IMG/VR virus record: IMGVR_UViG_3300028829_005735
Coordinates: 8,241-72,240 of that record
Strand: one strand, 5' to 3'
DNA: 64,000 nt
Source of the DNA: a virus
A program made the translations under genes and the position numbers. Below, piece after piece: positions 1-64,000 of this stretch. The notes beneath the pieces are model-generated. The model saw nothing but the letters and a program-made list of their open reading frames with translations. It was not told the origin of the DNA and searched no databases. Position 1 is the first letter of the stretch, and each line of letters starts with the position of its first letter.

Positions 1-19
1 TTTTAATGACAATTAAACT

Positions 20-1039
20 ATGGGCTTAAGCACACAAGTTTTTACCACAGATACTTTCCCTGTACCAAATGAATGGATATTCGAAAATTTCTTGAATCTC
101 GATGAGAAGTTGGAAGGACAATCAGTATCAATAAAATCAGTATTCAATAAGAAAGACACTAACCCCTCTATGATAATCTACCTACATGAAAACGGTAGGT
201 ATAAGTTCAACGATTATTCTGCTGGAATAAAAGGTGATGCTATTGATTTCATACAGGAGTATTACAATCTTCAGACTAGGCAAGATGCTTTTAGAAAAGT
301 ATACTACCTATGGAAGGATGGAGACTATGACACCATTGAACGACGTAAGTTAACGAAGACTACCTATAAGGTTGTTGATGTTGAGGTGCGTGCATGGAAT
401 ATGGATGACGCAAAATATTGGATGTCATTCCATATCGGTTCAAAAGATTTAGAAAAGCATTGTGTTAAACCACTAGCATCATACACCTTTGAGAAGACTC
501 AAGGAGATGACGTTACTCATGTGGTATTCAACAAGCCATTTTGCTACGGATATTTTAGAAAGGATGGTACGTTGTATAAGATTTACAATCCGAAGGATAA
601 GCGTACAAAGTTTATTAAGATTGTTAACTATATACAAGGGCATGACCAGTTGGAATATAAAGCTAGATGGTTAATCATATTAGCGTCATTAAAAGACCTC
701 ATGGCATTTAAGAAATTAGGTTTCCCTAATGTCGAATGCATAGCTCCTAATAGTGAGAATGATATGATCACAACCAAGCAATTGAAATACTATCGTAAAC
801 GATACCCGTTTATATCTACTCTATTTGACAATGATTCTGCAGGTAAGAAGGCTTCCCGTAAATATAAGGAGGAGTATGGAATACCTTACACAGAGTTTGA
901 TGTCGAGAAAGATGTTGCCGATTGCAACAGAGAACATGGACTAACGAATACCAAACTATTTTTAAAACCACACTTGCTAGAAACATATGCTAGAAAAAAT
1001 AGAAAAACTAATAACAACAAACGAAGTAGAAAATCATAA
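20..1039 (+). CDS. dnaG: DnaG-like (TOPRIM) DNA primase, crAss-like type
   Basis: TOPRIM DxD motif LFDNDSAG; SLKD motif; degenerate N-terminal Zn-binding domain (SVFNKKDTNPSM...FNDYSAG..GDAIDFI); replication-module context. Confidence 0.85.
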   Translation: MGLSTQVFTTDTFPVPNEWIFENFLNLDEKLEGQSVSIKSVFNKKDTNPSMIIYLHENGRYKFNDYSAGIKGDAIDFIQEYYNLQTRQDAFRKVYYLWKDGDYDTIERRKLTKTTYKVVDVEVRAWNMDDAKYWMSFHIGSKDLEKHCVKPLASYTFEKTQGDDVTHVVFNKPFCYGYFRKDGTLYKIYNPKDKRTKFIKIVNYIQGHDQLEYKARWLIILASLKDLMAFKKLGFPNVECIAPNSENDMITTKQLKYYRKRYPFISTLFDNDSAGKKASRKYKEEYGIPYTEFDVEKDVADCNREHGLTNTKLFLKPHLLETYARKNRKTNNNKRSRKS

Positions 1040-1415
1040 ACTTGCTACGCATCTAATGGATGTGCAGATGAACAAGGACAACGTAATAGCTGTCATATGC
1101 TTGATTAGAATGCACGAAGCAAAAAAGAATGAAGGGGATGTAGTCACCTCATTCTTAGAAGTTCCGTCAACTAAGGATGTAATCTTAGGGTTACTTAAAA
1201 CATACGATACAAGACCTGTATCAAATACAGAGTCAGATGATTTAAACTCATACGGTCCGAAAGATATGTTTGAGCTATCCCTTAATTGTTTACGGTCAGA
1301 CGATAATCTCAACCATGCTCATGCATACTACAGAGATTATGTAGAAGGCTTGTATAACGATGCCAAACGTAATCTGGCAGATGAAAAATTAATTAACGAT
1401 TCCTTTTCAGTATGA
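987..1415 (+). CDS. hypothetical protein
   Basis: 142-aa ORF overlapping the primase end, with ATGA overlap into the next gene. Confidence 0.65.
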   Translation: MLEKIEKLITTNEVENHKLATHLMDVQMNKDNVIAVICLIRMHEAKKNEGDVVTSFLEVPSTKDVILGLLKTYDTRPVSNTESDDLNSYGPKDMFELSLNCLRSDDNLNHAHAYYRDYVEGLYNDAKRNLADEKLINDSFSV

Positions 1416-2644
1416 TTAAAGATGTAATTAGAATATCAAAGGAACTGCTGTACGACAAACCATTCTATGGTTCAGTACTACTCAGTCTTCATAAGGAAAT
1501 AAGCCTACGTGTGCCTACTGCAATGGTAGGGCTAGAAGGTATTATGTTTAAGATGTCAGTTAATCCAGACTTTTGGAATACACTATCGGATAAACATAAG
1601 GAAGGATTGGTGCTCCATGAATTAGGACACATCATATATTTTCACCTTACCGAATACGACCACCTTAAGGATAAGGAAATAGCTAATATAGCTATGGACT
1701 TATTCATCAATCAAACCATCGATGCTGAACTACTGCCTGACGGTGGGTGTACCCTTGATAAGTTTGACAATATGGAGGCAGGTAAGACCACCAATTGGTA
1801 CTATGAGAAACTCATGGAAAACAAGAAGGGTGGCAAAGATAAAACCCTTAACAATATGTTAGCCGCTGGTAGTGGAAATAAGGGGGAAGGAAGTCCGAAG
1901 GACAAAGATGGTAATGCTCCCGTTGGTGGGCAACAAGCAAAGGATAAGAACGGTAAGCCTATCACGGTACCTGACCATTCGTGGGAAGATATTAAAAATG
2001 CATCAGACCCAATCAAGAAGATGGTTGGTAAGAATACCGAAAATATGCTTCGTACTATCATCAAACAAGTCGGCACTAAACCCGGTAGTTTACCTGCAGG
2101 ATTAGAAGATATGCTTAAAAAGATGGACGTTATTGAGCCACCTAAATTCAATTGGAGAGCTTTCGTAAAACGTTTCGTAGGTACATCAACTAAAACTCAC
2201 ATAGCTAAAACTCGTCGTAAAAAGAGTAATAGATTCCCATCAATGCAGGGTAGTAGAGAAAAGTATTTCTCAAATATACTCATCGGTATCGACACATCTG
2301 GTTCCGTATCTGTAGAAGAACTCATGGAATTTCAAAATGAGCTACACCATATGCATAAGACGGGGCATACTATCGAGATTATCCTATGTGATACTATTAT
2401 ACAAGATCAGTTCATATTTAATCCTAAAAAACCTTTATCTGTAAAAGGTAGGGGAGGAACTAATTTTGCACCTGTAGTAGATTACTACCAGAAGAATCTT
2501 AAAAAATACTCCTGCCTCATCTATCTTACCGATGGTGAATCTTGGGATGTTAAAGAAGCACGAGGACAAATACTATGGTGTCACTCCTCAGCTTGTGACC
2601 AAATCAATGAGTCACTTCCAGGAAGGAAGATAAAATTAAACTAA
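1412..2644 (+). CDS. DUF2201-like metallopeptidase + VWA domain protein
   Basis: HELGH (HExxH) motif, NIAMDLFIN motif, C-terminal MIDAS DTSGS, GRGGT and YLTDG; adjacent to a MoxR-like ATPase. Confidence 0.85.
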   Translation: MIKDVIRISKELLYDKPFYGSVLLSLHKEISLRVPTAMVGLEGIMFKMSVNPDFWNTLSDKHKEGLVLHELGHIIYFHLTEYDHLKDKEIANIAMDLFINQTIDAELLPDGGCTLDKFDNMEAGKTTNWYYEKLMENKKGGKDKTLNNMLAAGSGNKGEGSPKDKDGNAPVGGQQAKDKNGKPITVPDHSWEDIKNASDPIKKMVGKNTENMLRTIIKQVGTKPGSLPAGLEDMLKKMDVIEPPKFNWRAFVKRFVGTSTKTHIAKTRRKKSNRFPSMQGSREKYFSNILIGIDTSGSVSVEELMEFQNELHHMHKTGHTIEIILCDTIIQDQFIFNPKKPLSVKGRGGTNFAPVVDYYQKNLKKYSCLIYLTDGESWDVKEARGQILWCHSSACDQINESLPGRKIKLN

Positions 2645-2665
2645 CTATTTTTTATTTAATACAGT

Positions 2666-3907
2666 ATGAGCAAAAAATCACAACAATCCGAAATCAACAT
2701 TGAGCAGTTGCAATCTGTTCTATTACACACAATTAACACTAACTTGGAATTACAAGCAAAAGGTATTATGCCAATTGCTATGAATGTAATTGGAGATGCA
2801 GGGCTTGGTAAGACCAGCGTTATTGAGCAAGTTGGTAAGAGTCTTGGGTATAAGCCTGAGAACATCGTGAAACTTAACCTAGCAACTCTTGAGGAGATAG
2901 GTGACCTTATCGGTATTCCTGTTACCGAATATAAAATGGTTAAAAGAATCGAGTCTCAAGAAGAAGGTGGTAAAGCACGTAACCAAATTGTATGGGTTAA
3001 AGAGGCAGCCATCGAGAGTTACAATGGATTAGGCTTCAAGACAAGTACCGAATCTCGTATGGGGTATTCAATCCCTGAATGGATAGCGGGAAAGAGTGGT
3101 AATGGTATCTTAATCCTTGATGACTACACTAGGGCAAACCAACGATTTACTCAAGCCGTAATGGAGCTGATTGACCGTCAAGAGTATGCTACTTGGAAGT
3201 TACCTCAAGGATGGACTATCTTCCTATCGTCTAACCCAGATGATGGAATGTATAATGTTACCGACCAGGATCCGGCACAGCAATCAAGATACATGAATGT
3301 GAATCTTAAATTTGATGCTGAGATTTGGGCTAAGTGGGCTGAAAAGTCTGGTATCGATAGCCGTTGCATTAACTTTACCCTTATGAACAAGGAGATTATG
3401 TCTACTGAAGGAAAGCATGTAAATGCTAGAAGTATGACAAAATTCTTCAACATCATCAGTAGCATTAAGGATTTCAACACGGATGAAAGTCTTGAGTTAA
3501 TCCAGTTGCTAGGTGAAGGTTCATTAGGACCTGAAGTTACAATTCAATTTACAGCGTTCATCCACAACAAGATGGATAAATTAATCACAACTGAGGAGTT
3601 GATTGACGACAAAACCAAGTGGGACAAGATAGAAGGAAAGCTTGAGAAGTTAATCAACGGTAGTGGTACATATAGAGGTGACATAGCCTTTGTAATTACT
3701 ACTAGGTTGATGAACCACATTGCCTTCAATATGAAGGATGATGAATTCACAGATGCTCTTAAAGATAGAATGGAGGAGGTTATTACCTCTCCTGTACTTG
3801 GAGGAGATTTGAAGTTCGTCCTTGGTCGTAAACTGATTAACATGGAGGGTGGGAAATTCACTCAACTGTTATTCAACGACTACGTGGTTGACAACATACT
3901 TGAGTAA
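2666..3907 (+). CDS. MoxR-like AAA+ ATPase
   Basis: Walker A GDAGLGKT, Walker B LILDD, sensor SSNP, arginine finger DPAQQSR. Confidence 0.85.
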   Translation: MSKKSQQSEINIEQLQSVLLHTINTNLELQAKGIMPIAMNVIGDAGLGKTSVIEQVGKSLGYKPENIVKLNLATLEEIGDLIGIPVTEYKMVKRIESQEEGGKARNQIVWVKEAAIESYNGLGFKTSTESRMGYSIPEWIAGKSGNGILILDDYTRANQRFTQAVMELIDRQEYATWKLPQGWTIFLSSNPDDGMYNVTDQDPAQQSRYMNVNLKFDAEIWAKWAEKSGIDSRCINFTLMNKEIMSTEGKHVNARSMTKFFNIISSIKDFNTDESLELIQLLGEGSLGPEVTIQFTAFIHNKMDKLITTEELIDDKTKWDKIEGKLEKLINGSGTYRGDIAFVITTRLMNHIAFNMKDDEFTDALKDRMEEVITSPVLGGDLKFVLGRKLINMEGGKFTQLLFNDYVVDNILE

Positions 3908-3913
3908 AATACC

Positions 3914-3940
3914 AGGGGGAGTTTAGGCTCCCCCTTTATT
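3914..3940 (+). terminator. intrinsic terminator
   Basis: AGGGGGAG-TTTAGG-CTCCCCCT stem followed by a T-rich tail just after the ATPase stop. Confidence 0.75.
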
Positions 3941-3941
3941 T

Positions 3942-4457
3942 ATGAGAGAAAAAAGAATATTAAAATCTACCGATTACGATCGGTTAAAGAAAATGATTAA
4001 TGGCACAGACGAAGATCTGAATTTAGTTATAAGTCTCATCGATACTTGTAATATAGAGGAATCGTTTCGTTATATATTGTGTTTAATTCCACAGCGTTGG
4101 AATACCAAGTACGTAATGAGTAGTCAATTGATGGTAAGTCCAAGGCTATATGCCTACGTTTACGACCTTGTTGGTGGAGCTAAAGGTATCCCTACAGAAG
4201 TTACATTAGATTTTATGATGGAACTCTGGGCATTACATTCAGAAAAACATAACTTGCAACCTTCGGCACGAGTAATTAAATCAATTTGTACCGAGTATAG
4301 GGTAAACGAAAATAGTACCGACGACAGAAAGGTAAGAGGTATGTTTGACAGAGGAGCTATAGATGCACAAAAAAGAGCAGCTGCAGCACAAGCAAAAGCA
4401 TCAAAAGCAAAGAGTACCAAAAAGTTTGGTAACGATCCATTTAAGAATCTAAAATGA
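3942..4457 (+). CDS. hypothetical protein
   Basis: 171-aa ORF, ATGA overlap with the next gene. Confidence 0.7.
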   Translation: MREKRILKSTDYDRLKKMINGTDEDLNLVISLIDTCNIEESFRYILCLIPQRWNTKYVMSSQLMVSPRLYAYVYDLVGGAKGIPTEVTLDFMMELWALHSEKHNLQPSARVIKSICTEYRVNENSTDDRKVRGMFDRGAIDAQKRAAAAQAKASKAKSTKKFGNDPFKNLK

Positions 4458-5527
4458 CAAATAAATTATCAACAGACATCGGAGTAGATGCTGTATCCAA
4501 AGAAGAGTTTCAAAAAGAAAAGTTCTACTTCAGCTTCAGTTCATTAGTGAAGTTATTGTTAGATCCTAAAGTCTTTTACAATGACTATGTGTTACGTCAA
4601 CGTAAAGATATAAGTGCAAAGCACCTTGATATCGGACAGCTATTGCATTGTCTTGTGCTTGAACCTGAGAACTTCGACGATAATTTCGTTGTAATGCCTG
4701 GGAAAATACCAACTCCTTCAGCTAAAGCTGTAATAGACGACTTGTGGAGGCTGCATGGTAGACCGGCAATGCTTGATGGTCAAGTCAACAATCCTGTCAT
4801 GGGACAATTCAAAGATGAGATTATAGAACTGTTAAAGAAGGCAGAGCTATATCAAAATCTAGTAGACGCTAAACGTGCGGATAAGAATGGCAACACTCTT
4901 ACTGGTGATGAAAAACGTTTAGAAAAGATTATCACAATAGAGAATAAAAAGTATTGGGATGTATTGATATTAGGGGAGAAGAAAACCATTGTCGATTTAG
5001 ATATGGTTCAAAAGGCTGACGTAAAAGCAAAGGCAATACTTGCCTCTAAGAAGGCTCTACCTTATATTACTTCCGATACCATCAAAAAAGATATTCGGAA
5101 AGAGATGGAGCTTAAATGCGACCTGCCCGGATATGATTTCGGTCTTAAAGGAATCATCGATTGCGTTTTAGTTGACAACGAGAACGAAACAATCTATGTA
5201 ACCGACTTGAAGACCACCTCAAAAGATATGAGAGATTGGTTAAAAGATTTCCCAACATCTGAATATATGTATTGGTTGCAAGCAATCATATACAAACAGT
5301 TAATTATGTCGTTGGTTCCAGAGAATAGTAAACGTGCATGGAAATTAGTGTTCACTTTCCTTGTGATCGATGGAAACGATAAAGTTTATCCGTTCAATGT
5401 ATCTGCTGACTCCCTTAGAGAATGGGAGATTAAGGCTAAAGATAAGTTTGACGAGGCTAAATGGCATTACGAGGAGCACAACTATGATTTACCAATGGCC
5501 TACGAACTCGGGCTTGTAGAATTGTAA
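4454..5527 (+). CDS. PD-(D/E)xK nuclease (RecE/exonuclease VIII-like)
   Basis: FSFSSL...GQLLHCLVLEP N-terminus; LKGIIDCVLVD...VTDLKTTS catalytic motif; YWLQAIIY. Confidence 0.8.
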   Translation: MTNKLSTDIGVDAVSKEEFQKEKFYFSFSSLVKLLLDPKVFYNDYVLRQRKDISAKHLDIGQLLHCLVLEPENFDDNFVVMPGKIPTPSAKAVIDDLWRLHGRPAMLDGQVNNPVMGQFKDEIIELLKKAELYQNLVDAKRADKNGNTLTGDEKRLEKIITIENKKYWDVLILGEKKTIVDLDMVQKADVKAKAILASKKALPYITSDTIKKDIRKEMELKCDLPGYDFGLKGIIDCVLVDNENETIYVTDLKTTSKDMRDWLKDFPTSEYMYWLQAIIYKQLIMSLVPENSKRAWKLVFTFLVIDGNDKVYPFNVSADSLREWEIKAKDKFDEAKWHYEEHNYDLPMAYELGLVEL

Positions 5528-5544
5528 GAGATTCTATATATTTG
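5514..5544 (+). promoter_or_regulatory. Bacteroidota housekeeping sigma70-type promoter
   Basis: TTG (5514-5516), 20-nt spacer, TATATTTG (5537-5544) matching the -33/-7 TTG...TAnnTTTG consensus, 16 nt before ATG 5561. Confidence 0.6.
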
Positions 5545-5560
5545 AAAAAAATAAAAAATA

Positions 5561-6055
5561 ATGGCAGTCGCAGAAAAGAAACCAACAAAAAAGACATCCA
5601 AAAAAAAATCGGATGCACCAAAAGTAGATAAGGAGGCTACTCAAAGAAACGTACAAGCAGCTCAAACGATTAACACATTACCTCGAATAGGAAACATCCT
5701 ATTGGTGACAAGTGTGCACAAGTCAAACGACAACAAGATTATACCAAGTTTTTGTGGTATACCGATGGATGATAAGTGTCCATTTGTTGAGCTTATGTTC
5801 GATCCCGAAACAAAAACGTTAGGTGTTATCACCAAGCATAAAAAACCAATGTTCCAATTAGTTCCTAAGATTGACAATTTAGGGCAAGCAAAAAGGAATA
5901 CAGGTCGTAATTCGGATCAGCTTCCTTACCACCAAGAACGTCATATCATGGATACATACCATGAACAATACATTAGAACTCCAGAAGAAATCGATGCATT
6001 CTTAAAGATGTATGCAATAAACGACGACTTCAATTGGAATCAGTTTTTAGTGTAA
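5561..6055 (+). CDS. hypothetical protein (replication module)
   Basis: 164-aa ORF with A-rich start context, its own promoter and terminator. Confidence 0.75.
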   Translation: MAVAEKKPTKKTSKKKSDAPKVDKEATQRNVQAAQTINTLPRIGNILLVTSVHKSNDNKIIPSFCGIPMDDKCPFVELMFDPETKTLGVITKHKKPMFQLVPKIDNLGQAKRNTGRNSDQLPYHQERHIMDTYHEQYIRTPEEIDAFLKMYAINDDFNWNQFLV

Positions 6056-6071
6056 CATATTATTAATTACG

Positions 6072-6104
6072 AAAGGGTATTGAGAAATCGATACCCTTTT
6101 TTTT
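6072..6104 (+). terminator. intrinsic terminator
   Basis: AAAGGGTATTGA-GAAA-TCGATACCCTTT stem-loop followed by a T run. Confidence 0.75.
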
Positions 6105-6118
6105 ATCTCTTATTGTTT

Positions 6119-8179
6119 ATGAAGAAGACCAGAGTGTATGACTATGAGACAATTAAAAACTGTTTCTTAGCCATGTACATAAACATTAAGGATCCCAAAG
6201 ACATTGTAGAATTTGAGGTATCCGATTTCAAAAATGAATTCAAGGAGTACCTTTTATTCCAGCAGAAACTTATCAAAAGTAAACAGTACATTGTATCATT
6301 CAATGGACTACAATTTGATTCACAAGTTGCTGTATTTTGTATTAAGAATCGAAGCCGTCTACTAAGATTAACCGGTGGAGAAATTGCCCGTGAAATATTT
6401 AAGTTCGTTCAGGAATTACTTGAACTTAAGAACGAGAAAGGCTGGATGAAATATCCTGTAGCCGACTTACCATTTAATGAGATTGACCTAGCTGCTATTA
6501 ACAATTACAATAACAAGCAGAAGTTTGCCTCATTAAAATGGTTACAATATAACATGGACTGGCACAATATCATGGATATGAATTGTAAGCCAGAAGACAT
6601 CCTTACTCAGGAACAAATCAAGGACCTACGAAAATATTGTATTAACGATTGTATGTCTACTCGTGCACTACTTGCTCTGAACACCCAGCTTATACATGTA
6701 CGTGATGATTTATCTGAACACTTTAAGTTAGACCTGCAGAACCTGTCGGAACCAAAACTTGTTAAAGCTATCCTTATGGATTTACTTAGCAAAGATATGG
6801 GGATTAGTAGACGGGAACTCAAGGACAAACGTACCTATAGGAGGGTAATACCTTTGCAAGATGCTATCCTACCGTATATTAAATTCAAGACTCGACCTCT
6901 ACAGAAAACACTCAATACTTTTAAAGGATTGGAGTTGGATGGGGAGAACTTAAAAGGTAGCTTCAAACATAAAGTGACCTACCGGGGATTAGAATTTTCA
7001 TTTGCCCTTGGTGGAATCCATGGTGCCAAGCGAGGATTGTATAAGCAAGGAAAGGGAATGATTGTTAAGTCATTCGATGTTAAGTCCTACTATCCAAACT
7101 TATGTATTAGAAATGGATGGAGTCCTGCTCACCTGCCGTCAGAAATATTCTGCGAAAGATACGAGTGGTTCTACAACGAGAGGTTAAAGTACCCTAAGAG
7201 TAATCCTCTCAACTATCTGTATAAAATTGTACTTAATTCAGCATTTGGATTAAGTAATGATCAACACTCATTCCTAAAGGATGGATTGCTCACAATGCAA
7301 ATCACCTGTAATGGACAATTGTTATTGGTACAACTCATGGAAGAATTGTGTGAGCAGATACCAGGAGCACGACCAGTAATGGTAAACACAGATGGTGGTG
7401 AAATAATATTCCCGGAAGAGTATGAAGATCTATACAATGAGATTTGTGCTAAATGGGAGAAGATGACAAACCTTGTGCTTGAATACGAGCATTATGAAAA
7501 GCTTATCATATGGGATGTAAATAATTACATTGGAATCTTCCGAGGCTACGAGATAGATTTTGAAGAGGCAAAAAAGTTATTCCATAGTGAGTATCCAAAG
7601 CCTTTAATAAAGAAGGTGGACGGTAAGTATTATCACTATCCTGTTAAATGTAAAGGACGATTTGATGTCAACAAGGAGCTCCATAAAAATAAGAGTTTCC
7701 GTGTGAAGGCAATTGCTATATACAATCATTTTGTACACGGCATGAAACCAGAACGATCGATTGAGAAGTGTACAAACATCTATGATTTTTGTGCAGGTAT
7801 CCGAGCAAAAGGGGATTGGAAAATAAAACAAACTTGTGTTGAAGACGGGACGTTATATAACAATGACACCCAAAAAACAGTACGTTATTTTGTATCCGGG
7901 AAGGGATGTAAACTAATCAAGGAAGAAAGAAAGATAGCAACCGAAGATGTTGAGATTGTAAATGCCAAAGGTAAAATTACAAAGTCTTACAAGAAGGGTG
8001 ACCTATTAATAAAGACCGAGAAAGTTGAAGCTTCAGCAGTACTGGAACAAGTTGCAATTGAAATCGATGACAATAAAGATTTCAAAGATTACAATATCAA
8101 TAAGCAGTTCTACATGAATTTAATTCGAAAGGAAATTGAATCGGTTGAACCTATTTATTCACAAACAACATTACTTTAA
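6119..8179 (+). CDS. family B DNA polymerase with 3'-5' exonuclease
   Basis: Exo I YDYET, Exo II FNGLQFD, Exo III YCINDC; Pol motifs SFDVKSYYPN, YKIVLNSAFG, VNTDG. Start moved to ATG 6119 because the track start at 6080 lies inside the terminator. Confidence 0.92.
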   Translation: MKKTRVYDYETIKNCFLAMYINIKDPKDIVEFEVSDFKNEFKEYLLFQQKLIKSKQYIVSFNGLQFDSQVAVFCIKNRSRLLRLTGGEIAREIFKFVQELLELKNEKGWMKYPVADLPFNEIDLAAINNYNNKQKFASLKWLQYNMDWHNIMDMNCKPEDILTQEQIKDLRKYCINDCMSTRALLALNTQLIHVRDDLSEHFKLDLQNLSEPKLVKAILMDLLSKDMGISRRELKDKRTYRRVIPLQDAILPYIKFKTRPLQKTLNTFKGLELDGENLKGSFKHKVTYRGLEFSFALGGIHGAKRGLYKQGKGMIVKSFDVKSYYPNLCIRNGWSPAHLPSEIFCERYEWFYNERLKYPKSNPLNYLYKIVLNSAFGLSNDQHSFLKDGLLTMQITCNGQLLLVQLMEELCEQIPGARPVMVNTDGGEIIFPEEYEDLYNEICAKWEKMTNLVLEYEHYEKLIIWDVNNYIGIFRGYEIDFEEAKKLFHSEYPKPLIKKVDGKYYHYPVKCKGRFDVNKELHKNKSFRVKAIAIYNHFVHGMKPERSIEKCTNIYDFCAGIRAKGDWKIKQTCVEDGTLYNNDTQKTVRYFVSGKGCKLIKEERKIATEDVEIVNAKGKITKSYKKGDLLIKTEKVEASAVLEQVAIEIDDNKDFKDYNINKQFYMNLIRKEIESVEPIYSQTTLL

Positions 8180-9879
8180 TGGCAAAGAACACAGACAAAG
8201 GTGTGTGTACTGAGAAGTTTTTAATCTCAGTACCACTACCACAACAGACTGACACGTACACTGTTATTTCTCACGAAGATATAATCCAAAAGGTTGAGAA
8301 TGAATTAAACAATGCGAGTCTGGAGATAGAAGATATTCATTACAGCTATTCATATGCTGGTGAAGTAGCACTTGCAAAAGTGTATATCAAATCAACAGTA
8401 GATGCAGATATGGGAATGCTATTCACATGGCAGAACTCATATAACAAGAAGGTTAAATTCTCTTGTGCTATTGGTGGTTACATCCATGACAACAAGGCTT
8501 CCTTAATTGGAACTGAAGGTTTGTCTTGGATACGTAAGCATACTGGAGATGCTGACAAAGAAGCATACGAAGTTATCGAAGGGTTAATTGATAATGCTCA
8601 TCAACACTTTACTAAAGTGATTGCTGAGAAAGAACGTATGAAAGCAATGCAGATTGATGAGGAGGGTTATGGTCGTGTTATGGGGGCATTGTACTTTGAA
8701 CATGAGTTAGTTACTCCTACGCAAGCTATGGCTGTAAAGAAAGAACGTACTAAGCCTGTACATACCTATACCGATAGAGATACTTTATGGGGATTGTACA
8801 AATTGTTAATGTACGGTCTTGAGAATATCGACATCACCCGATGGCAAGGTAACCAGCAAAAGCTACACCATATGATTATGGCAGAGTATGCTATCTCTCA
8901 AGAGGAGATACAAGAAAAGTTAGCTGAAGCATTAGTTTCACCACTCAAGGAGGATATAAAGTTACCGTTGTCTACCTTACCTGAATCAGAAGAAAAGGGT
9001 GAGTACTCATGGAATACAGATGGTAATGAAGAGGAAGTTCAGGAGGTCGATGAGGATAATCTTGTTGAAGATCCTATTAAATTGGCTGAAGAAGTTATCA
9101 ACGGTGGTAAACCTAATGGTACAATTACCGAGGAAGTTACAGATGTGACTGCAGAAATGATAGAGGAGGCAAAGCCTAACCTTGATAAAACATTAGAGGT
9201 AGACTTCCTATCTGAAGTTCAGGAGGAGGTTGAAGAAACTCTTGAACCTGCAGGATTATTCGAAGCTTCAGATGACTCATTAGATGGATTATTTCCAGAG
9301 GACAATGAAGCTGAAGAAATTAGCACGGAGGTTGAAGATAATTTAGCAGAGGAGGAAGTAGTAGTTGATGTTGAGGCTAGTGTTAATGAGGAACCACAGA
9401 TGGAGGTGGTAGATCCAAAATCTCCAGAAGAATTAGCAGAGATTGCTAATGCAGCTTTCGAAGGGGATGCTATTGTTCATACGAAAACTCTTACTAAGGA
9501 GGAGTGTATCGAAGAGTATGGTGACATACTTGATGGTAAACAAAAGGAAGCATTGCTAGATGCTGGTTCTAAAGTAAACGAACCGGTTCAAATCATTGCT
9601 CCAAAGATTAATCTTCCAGAGAAAGAAAAAGAAGTAACAAGGTCACAAAATCCTGTTACTCCTGAAGATGCACATAAGCCTGAAGAAGAAAGCTTCTTAG
9701 ATATCCAAGAGCATAATGGTCTTACAGTTCCTGAAGGAATGGTAGAACATGCAGCTATGGCCGAGAAACGAATGATTATTCTTTACGGAGCTGTACGTCC
9801 ATACGACATGAGTGTTACGGATAAACAATTGAATGTAACTATTGAAGATACATTCGAGAGTTTCCACGTACCATTATAG
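8179..9879 (+). CDS. DUF932-like protein with long acidic C-terminal region
   Basis: N-terminal TYTVISH...WQNSYNK...RKHTG pattern typical of DUF932/DUF945; residues ~250-520 are Glu/Asp-rich and low complexity. Confidence 0.65.
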   Translation: MAKNTDKGVCTEKFLISVPLPQQTDTYTVISHEDIIQKVENELNNASLEIEDIHYSYSYAGEVALAKVYIKSTVDADMGMLFTWQNSYNKKVKFSCAIGGYIHDNKASLIGTEGLSWIRKHTGDADKEAYEVIEGLIDNAHQHFTKVIAEKERMKAMQIDEEGYGRVMGALYFEHELVTPTQAMAVKKERTKPVHTYTDRDTLWGLYKLLMYGLENIDITRWQGNQQKLHHMIMAEYAISQEEIQEKLAEALVSPLKEDIKLPLSTLPESEEKGEYSWNTDGNEEEVQEVDEDNLVEDPIKLAEEVINGGKPNGTITEEVTDVTAEMIEEAKPNLDKTLEVDFLSEVQEEVEETLEPAGLFEASDDSLDGLFPEDNEAEEISTEVEDNLAEEEVVVDVEASVNEEPQMEVVDPKSPEELAEIANAAFEGDAIVHTKTLTKEECIEEYGDILDGKQKEALLDAGSKVNEPVQIIAPKINLPEKEKEVTRSQNPVTPEDAHKPEEESFLDIQEHNGLTVPEGMVEHAAMAEKRMIILYGAVRPYDMSVTDKQLNVTIEDTFESFHVPL

Positions 9880-9885
9880 AATTAT

Positions 9886-10055
9886 AAGAGGTGCGGAAGA
9901 CAAAAGACATCCTCAATTCCGAGAGGATGTGTTAAGCAATTTACCCACGCAACATCAATAGTCCTCTATTTTGTATGCTATGATGCGGTTCGGATTGCCA
10001 TGCGTAAAACCATCTTCTGCTTAAGTTCATGTGGTGAATGGGTAAAAAAGAGGTG
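9886..10055 (+). ncRNA. candidate structured non-coding RNA
   Basis: ~220-nt gap in a tightly packed operon with several 7-8 bp complementary pairs, including a pseudoknot arrangement (see findings); family not recognised. Confidence 0.35.
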
Positions 10056-10061
10056 TAACTT

Positions 10062-10093
10062 AGCCCCCCGACCAGATAGGGGGGCTTTAATTT
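10062..10093 (+). terminator. intrinsic terminator
   Basis: AGCCCCCC...GGGGGGCT stem followed by TTAATTT. Confidence 0.7.
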
Positions 10094-10099
10094 AATGCT

Positions 10100-10324
10100 A
10101 TGATAAGAAAACAAATTACTGTACCAAGATGGCAGGAAGTGGATGCTATATACGCAAGAATGGTGTGTGAAGTTGAGGACCAATTTGGTTCAGAAGCTTG
10201 GAGAGAAATCAGAGCTGGAGATTATTGGGAGAAACGAGATGCTCTTCCCAACAATATGGAGAAACAAAAATTCACCATCGAGCGTATTGCCATCTGGAAA
10301 AGAGAACAAAAGAATGCAATATAA
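10100..10324 (+). CDS. hypothetical protein
   Basis: 74-aa ORF starting a chain of overlapping small genes. Confidence 0.6.
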   Translation: MIRKQITVPRWQEVDAIYARMVCEVEDQFGSEAWREIRAGDYWEKRDALPNNMEKQKFTIERIAIWKREQKNAI

Positions 10325-10592
10325 CTTCAAAATAAAATGGCTGTTTCCTGTATCGGATCAGTTATTCAAAAATAAAAAAGCTTATACTAAAGAATTGTAT
10401 TCCGTAGTAAGAGCATTGGGAGCAAGTAGTCTTGATTGTATTAAGCTACTAGACTCAGATGGAAAACTTATTGACAAGCATGTAAACAAGATAATCATGC
10501 CTTTTGATAAGTCCAATGAAAAAACCATTCGATATCTAAAGAAAAAGCTAAAGAATCCGAATGTGTATTATGTAGAATTAATCCGTAAGTAA
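10314..10592 (+). CDS. hypothetical protein
   Basis: MQYNFKIKW... start at ATG 10314 (the track start at 10143 overlaps the previous gene); TAATG coupling to the next gene. Confidence 0.55.
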   Translation: MQYNFKIKWLFPVSDQLFKNKKAYTKELYSVVRALGASSLDCIKLLDSDGKLIDKHVNKIIMPFDKSNEKTIRYLKKKLKNPNVYYVELIRK

Positions 10593-10792
10593 TGGAGGAA
10601 TATAAAATAATTAGTGCCAACTCACCTAGTGACTTGAACACAAAAATCAAAAAACATATTGAAGAAGGATGGAAACCTGTAGGTTCTCATACAGCTGTAC
10701 AGCTACATGCTCAACTCCGATATTCAGGTAGACAACACATGGATACCCATCATAAAGCTGAGTATGCACAAACAATGAGGAAGGATGGCTAA
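10592..10792 (+). CDS. DUF1737-like small protein
   Basis: YKIISA...LNTKIKKHIEEGWKPVGS...YAQTMRK pattern. Confidence 0.6.
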   Translation: MEEYKIISANSPSDLNTKIKKHIEEGWKPVGSHTAVQLHAQLRYSGRQHMDTHHKAEYAQTMRKDG

Positions 10793-10985
10793 AATAAAAT
10801 ACGATGTAATATCCCCAGATGGATTCTCTATCAGCAGGGATGAAATATGGGACAGTCCTGAAGAAGCTCACCTAGCTCTTACCATATGGATGGAGCGATA
10901 TGAAAAACAAGGTTACTATAGCTCAAATCAAGGAAGGATTCCTATTAATGAATTGGAATCAAGATGTACAATCAAAACTATTTAA
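10785..10985 (+). CDS. hypothetical protein
   Basis: 66-aa ORF overlapping the previous stop. Confidence 0.6.
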   Translation: MAKIKYDVISPDGFSISRDEIWDSPEEAHLALTIWMERYEKQGYYSSNQGRIPINELESRCTIKTI

Positions 10986-10986
10986 A

Positions 10987-11983
10987 ATGAATCAAGCAGA
11001 AAGTATTGAACTATTCTTTCAAGAAGGAAGTTCTGATAAAGTCTATCAGGCAGAGTTAAAACAAGAAGGTGACGGATGGGTTGTCAACTTTGCATACGGC
11101 AGGAGAGGAAACACTCTCACTACAGGATGTAAGACATGTGATCCACTTCCCTATGAGAAGGCTAAGAAATCCTACGATTCTTTAGTGAAATCAAAAACAG
11201 CCAAGGGTTATAAACCTAATGGTGTATCTGGTACAATTAATACTGTAGCTGATGATAAAGAAGACTTAGGTATTCGACCTCAGTTACTCAATGAGCTTAC
11301 TGAAAAAGAAGCAGTAGCTTATATCAATGATTCTGAATACTGCATGCAAGAAAAGTATGACGGTAAACGTAGAGGAATTGAGGTAACTCCAAATGCAGGA
11401 AACCCTGTCATAAGAGGTGCTAATAAAAAAGGATTTGAAGTTGCGTTAACCAATGAAGTGATTGGTGCGTGTGCTAAAATTCCATTCCCTCAAATCCTTG
11501 ACGGTGAAGACATGGGAGATAGGATTATGATATTCGATGACATCCGTGCAGGAGAACTTCCGTACATGGATAGATATATCATTATCAAAGCACACCTAAA
11601 AGATAATCCAATCTTACAAGTTGTTGAAACGGCTTGGACTACTGAGGAGAAACGTGAGATGTACAATCGTCTTAAAAGTGAGAGAGCTGAAGGAGTTGTG
11701 TTCAAGAATATGAATGCAACATATACACCAGGAAGGCCTGCCTCGGGAGGTGACCAATTCAAATGTAAGTTCTATGATGAAGCTTCATGTATGGTAGCCT
11801 CAGTTAGTGATGTAAAAATATCCTAACTCACCTAAAGTTGAAGTAGGTGACATAGTGGAGATAAAGTATCTTTACTACAATGAAGGAGGTTCATTGTATC
11901 AACCGGTACTGAAAGAAGTACGGGATGATGTCGATGCCGATGAATGTACATTGGCTAAACTCAAGAGAAAGAAAGATGAATAA
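10987..11983 (+). pseudogene. WGR domain-ATP-dependent DNA ligase fusion, interrupted by a frameshift near 11820
   Basis: N-terminal WGR (SDKVYQ...AYGRRG...KTAKGY); ligase motif I QEKYDGKR, III LDGE, IIIa IFD, IV EGVVFK, V FKCK; stop at 11826. The OB-fold end (PNSPKVEVGDIVEIKYLYYNEGGSLYQPVLKEVRDDVDADECTLAKLK) continues in the +1 frame at 11822-11983. Confidence 0.75.
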
Positions 11984-12281
11984 CAGAGAAACAATGTTAA
12001 CCAATATAATCCATGCACTAAATGAAAACGTGCATGGGTTATTAACGGGAAAAACTCACAGCATCATACATGATGAACGTGCCAACAGTGACCTACGGTT
12101 TGCTGCATATAAAGAATTAGGAGTTCTGACGGACAACGATGACGAGATGGAACGCATGCATAGATTTTGGAATTCTCTTTTAGAGCAAGAAGGATTTGAA
12201 TATGCAGAAAAGAAACACGAGCAGTTACTATCGGACTATCCTTCAGTAACTAGATTACTAACCATAAATGTTTACTCATGA
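11976..12281 (+). CDS. hypothetical protein
   Basis: MNNRETML... start at 11976 overlapping the ligase C-terminal stop. Confidence 0.6.
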   Translation: MNNRETMLTNIIHALNENVHGLLTGKTHSIIHDERANSDLRFAAYKELGVLTDNDDEMERMHRFWNSLLEQEGFEYAEKKHEQLLSDYPSVTRLLTINVYS

Positions 12282-12475
12282 AAGAAGGAACTGAATTGAA
12301 GGAAGGGCAACAAGCAATAGCTATAATAGATTTATCTACAAGCACATTGCACATACTCAATGTACCTGACGAATGGGACGCAGAGAAAACAGAAGACTGG
12401 CTAGGTGAACAAGGCTACCATTTATCTAATTGTTCATGGGGAGCATTTGACGGGGTAATAAATGATGGACGATAA
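12278..12475 (+). CDS. hypothetical protein
   Basis: 65 aa, ATGA overlap. Confidence 0.6.
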   Translation: MKEGTELKEGQQAIAIIDLSTSTLHILNVPDEWDAEKTEDWLGEQGYHLSNCSWGAFDGVINDGR

Positions 12476-12648
12476 TGGCTAAGAAACTTTATACGGCTGA
12501 ACAGTTGAAGAAAAAATTCAAGGGACAGTTTATTCATACTAACCCTGTATATGATTACGACAAAAAGGAATGGTTCTATGAAGTCCGTAGAACATCCAAG
12601 ATTATTAGAGAGAATTGTAACCCTCCTGAAGAGGAGATAATAAATTAA
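12475..12648 (+). CDS. hypothetical protein (57 aa, not in ORF track)
   Basis: MAKKLYTAEQLKKKFKGQFIH...EEEIIN; TAATG coupling. Confidence 0.6.
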   Translation: MAKKLYTAEQLKKKFKGQFIHTNPVYDYDKKEWFYEVRRTSKIIRENCNPPEEEIIN

Positions 12649-12650
12649 AT

Positions 12651-12791
12651 ATGGCAGTACCTTTAAGATGCCCTAATTGCGAAGACAACTTGGGCAAAGA
12701 CGTAGAGAACCCAAACCCTGCATATTGTGGGAATTGTGGTGAAGATAATATAAATAACCCTCGTGGATATGACGAGGAAGAAGAAGATTAA
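12651..12791 (+). CDS. small zinc-ribbon protein (46 aa, not in ORF track)
   Basis: MAVPLRCPNCEDNLGKDVENPNPAYCGNCGEDN...DEEEED: two CxxC pairs and an acidic tail. Confidence 0.65.
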   Translation: MAVPLRCPNCEDNLGKDVENPNPAYCGNCGEDNINNPRGYDEEEED

Positions 12792-12793
12792 CT

Positions 12794-13039
12794 ATGGGAC
12801 CAACCTCAAGATTTAATACTGAAAAAAAAATTAGAGACTCGCATGAAGCTTCTGAAAGAAGAAAAAAACTCTCCGAAGAAATAGAGATGCTTGTAAGTAT
12901 TGCCTTTAATAATGAAGGTGCTTATGCATGGATACAAAGAGCTTTGAAGAAACATGGTAAAGAAATAGACGCTGATGATATAGCACGAGCTATAGAACCA
13001 GCAGCGACAAAAGCCGTGTTAGAACTAATAGAAGATTGA
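12794..13039 (+). CDS. hypothetical protein
   Basis: 81-aa ORF in a tightly packed array. Confidence 0.6.
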   Translation: MGPTSRFNTEKKIRDSHEASERRKKLSEEIEMLVSIAFNNEGAYAWIQRALKKHGKEIDADDIARAIEPAATKAVLELIED

Positions 13040-13261
13040 ATGAAATCAGCATCTGAACTTTACGAAGAGTGGGCAAAAACATTTCCTATATGGTGGGATT
13101 ACTATTGTAGCAACCTGCAATTCAAATACCCACACACAAGAGTAACTCCTCATAGCCCTCACAGTTTTGAAGATTTCAAAACCAAGAGGCATATACAGAC
13201 GGGAATGTTATTAATTGACGATTGGGTCTGGAGATGGCCCGAAAGATTTGAAAACTTATGA
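13040..13261 (+). CDS. hypothetical protein
   Basis: 73-aa Trp-rich ORF, ATGA overlap with the next gene. Confidence 0.55.
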   Translation: MKSASELYEEWAKTFPIWWDYYCSNLQFKYPHTRVTPHSPHSFEDFKTKRHIQTGMLLIDDWVWRWPERFENL

Positions 13262-14121
13262 CAACAGTAAATAGCTTATCAGGAGGCAAGACCTCATCCT
13301 ACTTAGCAGTACATTACCCGGCAGACATTGAAATGTTTGCTGTGGTATGTATTGATGACCACAATGCTAACGGAGGATATTGGAGAAAAAATAAGAAACT
13401 CTTACAAAGGGTTCAAGATAAATTGGAGAAGACATCTCCTCACTGGCCAGAATTTTTGGCAACGGCAGAGGATCCACAAACATTGATTACAATGCTTGAG
13501 CTTGAACAGATGACAGGTCGTGAAATTACTTGGGTACGTGGTGTAGGTTTTGAAAGTCTCATCCAAGAAGTTAAACGTTGTCTACCTAACATCTCTATGA
13601 GATGGTGTACAGAGTTTATGAAAATCATTCCTATGTTCGAACATATTTATATGTACCACGAGCTTCCTATAGACATGAGAATAGGATTTAGGTATGATGA
13701 AGCTGAACGTGCAGAAGATTTAGCAACTACAATCAGTTTCCCTATTAGTTGTAACAACTATGGTACAGGGCAACAGAAGTGGGTACATGACTTTGAGTAC
13801 AGAACTCTATCCTATCCTCTCATAAAAGATAAGATAATGCGTCCTATGGTAAATAAATTTTGGGATAAACATCCAGAGGTATCATTCCCTGAAGATACAG
13901 GTTGTCAAATCTGTTTTTGGAAACATCCTCAACAAATTAAATTAAACTATGAACGTCCGGAATCTAAATCTATTATTGAATGGGCAAACATCATGGAAGT
14001 TATGATGGGTAATCGATTCAAGAAAGAGATATCTATGGCAGCTGCTAGAGATATAGGAGTTCAAATGGATTTCTTTGGTGGAACAGGACCAGGTTGTAAA
14101 GCAGGAATATGTGGTATATAA
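13258..14121 (+). CDS. PAPS-reductase-like PP-loop (adenine nucleotide alpha-hydrolase) protein
   Basis: PP-loop SLSGGKTS, RWCTEFMKIIP, IGFRYDE, YPLI, CQIC and terminal CKAGICG cysteines. Confidence 0.75.
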   Translation: MTTVNSLSGGKTSSYLAVHYPADIEMFAVVCIDDHNANGGYWRKNKKLLQRVQDKLEKTSPHWPEFLATAEDPQTLITMLELEQMTGREITWVRGVGFESLIQEVKRCLPNISMRWCTEFMKIIPMFEHIYMYHELPIDMRIGFRYDEAERAEDLATTISFPISCNNYGTGQQKWVHDFEYRTLSYPLIKDKIMRPMVNKFWDKHPEVSFPEDTGCQICFWKHPQQIKLNYERPESKSIIEWANIMEVMMGNRFKKEISMAAARDIGVQMDFFGGTGPGCKAGICGI

Positions 14122-14217
14122 TAGGATGGCTACTCTTATGGGGATTTTGTCACCTGATCTACAAAGGTCAGAAGGCAAACCTCAAAAGAGAAAGCGAGGC
14201 TAATGAAAAAATAGCTT

Positions 14218-15078
14218 ATGATAAAATGCGTAACACGAAAAAGTTTCAAAATAAGAGAATCCGGAAGGAGTAGTGATTACATTGCTCCTTCTTTTGGGTA
14301 TGGCTGTTTATTTAACTGCAGCTATTGCTATATGAAAAGGCATAAACCTACAGGTTTAGATTATGCTACAAATATTGAGCAAATACTTACAGAGATAAAT
14401 TCTCATGTAGCTTTTGCAGATGTAAGCAAGCCTAATCAAACTCACAAAGAATTCATAACATACGACATCAGTTGTAATGAAGACTTTGCTTTGCATAGCA
14501 AGTATTATAATTGGGAAAAGATATTCGACTTCTTTAAACACCATGATAAAGCAATGGCTACACTTGCAACAAAGCATGTTCCAAAAAACTTTCTAAACTA
14601 TAACGCTAATAAAAAAGTTCGTATAAGATTTAGCTTAATGCCCGAAAGATTAAGACAATTAGTGGAACCAAACACTTCATCTATTTTAAATCGTATTCAA
14701 GCAATTAATGACTTTATAGGATCAGGTTATGATGTTCATATAAACTTTTCCCCTGTAATTGTATACGAAGGTTGGCTGGATGATTATCAAGAACTGTTTG
14801 CATTAATCAATAGTATAGTAAAAGCCGAGTATAAAACACAAGTATTAGCTGAAGTCATATTTCTCACTCACAACAGAAAAAAGCATGAATATAATTTAGC
14901 TAATAATATACCAGGAGAAAGTTTACTTTGGAATTTAAAAATTCAAGAAGATAAAGTATCTTCATATGGAGGTTCTAACCTCAGATACAAGCATCCTATT
15001 AAAAAAGGTTACATAGAAAAATGGACTAAACTCCATGACTCTATTATCCCTTGGAATAGCATAAGATATATATTTTAA
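14218..15078 (+). CDS. splB: spore photoproduct lyase-like radical SAM protein
   Basis: GCLFNCSYCY (CxxxCxxC), YDISCNED, ATK, RIRFSLMP, EPNTSSILNRIQAINDFIGSGYDVHINFSPVI, YGGSNLRY: SplB-family signature blocks. Confidence 0.85.
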   Translation: MIKCVTRKSFKIRESGRSSDYIAPSFGYGCLFNCSYCYMKRHKPTGLDYATNIEQILTEINSHVAFADVSKPNQTHKEFITYDISCNEDFALHSKYYNWEKIFDFFKHHDKAMATLATKHVPKNFLNYNANKKVRIRFSLMPERLRQLVEPNTSSILNRIQAINDFIGSGYDVHINFSPVIVYEGWLDDYQELFALINSIVKAEYKTQVLAEVIFLTHNRKKHEYNLANNIPGESLLWNLKIQEDKVSSYGGSNLRYKHPIKKGYIEKWTKLHDSIIPWNSIRYIF

Positions 15079-15088
15079 AGTTAAACTC

Positions 15089-15265
15089 ATGACACAAGAA
15101 GAAAGAAAAGAAATTGAAGAAACAATAGCCTCGTTAGAATCAAAGCTAACGGGGGACATGTTTCAGGACATGAACCTTAAAGATGAGATTCATAACCTGC
15201 AGATGAAATTAGACGGAACTAAACCAACAGATAGTCACATTGACTGTATTGGGTGCGGTTCATAA
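15089..15265 (+). CDS. small protein ending in CxxCGS (58 aa, not in ORF track)
   Basis: MTQEERKEIEETIASLESKLTGDMFQDMNLKDEIHNLQMKLDGTKPTDSHIDCIGCGS. Confidence 0.7.
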   Translation: MTQEERKEIEETIASLESKLTGDMFQDMNLKDEIHNLQMKLDGTKPTDSHIDCIGCGS

Positions 15266-15274
15266 ATCATACTT

Positions 15275-15430
15275 ATGGAAAAAATTGTACAAAGGATTTA
15301 CGTTAAGATAAATCCAAAGACTCAGAAAGTAATGATTTCATGTACACTAGACGAAGGATACCATGCTCTTTATGTAGCAAACTATCCTGCAGACCAAGAA
15401 CAATTGAAAAAAGATTACGAAGGTAAATGA
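15275..15430 (+). CDS. hypothetical protein (51 aa, not in ORF track)
   Basis: MEKIVQRIYVKINPK...DYEGK; ATGA overlap with the next gene. Confidence 0.55.
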   Translation: MEKIVQRIYVKINPKTQKVMISCTLDEGYHALYVANYPADQEQLKKDYEGK

Positions 15431-15651
15431 GTCGAATACTTATAGAATACTTACCAGCCATATCCGAGAGAGGTATGGAAGTAATACAAGAAAATATAAC
15501 TCCTGCTTTTACAAGTTCCGATGGAGATGCTAATCAATACGATTTGCAATATGTACTATCGGATGCAGGAAGTGATCTCCCTCATAACGATAGGGAGTAT
15601 CTAGCAGGAATAGCCAATGAGGAAGTTCCTGTTCAATACATAGAATTCTAG
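15427..15651 (+). CDS. hypothetical protein
   Basis: 74-aa ORF. Confidence 0.55.
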   Translation: MSRILIEYLPAISERGMEVIQENITPAFTSSDGDANQYDLQYVLSDAGSDLPHNDREYLAGIANEEVPVQYIEF

Positions 15652-15695
15652 CCTATGGATAAAGAAAAAAGAATAGAAATTCAAAATAAAAAGGA

Positions 15696-15941
15696 ATGAT
15701 AAAAGACGAATTAGCAAATCCCACCGTAGAAGAACAACCTACAATGCAAGCCCCACCACCAATTGTATCGGGAGGGCTTACAAAATACGAACACTTTCTA
15801 GGTCTTGCGTTTCAAGGTGTAATAGCCTCACAACCAAGAGCTGGATATATTGAGCCTCGGAAAGCTGCAGAGATGGCAATGCAGTACACCGATGAATTAT
15901 TTAATGCCGTCAATCATTTACCGATGCAATCAAATGGATAA
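15696..15941 (+). CDS. hypothetical phage protein
   Basis: GLTKYEHFLGLAFQGVIA...AAEMAMQYTDELF resembles a common small phage protein family. Confidence 0.6.
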   Translation: MIKDELANPTVEEQPTMQAPPPIVSGGLTKYEHFLGLAFQGVIASQPRAGYIEPRKAAEMAMQYTDELFNAVNHLPMQSNG

Positions 15942-16548
15942 AGAAACATGGAGAGCCGTAGTTGGATACGAAGGGCTTTATGAAGTGTCATCCTATGGAA
16001 AATTAAAAAGATTGGCAGGATACTCTAAACGAATACGGTATTCAAAAACAAAAGGTCATAGATTTAAAGATGATGAAATTTATCATCCTGAAATTATATT
16101 TAAACTACACCTAAGCAAAAAAGGTTATGTGAAAGGTCAACTGTTTAAGCATGACGGAGAACGAATGAAACAAAAAGCTATAGTACTACATAGACTTGTA
16201 GCAGAAGCTTTTATTGGTTCGGCACCAGAAGGTAAGCCTCAAGTGAATCACATAGATGGTGTAAAGACTAATAACTATTACAAAAATCTTGAATGGTGTA
16301 GTAATGCAGAAAATCAACGTCATGCTATTGCTATGGGATTAGTTCCCGATAGACCAAAAGGTTACGACAATCACCAAAGCAAAGAGATTAATCAAATTGA
16401 TTTAGCTACGGGAAAAGTAATCAAGTCATTCGGCTCACTTGCCGAAGCGGAAAGAATCACAGGTATACATCGACCTAATATTAAAAAGGTGTGCCAAAAT
16501 AAACGATTGTCTGCAGGGGGGTACTCGTGGGAGTACGTAAACAAGTAG
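15934..16548 (+). CDS. NUMOD4-HNH homing endonuclease with NUMOD1 C-terminus
   Basis: ETWRAVVGYEGLYEVSSYG (NUMOD4), HRLVAEAFI...VNHIDGVKTNNYYKNLEWCSNAEN (HNH), FGSLAEAERITGI...SAGGYSWEY (NUMOD1); start set at ATG 15934. Confidence 0.9.
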   Translation: MDKETWRAVVGYEGLYEVSSYGKLKRLAGYSKRIRYSKTKGHRFKDDEIYHPEIIFKLHLSKKGYVKGQLFKHDGERMKQKAIVLHRLVAEAFIGSAPEGKPQVNHIDGVKTNNYYKNLEWCSNAENQRHAIAMGLVPDRPKGYDNHQSKEINQIDLATGKVIKSFGSLAEAERITGIHRPNIKKVCQNKRLSAGGYSWEYVNK

Positions 16549-16575
16549 TTACTATCATCGAACACAACACTAATT

Positions 16576-17187
16576 ATGGAACAAAAACTTATCAAATTAG
16601 ACAGTAAACAAACGTATCAGTTTGAGCTCAAGACAGCCAAGGAACTTGGCATCACAATTAAGAACGTCAAGTTCTTTAGTGGTCATGACGGCATGGCAGG
16701 AATCAATGCAGACCTTTATTACAACAATAAGAAGTTTGCTTCTGCATATGACGATGCTCGTGGTGGAGAGATGGATGTTCGTCCATCTGACTATGAGAAC
16801 ACAACCGTATCAACGTTTCATGAAGTTGAAACAAAGCTTCGGGCAACATCAAAGTATATCCATGTACATACTCATGCTCCAGACGGTAAACCTTATGGTG
16901 GTAAACCATTTGAGATGGAGTCTCAGGTAGACCTTGCATCGTTAGTAGATGCATTGGCTCGTCATAAGGAGGAATTAAAGGAGGCTAAAAAAGGTATTCA
17001 GTATACAACTAAGGATGGAGACTATTATCATCATTGGGGAATGAGTATACCTGCCTTAATGAAGAAGCATCCTAAAACAGCCCTAGCGAGTATACAAAGA
17101 CGATACGATGAGCTATCGGCAAAGTATCCGATTAGAAATACTGAATACTTATCTAGTATCGGTATTAGGGTACACAATCTATTATGA
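16576..17187 (+). CDS. hypothetical protein
   Basis: 203-aa ORF, ATGA overlap with the next gene. Confidence 0.7.
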   Translation: MEQKLIKLDSKQTYQFELKTAKELGITIKNVKFFSGHDGMAGINADLYYNNKKFASAYDDARGGEMDVRPSDYENTTVSTFHEVETKLRATSKYIHVHTHAPDGKPYGGKPFEMESQVDLASLVDALARHKEELKEAKKGIQYTTKDGDYYHHWGMSIPALMKKHPKTALASIQRRYDELSAKYPIRNTEYLSSIGIRVHNLL

Positions 17188-17411
17188 CCGAAGCAGAATT
17201 TGCAGAAGATGTTGTCATGGAGCTGAAACGATGCTCCTTGATGACATATGTTCTGACTAAAAAGAATTACCGTAAACTTAAACGGTACTTCTTGAAGAAA
17301 GCTAAAAAGCACCTTGATTGGGATAAGTGGCAACGTCGAAATGAATTCGATAGATTCTGCCGAGCATTTAATGTAAAGATTAGCAATGGGACAAAACCAA
17401 AAGAAAGATGA
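17184..17411 (+). CDS. hypothetical basic protein
   Basis: 75-aa ORF. Confidence 0.5.
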   Translation: MTEAEFAEDVVMELKRCSLMTYVLTKKNYRKLKRYFLKKAKKHLDWDKWQRRNEFDRFCRAFNVKISNGTKPKER

Positions 17412-17619
17412 AAATTGGCACTCCGATAAGTGGATAACTAAAGAATCGTTTAGTGAATTAGAACCAGGCGATAGATTAAAAGTTAGACGTATGAAAGGAA
17501 CTGCCATTGTGCAACAGCTACCCTCTAAGGATGACGACATTTCTGTTACATTCAAAGATGGTCCGTGGGATGGTAGATCATTAAAACTCATCCGTAACCA
17601 AATATCTAAAATACTTTAA
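17386..17619 (+). CDS. hypothetical protein (SH3/KOW-like)
   Basis: LEPGDRLKV...GTAIV...ISVTFKDG beta-barrel-like pattern. Confidence 0.5.
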   Translation: MGQNQKKDENWHSDKWITKESFSELEPGDRLKVRRMKGTAIVQQLPSKDDDISVTFKDGPWDGRSLKLIRNQISKIL

Positions 17620-17621
17620 TT

Positions 17622-18062
17622 ATGATTTTAATCGACATAAAAAAATTACACTGTATAGCCGGAACTTCCGACAAATTGTACATTGTAAGACTATACGAAA
17701 ATCCACAAACAAGAGCGTATGAAGTACACTCTGAATATGGTAGACGAGGACGGGCTATGACTGTTAATCCACCGAAAGTATACACTAAGGTAAATCAGGC
17801 ACGTACTCAATTTACCAGCATTTGTAATAGTAAAATGCGAAAGAATTACCAAGATATTACTCAACCGGGTGATATGGAAAGCAGGTTCAATAAAGCTTAT
17901 GTTAAGCAACTGGAAACCGAAGCTGCTGTTTTATGTGCTGAAGGTTCACTAGAACGTAAACAGTATACGACCATAAAAGGTATGTTAGCATCTGGAGATG
18001 AACCATCTCAAATATTAGCCGAGGAGATGATCAAAGCTAAAAACGAAAAACTAGCAGCATGA
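17622..18062 (+). CDS. WGR domain protein
   Basis: SDKLYIVRL...VHSEYGRRG...ARTQFTSICNSKMRKNY. Confidence 0.7.
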   Translation: MILIDIKKLHCIAGTSDKLYIVRLYENPQTRAYEVHSEYGRRGRAMTVNPPKVYTKVNQARTQFTSICNSKMRKNYQDITQPGDMESRFNKAYVKQLETEAAVLCAEGSLERKQYTTIKGMLASGDEPSQILAEEMIKAKNEKLAA

Positions 18063-18403
18063 GGGTAATAACATTTGAGTGCTCAGATAAAGTGCATGTA
18101 TATATGGACGGGTGTGGTTTACGACCTGCCCGACCATATTATACCCATCAATCAATTGAGGATGCGAAACAAGCCTTAATTAATACACAAGACGTAGAGA
18201 ATCCTCAGCTTGAGGTCAACGGTACGTTATATGTTTGTAAAGAATGTGGAACCGATAACGTTGGTACTACACGTTTTGTAAATCCCAACGAAAATGAAGT
18301 TCTAGACCATTTTCATGGTACCGATTTAAACTGGTGCTTTGGAAACTGTAAGGATGAAACAACATTGGTTGACAGCATTGATTATGTGGAGAAAATTCAT
18401 TAA
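18059..18403 (+). CDS. hypothetical Zn-binding protein
   Basis: CKEC...WCFGNC cysteine pairs. Confidence 0.55.
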   Translation: MRVITFECSDKVHVYMDGCGLRPARPYYTHQSIEDAKQALINTQDVENPQLEVNGTLYVCKECGTDNVGTTRFVNPNENEVLDHFHGTDLNWCFGNCKDETTLVDSIDYVEKIH

Positions 18404-18554
18404 CTTCATGGGCTTATTATTTATGACAGGACTACTCATAGCTTTTGTTATGTGGTGCTTCATTACTGGGTTTCCACCAAAAGAAAAGGTAGATCCCGGA
18501 TATAAAATTGCTCCAACCGAAAAGGAGCTTAGAGAAATAGAATTCGGGCCTTAG
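18384..18554 (+). CDS. small membrane protein
   Basis: hydrophobic FMGLLFMTGLLIAFVMWCFIT segment; start uncertain (18384 or 18408). Confidence 0.45.
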   Translation: MWRKFINFMGLLFMTGLLIAFVMWCFITGFPPKEKVDPGYKIAPTEKELREIEFGP

Positions 18555-18574
18555 TAATCATTTAAACCAACCAT

Positions 18575-19087
18575 ATGTATCTAAATTCATTTTACGTGCA
18601 AAAGAGCAAACTCATGCTCTATCCATTATTAAAATTCGGTCACGATGCTATCAGACCAAAGCAAACTTACATTGCATATAAAGATGAGTTTTCGTCGAAA
18701 CATCCGAGCATTATATGTGCTTACGAAAGACAGAATGAGGAGAACTATTACGAGTTTCGTAATAAAATTGTATTCAATAACGAGTACTTTGTAAAACACA
18801 TACGAGGTCTTGAATTTGACTATGCCGTATTTGACCTGAAGGAATACGGAGTAGACTACTTACATTTCCTAGAGGGTTCTTATTCCAAATTCAGTCCCGA
18901 GACTAAGCAGATAATTTTGGACTCATATAGTAAGACCACTATCGGTCCTATACTTGTGGACACTCACTTAAACCCTGAGAAATATCACGAGTTATTTGCA
19001 AAGGAACTTAAGAGTGATGTTCAGACACTATCTGAAGTACACGAAACATTAAGTCCTCCGGATTTCGAAAAAGAAACATTAGCATAA
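18575..19087 (+). CDS. conserved crAss-like hypothetical protein
   Basis: YVQKSKLMLYPLL...FLEGSYSKFS...PPDFEKETL; last gene of the + strand module. Confidence 0.7.
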   Translation: MYLNSFYVQKSKLMLYPLLKFGHDAIRPKQTYIAYKDEFSSKHPSIICAYERQNEENYYEFRNKIVFNNEYFVKHIRGLEFDYAVFDLKEYGVDYLHFLEGSYSKFSPETKQIILDSYSKTTIGPILVDTHLNPEKYHELFAKELKSDVQTLSEVHETLSPPDFEKETLA

Positions 19088-19121
19088 AATACGGGAACCT
19101 TCGGGTTCCCTATTTTTTTTT
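19086..19121. terminator. bidirectional intrinsic terminator between convergent modules
   Basis: GGGAACC-TTCG-GGTTCCC stem flanked by AAAATA on the left and a T run on the right. Confidence 0.85.
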
Positions 19122-19130
19122 CTTCCGATT

Positions 19131-22100
19131 TTACCTCATACGTTTACCAGCTTCAAATCGTTCCTCGGCTCCTGTAGGGTTAAGCATCTTATTGTTGAAT
19201 CCATGGAATCTAAACATCCATCTAAAATAATTACCACCTATATCACCAAAGGGGCTTTCATATTTGTAATCAGGTTGTTCAAAGAAATATGGACCACCTA
19301 CTTGAGAAGGTGATGTTGGAGACTCACCCGACATCATATCTATAAGGCTGGTTCCGTAATCAAATACTTGACTTAAAGCAATACTTTGAGAAGTAGTTTG
19401 ACCAATAACATCTTTAACTCCTGACCAACTTCCTAGCCAATTAACAGAGTTATACTCATCGTTTAATTTAGCAGTAACCATACTTAAATGATTCAGCATA
19501 AATCCTTTAAAGTGAAAGTCATGATAATCTTGGTCTGCGTATAGCCCCAATCCTTCTTGTGTTTCTGGATCACCGTCTTGGTCGTAAGCACCAAACAGCC
19601 CTTCATCATACCATCCAGAACGATCGTGCATTGCCATAAAATCTGTCTTTTCTATCCCGTCATCGTCTGTAAAATGAGGAGTTAATAACCTCCACAAAGA
19701 CTTTAATAAGTATCCTATTAGAAGCTGAAAGGCTACATATCCCATCCCTTTTAATTCAGATTTACTTAGGTACATTAATGAGTTTTGTCCTTTAGCAGCA
19801 GATGCAAAAAAGTCACGTAATACCATAGCAGTACCAACCCAATGTCCCCACTCGGCTTCTCCTGTTGACCAATTCATACGTTTTCTCATAGAAGGTAACC
19901 AGCTATGTCTACTCATTCCTAATCCAAATGAAAACTGTTTCGAAGCAATTGGAATAACGTGCTTCTTTAGGAATAGTAATTGTTTTGCTATAACCCATCG
20001 TCCTACTAATGCCTGGTCTTTTTTGGCAAAGGCACCGTTCCACTTCATAATAACATTTTGCATATGTAATTTTTGCTCGGTAAACCCTTCACCCAAGGAC
20101 GGATTACCATCTTTGTCGTATGTAACGGCATAATTTTCTTCAACACCTTCTTTAGTTTGAATACGACCATCAACTAATTCAAATGCTTTAATGTATGGAA
20201 TCTCTTTAGTGTTACCTGCACTATCTGTAATTTTAACTTTCTTTTCATACATCATTCCACCAAAATTCTGAAGAGCTCCTTGCATTTCTAACCACTTCCT
20301 TACCTTTTGAGGATTTTTATTATCTAAAACATCTCCTATATAAGTACGAGATAGTTGATCACCCATTGTTTCCATTGCTCTACCAGAAATAGCATCGAAT
20401 AATGTGAATATTTGCTCATCCAAAGACTTATGACCTTTTCTACGGATATCACGGCTTACCTTGAATGCAGTTTGTGTTGCCCATTTTTCACCAAGTACAT
20501 AATTTTTATACGACATTTCTTGTCCAGCAAGAACATGAGTGAGAGATGTAATTTTCATTTGCCCAAAGTTGATAACACCTGACGATAAGTTCCAATTGAA
20601 ATTCATTTTAGAAGAACGTTTTACCATAGAGTCTAAAGCTCTATGCACCAAACGAGCTTGAGAACCAGTTCCTGTTAATGTGATACCGTCTAAGTCACGT
20701 TCTATTAAAGCTTCAAGAATTTTATCTCTTTTGCTTCTACCTTCTTTCCTTTTATGCTTTACATAACTCTCGTCTAAATTATCATAATTAGAATCTTGTT
20801 TACGATTGCTTTTTTGTTGAGTAATGAAGTTACGTTTATCAATTTCAACTTTTCCAACTTCATCCTGCATCATTCTAGCATAGCTGTTTGCTTCTTTCAA
20901 TCCTTTTTTATGGTTTAATGAAGCAATGTATTCAGGAATGGTTTTAAGAAAATCTGTAGATACGTCATCGATATGCATACGTTCTCCTCTTGCGTTTTCA
21001 GAAACACCAATTACTGGCATTTTAACACCAGTGTTTATTAATGAATAAGACTTAAGATGCTCCGAATCTTGTTTCAATTCATCTCTAGTTTCATCATTTC
21101 CTTTGTAATCAAACACATCATCTTCGGCTCCCATGAATGCTTCACGAGTACGTCTTGTAAACTTCATTACGTTTCCTGTAACAACATTTTCAAGCCTAGT
21201 CTTTCTGGTTCTAGGAAAAGTCAACCACATCTTATCATTATTCTCACCAACTTCCTGACCTTTTATATATTCACGTTTTACATTTTCCATGAATTCAAAA
21301 GTCTTTGGGTCATTTTCTTTAAGTTGATAATACTTTTCATTTCTATAAGTATTACCCGGTTCTTCTTTAGGTAGCCACTTACCTCTATTATCTACTGTTT
21401 CACCAATTACTTTTTTGGTTTCATACTTTTCTTTTACAACACGAGTAAAAAATTCTGCTGAAGGAATTCTATATTGGTCATCAATTTTAATAAGATCTAA
21501 TTTTTTACGATTGCCATCCTTGTCTTTTGGAGACATTAATCGTTTAGTACGATAATCATATGGGTTTTTAGACATATTGACCAACCATAATTTTGTAGGA
21601 GTAAGTACCCCATCTTTCTCATAATGGTTTTGCTCAACAAACTTTTTAAAATTATCATCGGTTTTAACGGCCTCTTGACCTTGAGCACTCTGAACAAATG
21701 CAGTAAAATCATTATTGTATGCCTCCTCCATAGAGGTAAACTCATGCCCTTGGTTTTCAATAAATTCTTGAAATAAGGTTCTTAGTTTTGGAGTATTTAA
21801 TAATGTAATTATAGTATTCTTATAGTAATCCGTAGGAATATTATCTTGACTTAGGATAGCATCTATTTCCGACAATCTTGCTAGTGTAACCGAATTTAAT
21901 CCAAGACGTTCTGAAGTTTCTGTTTTTTCTTTAACCAGTTTGTTATACTCTTGTTCATTAGAATTGTCTTTCCATACTCCACCATCGTCATTATAAATTT
22001 GTCGTAGTTCGTCAAAACGAGCTTTGTTAGCTTTGCTAAGACCACTACGCGTGATCATGTCCTGACGTTTCTTTTCAACTTCAATATGAGCATCTAATAC

Positions 22101-24887
22101 AGCTTTTCTAGATTTGGCAGTTGCTTCATTACCATCTGGCTGATTACCATTATCTTTTACTTGATTTGACTGCTCGTTAATTAATGTTTGTTCCTGAGTG
22201 TCATCGAATATTTTTTTGTTTTCTTCATTAAGTAACTTAAGAAGTTCTTCCTTTTCGGCAATTAACTTTTCTCGTTGTGTATAAACAGAGTTTTTAAGAA
22301 CAGTTCTTGTATTACGATCCAACCACTCTGCCATTTTTTCATTATAAGCAGGCTCTCCCATCTTAGAACCATTAGCTATAACGTATTCACTATACTCATC
22401 GTAGGCATCTTGAAAAGCACCTGGTATTTCATCTTCTATAAAATATTCAGCCCGTGCTTGAGTATACTCTTGAAGTCGTTCTGCAACTGCCAAATCCATT
22501 CCTGTCTTTTTATTTCCGAATAAATCAGTAGTTGAACGAAGTTGCTTTAAGTCATGTTTAAGACCATCTATAATTTCATTATGCCTTCCGTCAGAATTAT
22601 CTTCTTGAAGCTTATTCATTTCATCAAATATAGCTTCTCTACGTTCACCAGCTTCATATCCTATATCATCCTTCATAAGAAGATCGTTGGCAGCATAATA
22701 ACCGGCATCGAAATCCTGATTCATATAGACATTTTTCCATTTCTGATAATCATGTTTAGCTTCTTTCCAGAGCTTTTTACTAGCATCTGTCCCATCGGCA
22801 TCAAATGCCTTTTTAGCTTCTTCGATTTTATGTTTATGAACCGTCTGGTCATATCTATAATTTTTCCAAGGATTAAGGAATACAATTTCTTCACGTTCTA
22901 CAATAGCTCCATTCTCAATAGTAGCTATCCTATCTCTAAAAGATTGCTTTAAACCTATACCTCCTCTTTTTTGACCAGAAAAAATATGTATGTTCGGACT
23001 AACGACCGTAATAAAATTAGCCATCCAGGACTGAGCATTTGTTTCGTACATGTTAGTCATCATCTGAATGTGCTTATAAACACTTTCGATAGCTGGATCG
23101 GTATTATTAGATAAAGATTCTAAAAATCCATTAGACCAATTGGCATCTTGTGCAGAGCCATCTAGTATAGCATCGGCTTTAGATTCGTCAAACTCCAATC
23201 CGGTTAACCATAGTTCGTGAAGCCTATTATAATCATCAGATTTAATTCCTTTAGCTTTAAGTTCTTTATATTGTTTGTATTCAGCCTCAGTCATTGAATG
23301 AAAACGCTTGTATGCGGCATCCCTAATCTTTTGAGGAGCCCCTTTCTTAGGACCATCCATTTCAGCATTAAATTTATCCAAAGCATCTTTTGCCATCGGA
23401 GCAGTTAACTCAACAAAAATATCACGAACGGATTCTTTTTGAATCCTAGCAATTTCATTTTGCATTTCTGTCAAGTTATTTTTTAAATCTTGAGATAATT
23501 TACTAACTGGATTTCTAATAGGTTCTCCTTGGGCATCTAACTTTAATTTACCATCTTCTATTACATAAGCCTCTTCCCTAGAGCCTATTCTATTGAAATC
23601 ATTAATTACCTCTTGATAATTAAGCATATGACGTTTAAAGTAAATAAGCCTATCAAGTTTTTCACGACTGTTTAATTTATCAATAGCTTTTACTTTTTTA
23701 TTTCCTTCTGTAAGAATATCATTTACTTTATATAAGGCATGCATCATGTTGCCCATTCGTTCATGGATCACATCATTCAACTCTGTAAAAGTACCGTCAT
23801 CTTTTTTTGAAAAGTATTCAATGATTTCATTTTTAGATAAGGATGGATTTTTTTCTTTAAGAGCTTCGATTTCTTGCATATACCGGAACTCCAATTCGTC
23901 TGCAAAAATACCATTCAAACTAAGCATTATATCTCCTGCCTTCTCACTATTTAGTATATCGGCTTTTTGTTCTGCTACAGCAGAGAATATTTTACCCATA
24001 GTACCAAACATAATACCCATCTCCTTTTTATTGTTAGGGGAAATAGTATCAAAACTTTCAATAAACTTTTCTTTATCTTTGAAATATTCAATTACATCTG
24101 AACTTGTAATCATTTCCTTTTGGAGTTCCAGAACATCCCCCTTTGCAACCATCTCTGCGAGTCCTTTAAGGGTAGTGTCAGCTTGTAGTTTTCCAACATT
24201 CACTTTTCTACCAAGTAGCTTCCTTAATATTTGCTTGATTTGGTACATTAATTTATCAAACCAATTTTTAAGTTTTGGAGATAACTCCTCCATTTCAACC
24301 AATCTTGTAAGAGCACGTACTAAAACTTCTTCTTGTATCGATTCTGGAGCATCTTGATACATTTCATTTACATCATCTATAATATCTTGAAAGCTTCCGT
24401 CAGCTAGTAACTCATTGTATAGTTTATCACGTATTTCTTTTGGTAAAGATTTTATTATAGGGTGTGAGAATTCATGTACTACAGATTCGGGAGTAAGTTT
24501 TCCTTCTATAAAATATACTATACCATCTGCAAAGAATGCATTTTCTCCTGAATATTTTTTTTGTTTATCGGCATGAATTTTTTCTGCAACTTCTTCAGTA
24601 ATTACTTGAGCTTCAACATTCATAGATTTTGATAATTGGAACAACCAATTTTCTGCAGTTCTGTTATCAAAACTTTTTGCTTCATCTTTAAACGTATCTC
24701 TTTGAGAATTAAATTCATAATACTTATCGTTTGTTTCGTCATTAATTAAATCTAATTTATAACGAATTGCTCTTGGAGAACGAAGTACTCCGTATTGCAA
24801 AAAGTCTCTGTTTATTTCGAATAAATTAATATCAAGATCTGTATAATCTTTTAATTCTTCTTGAGAAATATTTAAACAACTGCTCAT
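19131..24887 (-). CDS. giant virion cargo/ejection protein with N-terminal zincin-like domain
   Basis: 1918 aa, helical; HEFSH (24462-24476) followed by EEVLVRA; hydrophobic segment near the C-terminus; sits downstream of the vRNAP as in crAss-like phages. Confidence 0.75.
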   Translation of the reverse strand: MSSCLNISQEELKDYTDLDINLFEINRDFLQYGVLRSPRAIRYKLDLINDETNDKYYEFNSQRDTFKDEAKSFDNRTAENWLFQLSKSMNVEAQVITEEVAEKIHADKQKKYSGENAFFADGIVYFIEGKLTPESVVHEFSHPIIKSLPKEIRDKLYNELLADGSFQDIIDDVNEMYQDAPESIQEEVLVRALTRLVEMEELSPKLKNWFDKLMYQIKQILRKLLGRKVNVGKLQADTTLKGLAEMVAKGDVLELQKEMITSSDVIEYFKDKEKFIESFDTISPNNKKEMGIMFGTMGKIFSAVAEQKADILNSEKAGDIMLSLNGIFADELEFRYMQEIEALKEKNPSLSKNEIIEYFSKKDDGTFTELNDVIHERMGNMMHALYKVNDILTEGNKKVKAIDKLNSREKLDRLIYFKRHMLNYQEVINDFNRIGSREEAYVIEDGKLKLDAQGEPIRNPVSKLSQDLKNNLTEMQNEIARIQKESVRDIFVELTAPMAKDALDKFNAEMDGPKKGAPQKIRDAAYKRFHSMTEAEYKQYKELKAKGIKSDDYNRLHELWLTGLEFDESKADAILDGSAQDANWSNGFLESLSNNTDPAIESVYKHIQMMTNMYETNAQSWMANFITVVSPNIHIFSGQKRGGIGLKQSFRDRIATIENGAIVEREEIVFLNPWKNYRYDQTVHKHKIEEAKKAFDADGTDASKKLWKEAKHDYQKWKNVYMNQDFDAGYYAANDLLMKDDIGYEAGERREAIFDEMNKLQEDNSDGRHNEIIDGLKHDLKQLRSTTDLFGNKKTGMDLAVAERLQEYTQARAEYFIEDEIPGAFQDAYDEYSEYVIANGSKMGEPAYNEKMAEWLDRNTRTVLKNSVYTQREKLIAEKEELLKLLNEENKKIFDDTQEQTLINEQSNQVKDNGNQPDGNEATAKSRKAVLDAHIEVEKKRQDMITRSGLSKANKARFDELRQIYNDDGGVWKDNSNEQEYNKLVKEKTETSERLGLNSVTLARLSEIDAILSQDNIPTDYYKNTIITLLNTPKLRTLFQEFIENQGHEFTSMEEAYNNDFTAFVQSAQGQEAVKTDDNFKKFVEQNHYEKDGVLTPTKLWLVNMSKNPYDYRTKRLMSPKDKDGNRKKLDLIKIDDQYRIPSAEFFTRVVKEKYETKKVIGETVDNRGKWLPKEEPGNTYRNEKYYQLKENDPKTFEFMENVKREYIKGQEVGENNDKMWLTFPRTRKTRLENVVTGNVMKFTRRTREAFMGAEDDVFDYKGNDETRDELKQDSEHLKSYSLINTGVKMPVIGVSENARGERMHIDDVSTDFLKTIPEYIASLNHKKGLKEANSYARMMQDEVGKVEIDKRNFITQQKSNRKQDSNYDNLDESYVKHKRKEGRSKRDKILEALIERDLDGITLTGTGSQARLVHRALDSMVKRSSKMNFNWNLSSGVINFGQMKITSLTHVLAGQEMSYKNYVLGEKWATQTAFKVSRDIRRKGHKSLDEQIFTLFDAISGRAMETMGDQLSRTYIGDVLDNKNPQKVRKWLEMQGALQNFGGMMYEKKVKITDSAGNTKEIPYIKAFELVDGRIQTKEGVEENYAVTYDKDGNPSLGEGFTEQKLHMQNVIMKWNGAFAKKDQALVGRWVIAKQLLFLKKHVIPIASKQFSFGLGMSRHSWLPSMRKRMNWSTGEAEWGHWVGTAMVLRDFFASAAKGQNSLMYLSKSELKGMGYVAFQLLIGYLLKSLWRLLTPHFTDDDGIEKTDFMAMHDRSGWYDEGLFGAYDQDGDPETQEGLGLYADQDYHDFHFKGFMLNHLSMVTAKLNDEYNSVNWLGSWSGVKDVIGQTTSQSIALSQVFDYGTSLIDMMSGESPTSPSQVGGPYFFEQPDYKYESPFGDIGGNYFRWMFRFHGFNNKMLNPTGAEERFEAGKRMR

Positions 24888-24889
24888 AT

Positions 24890-25861
24890 CTATTTACATT
24901 TATTTACTTGTTCATTCACATCACGATCGGAAACAAAAATATCAGTTTTTAATCCTTCACCATAAAGAAGTCCATTAAATATTTTTATTGCTCCATCTCT
25001 ATCTTTTTCAAGCATTTCATTCACTTGCTCCAGAGTATATGCATTTAATATTGTTTTAGCTTCTTCAGCATTATATTTTTCTTTTGTTTCTAAGGCTGTT
25101 TTAACTGGTTTCGTAGACGTTTGCTTAATTGCCGTCGGTCCTTTTGGCTTAAGCATTTCACCAGTACTTACTTCTGTTTCTACAAATTCCCGTTGATTAA
25201 ATTTAATCATTTGGAGCTCACCGTTAGAGTTGTACACTTCCATTCCTTTAAGTCCTTTCGATTGTACAAAATCGTAAAACTTTTTTTGATGTTTTAAATT
25301 ATCAAAGCTTGCAGAATTGATATTAAATTCATAGCCCGTCTCAAATTTGAATTCTTTAACCAAATTATTATATAAATTTGAGTCTTCTTTTTGGTTTACG
25401 AAACCTTCATTTGAAATTTGAACTTTTTTATTCTTATTAACCGATTCGGATTTGCTTTCGGTATAATGATTAACATCTTCATTATAGTGTCTAAATCCTA
25501 TATCCAAAACTCTATTTATAGGTTCTCTATTTAATACATCTTCAACTTGTTGTTCTTCTTTTTCAGTTTTGTCCTTATGTAGTTCATCTAATTTTTCAAA
25601 TAGTTCTTCTACAGGAACTGCACGAGTTACATTTTGAATCCTAGATGTAGCATAATTTTTATCAACAACTTTATGAGATGTTGTTTCAGCACGAAATAGC
25701 ATTCTGCCTCCTGTGTTTAATCCATATTTTACAACAGCCATTCCGGTAACAAGTCTATTACCTTTGTCGAAGGTTTCGTAATCTAAAATGATACGTGTTT
25801 CATCTATAATCTTCTCCCTTTTTAAATAGTCAAGGCTATTTTGTTTAGTATCACATCCCAT
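24890..25861 (-). CDS. hypothetical virion cargo protein
   Basis: 323 aa between two giant genes, 2-4 nt spacing; Cys only at positions 3 and 322. Confidence 0.65.
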   Translation of the reverse strand: MGCDTKQNSLDYLKREKIIDETRIILDYETFDKGNRLVTGMAVVKYGLNTGGRMLFRAETTSHKVVDKNYATSRIQNVTRAVPVEELFEKLDELHKDKTEKEEQQVEDVLNREPINRVLDIGFRHYNEDVNHYTESKSESVNKNKKVQISNEGFVNQKEDSNLYNNLVKEFKFETGYEFNINSASFDNLKHQKKFYDFVQSKGLKGMEVYNSNGELQMIKFNQREFVETEVSTGEMLKPKGPTAIKQTSTKPVKTALETKEKYNAEEAKTILNAYTLEQVNEMLEKDRDGAIKIFNGLLYGEGLKTDIFVSDRDVNEQVNKCK

Positions 25862-25865
25862 TTGA

Positions 25866-28800
25866 TTATGTTTTACAGGTTATTGGATCCTCACCAGTAT
25901 AATTATCTATTTCGATTTTCATTAAAGCATTAACACTTGCTCTTGCTTCAATAGCTATCTTGTCTTCCGTCATTAAATCTTTACCTTGGGCCCAATATAC
26001 ATCTTTATCATTATTATCTATATGGTCTTGTTCATGTAAGATTAAGAATATATCTGCACGTTCTGGAGTCGTAAGTAATTCTTTAATTTTAGACATTCCG
26101 TATCCTTGTTTTTCCATTTCCTTTAAGACTTCTTGCTTCTGTTGAGAAGTAGCTCCACCTTCTTTACCTTCCATGTAATCAAATAGCTCTTTTACATTCT
26201 TTACAGGATTAATTTTAATCGTAGTACCATTAGTACTTGCGAATCGTTTAGAACCATCTTTATTAGAAAGGCCGGTATCAATTTTGTATGAAGGTAATTC
26301 TATAGAAATATTTTCCATAGACGTAACTGGACCATTATATTCAGCTCTTGCCTCGAGTAATGCACGACCGAAGTTCTTTTCAAAAGCTGAACGACCTGTG
26401 CCTAAAGTCAATAAACTTTTTCCAGACTTTTCTAATTCCGATTTGAATTTTGGATTAGTTTCTGCAACCTGAATGAGAGTCTTTAATATAGTATCTATTT
26501 CGTTATACTTAGATTTATCAGCTCCTAATTTAATTCCTGATATTAAATTAACCCAGTCAGCTTCGGTATATTTAGTACCATTTTTTTCGATCTTTTCTTT
26601 TAATATTAATCGAGTATTTTTATCACTAAGTAGTGATTTTTTAGCTGCTAAATAATGAAAGATATTTGTATAAGGTTTTGTTCCTATTGATAGATTTACT
26701 TTTAAGTCTTTCATAGGTGTCGTAAACCTATCGTTTACATTTGCTTCACCACCGATAGTAGAATATAATCTTTCTGGTGTAACCTCATTAGCCTTAGAGT
26801 ATTGCATGTACACACCATTTTTCGTAACAATCTTATGCTCTTTTAAACCTTTCTCTTTTTTAAGGAACTTTCGAGTCATTGAATCAATTCCACTATTCAT
26901 ACCTACATTAAACACTTCGGCTCCTTGTTCGATAGCATCGTTGATGCTTGTTTTGTAAGATTCAAAAGTTCTTTCTAGAGTTTTTTGATATGCAGCTTCA
27001 TTATTTTTACCACCTGTAGCAAAATCATTCATAGTTTCACCTGTAACCCATACAGGTTCATCCTTACTATATTCCTCAGTAAGAGCGTTTGTGTAATTCG
27101 TATTTATAAAACTAAAGTATTTATTAATCTTGCTATACTCTTTATAATTTTTAACCGGGAAGTTTCCTACTTTATGGATAATCACTTTATCACTAGCGTT
27201 TGCCATCTCCATGTCCATCACTGGAATTTTACCAGGATATGAATTTAAACTTAACGGCCTCATGTCTAGTTCTCTAAATGTATTTCCAAAATAAGCATCG
27301 CTTTCAAATTGAGCTCCTCTATTTTTACTCATTAAAAATAGTTTGAAATGACTTGCCTCTCCTTTATAGAATTGTGTTTGAAAATCTTGTAATAAAGGAT
27401 AGCTTGATTCAGTATCATTTTCCAAAGCATTAAAATGAGAAAGAATATCATTCTTTATAGGGCTCACTATTTTATCTACATGGTTCTGATCAATCACTCC
27501 TGTCATTACATATTTCCCATAACTTTTAACTCCACTTTGCAGTACGGCAAATCTGTCAAACATTCTAAAGAATTCTTTTATTTCTGGTTGTGGATGTTCC
27601 TTGAGAATAGCTAAATTCTCTTCGTATATATCTTTATACCCTTCTTCTTTTTGATTTATTAAGTATAAGTTTTCTCTATGATACTTTGATGTGTCGGGAG
27701 TCAAATCGTTTACTAAAGTAAATTGCCCTGCCAATGTTGGGAATTTTTCCTTAAGCTCTTGTAATCTTTTAGAATAAGTATGATCACCCTCAAATAATTG
27801 TTCGGAATTTCCAGATTTAATTATAGCTTCTGCATCTGAATATTCATCTTTTAAATCTTTTGTTGGATCTAAGGCTACAGCTTTTTCTGCCATCTTGTAT
27901 GATAAAGTATCCTTAACCTTGTCTAAATCCAGATCCTTTTCAGCTATATATTTTTCAATATAGAATTTTTTAACCGAATTGCTATTCCCCAAAGGCCATC
28001 CTGCAACTCTACCTTCAACAAAAGGTTTACTAAAAAAGAACTTCCCATCTTCTACTCGGTATTCTTCATTTTCCCCAGGGTTCTCTAATTCAAAAATAGT
28101 ATACCCTCGATAAACATTATTTTCTATACGAGTACTTTCGTTTTGGTATAGATATGAAATGAATTCTTCTGAAAAATCTTTTTCGTTTTCTACCTTGGTT
28201 CTTCCTTTTTGAAACCTACCTTTAATACCTTCATTAGCAGTCTTGCTAATAACCTTATGTGTTTTTAAACTAAAGAATTGTCCCCATAGTTCAAGTTGTA
28301 ATTCATTAGTGTTAAACATTCCTATAGGACTATCCTTCAACATTCGGTCTTTAATGTTTTCGGGCAAAGCTTTATTTTCATGAAGAGTATCGAATTTTTC
28401 CTGCATATTACGTACTTCTGCAAGGCTAGCTGATGTAGCCGTATCAAACTTTGTAGCCATTGTTAAGTTTGTAATCTGCTTTGCTGTTTGCTCATAGGAT
28501 ACAAATTGAAGTAGTGCTTGGAGTTCCTGGTCTTTCTCGTGAGCATTTCTTTCTTTGCCCATATTTTTTATTAACTTCTCGATCGTACCGTTCTTTTTTA
28601 TCTCTAATGGATTACTGAAGTTTCTACTTTCTCCATATACTTGCTCGATGTTATTTAATTCTTCCTGTCCATTATTAACAAGCACTTCGTTTAATGCATC
28701 TATGTCATTATGGAACTGTATTAAATCAAAAGTTTCACTATTGGTTTGGTCTAGTTCACTAAGTCCATAGAATGCACTGTTCATCTTTCTTTTTGTTTGG

Positions 28801-31800
28801 ATGTACTCGCGTACCAATTTTGAAGATGAAAGCATTACAGCTTGTCTGAAGTCAACTCCGGCCATCAATAAGAACTCTAGTGTAGGAACTACCTCTTTAT
28901 TACCTTGAATATTAAATATCCATGCATCTTTAGCAACATCTACCCATCCGTTAATAAGCTGACCTAATAAATCGGAAACTCTTTCTCCAGAAACATTTTC
29001 TGTTTTTGATAAATCTATCACTTTTTGAACTTTACCATTTACTTCTTCCATTCTAGTATTGTGGTCAAGTTGTATTCTATAATCGATATGTTCATCGACA
29101 GATTTGTGTTCAGAAGGAGATAATTCTCTAACCTCATTATCTCTATCTGATACCAGCTTATCGAATTCCGTATGAGTTAATCCGTTTGTTGGATTAAGGT
29201 ACATATCTATTGACTGGAATATAGATGCAAACTTAGATCCAATTGCTCCTACACCTAACGTATCCATACCAACAGCATTTTCTAATTGTTTGTTAATATT
29301 ATACATAGGATCAAATATCTGAGTAGGAGATATCTGCTTCTCGTTATTCTTATTATATGTCTGTGTGCCGTTTACTCGATCATATTTTTTGTAGTCTGTT
29401 GCAAATTCTGATAATTCTTTAGCAAGAGGCTCAACCATATCGTTTGTATTCGGTTTAACTAATTCCGGATAAACAGTCTCCATGCTCAATCGTCTAGCAA
29501 TTAAATCAATCAATTCGTTTTCCAATCCCTTTACAGATGCTCCACTAATTTCACGTTTGTAATCATTAATTTCATTTTGATATGAATTTTGCTTTTCTTT
29601 AAGAGGATTAATTTTATTCCAAATTTCTCTTTTTTCTTGAGTAAGCATATCGTTATCTGCAGCATCTTCAAACTCACCATCTACTTCTTCATAATAATTA
29701 GCTTGTTCTTCAACTAAGGCCTCGATTTCTTTTTCAACATGCTCTGCTCTGAGTTTACTTAAAGCATCTGTATTGTTTGCTAAGTCTTCACGTTCTGTAT
29801 ATAAAGATTCTAACTTTTTACCTATCTGAATAAGCTCTTTTGTTTCAGTAAGATCTGTATATAAGTCTGAAAGTTCATCGTTTGTTTTTTTGAGTTTCTT
29901 AGTTGTCTCTTTAATTTTATTTTTTACACCTTGGACATCAGTATTAATAGTAGTGTATTTTACAAGTTCTACCTTTCCATCGTATATGTCAATATTAGGG
30001 AACATTGTAAATAATTTATCAACGTCGAAATCCGAACCTGCTTTTGCTACAATTTCTGAAGGAACAATCATAATGTTGCCAGAGTTCTTAGGAAGGAATT
30101 CAGCAACTTCCATAAACTCAAGTGAGTTCATAGCTTGTGATGGGATACGAGGAGCTACAGCTCGGAGCGCATCTCTATTTTCATTAAGCCAGTTTTCATC
30201 TTTGATTGTTTCATTTAATCTTTCTAATGATAATTCATAATCCAACTCCTTAGTTGTAGTTCCGTCGGCATTTTTACGAGTAGTATACTTTGCTATCCTT
30301 TTACCGTCTTTACCATTGATGTAAAGTAGTTTTTCAAAGTTACCTTGTAAAGAAATTTTAACTTGCATACCTACAGTCTTACCATCTTTATTATGATAAC
30401 TTCTTAAGCCGTTTGTTCCTGAATTTTTATCTCCCTTAATCTGAGTGGTACCCTTCTTCTCACTCATTGTAGATGCTACTTGAATAAGTCCCTCACCATT
30501 AACCTTTATTTTGGTAAGACGTTTATCAATAAGAGATACAAGTAATTTCTCAACTTGGTCAGCAGTAAGTGCTGTTGACAAATCCGATTTTAAATTTCCA
30601 CCGTCAAATAAGAATTCTATTTGACGTTCAGTATAATCCTTAGATGTGAATTCTCTACGGATCATATTCACAAGTTTCGAAGAATCCTGTATGAGTGACT
30701 TCACATCTTTAATCCCTAATTCGTTGTATAATTCCTGTTCTTTATACTTACGAATTTCATTAAGGTTCTTTAAGTAATCCTTATGCCATTGCTCATGCTC
30801 TTTGGATAAATAGTTTCCATCTTTATCTTTCAAATCCGACACAAGGATACTTCTCATTTGAGTTGGAAGAGTAACCTTTCCTTTGTACTTATTGTGAATC
30901 TTTAATTGATTTTTCAAGTACTTTGCAAAGATTACATTCTTTTCGAAAACCAAATCCTCATTAAGACTTCTATCTTTATTGTAGTACTGGTCAGAGCCAG
31001 ATTCGTTCTTAGATAATGTAGACAGTTTAGAACCAGACTTGAACGTAACGTAATCTAGCCCTTGCTCCATCATTTTTTGACTGAGACTTTCAAGTTTTGT
31101 CCCCTTAATCATTCCTGGAATAAGAGGAACTAAATTAAACTTATGATTTGCTTGTTGCCTTAATGGGGCGTCTGTATCCAACGGTCCAAAGGATTGTAAT
31201 TTCATTGAAGGAAAGAACTCTGTGAATTCTGTTTGGTCATACTTTCCTGGTATAATATTACCGTTTTCATCAGTAGCTCTATCAACAATATAGTTGTATT
31301 GTACTTCTTGTTCGGTAGTCCATATACCTTGAGCTATACTTAACAACCTATAACTATCGAATCCGATAAACCCTTGGCCGTCACCCTCCTCCATCTCTTT
31401 GTAAGATTTTAAATCTACTCCCGGAAGTGCTTCTTGGATTTCATCTAGGTATTCTGATATTGCTTTATGGTCAGCAATGACTCCTGTATTAATTCGACCG
31501 TCGTAATCTTTATGTTCGGACTTGCCACCTGTTACTTTGTTAGACCACCCTCGTGCTTTTATTTGTCCATTTTCATCTTTGGAATTAATGAAATCCATAA
31601 AGGCTTGATCTGTTCTAAAGATGTCTCCAGTAGAGATATAACCTGCATTACGTTTATTGAAATCTTCTTTTTCTACATCAAATAATGCAGGATCTCCAAG
31701 GTGTAATGTCGTAAAGTCTAAATTATGAAGGAACTTGTTTCTTTGGAACATTCCAATCATAATCTCTCTTATGGTATCTTCGTCGGCAGTTTCTGCTAAT

Positions 31801-34800
31801 TCTTCTGGAAGTTCTCGTAAGATTGTATCCATTACACTGTCTGTAATAAATAATTCTGTTGCGAAGTTCTCCATCATGTAATCAGTCTTCTCTGTGAAAT
31901 ATTCATTCACTTGCTCTACAAGGTCGGAAGTTTTTAATGTCGAAAGTGCTTTTGCTACAGTATCAAAATCTGTACTATCCGTTAAGGATAATAGTTCTTT
32001 TTTAGTATTAGAGTTAAAGATGTCATCAAAGATAAATAGTTTACCTCCTCGTTCACGATACCCTTTATCTAACATTCCACCTTTATTTTGGATGTCAGCT
32101 ATTATATTTACCCTAACGATTTCTGCTACCAAGTAATCTTTCAACTCGTTAAACATTGTCGTATCCTTTGGATTTTTTAATGCTTCTAATATTTCAGCAG
32201 TTCCAAAAACTTGTTTAAAATCAATCCCCATATGGAGTGACGTAGACTTATCAGCCATTCTTGTCACCTCGGATTTATTAAAGAAGCTTAAGTAAACGTC
32301 AGTCATGAACTTAGAGTTAACATCTAAATCCATATTTGTTAACCCAATGAAATTATCTTCTTGCAATAAGGTAGAGCCTGAGAAGTTGTTTAATGTCAAC
32401 TTTACATCTGTACGTAATCCATTTTTATCAAATAATAATTTATGATAACGGTTGGCCCGGATCATCGGATCATTTGCAGGATCTAAAAATTTCAAGTGGG
32501 GAAACTTGGTAATAGCATCTTGAAGGCTCATTCCTTCAGGGATAGCATTTATATCATTCGTTACAATAGAAGCTGTACTATTTAATGATAATTCACTTTG
32601 CGTATCACCAGGAGCATTTACAGACATGAAAGAATTGAATTTATCTGATAATTCAAATTCAACTTTTTGTATAGTATTATAATATGAATTAAGACCACTC
32701 TCGTTTTGAGTATCCGTTTCATCAAAATTCAATGATTCATGAGCCCCAAACAGACTTCTTAAACTATTTATCTTATTAAGATTTTGTCCTATTTCAGCAT
32801 TGTGAGCATTAACTTTAACATGATTCTTCAATCTTGTTGCTATTGCATTTAGCACATCGTATTTTGTAGCTAATGCCTTTTCAATTTCTGCAGTATCTGT
32901 AATATTTATACCAAGCGATCTATAGAAATTAACATAATCATCTTTCTTTTTTAATTTCCATTTGCCTTCAGAAGTTTCTACAAGAAAATCATTTAGTATT
33001 CCTTGAGCATTTAACTCAATACCTCCCGGTGTGCTTATTAAATACTCGGAAGGCATAGCTGGAAACGATGACTCCCATGCTCTAGAAACAGGCTTGGTAC
33101 CACCCAACGTAGTTCCGTATTTACTTTTTACTATAAGATTACCTTCATTATCAATTTCGGTTTCCATAATGAGCTGTTGAAGCTTATTATTTGACTTACT
33201 AAAAGTTTGTATGAACTTACTCCATAATAATGTTTGGTCTAAACTATCTGATTTATAAGGTCCTAATTTCTCAAGTACCTGAGCAATTACTTTATCTTTT
33301 GATTTAGCCTCCTGCATCTTTTGGTACATCATATCACCATTTGGTGTAGAGTTTAATAATTTCCCAAGTTTTGCCATAACTACAACAGAACGCTCTAATA
33401 CAGGAACTCCCAACGTATTTCTCTCTGTTTCTTGTCCAAATTTCAATTTACCCTTGAGTCTTAAATTACCTAGCTTTCTAGCTTCTTGAAGTGTATATTT
33501 ACCACGTACTGTTTTTTGCCTATGTATGGTACTCAGCATGTATACGATATGCTCATCTGCCATATCAAAAAGACTTTGGTCGTTACCACCTCTATCAAAT
33601 AATTTTCCAGTAACATCCTCTTCAGCTTGTTGGTCATCTTGCTGAATGATGTCAGAAATAGTATTATAATTATAAACCTTACCATTACGAAGATGAAAAC
33701 CAATAACATTTGTTGGATCTTCTCCTGCAAAAATATTATTAGACATCTTTTCGACATCTCCAAAATTATCAACTGCGGCATCGAGCATTTCAAAATTCTT
33801 TGAATGAGCTTCGAATTCTTCAGATAAAGGATTAGATGCATCCCTTAATTTCTCTTGTTCATTACGCAACTTAATCAATTCGTGTAAGGCTCCGTTATAT
33901 GCAGCTTTAAGACTCTCTACAGAAGCATATCCCTTTGATAATTTTTCATCATTATGTTGGTCTAAGTATGTTGACACAAGTGAATCAACTGTCCCCATTA
34001 ACAACGATGTTTGTTGAGCAGAGAGCCTGTTAGCTACACCCTTACTTGCATTAGGGAAGTTGATATTTTTATTTAATGTTTCAAACATAAAGTTCTCCGA
34101 AGAGTACTGAGTGACATCAATGTTTCCAGTATATAGATTTTTGAAATTTTCGGTTACAATATCTTGTACCACACTATTTTTAGATAGGTCAGACTTAGAG
34201 TGTTTCCCAAACATTTTATCGAGGAAGTCCATAATTCTTTGAAAGAATTTCCCGATAACACTCGTCTTCTTAACTTTAGATTTTCCAATAGCATATGCAC
34301 GAAATTCTTCAGCAAGAAATTCTTCAATTTGCTTATACGAATGATTTGACTTACCCTTAAGTTTTCTTACAGAGTCGTATAGTTTTACTTTATCTGCAGG
34401 AGAAAGTATTCCTTGCGTGTAAGCATGCCAAGCCTCATGATAAATATCCGTAAGGTCCGAACCTTTATAAAGAATGATTCCGTTTTCAACCCATCTAGCA
34501 ACTGCTACTCGGCTTTTCGGTCTATCCTTTGAGTCTAGCCTCTCATTCTCTAATTCGATAATATCATTCAGAGGAGAGCCTTTAAACCAACTAAGAGCAT
34601 GTTGCTCCTCAAGTAATGTTACTTCTGCATTCTCACCCTTTTGCTCCTTTATCTTGTTTAGTCCTGGTTGATTATCGTATGAAGCAGGGTTTAAAGTGTA
34701 TCCTAATTTTGGATGATATACTTTAAGCACACCTGCTTTATTTACAAATGATTTTGTTGAACCAGTCTTTACAACATGTTCTTTATTCTCTATAGGATTG

Positions 34801-36368
34801 GTCGTTACCGTTCCGTTTTTAATAGATATTTCTACAAAGTTTTTGTTATTATATGAGAATTTAGGTTTGTAAATTCTATATAATTGTCCCTTGCTATCTT
34901 GATATAGCATTGCAGATGTGTTATTTGGATCTGCTAGGTTAGTTGTTATTATTCTATTTTCAGAATTATCTTTTACCGGCTTAGTTGCTTGGAAAGTATT
35001 AAAGAAGTTTTCAACTTGTTTTGCGTTTACTTTCTTTTTATAAATAGTAACCTCTCCATTAGCCGAAACTCTAATAGGTGACCTTTCGTTTACTGCTAAA
35101 TAGTTTGACACCAAATTTCTTATTTCATTAGCATTTAATTTAGAGCCGTTCTCATTAACTAAATTCTTATTTGTCAATAGTTCAACTAATGTTTTTACGA
35201 CTTCTGGATTCGATGAAATATCATTTGGTATTATTGCAGCTTTTGACTCGTGTAAGTCACCTCCCGTTAACACATGAAATGTACCATCATTTTTTTCATC
35301 CGTAGATAGAGTAAGGTTATCTATATTAGATAGCGTTGAGAGTTGAGTTTTATTCTTTGTAGTTTCGTTGTATCCAAATGTAGAACTAGCAGGATTTATT
35401 TCTAATAACATAGATCCTTGTTCACGAATAGCTTTAAATAAGCTTCTCCCATCCTCGGCATTCTCCATTAGGATTTCATAAATTTCATCCTGGGTGAAAT
35501 CATCTCTTAACATAGATGCCTCAAAAGCTGCAAACTTCTTCTTTAATGTATCACTTACTTTTTCTTTTTTACCATGTGTATAATTAAAGTATCCATCTTT
35601 AACCACACTTGGAGATTGAGTTGAGATTACTGGTATGCGACCACTTTCAGTAACAGCTCCGTTAGAGTCGAATTGAACCGGGTTACCATTTTTATCAGCA
35701 ATAATAAAAACAATCATGTTTTTTGCAGTAGTCTGATTCTTAGGCCTAGATGCTATAGAGAAATCTAACTCTCCTTTTACTTTAGATTCCAATTCACTAT
35801 AAGGCATAGCAAGTATTTGAAAATCTTTAGAACCATTTTTTACTTTATCTAAAACAGTTCTTTTAGCAGCATACGCAGGAGCTTTATCTGTATCTACATC
35901 ATTCTCAATACTCATTGTTTCAGAACCTTGAGTAGTTTCAAATTTTATATGAACAGCTTCATTTGGATCGTAGTCCTCCGTCTCGGCCTCCGTAATAACT
36001 TCTTCGATTTCTTCTTCAACAATATCGATGGGGGTACTCACCGATGTTTGAATTTTTTTTACAAGCGATTCTAATTTTGTAGGATCATTCAAGGCAGACA
36101 TACTTTCCAACATGTCTGCACCTATTTGGTCTTGTAAGGTTGGAATAGTATTATTTAAAGCCATTGGAGCAAGAGCCAAGTGTTGGAGTATAACCTCGTG
36201 ATTATCCATCGATTCTGTATCTCCAGATAATGCCAATGCTTCATTATACAAAGCTTTGTATAAGTCTCCAGCGTCATTGTAATTATTATTTTTTTGAAGC
36301 TCTAGTGCTTTTGATTTAAAAAAAGCATTGAAATCCTTAACGGATTGTTCTGATATACAAATCTTCAT
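25866..36368 (-). CDS. virion-packaged single-chain (two-barrel) RNA polymerase polyprotein
   Basis: 3500 aa; PRIPSQ...VPSEIVAKAGSDFDVDKL catalytic motif (30018-30032), DGQGF, KSGSK, VDVAKD blocks as in Cellulophaga phage phi14:2 gp66-type RNAPs; zincin HEAWH (34425-34439). Confidence 0.9.
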   Translation of the reverse strand: MKICISEQSVKDFNAFFKSKALELQKNNNYNDAGDLYKALYNEALALSGDTESMDNHEVILQHLALAPMALNNTIPTLQDQIGADMLESMSALNDPTKLESLVKKIQTSVSTPIDIVEEEIEEVITEAETEDYDPNEAVHIKFETTQGSETMSIENDVDTDKAPAYAAKRTVLDKVKNGSKDFQILAMPYSELESKVKGELDFSIASRPKNQTTAKNMIVFIIADKNGNPVQFDSNGAVTESGRIPVISTQSPSVVKDGYFNYTHGKKEKVSDTLKKKFAAFEASMLRDDFTQDEIYEILMENAEDGRSLFKAIREQGSMLLEINPASSTFGYNETTKNKTQLSTLSNIDNLTLSTDEKNDGTFHVLTGGDLHESKAAIIPNDISSNPEVVKTLVELLTNKNLVNENGSKLNANEIRNLVSNYLAVNERSPIRVSANGEVTIYKKKVNAKQVENFFNTFQATKPVKDNSENRIITTNLADPNNTSAMLYQDSKGQLYRIYKPKFSYNNKNFVEISIKNGTVTTNPIENKEHVVKTGSTKSFVNKAGVLKVYHPKLGYTLNPASYDNQPGLNKIKEQKGENAEVTLLEEQHALSWFKGSPLNDIIELENERLDSKDRPKSRVAVARWVENGIILYKGSDLTDIYHEAWHAYTQGILSPADKVKLYDSVRKLKGKSNHSYKQIEEFLAEEFRAYAIGKSKVKKTSVIGKFFQRIMDFLDKMFGKHSKSDLSKNSVVQDIVTENFKNLYTGNIDVTQYSSENFMFETLNKNINFPNASKGVANRLSAQQTSLLMGTVDSLVSTYLDQHNDEKLSKGYASVESLKAAYNGALHELIKLRNEQEKLRDASNPLSEEFEAHSKNFEMLDAAVDNFGDVEKMSNNIFAGEDPTNVIGFHLRNGKVYNYNTISDIIQQDDQQAEEDVTGKLFDRGGNDQSLFDMADEHIVYMLSTIHRQKTVRGKYTLQEARKLGNLRLKGKLKFGQETERNTLGVPVLERSVVVMAKLGKLLNSTPNGDMMYQKMQEAKSKDKVIAQVLEKLGPYKSDSLDQTLLWSKFIQTFSKSNNKLQQLIMETEIDNEGNLIVKSKYGTTLGGTKPVSRAWESSFPAMPSEYLISTPGGIELNAQGILNDFLVETSEGKWKLKKKDDYVNFYRSLGINITDTAEIEKALATKYDVLNAIATRLKNHVKVNAHNAEIGQNLNKINSLRSLFGAHESLNFDETDTQNESGLNSYYNTIQKVEFELSDKFNSFMSVNAPGDTQSELSLNSTASIVTNDINAIPEGMSLQDAITKFPHLKFLDPANDPMIRANRYHKLLFDKNGLRTDVKLTLNNFSGSTLLQEDNFIGLTNMDLDVNSKFMTDVYLSFFNKSEVTRMADKSTSLHMGIDFKQVFGTAEILEALKNPKDTTMFNELKDYLVAEIVRVNIIADIQNKGGMLDKGYRERGGKLFIFDDIFNSNTKKELLSLTDSTDFDTVAKALSTLKTSDLVEQVNEYFTEKTDYMMENFATELFITDSVMDTILRELPEELAETADEDTIREIMIGMFQRNKFLHNLDFTTLHLGDPALFDVEKEDFNKRNAGYISTGDIFRTDQAFMDFINSKDENGQIKARGWSNKVTGGKSEHKDYDGRINTGVIADHKAISEYLDEIQEALPGVDLKSYKEMEEGDGQGFIGFDSYRLLSIAQGIWTTEQEVQYNYIVDRATDENGNIIPGKYDQTEFTEFFPSMKLQSFGPLDTDAPLRQQANHKFNLVPLIPGMIKGTKLESLSQKMMEQGLDYVTFKSGSKLSTLSKNESGSDQYYNKDRSLNEDLVFEKNVIFAKYLKNQLKIHNKYKGKVTLPTQMRSILVSDLKDKDGNYLSKEHEQWHKDYLKNLNEIRKYKEQELYNELGIKDVKSLIQDSSKLVNMIRREFTSKDYTERQIEFLFDGGNLKSDLSTALTADQVEKLLVSLIDKRLTKIKVNGEGLIQVASTMSEKKGTTQIKGDKNSGTNGLRSYHNKDGKTVGMQVKISLQGNFEKLLYINGKDGKRIAKYTTRKNADGTTTKELDYELSLERLNETIKDENWLNENRDALRAVAPRIPSQAMNSLEFMEVAEFLPKNSGNIMIVPSEIVAKAGSDFDVDKLFTMFPNIDIYDGKVELVKYTTINTDVQGVKNKIKETTKKLKKTNDELSDLYTDLTETKELIQIGKKLESLYTEREDLANNTDALSKLRAEHVEKEIEALVEEQANYYEEVDGEFEDAADNDMLTQEKREIWNKINPLKEKQNSYQNEINDYKREISGASVKGLENELIDLIARRLSMETVYPELVKPNTNDMVEPLAKELSEFATDYKKYDRVNGTQTYNKNNEKQISPTQIFDPMYNINKQLENAVGMDTLGVGAIGSKFASIFQSIDMYLNPTNGLTHTEFDKLVSDRDNEVRELSPSEHKSVDEHIDYRIQLDHNTRMEEVNGKVQKVIDLSKTENVSGERVSDLLGQLINGWVDVAKDAWIFNIQGNKEVVPTLEFLLMAGVDFRQAVMLSSSKLVREYIQTKRKMNSAFYGLSELDQTNSETFDLIQFHNDIDALNEVLVNNGQEELNNIEQVYGESRNFSNPLEIKKNGTIEKLIKNMGKERNAHEKDQELQALLQFVSYEQTAKQITNLTMATKFDTATSASLAEVRNMQEKFDTLHENKALPENIKDRMLKDSPIGMFNTNELQLELWGQFFSLKTHKVISKTANEGIKGRFQKGRTKVENEKDFSEEFISYLYQNESTRIENNVYRGYTIFELENPGENEEYRVEDGKFFFSKPFVEGRVAGWPLGNSNSVKKFYIEKYIAEKDLDLDKVKDTLSYKMAEKAVALDPTKDLKDEYSDAEAIIKSGNSEQLFEGDHTYSKRLQELKEKFPTLAGQFTLVNDLTPDTSKYHRENLYLINQKEEGYKDIYEENLAILKEHPQPEIKEFFRMFDRFAVLQSGVKSYGKYVMTGVIDQNHVDKIVSPIKNDILSHFNALENDTESSYPLLQDFQTQFYKGEASHFKLFLMSKNRGAQFESDAYFGNTFRELDMRPLSLNSYPGKIPVMDMEMANASDKVIIHKVGNFPVKNYKEYSKINKYFSFINTNYTNALTEEYSKDEPVWVTGETMNDFATGGKNNEAAYQKTLERTFESYKTSINDAIEQGAEVFNVGMNSGIDSMTRKFLKKEKGLKEHKIVTKNGVYMQYSKANEVTPERLYSTIGGEANVNDRFTTPMKDLKVNLSIGTKPYTNIFHYLAAKKSLLSDKNTRLILKEKIEKNGTKYTEADWVNLISGIKLGADKSKYNEIDTILKTLIQVAETNPKFKSELEKSGKSLLTLGTGRSAFEKNFGRALLEARAEYNGPVTSMENISIELPSYKIDTGLSNKDGSKRFASTNGTTIKINPVKNVKELFDYMEGKEGGATSQQKQEVLKEMEKQGYGMSKIKELLTTPERADIFLILHEQDHIDNNDKDVYWAQGKDLMTEDKIAIEARASVNALMKIEIDNYTGEDPITCKT

Positions 36369-39300
36369 TACTTACATATTTTAAAGTGTTCTCTCATTTC
36401 CTCTTCTGTTGGGGTGTTTTCTGAGGACATCAATACTCCATTCGTAAAGTTACTTAATACTTTAGATAAATCTACGATGTTTTGTTTTTCTAGTTCCGAA
36501 ACAAGACCTTTACTTTCTTTGTTGAAATCATTTATGATACGACCTGTACCTCCATTAAATTGAGCCTTGGTCATAGAGGTTCTATTTTGAATGATGCTAT
36601 TGTAGTTGACAAGTTCTACTTTTGTTTTCATTAATTTGTCAACCTTCATTAAGCTTCCATCTTTCATTTCAACTATGTCTCCGGGTTTAAGATTAGAGAA
36701 TCCTTTTAAATCGGCTAATGAATTTTTAATTTTTTCAATTTCTGTATTAATTGTTGGAGTATGTCTTTCAAATAACTCTTGATTTTCTAAAGAAATTTTT
36801 GCTAATAATTTAGTCAAATCCTCCTGACTTCTTAGGTTTGTATCGTTAGTTTTAAATATTGCCTTAACCTCTTTAACTTCTGTAGCCTTTATTCGTTTTA
36901 ATCCGGCAACATATTCACGTTTTGTTTTACCCTGCTTTATAATACTAGCAATAGCCTCTGGTTTAAAACCAGCAATATCTTCGGGTGTATACCGTAACCC
37001 AATCATCTTGTCATATTGTGATTTCTCAAATTCTTTTTTGTTTTTTTCTACATCGGGATTGTTGTAATCAAATATTTTTTGATTTGCTAATTCCTTAGAG
37101 GTATCCAAAACATTTTTATCAAATTGAGGATCTCGTGCTAATATTTCGTAGACGTCTTGAATTACTTCTTCGGTAATAGTATGACCATCCACTTTGTTCC
37201 CTATATTGTTCAGAATAACATCTTGGATAGCATTAACCCTATTAAAGTAATCTGTTGAATCAACTTCACCAGGAGATTGCTTTTCAGCAAAAGCAATTAA
37301 TTCAATAGCTCTTTGTTCACGAACATCTACATTTTCATCTCTTTCACGAACATCTACATCAAATGATTTACCATCACCCACAACATCTGGAATCTGTTCA
37401 GCTTGTTGCTTTTCAAATTTTTCTTGTAGATCTTTTAGAGCTGCGTCTCGACGGCTATCAAGTTTTTTATCATACTCTATTCCTTCCACCTTACCTGCGA
37501 AATCATGTGTATTTTTTTGAGTATCAAAATCTTTATTGATTTCTTCAACTTGAGCATCATATTCCTCTTGAGTCATAGGAACTTCCTCTTCTTCAACTTG
37601 AGTTTCGGAAACTTCTGTTTTGTTCTCAAGAATTGCATCAATATCCTCACGAGAAAGATTATTAATATCTTCTTCGGTGTAATCTAACTCTTGAAGCTCT
37701 GCTTTCTCAGCATCGGATAATACTTCAAAAGTATCTGGAATTGGAGCAAGGTCTTCATTGTGTTCCTGAATAATTCGTTCTGCATCAGCAGAGTCATCAA
37801 CCCAAGACCTAAACCTATCGGTTAAGTTGTCAGAAGAAAGGTCTTCAATATTTTTATCAACTCTGTCTTCGTTAGCAACTTGATCGCGATATTCATTAAT
37901 TAAATCATTAATAACTGCTGGAGGATAAGAATCAATGGAATCTCCTTCTTTAATTGTTACATTATCAGCTTCTGTACGTTGATAATCTCGTCTATCTGCT
38001 CCTCCACCGACTTCTCCAGCCATTTCTTCAGCACGCGCGGAATCTACCTCTCCATCTAAAGTTTCGGGAGCATCAGTCTTTTCTTTTGCACTAGGTTCTT
38101 TTAGATTTTCAGTCGGCTTATCGAGAATTTTATCATACATTTTCTCAACAATTGAAACGGCAAGCTCATGCTTTTCGTTTGGTACACTCGTACCATCCTT
38201 TTGGGTAGTTTTCCTAGGGATTTGATTTCCGGTTTCTAAATCGTAAAAAACAGGTGGTTGCTCACCCTTCTCAATTATATCATCTAAATGCATTAAGTGG
38301 AAACCTAATCCATTTTCATAAAGTTCATTAAGTCCTTTTGAAACGACCTCTTTGTTACGGCTCATTTTTAATGAGTTCTCAACATACCTTTTAAATTGAG
38401 CCATAAAGACTTCGTGCATCTCAACCTTTCGATTGACAAATTCATCCATTGACTTCTCATTCATAAGAACATTAATAAGAAAGTCTAAGTCAGCATTTCG
38501 ATTATCTAACTTATATGAATCTAAAAGTGACTCAAAAGATTTATTAGAAAGATTTTCAAATGCAATCCCTTTTACTTTAGGAGCAATGGTTTTTAAGTAT
38601 GCATTGTGTTCTTTATGCATATCTTTCTCAACTTTCTCTTGCTCTTTCTCGAGTTTCTTTAGTTCGTTTTCTTCTGTAGAAGTGAGTTCAACATCAGAAC
38701 CTTTATAAGCTGAGATAGCATCTGAAAGTTCTGCAAATCTTTCAGTACTGTTATTGAATTCAGTAAGCGCTGCTAAACGAGCTTCTTTAGTTTTAAGAAG
38801 CTTTTTTGTTTTTTGATCTGCTTCCGAATATTCGATGGCTTGGATTTCAGATTCTAATAAATCTATTTCATTTGAAACAGTTTCCGGATGAAATAATTTT
38901 TCGTAATCTGAAAAAAGAATATCACCAGCCGTATTATCTTTAAGCTCGGACCTCATGCCTTCGAGCATTTTCTTTTTACGTTCTATATTTTCATTTACTT
39001 CAGATGTAGAAAATATTAATTCTTGTTTAGCTCTTTCAAAATATGCATGGTATTGCCTAGCAGCATTATATTTTGGATCATTTTTATCAATCTTACTTAA
39101 GTCAATTGGATTTGTAATATTTTTATTTACAGATTCGTATACCTCTTCAAACTGCTCGGCTTTTGCAATTTGATTATCTATAATTTTATTACGTTGTTGC
39201 TGAGTAGTTTTTGTACCCACCGTTTTAAATGCCTCACCAAACTGTTCAGCATCCATTGTTTTCATTTCTTGAAGATGACTTTTGAATTGATCCATCATTC

Positions 39301-41089
39301 CATATTGCATAGCAACTGCTAAGTGATTACGATAGGATTTAGCTTTTGCATTTTGAAATTCAAATTGATCACCTCTACGAGAAGCCTCAAACATCTCCAT
39401 TTCCATCTCGGCTTGAACGGCCAGATTGTTACCTTTATCCTTGAATACATCAGGACTATTCTCATATAATTCACTTAAAATTTTAACATCTGATTCAAGA
39501 CGGGTTCGTTCTGAAGTTTTAGAAGCTTTATATGTAGTATTGTCTGTGAAATATTTATAACCTCCACCTCTCGTTAATTGAGTACCAGCTTTAACTGTAA
39601 AGTTTACAGGAGAAACAACACCTCCCATAAAAAATCCAGACAAAAATGTTTCAAATCCTTGTCCTGATATTTGCTCTTTAATACCATGTAGCATACCATC
39701 AAACCAATCACCATGAGCTTCGGACCCATATTGGTGCATGTTTTTTGCATTAATCATTTCTTGAAGGTTCTCTTGAAATCCCTCACCAATGTTTGCAGTA
39801 AAATATGTGCCTCCTTTACTCCCAATATTTTTACCAATACGTTTTACACCAGTACCAAAACCATCAGCAAATAACATTTTGGTTCTTTGGGGAATGCCGA
39901 CAATACCTTTTCGGATAACTTTAGCATCACTCATTTTTCCAACAACATCGTAAAATCTATTAGAACGAAGAGTTTTTCCAAAGCCTTTTAAGTCATCAAA
40001 GGCTTTATACATATTGTTGAATACAAGTTTGTTTGTTGCTGATATAGCAACCATATTTTCCCACCATGCATACGTAGAAGCTGTTTTGGCCTGCTCTGCA
40101 TATTTTGCAGCATCTTCGTCTGTTAGAACTCCTTGGTGATTGCTTATTAAATCGTCATATACTTCATCTTCAAGCATTGAGCTTTCAAGTTTAGACTCTG
40201 TTGTGGCAAGGTGAATTGCTTTAACATCCCTAAACATAGAACCTGCTCCTAACATTAATTTACCACCTTCTGTAGTCTTTTTTAAGTCTTGAGCATTGTT
40301 TAATGTCTTAACAAAATTTGTGGTGTTTTCAAAAGGATTTAAGAGATTTAAAGCTCTTTCTCCTGTAGAAAGTTTCTTTGCTTTATTTACACCACGTATA
40401 GTTTTTTGTAAATCACTAGCCATACCCCAGGCATGCTTTAACCTACGAAATGATTGGTATCCTTTGGCTGCCATAGCAGGAGCCGTTAATTCGGAGGCAC
40501 CCCCTAAAGTTAAAGCTGTAATTCCTGCAAGAGCAACTTCTTCGATTACCATATCCGCAACGATACCTACGGTATATCCAGAATTCATTACTAGATTTTG
40601 CATAAACCCTTCGACACCTCCTCTTGTAGAGCTATACGTATCTGCAATTCTTGCGTATTCTTTATCTGAGTTATCTGAAGCCCACGTTTCAAATAAGGCA
40701 TTATCTGTAAATCCTATTTTTAAAAGCTTTCCTGCAGCTGTAAAACTACGATCCCATTGTTCACCACTTGTAAGATTGTCATTATACCATTTTGCATTAT
40801 CTATATACGGATTGTACCCATATTTATTGAACTTAGAATAAGTCTGAAGCTTTTCAAAGTTCTTGTCATATGCAGATGCATTAAAGTTTTTAATTGTTCC
40901 TGAAAATACTTTCTCTCTTTCAGTTAATGCATATGGATTCGGATCGTTGTCTTTACTTTCGTTTAACCGACGTAAATCTTCATCATAACCTTTTTGATCC
41001 TCTGAATCGATAGGGGTAGTATCAACAGGGATGGAATTTCTTCTTGCTAAATCCTCATCCAATAATCTTTGTTCTTCTGGTGAAATCAT
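36368..41089 (-). CDS. giant virion cargo/ejection protein
   Basis: 1573 aa; N-terminal Gly/Ala hydrophobic helices (EVALAGITALTLGGAS; EGFQENLQE; FLSGFFMGGVV) typical of membrane-inserting ejection proteins; acidic C-terminal half. Confidence 0.75.
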   Translation of the reverse strand: MISPEEQRLLDEDLARRNSIPVDTTPIDSEDQKGYDEDLRRLNESKDNDPNPYALTEREKVFSGTIKNFNASAYDKNFEKLQTYSKFNKYGYNPYIDNAKWYNDNLTSGEQWDRSFTAAGKLLKIGFTDNALFETWASDNSDKEYARIADTYSSTRGGVEGFMQNLVMNSGYTVGIVADMVIEEVALAGITALTLGGASELTAPAMAAKGYQSFRRLKHAWGMASDLQKTIRGVNKAKKLSTGERALNLLNPFENTTNFVKTLNNAQDLKKTTEGGKLMLGAGSMFRDVKAIHLATTESKLESSMLEDEVYDDLISNHQGVLTDEDAAKYAEQAKTASTYAWWENMVAISATNKLVFNNMYKAFDDLKGFGKTLRSNRFYDVVGKMSDAKVIRKGIVGIPQRTKMLFADGFGTGVKRIGKNIGSKGGTYFTANIGEGFQENLQEMINAKNMHQYGSEAHGDWFDGMLHGIKEQISGQGFETFLSGFFMGGVVSPVNFTVKAGTQLTRGGGYKYFTDNTTYKASKTSERTRLESDVKILSELYENSPDVFKDKGNNLAVQAEMEMEMFEASRRGDQFEFQNAKAKSYRNHLAVAMQYGMMDQFKSHLQEMKTMDAEQFGEAFKTVGTKTTQQQRNKIIDNQIAKAEQFEEVYESVNKNITNPIDLSKIDKNDPKYNAARQYHAYFERAKQELIFSTSEVNENIERKKKMLEGMRSELKDNTAGDILFSDYEKLFHPETVSNEIDLLESEIQAIEYSEADQKTKKLLKTKEARLAALTEFNNSTERFAELSDAISAYKGSDVELTSTEENELKKLEKEQEKVEKDMHKEHNAYLKTIAPKVKGIAFENLSNKSFESLLDSYKLDNRNADLDFLINVLMNEKSMDEFVNRKVEMHEVFMAQFKRYVENSLKMSRNKEVVSKGLNELYENGLGFHLMHLDDIIEKGEQPPVFYDLETGNQIPRKTTQKDGTSVPNEKHELAVSIVEKMYDKILDKPTENLKEPSAKEKTDAPETLDGEVDSARAEEMAGEVGGGADRRDYQRTEADNVTIKEGDSIDSYPPAVINDLINEYRDQVANEDRVDKNIEDLSSDNLTDRFRSWVDDSADAERIIQEHNEDLAPIPDTFEVLSDAEKAELQELDYTEEDINNLSREDIDAILENKTEVSETQVEEEEVPMTQEEYDAQVEEINKDFDTQKNTHDFAGKVEGIEYDKKLDSRRDAALKDLQEKFEKQQAEQIPDVVGDGKSFDVDVRERDENVDVREQRAIELIAFAEKQSPGEVDSTDYFNRVNAIQDVILNNIGNKVDGHTITEEVIQDVYEILARDPQFDKNVLDTSKELANQKIFDYNNPDVEKNKKEFEKSQYDKMIGLRYTPEDIAGFKPEAIASIIKQGKTKREYVAGLKRIKATEVKEVKAIFKTNDTNLRSQEDLTKLLAKISLENQELFERHTPTINTEIEKIKNSLADLKGFSNLKPGDIVEMKDGSLMKVDKLMKTKVELVNYNSIIQNRTSMTKAQFNGGTGRIINDFNKESKGLVSELEKQNIVDLSKVLSNFTNGVLMSSENTPTEEEMREHFKICK

Positions 41090-41090
41090 C

Positions 41091-44000
41091 TTATTCAGCT
41101 ATTGGATTGTGTTCTTTATAATAAGGTTTAGATATTGCATTTATAATTCTATCGATTTCATATTCGATTGCCTCTGGATTTTGATATAATAATAAGTTTG
41201 GATCAAGATAATCATTAATATCCTTAAATACCTTTCTATCGGTTGTATGGTCCCATGAATAGATATCTCCTGTTACAGCAACACCGGTTCCATCAAGACT
41301 TATTTTAATTCCCTCTGGTGTAAGATGATCACCTTTTTTGTAAGTATATCTACCTACGTCACTTAACATTTGAGCCTTACTTCCTCCATTATGTGCCTCT
41401 TGAAGAAGTCTAGTTTGATGATGAGAGGTGTTTAAATCAAACTCATATACCTCACCACCTGTTACAGCAACTCTCATAGTTTGCCAATCGGATTTAGCAA
41501 GACCCGTTTTACCATCTTTAGGGTGGTGTTTACCACCTATAGCATTAAATTCAATACTACTAATATCAAGGTCCCCACTCAATATGCTATTGATTATTTC
41601 ATTTTTTTGATCATTAGTTCCTTCGTGCATATATTCAAAGTTACCTTGTGCAATTTGTTTTTTTCTGAATACACCTGTTCTTGCACCGTCTACATCTGCT
41701 GATACCATTACATTTAAGTAGTCTCGAATATCTTTAATTGTTCCCTGATCATCAACATTAAGCATGTCGGGATCCAATGTTGTATAGGTTGTACTCAATC
41801 TACTTCCGATTCCAGGCATATAAGGTTTTTCGTTTTTATACCCGTTCTCTTTATAGACAGCATCCATAGCTTCAGCATATAATCGACGACCGTTTTTAAT
41901 AGTTTCACTAGTCATACCGTCGATGTCATACTTAAACCTACCATTTGCGTCTATAAAATCATCGGCTGTATATACTTGTTTTCCTGCAAAATCTCCTGTC
42001 CCTTCTTCCCATATAAATTGTTGAAAGTATTTACTACCTTTCATTTCTGCTCTCAAAACTCTTTTGATATCCGTAGCATTATCTCTTTTACTTTCGGTAT
42101 AACCATTATATGTTTCGTCTTGCACCTCATATTTTTTAGCTGCATCTTTATATGGTTTACTGTTAAAATAATCATTAACCCCTTCTGACTTATTTCGAAG
42201 TTTAGTTTTATAAATTTTGTCACCTAAATAATTACTGTCTGCTACAAGCTTTTTTATTACATCTAAAGAAAGGTTTTTATCTAATTGAGTATCGCTTAAA
42301 TGAAGTCCTCTAAGCTTTCCGTATGATCCTTTTCCCTTACCTTTAAGATGACCACCTTTAAGAGGAACTGCAGAGAAAAATAGATTTGATCCTCCTTCGT
42401 CAAAATCTTTATACAATGAACCTATATTATGTGTTTCTCCACTAGCTCCAACCCAAGTAAGAGTCCCGGAAGTAGTAGACCCACCAGTACTAATAAGATA
42501 ATCATGAACAGTTTTTTGTAAAGATTTAAACTCATCAGAATCCTCATCTATAGTTTTAAGCCATTCTTCTGTAAACTTCTTAGCCAATTGCTGCTTTCCT
42601 TTTAATGCAGCCTGATCGTTTTGTTTAAAGTGTTTTTCTGCTTTCCCTTCTCCTGCATCACCATCACTTTCAGTACCTGTGGTTCGCACCCATTGTGTTC
42701 CCGATTCGGCAGCTTTTATAGCAGAATTTACTTCGTTAATACGAGTACCTAATTTCTCGTTTACTATTTTTTTATCTTCTTTACTTAAGTTCTCGTAACC
42801 TATTTTTGCAACTTTTTTGTAGTATTTTTGTTTTGCAGGATCGGTATGTCCTTCTGCAACAAAAGACATCATATCATTTACGTCTTTCGGTTCATAATCA
42901 GACCAGTTATATCCAGAAAAATCCTCCCCTTCTTCTCTTTGTGGCAAAGGGTTTCCCAAATTTTCTGAAAGCCATTCTCCTGCTTTTTTGAAAAGGCCCA
43001 TAAGTCCACCGGTAGCTTCACTACCACCACCATCAGCACCATCACCGGCAGTTACCTGTCCACCTCCCATTTCTAGTATGGTATTGTAGTCTGGGTTATC
43101 TTTCAATACTTTACCCCAAGTTGTTCCACCTTTTTCATCTAAAAGTGCTGCTTGTTGTTCAGTAATCCACTTTGCTCTAGCTGTTTTCACCTTCTCATTA
43201 TGAGCCATGGCAGCAACTCTCTTGGGATCGGAGGGATTCTTCCCTTTTTTTGAAAGGTCAGTAGCGGTATAATAATCGAATTTTTTATTAGCAGCAGCTA
43301 CAATCTCAGACATAGCCTGCTCCCCTTTACCTCCAAAAGCTTTAGTGAATCGTTTGTTAATCGTGTGAGCAATACTCATGCCTCCACCACCTTCACCTTT
43401 GAATTCAGCTAAGTCAAGTCGGCCTTGTTGTTTTACATTTTCAAGTTCTAAACGACCTTTCTGCTTGACACCTTCTAAAGATACGTTGTATCCATGTTGA
43501 ATCCTCATTTTAGCTTTCTCATCTAGTTCTAATAATGTTTCTTCATCTCTATGAGAAAGAGTTTTAGCAGTACTTCGTAACTCTGCATCTAGTTTAATTA
43601 ATCCTGAAGCTTGGTCAAGTTGGTGACCGATATTACGAATAACACGATGGTTATTTGCATTCTTTAAAGCTGTTTGAGAAATTTCAGCAAATCCTTTTGC
43701 CTTATCCGATAACCCTTTTAATTGCGATAACTCTACATACTTAACATAATTTGCATCACCTATACGCATCAAGCCCTTATCTTTCATTTTTTCTAGGGCT
43801 TTTAGTTGACGATCGATACTTTCATTATCGGCACCAATCTCTATAGCAATTTTATTAACGGCTTCGTTTAACGTTTTAGATTGTTCGGTAATATAGCCTA
43901 CCTCTGCTTCTTGCATCGTTTTAAAGTTTCCTGCATTTATCTGGTTTGTTGCCCAATCTTTTCTTTCGTTATACGATTCAACTTCAAATTGTTTTTGGTA

Positions 44001-44678
44001 TCCAGGATTATCAGCATATAATTTATCGAACAACTCCGTAAGAGGAGTTTCAAGCAGTCTTCCGTTTTTTGTGGTAACTTTATAGTCACCCATAATATCT
44101 TCTTTGGTAATATTTAGTCCAGATTCTTTAGCGGCCACCATTGCCTTTTCCATTATATTATGGTAAGGAACGAACTCGGCATTTTCAAAAGTAAGAGAAT
44201 CTTTATTATCAGTTTCAGCAAACTCTTGACGTTTGTATTGCATATATTTCATTCCACCATCCCAATACTCTCCACCACACTTCTCAGGATCGATACAGTT
44301 TTTATACTGTTCGGCACGTTGTAATTGATTTTGGTAGTTCTTGGTCCATACCATATCTTTTACAAGGTAGTCGTTATCATATACTTGAGTGAATACATTT
44401 TGAGCTTTGTTTACATTGGATTGTTTTGATAAATCAATCCCTGCAATTTTCTTTAAATCTCCATCAATAAGTTTGAAGAAATCATCTCTGGCTTCAATAT
44501 TACTTTCACGAGTAAGACCTGCGTTGAGAATCTTACCGTACATATCACTAAGTTGCTTATGACCTTGATCATATTTAGATTGACGAGCCGACAATAATTG
44601 ACTCTCAAACTGCAAGTTTGGTTGAGGTGGTCTTACACTCGTAATCTTATCTGTAACACCTTGTAAATACGTAGCCAT
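41091..44678 (-). CDS. virion cargo/structural protein
   Basis: 1195 aa, MATYLQGVTD start, coiled-coil rich; position upstream of the RNAP cluster. Confidence 0.7.
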   Translation of the reverse strand: MATYLQGVTDKITSVRPPQPNLQFESQLLSARQSKYDQGHKQLSDMYGKILNAGLTRESNIEARDDFFKLIDGDLKKIAGIDLSKQSNVNKAQNVFTQVYDNDYLVKDMVWTKNYQNQLQRAEQYKNCIDPEKCGGEYWDGGMKYMQYKRQEFAETDNKDSLTFENAEFVPYHNIMEKAMVAAKESGLNITKEDIMGDYKVTTKNGRLLETPLTELFDKLYADNPGYQKQFEVESYNERKDWATNQINAGNFKTMQEAEVGYITEQSKTLNEAVNKIAIEIGADNESIDRQLKALEKMKDKGLMRIGDANYVKYVELSQLKGLSDKAKGFAEISQTALKNANNHRVIRNIGHQLDQASGLIKLDAELRSTAKTLSHRDEETLLELDEKAKMRIQHGYNVSLEGVKQKGRLELENVKQQGRLDLAEFKGEGGGGMSIAHTINKRFTKAFGGKGEQAMSEIVAAANKKFDYYTATDLSKKGKNPSDPKRVAAMAHNEKVKTARAKWITEQQAALLDEKGGTTWGKVLKDNPDYNTILEMGGGQVTAGDGADGGGSEATGGLMGLFKKAGEWLSENLGNPLPQREEGEDFSGYNWSDYEPKDVNDMMSFVAEGHTDPAKQKYYKKVAKIGYENLSKEDKKIVNEKLGTRINEVNSAIKAAESGTQWVRTTGTESDGDAGEGKAEKHFKQNDQAALKGKQQLAKKFTEEWLKTIDEDSDEFKSLQKTVHDYLISTGGSTTSGTLTWVGASGETHNIGSLYKDFDEGGSNLFFSAVPLKGGHLKGKGKGSYGKLRGLHLSDTQLDKNLSLDVIKKLVADSNYLGDKIYKTKLRNKSEGVNDYFNSKPYKDAAKKYEVQDETYNGYTESKRDNATDIKRVLRAEMKGSKYFQQFIWEEGTGDFAGKQVYTADDFIDANGRFKYDIDGMTSETIKNGRRLYAEAMDAVYKENGYKNEKPYMPGIGSRLSTTYTTLDPDMLNVDDQGTIKDIRDYLNVMVSADVDGARTGVFRKKQIAQGNFEYMHEGTNDQKNEIINSILSGDLDISSIEFNAIGGKHHPKDGKTGLAKSDWQTMRVAVTGGEVYEFDLNTSHHQTRLLQEAHNGGSKAQMLSDVGRYTYKKGDHLTPEGIKISLDGTGVAVTGDIYSWDHTTDRKVFKDINDYLDPNLLLYQNPEAIEYEIDRIINAISKPYYKEHNPIAE

Positions 44679-44693
44679 TGTTTACTGTTTTTT

Positions 44694-44701
44694 CAAAAAT
44701 A
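44694..44701 (-). promoter_or_regulatory. possible Bacteroidota -7 promoter element
   Basis: TATTTTTG (TAnnTTTG) on the - strand ~16 nt before ATG 44678; -33 element weak. Confidence 0.3.
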
Positions 44702-44727
44702 CTAATTTAATACTAAACATTTTTTAG

Positions 44728-46749
44728 TTAAGTAGTTGATTCAGGATATGGAATCTGCTGAACATCATATTTTCCTGAGTGCTGTGCCATTGCAAGTTTG
44801 GCAATTACGGATTCGTCAGTTCCTGGCGGAAGTGAGTTTGCAAGATCATTATATGTATCAGCTACTGTTTTCTGTCCACCCATTGTTGGACCGAAATCTT
44901 TCCCTTTAATGAACTCGTGAATTCCTGTATTTGGATCCTTAGCAAATTGTTCACCAATAGTAGCCTCGAGATTCAATCTATCAGCACGTTCTTGCCACAT
45001 AGCAATCTCGTTCTCTGCGATATTTGTATCTGCAGCAATCATTGAATTTGAATATTGTTGTTTCAATGCTGTAGTCTTATCGTGATGCCCCGTAATAGCA
45101 TTTGCCAATCTTTCTGCTGAACGATTTGCAATTTGTGTATTAGCCATCTGCTCACGATTGTAAGCCTGAACATTTTTATCTTCGTATTGGCCAATTACTT
45201 TCCCCATCATATCAAACTGCTGACCTGCTAGGAAGTTAGCCGTTTGTTGTTGTTGTGGAGCAAACATTGCTTGCTTTGTCCCTTGGGTGTTAACCATGGA
45301 CTGTATTTGATTAATAACGTTATCCGGACTATAATATGCTTGGTCAGCATAATAAGTTTCAGGAACAGCCGTCATTGGCTTTAGGTATTGAATGTTTCTT
45401 TTGTTCTTCTTTGCTTGTTTTAAAGCACGTTTGTTAGACCAAAGGAAATCCATATTACGTTCTGTCTCTGGAGTCACCTCAAGAGGTTCTATATCCCATT
45501 TGTAAAGCTCATCAACAACTGCTGGATCAGCTTCAACTTCTACAACCTTTCCATCAATAGTTTTGTATGCTTTGTAGTACCCATCTCCTTGGTGAATATA
45601 CTTAAGGCCATCTTGTTCAGGTGCATTCTTATACGCATCGGTTGCCGTAAGTTTATCCATTTCCTTTTGGGAAATTTGTGTGATATCAGAATTAACCATT
45701 CTATACCACCACTTACCATCTTCATAGGCATCGGCAACATTAGCGGCATTAAGAGTACCATCTTTAAGCATCAATCGAAGGTCCTCATTTGTATAAGTAC
45801 CATCTTCTCCTGAAGGCTTGTACTTACTTTTATGACCTTCCATAATTGACTGAAGCTTATCGTTTGGTCTATGACTTTTTGTAGTTGTTTCACCAACATC
45901 TGTTGTCATGAAATCAAAAATCAAATCTGGATTTGTTTCAATAGCTTTTAATTGAACCTCTCTCATTCTTGATTTTACAGCTGAAGGTGGAGCATCTTTA
46001 TCGATTAAAGGAAGACCATAAATCTTCATGTACTTATTCAATCGTTCAATACCTTCTTCAGTATAAGCTTGGCTCTCATCATATGGTGGAGCACGTTTAA
46101 TCTCATCTCCTTTAGCAGCTTTAGGAAGTGTACGGAACCTAACTTCTGAACCATATCTAAATTCAGGATTACCTTCCGGTGATGCACCTTCAACTTGTTG
46201 AACTTGCTCTTGCTCTCCACTTGCACCAAATATTTGTTCATAGTCTAAACCAATTCTCTCTAAGAATGGTTCGAAATGTTTTGAATGCTCACCAGGAGCA
46301 CCTTTCTTTTCGTGAAATTCCTGAATAGTAAATAGAGCACTTAACTTAAAGGCACTGTTTTCTAAGTTTTTTTTTAAAGATTCAGTTCTAATCTTGTCAA
46401 TACTTTCATCTTTAAGTTCTTCTTGAGATTTTGTAACGTCATACTTCTTTGAAATTTGAGCAAATGTTTTTGGCTTTTTGCCACTCTCACCAAAAAACTT
46501 TAGGATAACTGGATCTTTAACCTTTAATGAATCGGAATATATTGCAGTTCCTTCAGGCACACCAAGAGGTGTACCACCTTCACTATGTTTCTTACCACCA
46601 ATGCCAACAAGTATCTTTTGATTACTTACGTTGTCTTTGGTAAGCATAGTTTCTCCCTTTTCAGCCTCGACGTTAGCCTGATTTCTAGGCACACCTTGAG
46701 TGGTATGCATGCCTGGAGTTTCCTCTATTTTGAATCTCTTACCTGCCAT
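44728..46749 (-). CDS. virion cargo protein
   Basis: 673 aa; ANVEAEKGET...GKKHSEGGTPL...IYSD block seen in crAss-like cargo proteins. Confidence 0.7.
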   Translation of the reverse strand: MAGKRFKIEETPGMHTTQGVPRNQANVEAEKGETMLTKDNVSNQKILVGIGGKKHSEGGTPLGVPEGTAIYSDSLKVKDPVILKFFGESGKKPKTFAQISKKYDVTKSQEELKDESIDKIRTESLKKNLENSAFKLSALFTIQEFHEKKGAPGEHSKHFEPFLERIGLDYEQIFGASGEQEQVQQVEGASPEGNPEFRYGSEVRFRTLPKAAKGDEIKRAPPYDESQAYTEEGIERLNKYMKIYGLPLIDKDAPPSAVKSRMREVQLKAIETNPDLIFDFMTTDVGETTTKSHRPNDKLQSIMEGHKSKYKPSGEDGTYTNEDLRLMLKDGTLNAANVADAYEDGKWWYRMVNSDITQISQKEMDKLTATDAYKNAPEQDGLKYIHQGDGYYKAYKTIDGKVVEVEADPAVVDELYKWDIEPLEVTPETERNMDFLWSNKRALKQAKKNKRNIQYLKPMTAVPETYYADQAYYSPDNVINQIQSMVNTQGTKQAMFAPQQQQTANFLAGQQFDMMGKVIGQYEDKNVQAYNREQMANTQIANRSAERLANAITGHHDKTTALKQQYSNSMIAADTNIAENEIAMWQERADRLNLEATIGEQFAKDPNTGIHEFIKGKDFGPTMGGQKTVADTYNDLANSLPPGTDESVIAKLAMAQHSGKYDVQQIPYPESTT

Positions 46750-49700
46750 TAGTATAATTGTTTAACCTTATATCCTAAATTCTCCATCATCTTTAATTGG
46801 TCTGGAGTAAGTGTTAGTTCTTCACCTACCTGCATTCCTGCTTTAGCCAGCACTAGACCACCATGCTTTAATCCGTATCCCAATCTACCTGAACTTCTAC
46901 CAAAGAAGTCATCTGTAAACTTCTGACCTTTCTGACCGTATTGACCTTGAGTACGATTAGTACCTGCTAAAATATCAGCACCAGTATCTTGAGGAAGTTG
47001 TCTTCCTGTATTACGATCGTATAGACCTTCATCTCCAGAACTTGGAGGAACTACTCCAAACTTTCTGTCAACCGACTGCATTGAGCGTTCTTCTTCAGGA
47101 CTCATCACGGTATTCATTCCTTCAAGGAATTCGTTGAACATTGAACCACCTTCGTAAAGAACATCTGCCATGGCACCATAATCTACATCATATTCATATA
47201 GAGGTTTAAATTTAGCTACCTCATCTCCTTTTTTAGATGTAGGAATATAGTATTCAAGCATTCCAGTCTTACCACCATATCTGAATTCAGGTGGCATTTC
47301 TCCAGCAGCAACTCCTGACATACTACGAACCATCTCTACGTTGTCTAAAGCATCGTTTAATTGAGCTTGTGTTGGGTTTTTAATTCCTCGTGCACGAAGA
47401 TTTGCTTCAGCAATATTATAAGTAGCATCAACCTCATTACCATAATCGTTTTGACCAGCTGTAGCGTTAATAATAATACTAGGATCATTTGACTCAACAC
47501 CACGTTCATCTCCTCGTTGGATTTGTTCTTCTCCAGTTTTAGTTGAAGTTGCAGTACGAGGTTTACCACCTGCAGAATCTACTATAGATTGTTGCCAACC
47601 TTTTCCAAATCTTCTATCGACTCGTCCTTGTTTTCGAGCATCTCTTCTTTCCCCTCGTTCTGTTCGTCTTTGTGTTCCGGCTAATTTTCGACCTTCTTTT
47701 CTTTCCCACCTGTCTATGTCACCACTTCGGTCAGTATCGAAAGCTCTGTTTCGGTTTTGCTTACGGGTTAATCCGTTTGTCACAATAGCATCAGTATTGA
47801 CTTGTTGCGTAGGATTAACCTTATGTGACAACCCTTGATTCTCAGCTTCTTCCTGAGTCATTTGCACTTCGTTTCCATCTGCATCTATAGCTGTAACCAT
47901 AGCATCTGCTGCATTATACCCTTCGGTATTTACAGGATTTCCATCAGCATCGGTTTCCACAACATTACCTTGTTCGTCAACCAACTCCTCTTGCCCCGTA
48001 ACAGGATTGAAGCTAATCTTTAATCGTTCCCGACTTCCGAAAATACCATTTCTACTTTTATAATCAATATCAGAAATACCCGATTGCCTTGCATAGAATT
48101 CTTCTGGACTCATACTACCCTGAACACCAACTTGTCTACGATTAACAATATTAGACATGGCATTTAAAAAGCTAGGGTTTAATGCTCGTCTTCCAGACAT
48201 ACCCCATTGAGGTTCTCCATTTATGTTCCATCCTTCTTTAACTCTATCAGGATCATTTGCTTGACCAGCATCTGGATCACCTCCCGGATCTTCATCCTTA
48301 ACGGCAACCATCTTTCCGTCAACATATTTATATGTTACACCTTCTTCATATTCAGTCTCAGCATTCTTTTGGTCCTCGGCATCTCTCTCCTCTTGAGTTA
48401 ATGCAGCTCGTCTTTCTTCTTCTTTTTTAGCCTCTTGCTCTGGAGTAAGGACTACAGGAACGTTTTCGTCAGTTATATCTGCGTTTGCATCTACTTTAGG
48501 TGGAGCAGTTGGACCTGTGTATCCTGCTTGCTCTGCAGCACCTCCTATACTTCTTGATAAATTTTGTTGTTCTTCAGGAGTCATAGCATCAAACTCTTCA
48601 CGAGTCTTATTATGCATCTGTAAATCCATATCTGTTACAGAATCTATTGCGGCTTGATTAGCTTCGGCTGTTGCTTTAGCTTCTGCAGTAAACTGAGCCA
48701 TATCAGTTTTGAATTTCTCTAACCCGGCATCATCAAGTAAAAGATCGTCTGGGCTATTGCTCCATTCAGTTTGTTCAAAGGTATATCCTTTCTCCATTGC
48801 AGCCTTACCGAAGTCTGAATTTTCCCATATTCCTTTACTAATTTCTACAGCGATATCTGTCCATTCCGGATTATTTTCTACAGAAGGATCTTCAATCATA
48901 TTGTAGTTACTCATGTTCTGTAACTCCTCTACAGTCTCAACCCCATACTTATCTTTAATAAATTGAGGAAGTTCTGTTCCATCCCATCTAGGAACTCCAT
49001 CTGGACCAACTTCAATACCATCTTTTGCCATTGGCATCTGAGGTGGTAGTTGTTGAAACTGAGGGGCACCTTGCCCGTTAGCAAAACGTTGGTTAACCTT
49101 ATTCATGGCATAACCCGAAAACAATTTCTTTTGTAATGCATTCTTTAATCCCGTAGTGTAAGCCTCTGTAGAAGATGAATCTAATTCGGATGCATCAGTC
49201 TTCCCACCAGTCTTATACATTTTGATAAGGTTCTTTCTTACATCATTAAAATCAATAGTGTTACCATCAAAGACAATCCCCCCACCTTGCATGTTGTCAA
49301 TAGCATATTGAGCTCCTGCATTTGGGTTATGACTAGCACCAGGCATCATGGTTCCATCTGGCATCCTATGAGTTGCTCCTCCAAACTTCATTTGAGGTTG
49401 ACCTTGGCCACCACCTTGTGATTGTTGAACAGCTTGAGCCATCTGCTGGATAGCTTGTTGTTGTTCTTCACTGCTCATACCTTCAAGACTCTGCATAATT
49501 TCTTCAGGAGCTTGTTGATTCATTTGAGCAAATGCCACTATTATTTGTTGGATTTGTGCTTCTGGACCTGCAGGTTGCTGCATTCCGTTTTGTGCTTTTC
49601 TTAAAGGTCGTCTCATAACATCGGTCTTACTTAAAGATAAGAAATTTTGTTGAGGTTTAGTAACTAATTTTTGTTTAGTCTTAGCATTGTTTTTTTCACC

Positions 49701-49778
49701 CTCTCGTAGTGACTTACTGTTTACTGCAGTTGAAGGTCTTGAAGTAAGGGGTCTATATGCGTTTTCATTAAAGCTCAT
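46749..49778 (-). CDS. low-complexity virion cargo protein
   Basis: 1009 aa, Gln/Gly/acidic-rich with recurring xxGG motifs; TAATG coupling on both sides. Confidence 0.7.
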   Translation of the reverse strand: MSFNENAYRPLTSRPSTAVNSKSLREGEKNNAKTKQKLVTKPQQNFLSLSKTDVMRRPLRKAQNGMQQPAGPEAQIQQIIVAFAQMNQQAPEEIMQSLEGMSSEEQQQAIQQMAQAVQQSQGGGQGQPQMKFGGATHRMPDGTMMPGASHNPNAGAQYAIDNMQGGGIVFDGNTIDFNDVRKNLIKMYKTGGKTDASELDSSSTEAYTTGLKNALQKKLFSGYAMNKVNQRFANGQGAPQFQQLPPQMPMAKDGIEVGPDGVPRWDGTELPQFIKDKYGVETVEELQNMSNYNMIEDPSVENNPEWTDIAVEISKGIWENSDFGKAAMEKGYTFEQTEWSNSPDDLLLDDAGLEKFKTDMAQFTAEAKATAEANQAAIDSVTDMDLQMHNKTREEFDAMTPEEQQNLSRSIGGAAEQAGYTGPTAPPKVDANADITDENVPVVLTPEQEAKKEEERRAALTQEERDAEDQKNAETEYEEGVTYKYVDGKMVAVKDEDPGGDPDAGQANDPDRVKEGWNINGEPQWGMSGRRALNPSFLNAMSNIVNRRQVGVQGSMSPEEFYARQSGISDIDYKSRNGIFGSRERLKISFNPVTGQEELVDEQGNVVETDADGNPVNTEGYNAADAMVTAIDADGNEVQMTQEEAENQGLSHKVNPTQQVNTDAIVTNGLTRKQNRNRAFDTDRSGDIDRWERKEGRKLAGTQRRTERGERRDARKQGRVDRRFGKGWQQSIVDSAGGKPRTATSTKTGEEQIQRGDERGVESNDPSIIINATAGQNDYGNEVDATYNIAEANLRARGIKNPTQAQLNDALDNVEMVRSMSGVAAGEMPPEFRYGGKTGMLEYYIPTSKKGDEVAKFKPLYEYDVDYGAMADVLYEGGSMFNEFLEGMNTVMSPEEERSMQSVDRKFGVVPPSSGDEGLYDRNTGRQLPQDTGADILAGTNRTQGQYGQKGQKFTDDFFGRSSGRLGYGLKHGGLVLAKAGMQVGEELTLTPDQLKMMENLGYKVKQLY

Positions 49779-52700
49779 TATCTAGGAGAGTTTTGAATTT
49801 TAGTATTATTCACAAGCATAATCATTTTCTTATTGCCTGATACAGTACGTCTTAGCAATATACGATTATTGTTGTGTCTTATTTTCTTTCTTTGAAGTTG
49901 ATTCTTATTATAGTTTAAGTTAATAGGATTCAAATTCTTGATGTATCCATTTGGTTCTGTTTCCCATATAGATTCGGTCACCGTAGGACTGAACTCACCT
50001 CTGTCCCTCGTAGTGTCCCAAAATTGATTGAATCGATACTTCTGTTCTACTTTAGAGTAGACGATATCAATTTGGTTCAATCCTACTGCTGGATAATCCT
50101 TGAGAGCTCTTACATCATTCTTTGGTGCAAGGTTCAATCGTAATAATCCGGATACCTGCTCCGAGTTATAAATTACAGCCTCATCAAAGTTAAATTCAAG
50201 AGAATGGAACCTATCTCTACAGTTCTCATCAAATTCGAATACCTGCATGAAGTATTCTACACTTCTCAATGTAGTTACTGCAGGAAGGTTATCTAATTGG
50301 AACTCTATCTCCCATGGATAATCTACACCATAGAAGTTACAGTAGCTGTCACATCTGCTATTATGCCTCCATATACCATCGTCTTTAACTGTAAGGAATG
50401 TATTCTTTCCTGACATAACGAGGTTCGGATGCCAATCGTGGTATGATATCTCCTGCTTATTCTTTGGATCATAACTTATAGTCCATGAGGCATCGTCAAA
50501 ATATCTCGGGTCACCAGTATTCACTCTTGTAATTTTATCTACAAGGAAGATTCCATTCCCTTCGTATTCCATTACATCTACGTATTCGGGTTTAGCACGG
50601 AAATCTCGTTTAGCAAAGTAGACGATTCCCCACTCATTATCGTAGAAGGCCTGACATCCAACACCTGCTATCGTATTATCCAGCAAATCGAAGTCTGGGA
50701 AATCCAATAGTATTTGGTATGGAAGGTATTGATTAAACCAGTGTTGATTATTAAGTAGGCTTACTTCAGTCAAACCTTTACCTACTGTAAATATCTTTCC
50801 TTGAGTTTGGCTAATAAAGAATAGTCCTGCAGGTGTGTTAATTGCACCCTTTCTACTTTGACAAGAACCATATTCAAATTCTTTATCGGTATTGGACACA
50901 CGTTGCATTTGTCTAGCAAATAAACCTCCATCTCCTACGGTGATCTCAGTACCACTTTTCATTTGGAGAGTATCAACTCCCGGATACATACCAGGAGCCA
51001 TGTTTTCAAACAGTAACATAATCCCCGTTTCACTTACGGCTTTGATTGATGTTACTTTACTTGCAAAGTCCTTAAAGTTATTTCCAAGGAACACACTCCA
51101 GTTATCTTTTTTTAATAGAGTCTGTTGTGGTAACGAGTACTGTAGTCGTCTTGGATAATGCTTGAAGCAAGTTTCTGCAAGCGTCGGATCATATTCACGA
51201 TCCTGAGTATTCCCCCATGCGATTTTTGCATAGGGTAGATAATCAACGGAGAGGCTTCTATCTAGTTTATAATAATTTCCAGCTTTGATGTGTCTTGCTC
51301 GGAACATAGTTCTAAGGTCCTGCAATACATCCCAATGCTGAGTCTTAACATCTTCTGCTACCCAATCTCTCATGTCAATGTTAAGGTCGGACTCAATATA
51401 AAAATCTCTTACGCTCGAATGGAATAAATAGATGTATGATTTTTTAACTGTAAATATACCCGATGCTGTATTACCGTAATAATATATCTTATCAAAACAG
51501 TGTCTATCAGAAGGGGTTACTAAATTCTGGAAGAATGTTGTAACAGAACCATTATCCAATGCTTGTTCTAAAGCATCATCTATACTACTTACAAATGCCA
51601 TTACATCAAATGGATCTGTATCCATCCAGAAAGCTGTATGTTGTACAGTATCGTAATTATGGTAATTAAATTCTGCACGGTCGTCTTCGTCAAGCATCCA
51701 TTTATAAAAATGGTAGAATGTATTTTTTTCTTGGTATCGTCCTATGTAAGTATCCCCACCAAATATAGTTTCCGTTTCACTGATAAATAGTCCATCCTCA
51801 TCAAATGCAGGGTGTATACATCCCGTAGGAAGTTGCTGTACGTTCTCTACTTTTCCATATTGGCTACGAAGTCTTGACTTGAATGCAACGTAATGACTCG
51901 AGGCTTGTCTACTGAATTGAACGAATGGGTCATTTCCAGGTAGTTGTGAAACAAGAATGTTATCCATAGTCCCATCTCGTAATCCTCCAACAAGTGTTGC
52001 TACACTTCTAGTTGTTTCAAGTGCTACCGTTTTAATACGAAGCATATTATTGATACGGTGAGTTGTAAGGAAGTTTTGAAGATGACTCTTAAGGTATACA
52101 GACTCCTTTATGATTCGTCTTCTGTTCGGATTATAAGGTGCTCCAAACTTCTCGTATCCACAATAAGCTTGATACTGCAATGCGTGTTGTCTTTCGGTCG
52201 ATGCATTACGAACTATATTAATTAGTAAGTCTGCCCCTTCTCCAATATTTGTCAAGAACATTACTGTATTCTGAATAGCAGCAACTAATGGTGGAACAGC
52301 TGTTTTTTCACCATATCTTGTTTCTGCATTTTCTTCAGTTACACCCGAACCTTCACCACCAGAACTCCAGCTTCCTGCGGCACCGTCTGAAAACCCTTCT
52401 CCTATATCTTGACCGGCCAATGCTGAACCAAAGTTGAATACGTTTTGATTAAGGCTTTCGACAGTATCAAACGAAGTGTCATTAGTTGCTAGAGCAGTAG
52501 CCCCAAGACCTTGGTTAGAACTTACTGCCGTTTGGGAATAAGCATAAAAAAGTGTATTACCACCACCAGATACTTTTGGATATCTATACCATTTTGGCTT
52601 CTTGTATACCTTAGTTCTTTTACCAACTTGTTTTGCAATAGCTAATCCAATACCAACAACAAGTCCTGCATAGAATGTAAGGTCTGTTACGAATACATGC

Positions 52701-54793
52701 TTTGGATGATCTTCAACTTCCAAGTACCCTCCCTCTGCATTTCCATACATTGCTCCATATACTTTAAGCTCCTTCTGTCCTAAGAATGGTTTATAGAAAT
52801 TAGTATCTGGAGAATGAAATGTAAAATGGAAAGGACTTACAGATGTGATTGGTACATACCCTGTATATTGTGAAGTGTTTTGTGAACCTGCTGGTCCGGT
52901 GTTTCCAGTTTGAGGTTCGAAATTAACTTCGAATTGAGAATTAAACCAATCTGGCTGTCCCGTTCCTTGAGGAGTGAGAACAGGATTAAATGGATAGTTA
53001 GGGTACAGCCCTTGACGGTTTGTTCCTAAGTCTTCAGGTATTGTATAATTACGCATGTTATTAATCATACCTTTATACAATACAGTACGGTTTCCGTTAC
53101 GGCTACCTCTCATTATTTCGTATCCAACAATGTTTGGAATTGGAATACCATCATTATCAACTGGTGGTCGAATGTTTTCAAACTTAACCCCCATTATACG
53201 AATAATGTCTTGGTTATTCACATAGTGGTTTGTAATGGTATTACCTGCACCCGGCCCTGCATATAATGTATTCTCTGGAAATTTATGATGACGTATTCTT
53301 TCACCACAAAGGTCGTGATTTGGATCACCTACATCTGACCAAACATGTTCACTTGCGTTCCACACTTCTGGCTTCTTGTCTTCGTAAAATTCATCAGACT
53401 CCCAATATCCCATCTGTCCTTCGGCAACAACCGTTCCTCCATCAGGTAATGGTATGTTAACACCAGACCCATTTGCCGTATTAAACATCTCAAATACCTT
53501 AGAAGTAAGTCCTTGTTGTTGCTCGATGTTATTATCTTCTACAACTAAATAGTCTGCATTCTCATCCATTTGGATACCACCTCCGGGTATTTCATAGAGC
53601 TGAGATGCTCGTCCTGGTATATGGTAACTTGGAGTGAAATCTCCTGTAAGATACCTGAAACGAATATAGTATGCGTATACCTCATCCCTCATGTGACCTA
53701 CGTTACTACCACCTTTTTTGTAATAGTCTTTTGGATATTCCACACATTGCCACTTTGTAGTAATCTGATTAGCCAAAGGTTGGTAGTTGAAATCAAACTT
53801 CCCTGTAATACCAGTACGCATAAGGTACTTTCCTACTGAGAATATTCCTTCTGACCTATCTGCTATAGGATTGGAAACGACCAAATCGTTAGCTGATATC
53901 CCTTCCAATTGTGGATCTATTATGTCAACAGTAACGTTACTTTGATTTGTGCTATACAATCCTAATACTTTAACAGATAGCTTATTTGCAATTTGCTGAA
54001 CAATAACCAATTGGTACTGGTCAAAGTTCTCAGTATCTAAATTATCTACTGTGATGTCCAATGATGCATTTGCTTCATCATTTTCAAAGATGTGAGCAAT
54101 ATTTGATTGTGGAAAGTAATCGGTTACCCTTTGGCTATTTACTGCATAAGCAACGTGGACATAATATGAACCGTTAAATATACTTCCTCCTGCTGGTCCT
54201 CTTTCAATTCTAGGACATGGTGGAGTCATAAATACTTCTAAACGTAACTTATCACAATCTAAATCATCTGTATCCACACACGTAACACATCCTCCCGGTT
54301 CTTCACCGTTGCTGTCAGTACAATCCTGTATCCAAGGGACATCGTTCCTATCAAGAGTTCTGTCGGGGTTTAGGTTGTCCTGCCAATATACCCTATGAGA
54401 GCAATCCCATGTTGGTCGGCTTGAACCGGAAATAGGATGCGTCGTTCTAAATCCGAGACACGGATCGTTAACAATACGAATATAGCTACAATCACTTTCG
54501 TCAAACTCCCCTATCTCACTTCCCGTACCGTCATTACCAGAAAATATCCACCACTTCGTTCCCTCCATGTGAATAGCCTCTATAATTGTATATGGTGCAG
54601 CAGAGCAAAATTCATTAGATGGTTCGTTTCCGATATCCCCTAAATCTCCGATATGTGAATTGTTGATTGCATTTCTGGCATGAGTCCACGACTGTTTATC
54701 CAAGTGATAATCTCGGACATCTGTGTTCATTCCTTTATCAAAACGATTCGAAGATGGTGGAATCCCTTGATTGCTTTGTCGTCTATTTGCCAT
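49778..54793 (-). CDS. tail stabilization (muzzle) protein, P22 gp10-like
   Basis: 1671 aa; KGMNTD...WTHARNA...GNEPSN start, GGDTYIGRY, YGSCQS, SWTISYDP...SYHDWHP, YCNFYG: crAss-like stabilization protein blocks. Confidence 0.8.
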   Translation of the reverse strand: MANRRQSNQGIPPSSNRFDKGMNTDVRDYHLDKQSWTHARNAINNSHIGDLGDIGNEPSNEFCSAAPYTIIEAIHMEGTKWWIFSGNDGTGSEIGEFDESDCSYIRIVNDPCLGFRTTHPISGSSRPTWDCSHRVYWQDNLNPDRTLDRNDVPWIQDCTDSNGEEPGGCVTCVDTDDLDCDKLRLEVFMTPPCPRIERGPAGGSIFNGSYYVHVAYAVNSQRVTDYFPQSNIAHIFENDEANASLDITVDNLDTENFDQYQLVIVQQIANKLSVKVLGLYSTNQSNVTVDIIDPQLEGISANDLVVSNPIADRSEGIFSVGKYLMRTGITGKFDFNYQPLANQITTKWQCVEYPKDYYKKGGSNVGHMRDEVYAYYIRFRYLTGDFTPSYHIPGRASQLYEIPGGGIQMDENADYLVVEDNNIEQQQGLTSKVFEMFNTANGSGVNIPLPDGGTVVAEGQMGYWESDEFYEDKKPEVWNASEHVWSDVGDPNHDLCGERIRHHKFPENTLYAGPGAGNTITNHYVNNQDIIRIMGVKFENIRPPVDNDGIPIPNIVGYEIMRGSRNGNRTVLYKGMINNMRNYTIPEDLGTNRQGLYPNYPFNPVLTPQGTGQPDWFNSQFEVNFEPQTGNTGPAGSQNTSQYTGYVPITSVSPFHFTFHSPDTNFYKPFLGQKELKVYGAMYGNAEGGYLEVEDHPKHVFVTDLTFYAGLVVGIGLAIAKQVGKRTKVYKKPKWYRYPKVSGGGNTLFYAYSQTAVSSNQGLGATALATNDTSFDTVESLNQNVFNFGSALAGQDIGEGFSDGAAGSWSSGGEGSGVTEENAETRYGEKTAVPPLVAAIQNTVMFLTNIGEGADLLINIVRNASTERQHALQYQAYCGYEKFGAPYNPNRRRIIKESVYLKSHLQNFLTTHRINNMLRIKTVALETTRSVATLVGGLRDGTMDNILVSQLPGNDPFVQFSRQASSHYVAFKSRLRSQYGKVENVQQLPTGCIHPAFDEDGLFISETETIFGGDTYIGRYQEKNTFYHFYKWMLDEDDRAEFNYHNYDTVQHTAFWMDTDPFDVMAFVSSIDDALEQALDNGSVTTFFQNLVTPSDRHCFDKIYYYGNTASGIFTVKKSYIYLFHSSVRDFYIESDLNIDMRDWVAEDVKTQHWDVLQDLRTMFRARHIKAGNYYKLDRSLSVDYLPYAKIAWGNTQDREYDPTLAETCFKHYPRRLQYSLPQQTLLKKDNWSVFLGNNFKDFASKVTSIKAVSETGIMLLFENMAPGMYPGVDTLQMKSGTEITVGDGGLFARQMQRVSNTDKEFEYGSCQSRKGAINTPAGLFFISQTQGKIFTVGKGLTEVSLLNNQHWFNQYLPYQILLDFPDFDLLDNTIAGVGCQAFYDNEWGIVYFAKRDFRAKPEYVDVMEYEGNGIFLVDKITRVNTGDPRYFDDASWTISYDPKNKQEISYHDWHPNLVMSGKNTFLTVKDDGIWRHNSRCDSYCNFYGVDYPWEIEFQLDNLPAVTTLRSVEYFMQVFEFDENCRDRFHSLEFNFDEAVIYNSEQVSGLLRLNLAPKNDVRALKDYPAVGLNQIDIVYSKVEQKYRFNQFWDTTRDRGEFSPTVTESIWETEPNGYIKNLNPINLNYNKNQLQRKKIRHNNNRILLRRTVSGNKKMIMLVNNTKIQNSPR

Positions 54794-55731
54794 TACGTGA
54801 ACATTTTATAGTATTTGTTGAACATTGCCTTACGGTTTGCAGACCATACTGCTTTCATCTCACCGTAATCGGGAGTGTTCACAATACTCTTAGCAGCATT
54901 TTTAGAAAGTCTTAGTTTCTGGTCAATACGTTGAACGAAGTTACCATTTACAGTTTCGTTATTACCCATGAGGATCTCAAGTATTCTTTCCTTCATAGCG
55001 TATTCGTAGTACTCGTTAATCATAGGGTGTTCAAGCACAAGCAAATTACCTTCTTTATCCTCCATCATCCCTTGGTAATTGATGTACAACTCTCCAGTCT
55101 TAAATGGAGTGTATACGTACCCATCTCTAATGAAAGCATTATTTGAGGCAAAGTATTTTTTGTTTGGACAGAGAGGGTCAAAGAATTGGTCATCACCTCC
55201 TATTCGAATCCTGTAGAACTGAGTCCACTTCCTTGTGGTCATTCCTACCTTTTGAATAAGCTTCATCTCTTGTCCTTTACAATTAATCCATGTATCACAT
55301 CCACAAGTATCACACCCACAAGGGTCTGGAGCTTGACAAGGATCCGGACATGGATCCGGAGTTGGACAAGGATCGGGTACAGCACAGATTTCAATTTTGT
55401 CAGTACCAGGAAAATATTCAGGAGCATTTAAAGGAACTTCCTCTACGTGAGTTCCCTGAACCATTGGTTCAACTACTGTAAAGTTTCCCAATATGTAAGC
55501 GTAGTTTAAAACTAGGAAGTCATCTGGTAGTTTTGCTCTACCGTGGTCAATCTCAAGAACTTCATTTTTAGTTTGATGGATTCTTAATCCCAAGTCGTAA
55601 CTAACTCTTTTTGCAACTTTAATTAGTTGATGAGGCTTGATTAAATCTTCGAGATTGTATGCTTCGAAATCTCCTTTTACTTCTGAGAGTAATTGGTCGA
55701 ATGTCTTGTATTTTAAATTGCGTTGTGCCAT
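54793..55731 (-). CDS. tail ring/tubular protein with Cys-Pro insert
   Basis: YKTFDQLLSEVKGDF...AKLPDDF...GELYINYQG..ED.EGNLLV..HP.INEYYEYA; position upstream of the stabilization gene. Confidence 0.7.
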   Translation of the reverse strand: MAQRNLKYKTFDQLLSEVKGDFEAYNLEDLIKPHQLIKVAKRVSYDLGLRIHQTKNEVLEIDHGRAKLPDDFLVLNYAYILGNFTVVEPMVQGTHVEEVPLNAPEYFPGTDKIEICAVPDPCPTPDPCPDPCQAPDPCGCDTCGCDTWINCKGQEMKLIQKVGMTTRKWTQFYRIRIGGDDQFFDPLCPNKKYFASNNAFIRDGYVYTPFKTGELYINYQGMMEDKEGNLLVLEHPMINEYYEYAMKERILEILMGNNETVNGNFVQRIDQKLRLSKNAAKSIVNTPDYGEMKAVWSANRKAMFNKYYKMFT

Positions 55732-55735
55732 GTTA

Positions 55736-56407
55736 TTATCTTAATACGTTTTGACCATCATCAGCCCCGTCATCTGGAATCCTCATTGTCATTCCAAACT
55801 CTTGTTCTGCCATTTGCTCTACTTCTGCGAATAGATATTCAGGTAAAGGGAATGGACGTTCCTGCATAGATCTACAGTCGTCATCGTTTAACGTACAAAA
55901 CCCATCAAGTAAGTCTTCCCATAATCCTTCAATCATAATTGCTTCAACATCATTATCGGGCAAATACAAATGTCCATTTCTAAACCAATAGTAATACGTT
56001 TTATTATAATGAAAGCATGTAGAATTTCGTAGTTCAATATACTGAGCTGCAGTAGTTTTTGTAAACGTCTTAGAACCATCAACTGAATATACCTTTCTTA
56101 TTAACGGACCTTTCTTTCCTGTAAATAATTTCGGTAGTTTCTCCTCGGTTCTTTTGATTGTACAATTAGTTTTAATTGGAGCACAGTCGGCTTCGATTTT
56201 ATTTACATCAACCAGATCCACAAACGATAACATTTCAAATAAGTCGTCGTGTCCCATCAACTTCTTTTCGTTTTGTTGACGTTGTAAAATAACCTTTGCG
56301 TATTTTGAGATAATGCTGTATACGAAAACATCTGGAAGAAATGAGTCTTCTTGTGCAGCTTTAATAATCCCCCTTACCCTCGATATTGATTCTCCAATTG
56401 TATTCAT
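55736..56407 (-). CDS. tail ring/tubular protein
   Basis: TIGESISRVR...KRTEEKLPKL...YYWFRNGHLYLP...FPLPEYL pattern of crAss-like ring proteins. Confidence 0.65.
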   Translation of the reverse strand: MNTIGESISRVRGIIKAAQEDSFLPDVFVYSIISKYAKVILQRQQNEKKLMGHDDLFEMLSFVDLVDVNKIEADCAPIKTNCTIKRTEEKLPKLFTGKKGPLIRKVYSVDGSKTFTKTTAAQYIELRNSTCFHYNKTYYYWFRNGHLYLPDNDVEAIMIEGLWEDLLDGFCTLNDDDCRSMQERPFPLPEYLFAEVEQMAEQEFGMTMRIPDDGADDGQNVLR

Positions 56408-56412
56408 CTTAA

Positions 56413-56922
56413 TTACTTTAGCATCGTTTTCAACGTAACATTTTTATTATCAATGAAAATGTATTTTGCCCACTTCTTCTTAAAGATAGTTGACATCCGT
56501 TCTTTAAAGTTACGAGTTGGTTTAAACGTCCATAACATATGATACTTGACATTAGATGTTGCAGAACGTTTTTGGTACATAATTTTACCCAATCTATTAT
56601 CTGTATCCCAATTACCATGATATGTCTTAACTCCAGTTTTATTTGATTCTCCAAAATCAATAATTCTTCTGCGAGACTTTGGAAAAGATGCAACAACAAA
56701 AAGCCCTAGTCTTTCGGGTAGTGCAACACCAAATCTATAATCAATTACTTCGTCAATTATATTGTTATTGAACTGCCTAAGAATAGCATTAAACTCAGAT
56801 AAAATCATATCCTTATACTCAGGATGTTTCTTTTTAAATTCTAGAAATAGAGAGTCACTCATTACGTGAGATGATTTTCTTTTTATTCTTGAACCTTTTA
56901 AGTTTGGAGCTTTATATGTCAT
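56413..56922 (-). CDS. IHF/HU-like basic protein
   Basis: FNAILRQFNNNIIDEVI...VALPERLGLFVV pattern; basic; conserved position upstream of ring genes in crAss-like phages. Confidence 0.65.
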   Translation of the reverse strand: MTYKAPNLKGSRIKRKSSHVMSDSLFLEFKKKHPEYKDMILSEFNAILRQFNNNIIDEVIDYRFGVALPERLGLFVVASFPKSRRRIIDFGESNKTGVKTYHGNWDTDNRLGKIMYQKRSATSNVKYHMLWTFKPTRNFKERMSTIFKKKWAKYIFIDNKNVTLKTMLK

Positions 56923-56925
56923 ACC

Positions 56926-56940
56926 TTAATATAATATACT
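56926..56940 (-). promoter_or_regulatory. candidate phage late-promoter motif
   Basis: AGTATATTATATTAA directly upstream of the IHF-like gene; near-identical ACTATCTTATATTAA at 62220-62234. Confidence 0.4.
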
Positions 56941-56987
56941 GAAAATTAGTGAGCATTACAATTAGATGTCCAACTCAAAAATAGTTA

Positions 56988-57026
56988 AAAACTTCAAAAC
57001 CCCGTCCATTTCTGATCCGGGGTTTT
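56988..57026 (-). terminator. intrinsic terminator
   Basis: minus strand AAAACCCCG...CGGGGTTTT stem followed by GAAGTTTTT, downstream of the collagen gene array. Confidence 0.65.
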
Positions 57027-57070
57027 AGTCAGCCACAAAGAAACCAACCAACTGTGACATCTTAAATATT

Positions 57071-57742
57071 TTATTGGTCTAACTGCTGTAGGAATAATTG
57101 AGCACTCCTAAGTATAGAGCCAGAACCTTTACTTCTAAATTTTAATGATACGGTTTCCCCGTCTTGAAGAGTCACTTTCTTCATAACAGTTCCACACAAA
57201 TTTAATACTGCTTGCCCGAATCTAAACTCTGTAGGATTATCTTCGTCAGTACTAATCTTTCTTGGAGCTGGTGGAGATGCAATCCTTAGAGGAATCCCTG
57301 CAATGGGTGCCACATAGAGAGCATCAAAATTTCCACCTCTTAAATCCCATTTCATAGCATGGTAATAACTAAATGAATCAACTGCCGGATAGACAGTCTT
57401 TACGATAGCCATTTCTACATCTGTACCTACATCATCTGACTCTTCAAGTCCTAAGTCGTAAGCTGATTGAGCTACACCTTGAGCAATAAGAATTATTTGT
57501 GCTCCAGTATTATTTGTCCAACTTAAAATATCATATCCTGCAGGATGATAAAAATTAACTTGGTCAATAGGTTGATCGTCTGTATGCTCATCAAAAAAGT
57601 TGAACTTATTTACAATCCCTGCACCCGTTGGTCCAGCTGGTCCTGGTTCACCTTGAGGGCCTTGAGGTCCAGTTAAACCTCTTTCTCCTTTGGCACTTGA
57701 ACCACAAGAGCATCTATCACATCCGTTTTTACAACCACTCAT
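57071..57742 (-). CDS. collagen-like virion protein with Cys-rich N-terminus
   Basis: MSGCKNGCDRCSCG, 8 GXY triplets, beta-rich C-terminus ending KVTLQDGETVSLKF (C1q/TNF-like). Confidence 0.75.
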   Translation of the reverse strand: MSGCKNGCDRCSCGSSAKGERGLTGPQGPQGEPGPAGPTGAGIVNKFNFFDEHTDDQPIDQVNFYHPAGYDILSWTNNTGAQIILIAQGVAQSAYDLGLEESDDVGTDVEMAIVKTVYPAVDSFSYYHAMKWDLRGGNFDALYVAPIAGIPLRIASPPAPRKISTDEDNPTEFRFGQAVLNLCGTVMKKVTLQDGETVSLKFRSKGSGSILRSAQLFLQQLDQ

Positions 57743-57744
57743 AA

Positions 57745-58281
57745 TTATGCTGTTTCTCTATTAACTAATAAACCGTAGTACAATGAAACGGCTGTAACAC
57801 CAACTGCAGCTTGTGCCCTTACGTCAATTACATCTCCATTAACTAACGGTCCTCTCCATAAGAACGTAAGCTCTCTTGTAAACATCCCGTCTTTTTCATT
57901 TGATCCAAGAATATCTTGCTTGTATACAACTGGATTTCCATTTACGTATAAACCTATGATTACAGGAACGTTTGGATTTATAATTAGAAATCTAGTTAAC
58001 AATGTCAAATGAACTTGATAATCTCCATCTATTGCTACGGTATGGTTTACAATAGGTAACGGTGCCAAGATAGTTTGCCATGCCGTATCCATTGGCCCCG
58101 TAGCAAAGTGATTGAACACAAGTGCACCTGCAGCACCTTGTCCTGCTGGTCCTTGAGGCCCAACATCTCCTTGAGGTCCAACATCTCCTGCTGGTCCTGG
58201 AGCCCCGTCATTACCACGTAGTCCTCGTTCACCTCTCTTAGGTACACAACATCTACTATTTCCACAATTACATTCTGACAT
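57745..58281 (-). CDS. collagen-like virion protein with Cys-rich N-terminus
   Basis: MSECNCGNSRCC, 11 GXY triplets, DGDYQV...LVNGDVIDVRA C1q/BclA-CTD-like head. Confidence 0.75.
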   Translation of the reverse strand: MSECNCGNSRCCVPKRGERGLRGNDGAPGPAGDVGPQGDVGPQGPAGQGAAGALVFNHFATGPMDTAWQTILAPLPIVNHTVAIDGDYQVHLTLLTRFLIINPNVPVIIGLYVNGNPVVYKQDILGSNEKDGMFTRELTFLWRGPLVNGDVIDVRAQAAVGVTAVSLYYGLLVNRETA

Positions 58282-58293
58282 CTTATTTCTTTT

Positions 58294-59058
58294 TTATAAA
58301 ACAGTTGGAAATACACCACCTGCTAAAAGTGCTTTTACTACAACCCATTCTCCATCTCCTGCATATACATATTCTATACAATCACTTCCGTTTGGAGACT
58401 CCCATTTTAAACCAGCTTCTGGAAATGGTGGACCTGTAGGACTACCTAATGCTTTATTTGCAGTAGTACTATTAAATGCTGTTATTTCAACAGAATTCAT
58501 TTGTGCAGAAATACATCTAAGTTTAAATCCAGAAGCCCCTCTAAAACTAATTATTTTACTTCTGTCTCCTAGAGTCGGGGCTGACCCAACATCAATCCTA
58601 CTATAACCGGGGCCAATCTTATCATTCCAATTATTTCTAAATAAACCGGTCATACCTGCACCGCAACCTATACAATCTGTACATCCACTTGGTCCTCCCA
58701 CATCACCTTGACCACAAAAACCACTATAGTACCAATTAGTAAGAGCGTCTACATCAGCTCCATCCGTTCCGTTAGATCCGGGACTACCATCGAGACCATT
58801 TGGACCTTGAGGACCTTGAGGACCTATTGGACCTTGTGCTCCAGTAGAACCTACACCACCTATAACATCATCACCTGCTAACCCTTGATCTCCAATAATC
58901 CCTTGTTCTCCTTGACTACCTTGTTCTCCTTGAGGCCCTGCAATTCCTTGGTTGCCATCAACACCTGGAGCACCATCATCACCTTTGGGTCCAGCAAGTC
59001 CTTGAGGCCCAATTGGACCATCAACACAAGTACACGGTATAGGATTACAGTCGTTCAT
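58294..59058 (-). CDS. collagen-like virion protein
   Basis: start corrected to MNDCNPIPCTC (59058); 17 GXY + VI + 12 GXY; Cys cluster after the collagen region. Confidence 0.75.
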   Translation of the reverse strand: MNDCNPIPCTCVDGPIGPQGLAGPKGDDGAPGVDGNQGIAGPQGEQGSQGEQGIIGDQGLAGDDVIGGVGSTGAQGPIGPQGPQGPNGLDGSPGSNGTDGADVDALTNWYYSGFCGQGDVGGPSGCTDCIGCGAGMTGLFRNNWNDKIGPGYSRIDVGSAPTLGDRSKIISFRGASGFKLRCISAQMNSVEITAFNSTTANKALGSPTGPPFPEAGLKWESPNGSDCIEYVYAGDGEWVVVKALLAGGVFPTVL

Positions 59059-59059
59059 A

Positions 59060-59740
59060 TTAAGTAAATAAAGGTTGATTGCCGTTAGCAAGTAAAGCAT
59101 CCATAACAACCCATCTGGTACCTCCATCAAAAATAAATGTTAGTACATCACGATAGTTTGTATTTTGTGGAGTTACATATCCTCCAGGAGTAGTTGTGTT
59201 AAACGATGGATTTTGATTTGTCATTTCAATAGTATCAACACCCGTAGCCTTAACTCTCCAACCACCAGTTCCTGCACTTGTTCCCACAACACGAACTACA
59301 TCTCCAATACTCCCACCTGTTGGTAATTCTATGGTAAGTATTCCTCCTGTATTTTTTAAGAAGATTCCTTCATTCATTGTAGCTAATATGGTGGCAGCTC
59401 CAACATTATAATTAATTACATAATTTAAACGACCTTGACCGTTAGCTCCATTAGTTCCATCAGCTCCATCAGATCCATCGTTACCCGGAATACCTTGAGG
59501 CCCCTGAATACCTTGAGGTCCAGTTGGCCCTGCTGCACCACCAATACTTGAACCTGGAGGTCCTTGCGGTCCAGTTGCTCCTTGAGCTCCTTGGATACCT
59601 TGATTTCCTTGAGGTCCTTGTGGGCCTTGAGGTCCGGGATTTCCTTGTAATCCAGATGCACCAGTGTCACCTTTCTCACCAGCAGGTCCCATTGGCCCTC
59701 TGTCACCATCCTTACATCCACATTCTTTACAAGCTCCCAT
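59060..59740 (-). CDS. collagen-like virion protein
   Basis: MGACKECGCK; 18 GXY + IG + 12 GXY; C-terminal tail-fibre-like domain (TIELPTGGSIGDVVRVV...RWVV). Confidence 0.75.
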   Translation of the reverse strand: MGACKECGCKDGDRGPMGPAGEKGDTGASGLQGNPGPQGPQGPQGNQGIQGAQGATGPQGPPGSSIGGAAGPTGPQGIQGPQGIPGNDGSDGADGTNGANGQGRLNYVINYNVGAATILATMNEGIFLKNTGGILTIELPTGGSIGDVVRVVGTSAGTGGWRVKATGVDTIEMTNQNPSFNTTTPGGYVTPQNTNYRDVLTFIFDGGTRWVVMDALLANGNQPLFT

Positions 59741-59741
59741 C

Positions 59742-60572
59742 TTATTGTCGTTTATTCAAATACATATTACATTTCTTTACCAACACTTGGTCTGCTCCTA
59801 GAGCAATGTTGTCGGCAAATAAATTAAATGTCATAGGCATATCTAAATCAAAAGTAGTTGTAAATGTTTCAATCGTTTTAATTGCAATAGTATTAAGTGC
59901 ATTTTTACAAACATCTTGTATACTCCACAATTGATTTACTTTATCAACACGAGTTACAACAACCTTTATGAATCGAATATCGTTCTCTGAATTTTGATAA
60001 GCATACGTATATCTATTTAGAGGATCTAATTCAAATATTAAATTTACCAAATCGTTCTGTAGGTACTCAGCATCTATATGGAATTCAATTTCATCTCCTT
60101 CATTAACTAAAGTATTACCTGCAACATTTTGAGTAAATAGAAGTGTCTCATCTCCTGTAGCATCTGAGTTTCCGATACCCGTAAGACTGATATACGAACC
60201 TAGTATGTATCTACCGTTTTCACCTGCAAATCCTTGAGGACCTTGTAATCCTATAGCTCCAGTTCTTCCCGGAGGTCCTGCGGGTCCCGGATTACCTTTA
60301 TCACCATCTAATCCGTTCCTTCCATCAATTCCTTTTGGTCCAGGCAATCCATCAATTCCCGGCACACCTGCTGGTCCTTGATCACCTTTGTCACCCTTAT
60401 CACCTTTAAGTCCATCTATACCACGATTACCTTTCTCCCCTTGAACACCTTGTAAACCAGTTTGCCCTTGAGCTCCCGTAGCACCCGTTGGTCCTTGAGG
60501 TCCAGTATTTCCTGCAGGCCCCTGTAACCCCATTGGTCCTCTTGGACCTATTTTTTCATTACAGTCTGCCAT
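59742..60572 (-). CDS. collagen-like virion protein
   Basis: MADCN; 38 uninterrupted GXY triplets; C-terminal beta domain paralogous to that of 60575..61696. Confidence 0.75.
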   Translation of the reverse strand: MADCNEKIGPRGPMGLQGPAGNTGPQGPTGATGAQGQTGLQGVQGEKGNRGIDGLKGDKGDKGDQGPAGVPGIDGLPGPKGIDGRNGLDGDKGNPGPAGPPGRTGAIGLQGPQGFAGENGRYILGSYISLTGIGNSDATGDETLLFTQNVAGNTLVNEGDEIEFHIDAEYLQNDLVNLIFELDPLNRYTYAYQNSENDIRFIKVVVTRVDKVNQLWSIQDVCKNALNTIAIKTIETFTTTFDLDMPMTFNLFADNIALGADQVLVKKCNMYLNKRQ

Positions 60573-60574
60573 GA

Positions 60575-61696
60575 TTATACTTTATTTAGTTTCAATACTG
60601 CTTTATGTAATACTAAAGCATTAGCACCTGCAGCGCCATTGTTAATTAACTTAACTGTCCAGTTCTCTGTTGTAGATAAATCCTTTGTTGTATAGATTAC
60701 ATCAAGCTCATTTACATTCCTTTGATTAAACTCATCTTCTATAAGGGAAGATATAGTCCACATTTGATTGTTCTGATCGATACGTGAAACAATTATCTTG
60801 AAGAATCGTTTATCGGATGAAGCACTTTGGATTGTTTTAGTCCATGTTGCACCTGTTCCGATTCCAATTTCTAAATCAACAGGGTCGTTCTCTTGATACT
60901 CAGTATACAAATCCATCTCATACTCATCACCATCATTCTCCAAAGTGTTACCCGGAATAGAAACAGTAATTGCATTTAAGGTGGATACTCCTCCAAGGTT
61001 ACCTGCTCCAACAGCATCGTTATAGGCAGAAAGAATATTTCCTGGTATATTATTGATACTGTTATCAATAAGCAATTGAATAGCTGTAGTAATAGCACCA
61101 TACGAAAGCTTTCTGACATCAGTATTACCTGGGAAGACTTCTCTACAGATTAAGAAGTCATCTGTATCTTCTGGAGTAGGCACCGTTGGCTTGCCACATA
61201 AATCCAATGGTGGACAAACTGGAGGGGTTGAAAATGCAACTGTATCTATCGTTATACCTCCTGCTAAGAATGTAATTGTATATGTTCTTGTAACACATCC
61301 ATCGATACCTATGGCATCTACACTCGTAACTGTAGTTTCAGTAAGAGCTTTTGAACAGAAGTATTCTACAACTAAAGGAAACGCATCTGCAAAAGATGTC
61401 CCTGAAGGAATCACTGTATCAGTTCCACAAGAAACGGCATCTTCTACACCCTCCGTAGAACAGAAGTAAGCACTAACGTTTGCCATTATTTGGGCAATAC
61501 TATCTCCTGCAGTTCCGAGAATTACATCGTTACATACAATATCGTCTGCTGTCCATAGAATACAATTTGCATTAAATGTTTCTGAACATTCTTCTACATC
61601 ACACTGTACGGGATTACATATTTGATTGATGCCTAATGCCTCTTGTTGGCACCCACATCCTTCTTCTGTTTTTCCACAATCGTTACAATCTGCCAT
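60575..61696 (-). CDS. Cys-rich virion protein
   Basis: 373 aa, MADCNDCG...CGC; CILWTADDIVC motif; C-terminal domain shared with the adjacent collagen protein. Confidence 0.7.
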   Translation of the reverse strand: MADCNDCGKTEEGCGCQQEALGINQICNPVQCDVEECSETFNANCILWTADDIVCNDVILGTAGDSIAQIMANVSAYFCSTEGVEDAVSCGTDTVIPSGTSFADAFPLVVEYFCSKALTETTVTSVDAIGIDGCVTRTYTITFLAGGITIDTVAFSTPPVCPPLDLCGKPTVPTPEDTDDFLICREVFPGNTDVRKLSYGAITTAIQLLIDNSINNIPGNILSAYNDAVGAGNLGGVSTLNAITVSIPGNTLENDGDEYEMDLYTEYQENDPVDLEIGIGTGATWTKTIQSASSDKRFFKIIVSRIDQNNQMWTISSLIEDEFNQRNVNELDVIYTTKDLSTTENWTVKLINNGAAGANALVLHKAVLKLNKV

Positions 61697-61709
61697 AACT
61701 TCTTATTTT

Positions 61710-62207
61710 TTATGCTTCTAATACCTCAATCCTTTGTGTCAATTGGATTATAGCATTTTGTTGATTTTGAATTATTGTTTCTTGCTCACACACTTTAACA
61801 CCGATAGCTGCAACATACTGCAGTAATGTTTGTGTAAGTCCTCCACTTTGGAAGCACGAGGCAACTGTCATTTCAGTTTCTACTCCTCCCGGTTGAGCTC
61901 CTTCGGCTGCTCCCGTAAGGTAAGCTTCCTGAACTTGGCATACTACCTCGAGCATAAATTGCATAAGCTCTCTAAACGTATGAGGAATATCGCAAGCATC
62001 TAAATTAAAACATGTAAGGTCATAAGTATCAACATCCAGCTGATCCTTTATTGTGCATAGTAAACATCCTAACTGATGAATAACTTCATCAATGCTATCT
62101 CCTTTGCATAATGTAAGGCAGTCAATATCCTTACCTTGCCATATAATGCAAGTTGAAGATTTAGGCTCGCAGCCTATATTTGAACTTAAGTTTGTCGGTT
62201 TACTCAT
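61710..62207 (-). CDS. Cys-rich virion protein with C-terminal coiled coil
   Basis: CEPKSSTCIIWQGKDIDCLTLCKGDSI...; C-terminus IIQNQQNAIIQLTQRIEVLEA. Confidence 0.7.
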   Translation of the reverse strand: MSKPTNLSSNIGCEPKSSTCIIWQGKDIDCLTLCKGDSIDEVIHQLGCLLCTIKDQLDVDTYDLTCFNLDACDIPHTFRELMQFMLEVVCQVQEAYLTGAAEGAQPGGVETEMTVASCFQSGGLTQTLLQYVAAIGVKVCEQETIIQNQQNAIIQLTQRIEVLEA

Positions 62208-62219
62208 AACATAACGTGT

Positions 62220-62234
62220 TTAATATAAGATAGT
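62220..62234 (-). promoter_or_regulatory. candidate phage late-promoter motif
   Basis: ACTATCTTATATTAA 12 nt upstream of ATG 62207; matches the motif at 56926-56940. Confidence 0.4.
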
Positions 62235-62248
62235 GTTTTTTTTCATCA

Positions 62249-64000
62249 TTAGCAATCTCCAGTTTCTACATAACTAAAATTATTACATGCTGGACAAGTA
62301 AGAGTTTGACCTTGGATACCACAAATAATAAAGACTATATCTGCTTTAGTTGCAGGGAATTCTTGTGTAGCATCGTTACCATCACAGTCTATATAATCAA
62401 AGTGTCCTCCACTTCCTGAGTTTAATGTAACTGCATATTGTCTACATGGTGGTAGACCTGTACAACTATCCGATTCATCAACCGTGAATACATCACTTGG
62501 AGCAAAAGGTTCTTCTCTCTCAATAGTTTGTCCCTCTAGTCCACAGAAATTATATTGGGCAATATTCTTAAATCCTCCAGGTTTAGTTATAACTTGTTCT
62601 ACACCATCGCAATCTAAGTATCTGAATGTTTGGTCCCCACTTGTAAAGTTTGACATCTCAACATGATATCCAACGCATGCACGAGGATCAACCCATGGTG
62701 GAGTACATTCTTCTACTCTTTCAAGTATGTATGTATCTGTACTTGTATCAGGATGTGTTACAACTGTAGTTGGTGGAGTGCTATCTAAAGCACAGAACCC
62801 AACGGTTCTTACTAAAGAGGCATCACTTCCAACCGGTGTAATAATAGTTTGTTCCTCCTCGAAGCAATCAACGTATGTTGTTATTGCAGAATCTGCAGGA
62901 TCGATATCTATTTGGTAGGCATAGCACTCTGGATTACATGGGTCAGGTGTCGGGTTCTCAGACTCCATCAATTTCATCTTGATTTTTTCATGCCTTATGA
63001 TGACATTCTCTTCATCAGGTAAACAGCAGTAATCAATCTTAAATCGTTTTGACATCATTTGTTGATACATCATCTCACCAAATGTACATAGTGCATTTTC
63101 AACAATAGCTGGATCACATAGTCCCGTATTGTAACCGGGATCAACCGGTCTTGGACATGGTAATTGTATTGGTGGTTCAGGTGGTAAACAAGTATCACAA
63201 TCTTCAAAACATCTATATACTGCCACCTCTACGGTATCAGGACAGCTAACATCTGTAGCCGTTACCAACCAACATTGATTTTCTATTTCATGATTTGTAT
63301 CATCGGCAAGAGTTACTACTTGACCATCTTGACCACTTAAATCAGATTGTGTAAATATTGACGGAAGTATTCCTGCACAATCAGAAAGCTCAAAACATGG
63401 TGTAAACGGTGGTTGCTCAACACTTGTCCATATAGCTTCGTATGAAGCTCCAGGAGTAGCATTAGTATGACTAAGTGTTCCTGTAGCTGCACCATCTGTT
63501 GTATGGTCTATAAAAGCAAGCCCTTGGTCATGATAACCATAGTATCCTTGTTGAGGAGTATAGAAGTGACATCCTAATAGTTGAATCGGTAAGTTAGCCG
63601 GTGGAACAATTCCAAAGCCTCCCCCACCTACTTCGTAAGCTCGTTCGACATAATAACTTAAACCACTATCGTTTGAGGCCGTTACCTGTCCTACAGATCC
63701 TCCTGTATGTCTGAAGTATTGAGGATTAGCATCGTATGACGGAAACCACGTAAGGTGTAATCCCGATCGATGCATATCGATTTGAATATCATTTATTGTT
63801 ACCCCTGCATCCGTAGATAAGAAATGGGCATATCCTGCAGCTGCTACAATCTTTTGTTCGTCTGGTGATATCCAGATACCATTTGAAGCACCTGCCCATA
63901 CGTATGGAGTTCCCGAACCCGGATTAATAGTAGTTGACATTAATGAAATTCCTCCATTTAATAATGTCCAATTTGCACCACCGTCAGTTGTTTTCCAAGC
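62249..64000 (-). CDS. BNR/Asp-box beta-propeller + Cys-rich repeat virion protein (5' end beyond window)
   Basis: frame is open to the window edge (AWKTTDGGANWTLLNGGISL precedes the track Met); Asp-box-like TTDGGANW, STDAGVT, SNDSGLSY, TTDGAATG; three C-terminal CxxY...YxDC...[FI]C repeats. Confidence 0.7.
   Translation of the reverse strand, partial: AWKTTDGGANWTLLNGGISLMSTTINPGSGTPYVWAGASNGIWISPDEQKIVAAAGYAHFLSTDAGVTINDIQIDMHRSGLHLTWFPSYDANPQYFRHTGGSVGQVTASNDSGLSYYVERAYEVGGGGFGIVPPANLPIQLLGCHFYTPQQGYYGYHDQGLAFIDHTTDGAATGTLSHTNATPGASYEAIWTSVEQPPFTPCFELSDCAGILPSIFTQSDLSGQDGQVVTLADDTNHEIENQCWLVTATDVSCPDTVEVAVYRCFEDCDTCLPPEPPIQLPCPRPVDPGYNTGLCDPAIVENALCTFGEMMYQQMMSKRFKIDYCCLPDEENVIIRHEKIKMKLMESENPTPDPCNPECYAYQIDIDPADSAITTYVDCFEEEQTIITPVGSDASLVRTVGFCALDSTPPTTVVTHPDTSTDTYILERVEECTPPWVDPRACVGYHVEMSNFTSGDQTFRYLDCDGVEQVITKPGGFKNIAQYNFCGLEGQTIEREEPFAPSDVFTVDESDSCTGLPPCRQYAVTLNSGSGGHFDYIDCDGNDATQEFPATKADIVFIICGIQGQTLTCPACNNFSYVETGDC

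What the first reader, a model, noticed from the sequence alone, without database searches (positions are those of the whole stretch)
19131..41089. Head-to-tail cysteine 'daisy chain' across the four giant ejected proteins, including the virion RNA polymerase
Seen in sequence (manual scan of the translations): the four consecutive cargo proteins total 7314 aa but contain only six Cys, all at gene junctions. The 1573-aa protein has one Cys, at the penultimate position (...FKICK*, codon 36374-36376). The 3500-aa vRNAP has Cys4 (MKIC, 36357-36359) and Cys3498 (...ITCKT*, 25875-25877) only. The 323-aa protein has Cys3 (MGCD, 25853-25855) and Cys322 (...NKCK*, 24896-24898) only. The 1918-aa protein has Cys4 only (MSSC, 24876-24878). 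The first protein lacks an N-terminal Cys and the last lacks a C-terminal Cys, exactly the pattern of a linear chain A-B-C-D in gene order. The genes are also tightly spaced (1-nt overlap, 4-nt and 2-nt gaps). Established: crAss-like phages package giant proteins including the RNAP and eject them through a narrow tail. Inference: C-terminal-to-N-terminal disulfides (or shared metal sites) link separately translated proteins into one ~800-kDa thread. This could fix stoichiometry and ejection order, let each protein pull the next through the tail, and release them on reduction in the host cytoplasm. I am not aware of this having been described.
Basis: partly seen in the sequence, partly recalled or inferred. 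Interest (0 to 1): 0.9.

Follow-up and report, generated by a model that had tools for sequence, protein, structure and literature searches.

The report
Cysteine-clasped chain of ejected phage proteins
Four giant proteins that this crAss-like phage carries in its particle, including its RNA polymerase, have no cysteine except one at each end that faces the next protein, a rule kept by nearly every relative examined, which suggests (still untested) that disulfide bonds string them into one thread for delivery into the host.

Summary
Proteins A (1573 aa), B (3500), C (323) and D (1918) hold six Cys in 7314 residues, at A1572, B4, B3498, C3, C322 and D4. About 136 would be expected from the window's other genes.

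B is the virion RNA polymerase homologue (DFDVD motif).

The rule is conserved. In 79 non-duplicate loci, 149 junctions carry Cys on both sides, against 0 of 77 control junctions, and only 33 interior Cys occur in 540,169 residues. First proteins lack a head Cys and last proteins lack a tail Cys.

Gene splits gain a pair; fused forms lack it. phi14:2, crAss001, DAC15 and Fpv1 obey it, in crAss001 and DAC15 across opposite strands. This excludes a DNA-level junction signal.

Cyanophage A-4L shows the same signature, and there cryo-EM saw the disulfide.

Head-to-tail disulfide linkage is the best reading, at about 0.65. The bond, the ejection role and release by reduction are untested. Six literature searches found no description for Crassvirales.

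This scan has already noted the same pattern on other genomes.

The parts
36368..41089 (-). Gene A, 1573 aa, first chain member (crAss001 gp47-type position). Its only Cys is 1572, the penultimate residue.
   Evidence: Of 23 homologues, 21 have a Cys in the last 7 residues and only 1 has a Cys near the N-terminus.
36374..36376 (-). Cys1572 codon (TGT) of A, the tail Cys of junction A/B.
25866..36368 (-). Gene B, 3500 aa, virion RNA polymerase homologue. Its only Cys are 4 and 3498.
   Evidence: Matches crAss001 gp50 'putative RNA polymerase' (E 4e-12) and the phi14:2 2180-aa protein (E 2e-16). All 36 listed homologues, the window's own protein included, have a Cys in the last 5 residues.
36357..36359 (-). 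Cys4 codon of B, the head Cys of junction A/B.
30018..30032 (-). DFDVD motif (B residues 2113-2117), the DxDxD catalytic motif of two-barrel RNA polymerases.
   Evidence: D2113, D2115 and D2117 are invariant in 23 aligned homologues. Translation checked. By BLAST offsets it aligns to the DFDID region at 1361-1365 of phi14:2 gp66 (motif position from bioRxiv 10.1101/2020.03.07.982082).
34425..34439 (-). HEAWH zincin-like motif (B residues 644-648).
   Evidence: H644, E645 and H648 are invariant. B 618-726 matches crAss001 gp47 2131-2236 (E 1e-5), so the A/B breakpoint lies elsewhere in that lineage.
25875..25877 (-). Cys3498 codon of B, the tail Cys of junction B/C.
   Evidence: Invariant column in alignment A1.
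24890..25861 (-). Gene C, 323 aa, a small middle link. Its only Cys are 3 and 322.
   Evidence: All 12 listed sequences (the window's own plus 11 orthologues at 41-79% identity) have exactly these two Cys. The model shows an alpha/beta domain at 1-222, a disordered stretch at 224-254 and a terminal helix at 312-322.
25853..25855 (-). Cys3 codon of C, the head Cys of junction B/C.
24896..24898 (-). Cys322 codon of C, the tail Cys of junction C/D.
19131..24887 (-). Gene D, 1918 aa, last chain member (crAss001 gp49 / phi14:2 1421-aa protein position). Its only Cys is 4.
   Evidence: Of 135 full-length homologues, 130 have a Cys in the first 8 residues and none has one in the last 8.
24876..24878 (-). 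Cys4 codon of D, the head Cys of junction C/D.
24462..24476 (-). HEFSH zincin-like motif (D residues 138-142).
   Evidence: H138, E139 and H142 are invariant in 13 aligned D heads. Translation checked.
41091..49778 (-). Context: three further Cys-poor proteins upstream of A. They are 1195 aa (Cys128 and Cys134 only), 673 aa (no Cys) and 1009 aa (no Cys), and are presumed to be other cargo proteins.
   Evidence: The Cys128/Cys134 pair recurs in relatives. There is only a weak match to crAss001 gp45 (E 0.003).

Best explanation
A, B (the virion RNA polymerase), C and D are particle-borne cargo proteins of a crAss-like phage. They have been purged of cysteine everywhere except one residue at each terminus that faces the next protein.

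The most likely working is as follows. In the assembled particle, the C-terminal Cys of each protein forms a disulfide with the N-terminal Cys of the next: A1572-B4, B3498-C3 and C322-D4. The separately translated proteins then behave as one co-linear, N-to-C, polyprotein-like thread of 7314 residues. This thread can be fed through the tail as a partly unfolded chain and is split into its parts by the reducing host cytoplasm.

Shown: the Cys pattern, its conservation and polarity, its tracking of gene breakpoints, and the RNA polymerase homology.

Inferred: the bond itself, when it forms (probably after assembly, once the termini are already docked), its role in ejection, and reductive release.
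For: (1) Pattern and odds in the window.

(2) Conservation of the terminal Cys:
- All 36 listed B homologues (22-100% identity, the window's own included) have a Cys in the last 5 residues and only 1-4 Cys in 2589-4869 aa. 25 of the 36 have a Cys at positions 3-7.
- In 79 non-duplicate loci (78 IMG/VR plus the window; 2 duplicates dropped) there are 149 junctions with Cys on both sides. The chain proteins hold 335 Cys in 540,169 residues, of which 33 are interior.
- Control: 0 of 77 other tightly spaced junctions in the same loci have Cys on both sides.

(3) Polarity, from independent libraries:
- A-type: 21 of 23 have a tail Cys and 1 of 23 has a head Cys.
- D-type: 130 of 135 have a head Cys and 0 of 135 have a tail Cys.
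- C: all 12 listed sequences have both.

(4) Fission and fusion:
- The L056 574-aa protein (Cys3, Cys572) is 47-48% identical to the N-terminal part of 2352-2742-aa proteins that have no Cys at that site.
- B is split into 602 + 2440 aa in L067, and A is split in L050 and L066. Each split carries a new pair.
- p-crAssphage gp44 and crAss002 gp33 fuse the polymerase and the following subunit, with no Cys in the estimated junction interval.

(5) The rule is not a DNA or RNA junction signal:
- In crAss001 and DAC15 the first protein is encoded on the opposite strand, away from the polymerase gene, yet it keeps its sole C-terminal Cys.
- Both TGT (249) and TGC (49) are used, and offsets vary.

(6) Precedent: A-4L gp27 (1717 aa, sole Cys1715) and gp26 (1114 aa, sole Cys5) form a disulfide in the cryo-EM structure (PMC12002296).

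(7) crAss001 virions contain other inter-subunit disulfides, and they contain gp47, gp49 and gp50 by mass spectrometry (PMC10172136).
Against: No experiment shows these Cys oxidised in any crass virion.

Gut crassviruses assemble in a reducing cytoplasm and live in an anoxic habitat, so the bond would have to form after assembly.

No thiol oxidase, thioredoxin or glutaredoxin domain was found among the 30 other window ORFs scanned with Pfam.

Exceptions exist:
- 2 of 23 A-type homologues have no Cys (P0058; and P0065, which sits on a 4.2-kb contig and may be cut).
- 3 of 135 D-type proteins have no head Cys, and 2 more have it at position 9.
- p-crAssphage gp47 has a sole Cys856 of 857 but the next protein, gp46, has none. 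Its gp44 also has 7 interior Cys.

Sequence alone cannot separate tail-to-next-head pairing from other pairings of the same Cys.

Heads of different positions share only the M-x-x-C motif, and tails share nothing detectable. No common docking module explains the specificity.
Confidence: 0.65

Rival explanations
1. The same Cys form disulfides, but with other partners. Options are head-to-tail closure within B and within C plus an A-D bond, homodimers (tail-tail, head-head), or bonds to portal, capsid or tail proteins.
For: Cys counts alone fit cyclisation plus an A-D bond. crAss001 uses many disulfides among tail and portal-vertex proteins, including a homodimer (PMC10172136). The complex prediction gave no answer either way.
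Against: Two-member chains allow no cyclisation: Fpv1 has 4401 aa with sole Cys4400 followed by 1596 aa with Cys3, and A-4L is the same. In A-4L the bond seen is tail to next head.

Homodimers or anchoring to other proteins give no reason for first proteins to lack a head Cys (1 of 23) or for last proteins to lack a tail Cys (0 of 135).

The junctions that bear pairs are the ones that are peptide-bonded in fused relatives.
Confidence: 0.1
2. The facing Cys are joined, or held, by a metal rather than a disulfide. One version is a cysteine switch in which a terminal Cys caps the zinc of the HExxH (zincin) domains of B and D and keeps them latent in the particle.
For: B and D carry invariant HExxH motifs. 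In crAss001 the region matching B's zincin motif lies in the C-terminal part of gp47, about 100-200 residues before its C-terminal Cys2339.
Against: 98 of 149 junctions have no HExxH within 250 residues on either side. A-type tails have none within 200 residues of the C-terminus.

There is one Cys per terminus, its offset varies (0-7 and 3-7), and no His or second Cys is conserved nearby.

The A-4L pair is a disulfide.
Confidence: 0.08
3. The terminal Cys are free in the particle and act only during or after ejection. For example they could be oxidised in the host periplasm to tie the proteins together as they assemble a conduit, or serve as redox sensors in the cytoplasm.
For: Interior Cys depletion of ejected proteins has been explained by passage through the periplasm, which holds disulfide-forming enzymes (PMC11445570). 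Gut crassviruses live in anoxic surroundings.
Against: N4-like ejected proteins lack Cys altogether, termini included, so periplasmic passage does not by itself call for terminal Cys. In A-4L the bond is present in the particle before ejection.
Confidence: 0.1
4. The Cys codons are a by-product of a nucleotide-level signal at tightly coupled gene junctions (for example for termination-reinitiation) and have no role in the proteins.
For: The genes abut (1-nt overlap, 4-nt and 2-nt gaps), and all six codons in the window are TGT.
Against: 0 of 77 other tight junctions in the same loci show the pattern.

crAss001 gp47 and DAC15 protein 61 keep the tail Cys although they are encoded on the other strand, away from the polymerase gene.

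TGC is used in 49 of 298 junction Cys codons. Offsets vary from 0-7 and 3-7 residues, and gaps from -17 to +30 nt.
Confidence: 0.01

Closest known systems
Cyanopodophage A4 (Anabaena phage A-4L) pre-ejectosome pair gp27-gp26, disulfide Cys1715-Cys5 (PNAS 2025, PMC12002296; passages read)
   Same: The products of two adjacent ejection-protein genes are involved. The upstream one has a single Cys three residues from its end (1715 of 1717). The downstream one has a single Cys at position 5. The C-terminal helix of one docks on the next and the two Cys are bonded in the particle. C here also ends in a predicted terminal helix carrying the Cys.
   Different: A4 has one link only, in a T7-like podophage (Saffermanviridae) that has no virion RNA polymerase. 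The paper does not generalise the finding. There is no detectable sequence similarity to A-D (best E 0.059). Here there are three links in series (up to four in relatives), with the RNA polymerase in the middle, and the rule runs through a whole phage order.
Crassvirales RNA-polymerase cargo cluster: phi14:2 gp67-gp66-gp65 (GenBank tags 078-077-076) and crAss001 gp47-gp50-gp49
   Same: B is homologous to gp66 and gp50 and has the DxDxD motif. Those proteins are in virions (PMC10172136; GenBank MS/MS notes). gp66 is delivered to the host and transcribes early genes (preprint abstract). The Cys rule is the same: phi14:2 has [1797] then [3, 2179] then [3]; crAss001 has [2339] then [5, 1334, 2404] then [5].
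   Different: This window has a fourth member, C, and a 3500-aa polymerase protein that includes the zincin region which crAss001 carries on gp47. Neither paper mentions these cysteines: 'cysteine' and 'disulfide' occur 0 times in the phi14:2 preprint, and the crAss001 paper discusses disulfides only for tail and portal-vertex proteins.
Cys-free ejection operon of Schitoviridae (N4 gp50-52, DEV gp71-73; PMC11445570, passages read)
   Same: A giant virion RNA polymerase is ejected together with partner proteins, and Cys is strongly suppressed in these proteins.
   Different: The N4-like proteins have essentially no Cys at all, termini included. Their polymerase is of a different kind from the DxDxD type here (the first statement is from the paper; the polymerase type is my recall). 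Here Cys is kept precisely at the facing termini.
Giant fused RNA-polymerase polyproteins of some crAss-like phages (p-crAssphage gp44, crAss002 gp33, Fpv1 4401-aa protein)
   Same: The same modules occur in the same order as one covalent chain, so covalent continuity at these junctions is tolerated.
   Different: In those phages the link is a peptide bond and no Cys pair sits at the junction. Here there are stop and start codons plus a Cys on each side.

Membership tests
Crassvirales virion RNA polymerase (phi14:2 gp66 / crAss001 gp50 type) | DxDxD (DFDxD) catalytic motif of a two-barrel RNA polymerase | tested here: met
   DFDVD is at B 2113-2117, and the three Asp are invariant in 23 homologues.
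Crassvirales virion RNA polymerase (phi14:2 gp66 / crAss001 gp50 type) | Sequence homology to the characterised proteins | tested here: met
   tblastn hits crAss001 'putative RNA polymerase' at 22% identity, E 4e-12. blastp hits the phi14:2 2180-aa protein at 24% over 458 aa, E 2e-16, and crAss001 gp50 at E 4e-16. phmmer against PDB sequences found nothing.
Crassvirales virion RNA polymerase (phi14:2 gp66 / crAss001 gp50 type) | Packaged in the virion and delivered to the host | not testable with these tools
   This is known only for homologues (PMC10172136; preprint abstract).
Crassvirales virion RNA polymerase (phi14:2 gp66 / crAss001 gp50 type) | Placed next to tail, muzzle and cargo genes of a crAss-like structural module | tested here: met
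   Upstream genes match PHROG virion structural and tail-fibre families. The order resembles crAss001 gp44-gp47.
A4-type ejection-protein disulfide clasp (gp27 Cys1715 - gp26 Cys5) | Sole Cys near the C-terminus of one protein, and sole or first Cys near the N-terminus of the protein encoded next | tested here: met
   Window. A-4L.
A4-type ejection-protein disulfide clasp (gp27 Cys1715 - gp26 Cys5) | The two Cys are physically bonded in the particle | not testable with these tools
   This needs gels, mass spectrometry or cryo-EM of virions.
A4-type ejection-protein disulfide clasp (gp27 Cys1715 - gp26 Cys5) | Sequence homology to gp27 or gp26 | tested here: not met
   The best blastp E-value is 0.059. 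The resemblance is one of working principle, not of family.
Schitoviridae-type Cys-free ejection proteins | Cys absent throughout, termini included | tested here: not met
   Six terminal Cys are kept here, and they are conserved.
Cysteine-switch zincin latency (MMP-like; recalled concept) | A zincin HExxH site partnered with each regulatory Cys | tested here: not met
   Only 51 of 149 junctions have an HExxH within 250 residues. A and C have none.
Single polyprotein | One open reading frame across the modules | tested here: not met
   There are four ORFs with stop and start codons at each junction.

The most novel reading that the evidence does not exclude
The terminal-Cys clasp is a general, evolvable coupling system, a redox-cleavable substitute for a peptide bond. 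It lets crassviruses assemble an ejection train from separately translated proteins, and lets any protein that acquires a head Cys and a tail Cys be plugged into the train and co-delivered with the RNA polymerase.

Unrelated middle links at the same position in different lineages fit this. This window's C (323 aa), L005 (209 aa), L036 (318 aa), L010 (754 aa) and L056 (574 aa) each have both terminal Cys. Three of them have no detectable relatives among the other chain proteins. The A-4L pair would then be an independent invention of the same trick.
Probability: 0.35. Interest if true: 0.9.

Novelty: new variant of a known kind. Interest (0 to 1): 0.8.

Why it matters
How crassviruses, the most abundant phages of the human gut, get several very large proteins including an RNA polymerase through a narrow tail is an open question. 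[quoted passage not shown]

A conserved chain of end-to-end clasps would give that order a concrete physical basis. It would explain why gene splits and fusions are freely tolerated in this cluster. It would also explain interior Cys depletion as the avoidance of wrong bonds.

The idea is directly testable with existing cultured phages and perhaps with mass-spectrometry data already collected. It would also offer a simple rule (one Cys at each end) for recognising cargo proteins in uncultured phage genomes.

Tried and rejected
- PHROGs and Pfam on A-D: no family above threshold.
- Megablast of B against the phage collection: no match.
- The search for related loci with C alone: no relatives in IMG/VR.
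I went on with the search for related loci using an alignment.
- phmmer of D and B against PDB sequences: no hits.
- Foldseek of the C model against PDB: no match at E <= 0.001.
- Complex prediction (B tail 3301-3500 + D head 1-300 + C as partner, each with an alignment): no verdict, scores 0.14 and 0.11, controls not run. I do not use it for or against binding.
- Shared docking modules: hhalign of 65 B heads against 71 D heads aligned only 8 columns around M-x-x-C, and A tails against B tails gave nothing. I rejected a common head or tail domain.
- Geometric coupling of the two offsets at a junction: Spearman rho -0.02. Rejected.
- Interior Cys of distant B homologues as remnants of junctions: they sit inside conserved core sequence, for example right after the catalytic motif. 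Rejected.
- Thiol-redox enzymes in the window: none among 30 ORFs scanned with Pfam. Some small ORFs were not scanned.
- Cysteine-switch idea: see rivals.
- Nucleotide-signal idea: see rivals.
- Homology of the upstream 1195-aa protein to crAss001 gp45: only E 0.003 over 94 residues. Left open.
Extended Data Tables 2 and 3 of PMC10172136 (the disulfide list and peptide coverage) may bear on whether the terminal peptides were seen.
- Papers: for all four papers I saw matched passages only, plus the abstract and outline of the phi14:2 preprint. I read none in full.

Full report
**Observation.** The four minus-strand ORFs are exactly as described: A 36368-41089 (1573 aa), B 25866-36368 (3500 aa), C 24890-25861 (323 aa) and D 19131-24887 (1918 aa).
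- Programmatic counting gives six Cys in 7314 residues, at A1572, B4, B3498, C3, C322 and D4.
- The junctions are a 1-nt overlap, a 4-nt gap and a 2-nt gap.
- 29 other ORFs of the window hold 180 Cys in 9671 residues (1.86%), so about 136 Cys would be expected. P(<=6) is about 7e-50.
- The chance that six random Cys fall one in each of the six facing 4-residue end windows is about 2e-17.
- The three proteins just upstream are also Cys-poor: 1195 aa with Cys128 and Cys134 only, 673 aa with none, and 1009 aa with none.

**What the proteins are.** PHROGs and Pfam give nothing above threshold for A-D, and megablast finds no close phage record.
- tblastn of B hits giant proteins of crAss-like phages. 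Its core (residues 1540-2130) matches the 'putative RNA polymerase' of crAss001 (E 4e-12) and the p-crAssphage 'RNAP catalytic subunit'.
- An alignment of 23 homologues has an invariant D2113-x-D2115-x-D2117 (DFDVD in the window) and an invariant HExxH at 644-648.
- blastp aligns B 2067-2521 to residues 1315-1656 of the 2180-aa phi14:2 protein (E 2e-16). That protein is gp66, which the phi14:2 preprint shows to be a virion-packaged RNA polymerase delivered to the host to transcribe early genes. Its DFDID motif is at 1361-1365 (abstract).
- Upstream genes match virion structural and tail-fibre PHROGs.
- So the window is a crAss-like phage and B is its virion RNA polymerase homologue. Packaging and ejection are inferred from homologues.

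**Conservation in B homologues.** 36 proteins were listed (22-100% identity, 2589-4869 aa, the window's own included). Each has only 1-4 Cys. All 36 have a Cys in the last 5 residues and 25 have one at positions 3-7. The 11 without are longer, N-terminally fused or N-terminally cut forms. Cys3498 is an invariant alignment column.

**Conservation in whole loci.** A scan of IMG/VR with the alignment found 361 relatives, of which the best 80 loci were kept (24-34% identity). After dropping 2 duplicates and adding the window there are 79 loci.
- The polymerase protein has a head Cys in 69 of 69 cases with a complete 5' end.
- It has a tail Cys in 70 of 72. The 2 misses, L048 and L060, are loci where B is cut by the contig end and my script took D as the longest ORF.
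- The upstream neighbour has a tail Cys in 67 of 68. The miss is L055, with its Cys at the tenth residue from the end (1825 of 1834), outside my 8-residue window.
- The downstream neighbour has a head Cys in 69 of 71. The misses are L048, the same artefact, and L074, a miscalled start with Cys at position 11.
- Walking the chains gives 149 junctions with Cys on both sides.
- Tail offsets are 0-7 residues (116 of 149 at 0-2). Head positions are 3-7 (127 of 149 at 3-4). Gaps run from -17 to +30 nt.
- Codon use is TGT 249 and TGC 49, and the two offsets are uncorrelated (rho -0.02).
- The chain proteins total 540,169 residues with 335 Cys, of which only 33 are interior.
- Of 43 chains complete at both ends, 34 have three members and 6 have four. 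The 3 that appear to have two members are artefacts: L054 (contig edge), L055 and L074.
- L005 and L036 have five members but are cut at one end.
- Control: among 77 other closely spaced same-strand junctions in these loci, none has Cys on both sides. Non-chain ORFs have 0.60% Cys.

**Polarity from independent libraries.**
- A-type: of 23 homologues, 21 have a Cys in the last 7 residues (20 of them as the only Cys). One (P0062) also has Cys8. Two have none: P0058, and P0065, which lies on a 4.2-kb contig.
- C: all 12 listed sequences, the window's own plus 11 orthologues at 41-79% identity, have exactly the two terminal Cys.
- D-type: of the best 150 of 371 hits in the 1.84-billion-protein representative library, 135 start with M and are at least 1700 aa long. 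Of these, 130 have a Cys in the first 8 residues, 2 have it at position 9 and 3 have none. None of the 135 has a Cys in the last 8 residues. Interior Cys number 67 in 287,748 residues.

**Splits and fusions.**
- L056 has a 574-aa link (Cys3, Cys572) followed by a 1934-aa protein with Cys4. The 574-aa protein is 47-48% identical over about 500-580 residues to the N-terminal part of single proteins of 2352-2742 aa in L012, L047, L048 and L051. Those have no Cys at the corresponding site.
- In L067 the polymerase protein is split into 602 aa (Cys3, Cys601) and 2440 aa (Cys4, Cys2438). The unsplit homologues have no Cys near residue 600.
- In L050 and L066 the A-type protein is split into about 1100 and about 1240 aa with a new pair. 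The second pieces match the C-terminal halves of unsplit A-type proteins that have only the terminal Cys.
- For this window's own C/D junction: C 1-102 is 44% identical to the first 103 residues of the 1983-aa post-polymerase protein of L077, and 33% identical to the first 83 residues of the phi14:2 1421-aa protein. C 127-235 matches residues 609-718 of the 2739-aa L048 protein. All these longer proteins have no Cys at the equivalent junction.
- p-crAssphage gp44 (4070 aa) and crAss002 gp33 (4245 aa) contain both the crAss001 gp50-like and the gp49-like parts. They have no Cys within the estimated junction intervals, about 2360-2600 and 2430-2780 by my extrapolation from BLAST offsets.
- B 618-726, the zincin region, matches crAss001 gp47 2131-2236 (E 1e-5). 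So the A/B break lies at a different place in that lineage, and the Cys pair lies at the break in both.

**Named phages.**

| Phage | Proteins in chain order, with Cys positions |
|---|---|
| phi14:2 | 1797 aa [1797]; 2180 aa [3, 2179]; 1421 aa [3] |
| crAss001 | gp47 2341 aa [2339]; gp50 2412 aa [5, 1334, 2404]; gp49 1349 aa [5] |
| DAC15 | protein 61 2222 aa [2220]; protein 63 2265 aa [5, 1269, 1293, 1672, 2265]; protein 62 1369 aa [4, 619] |
| Fpv1 | 4401 aa [4400]; 1596 aa [3, 1461] |
| crAss002 | gp32 2020 aa [2019]; gp33, see below |
| p-crAssphage | gp45 1957 aa [1396, 1425, 1956]; gp44 4070 aa [3 plus 7 interior] |

- All three phi14:2 proteins are annotated as virion proteins by MS/MS.
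- crAss001 gp47 and DAC15 protein 61 are encoded on the opposite strand from the polymerase gene.
- The annotated start of crAss002 gp33 puts the first Cys at position 35, but an in-frame Met-Ser-Cys lies at 33-35. The true start is probably Met33 (my inference).
- In p-crAssphage, gp47 (857 aa) has a sole Cys856 while the next protein, gp46, has none. This is an unmatched tail Cys that I cannot explain.

**Why a protein-level, pairwise link is the best reading.**
- The opposite-strand arrangement in crAss001 and DAC15, the variable offsets and gaps, the use of both Cys codons, and the clean control junctions rule out a nucleotide-level junction signal.
- The strict polarity, and the fact that pairs sit exactly where other lineages have a peptide bond, argue for tail(i)-to-head(i+1) coupling. 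They argue against generic anchoring or homodimers.
- Heads at different chain positions share only M-x(1-3)-C, and tails share nothing detectable at profile level. Aligned on the Cys, tails end in an amphipathic, acidic/hydrophobic stretch followed by [KN]-x-C-[K/end].
- The C model ends in a helix at 312-322 that carries Cys322 (low confidence there).

**Precedent and context from papers** (passages only).
- I checked the genome. gp27 is 1717 aa with Cys1715 as its only Cys, and gp26 is 1114 aa with Cys5 as its only Cys. This is the same signature. There is no detectable homology to A-D.
- The crAss001 atlas reports several inter-subunit disulfides in tail and portal-vertex proteins. It detects gp47, gp49 and gp50 in virions by mass spectrometry, places them in the capsid cargo zone without resolving them, and argues that they must partly unfold to pass the tail. 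It says nothing about their cysteines (PMC10172136).
- Cys suppression in the ejection proteins of N4-like phages is published, with the periplasm as the rationale. There Cys is absent altogether (PMC11445570).
- Searches for a description of the crass terminal-Cys chain found none. 'Cysteine' and 'disulfide' do not occur in the phi14:2 preprint.

**Rivals considered.**
- A cysteine-switch or metal bridge involving the invariant HExxH motifs of B and D fails as a general explanation, because 98 of 149 junctions have no HExxH within 250 residues.
- Other pairings of the same Cys cannot be excluded by sequence alone. They are disfavoured by two-member chains and by the polarity.
- A role only after ejection remains possible.
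- No thiol-redox enzyme was found among the 30 other window ORFs scanned. So if the bonds form, they probably form spontaneously between pre-docked termini after assembly. This is inference.

**Standing.** The scan has flagged and followed up the same pattern on other genomes. Those notes gave me the A4 paper and the names of phi14:2 and crAss001, both of which I checked here.
- The head-to-tail linkage is strongly suggested by comparative evidence and by one structural analogue.
- The chemistry and the ejection role remain untested.
- I rate it a new variant of a known kind. One such clasp is published, whereas a serial, polymerase-carrying chain conserved across Crassvirales is not.

Noticed in passing
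window 57071-61696 (minus strand): Six adjacent genes begin with Cys-rich N-termini. In five of them the first Cys is at position 4, with clusters such as 4, 8, 11, 13 and 4, 6, 11, 12. Several continue into collagen-like G-x-y repeats and match tail-fibre PHROGs or Pfam Collagen. In crAss001 the tail-fibre N-termini dock in hubs that are stabilised by disulfides (PMC10172136), so these may be disulfide-anchored fibres.
   Followed up: partly
window 41091-44678 (minus strand); also L019, L031, L035, L046, L049, L061, L072: The 1195-aa protein just upstream of A has only two Cys, at 128 and 134 (C-x5-C). The same pair at the same positions recurs in homologues of several distant loci. L034 and L037 homologues lack it. 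Its function is unknown, and there is only a weak match to crAss001 gp45 (E 0.003).
   Followed up: partly
window 44728-49778 (minus strand): Two further proteins, of 673 and 1009 aa, have no Cys at all and no family match. Together with the 1195-aa protein and A-D, this makes a block of 10,191 residues with 8 Cys.
   Followed up: partly
window 34425-34439 and 24462-24476: Both B (HEAWH, 644-648) and D (HEFSH, 138-142) carry invariant zincin-type HExxH motifs. B also has HEQWH at 1858 and HEQDH at 3445, which are not invariant. The region around the first B motif matches the C-terminal part of crAss001 gp47, so the gene break has moved between lineages.
   Followed up: partly
L005 19090-19719; the middle chain genes of L036, L010 and L056; window 24890-25861: The position between the polymerase protein and the last protein is occupied in different lineages by apparently unrelated proteins of 209, 318, 754, 574 and 323 aa, each with both terminal Cys. 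Three of them have no detectable relatives among the other chain proteins.
   Followed up: partly
L082 (Carjivirus communis) 766-5903: p-crAssphage gp47 (857 aa) has a single Cys at 856, but the next protein, gp46 (857 aa), has none. This is a tail Cys without a facing head Cys.
   Followed up: no
L085 (crAss002) 14602-14700: The annotated start of gp33 is probably 32 codons too far upstream. An in-frame Met-Ser-Cys at residues 33-35 would give the usual head Cys at position 3.
   Followed up: partly
proteins P0013, P0021, P0027: Some distant homologues of B carry precomputed Pfam hits for PIF1-like helicase or AAA_30 domains. P0013 and P0021 also carry a 2OG-Fe(II) oxygenase hit. These forms lack the head Cys at positions 3-4.
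   Followed up: no
window 1412-2644 and 14218-15078 (plus strand): One gene encodes a DUF2201 putative metallopeptidase with a VWA-like domain. Another encodes a spore-photoproduct-lyase-like radical SAM protein. Both are ordinary accessory genes of the replication arm.
   Followed up: no
window 24890-25861: The AlphaFold model of C (mean pLDDT 75.5) has a confident alpha/beta domain at 1-222 with no Foldseek match in the PDB at E <= 0.001.
   Followed up: partly
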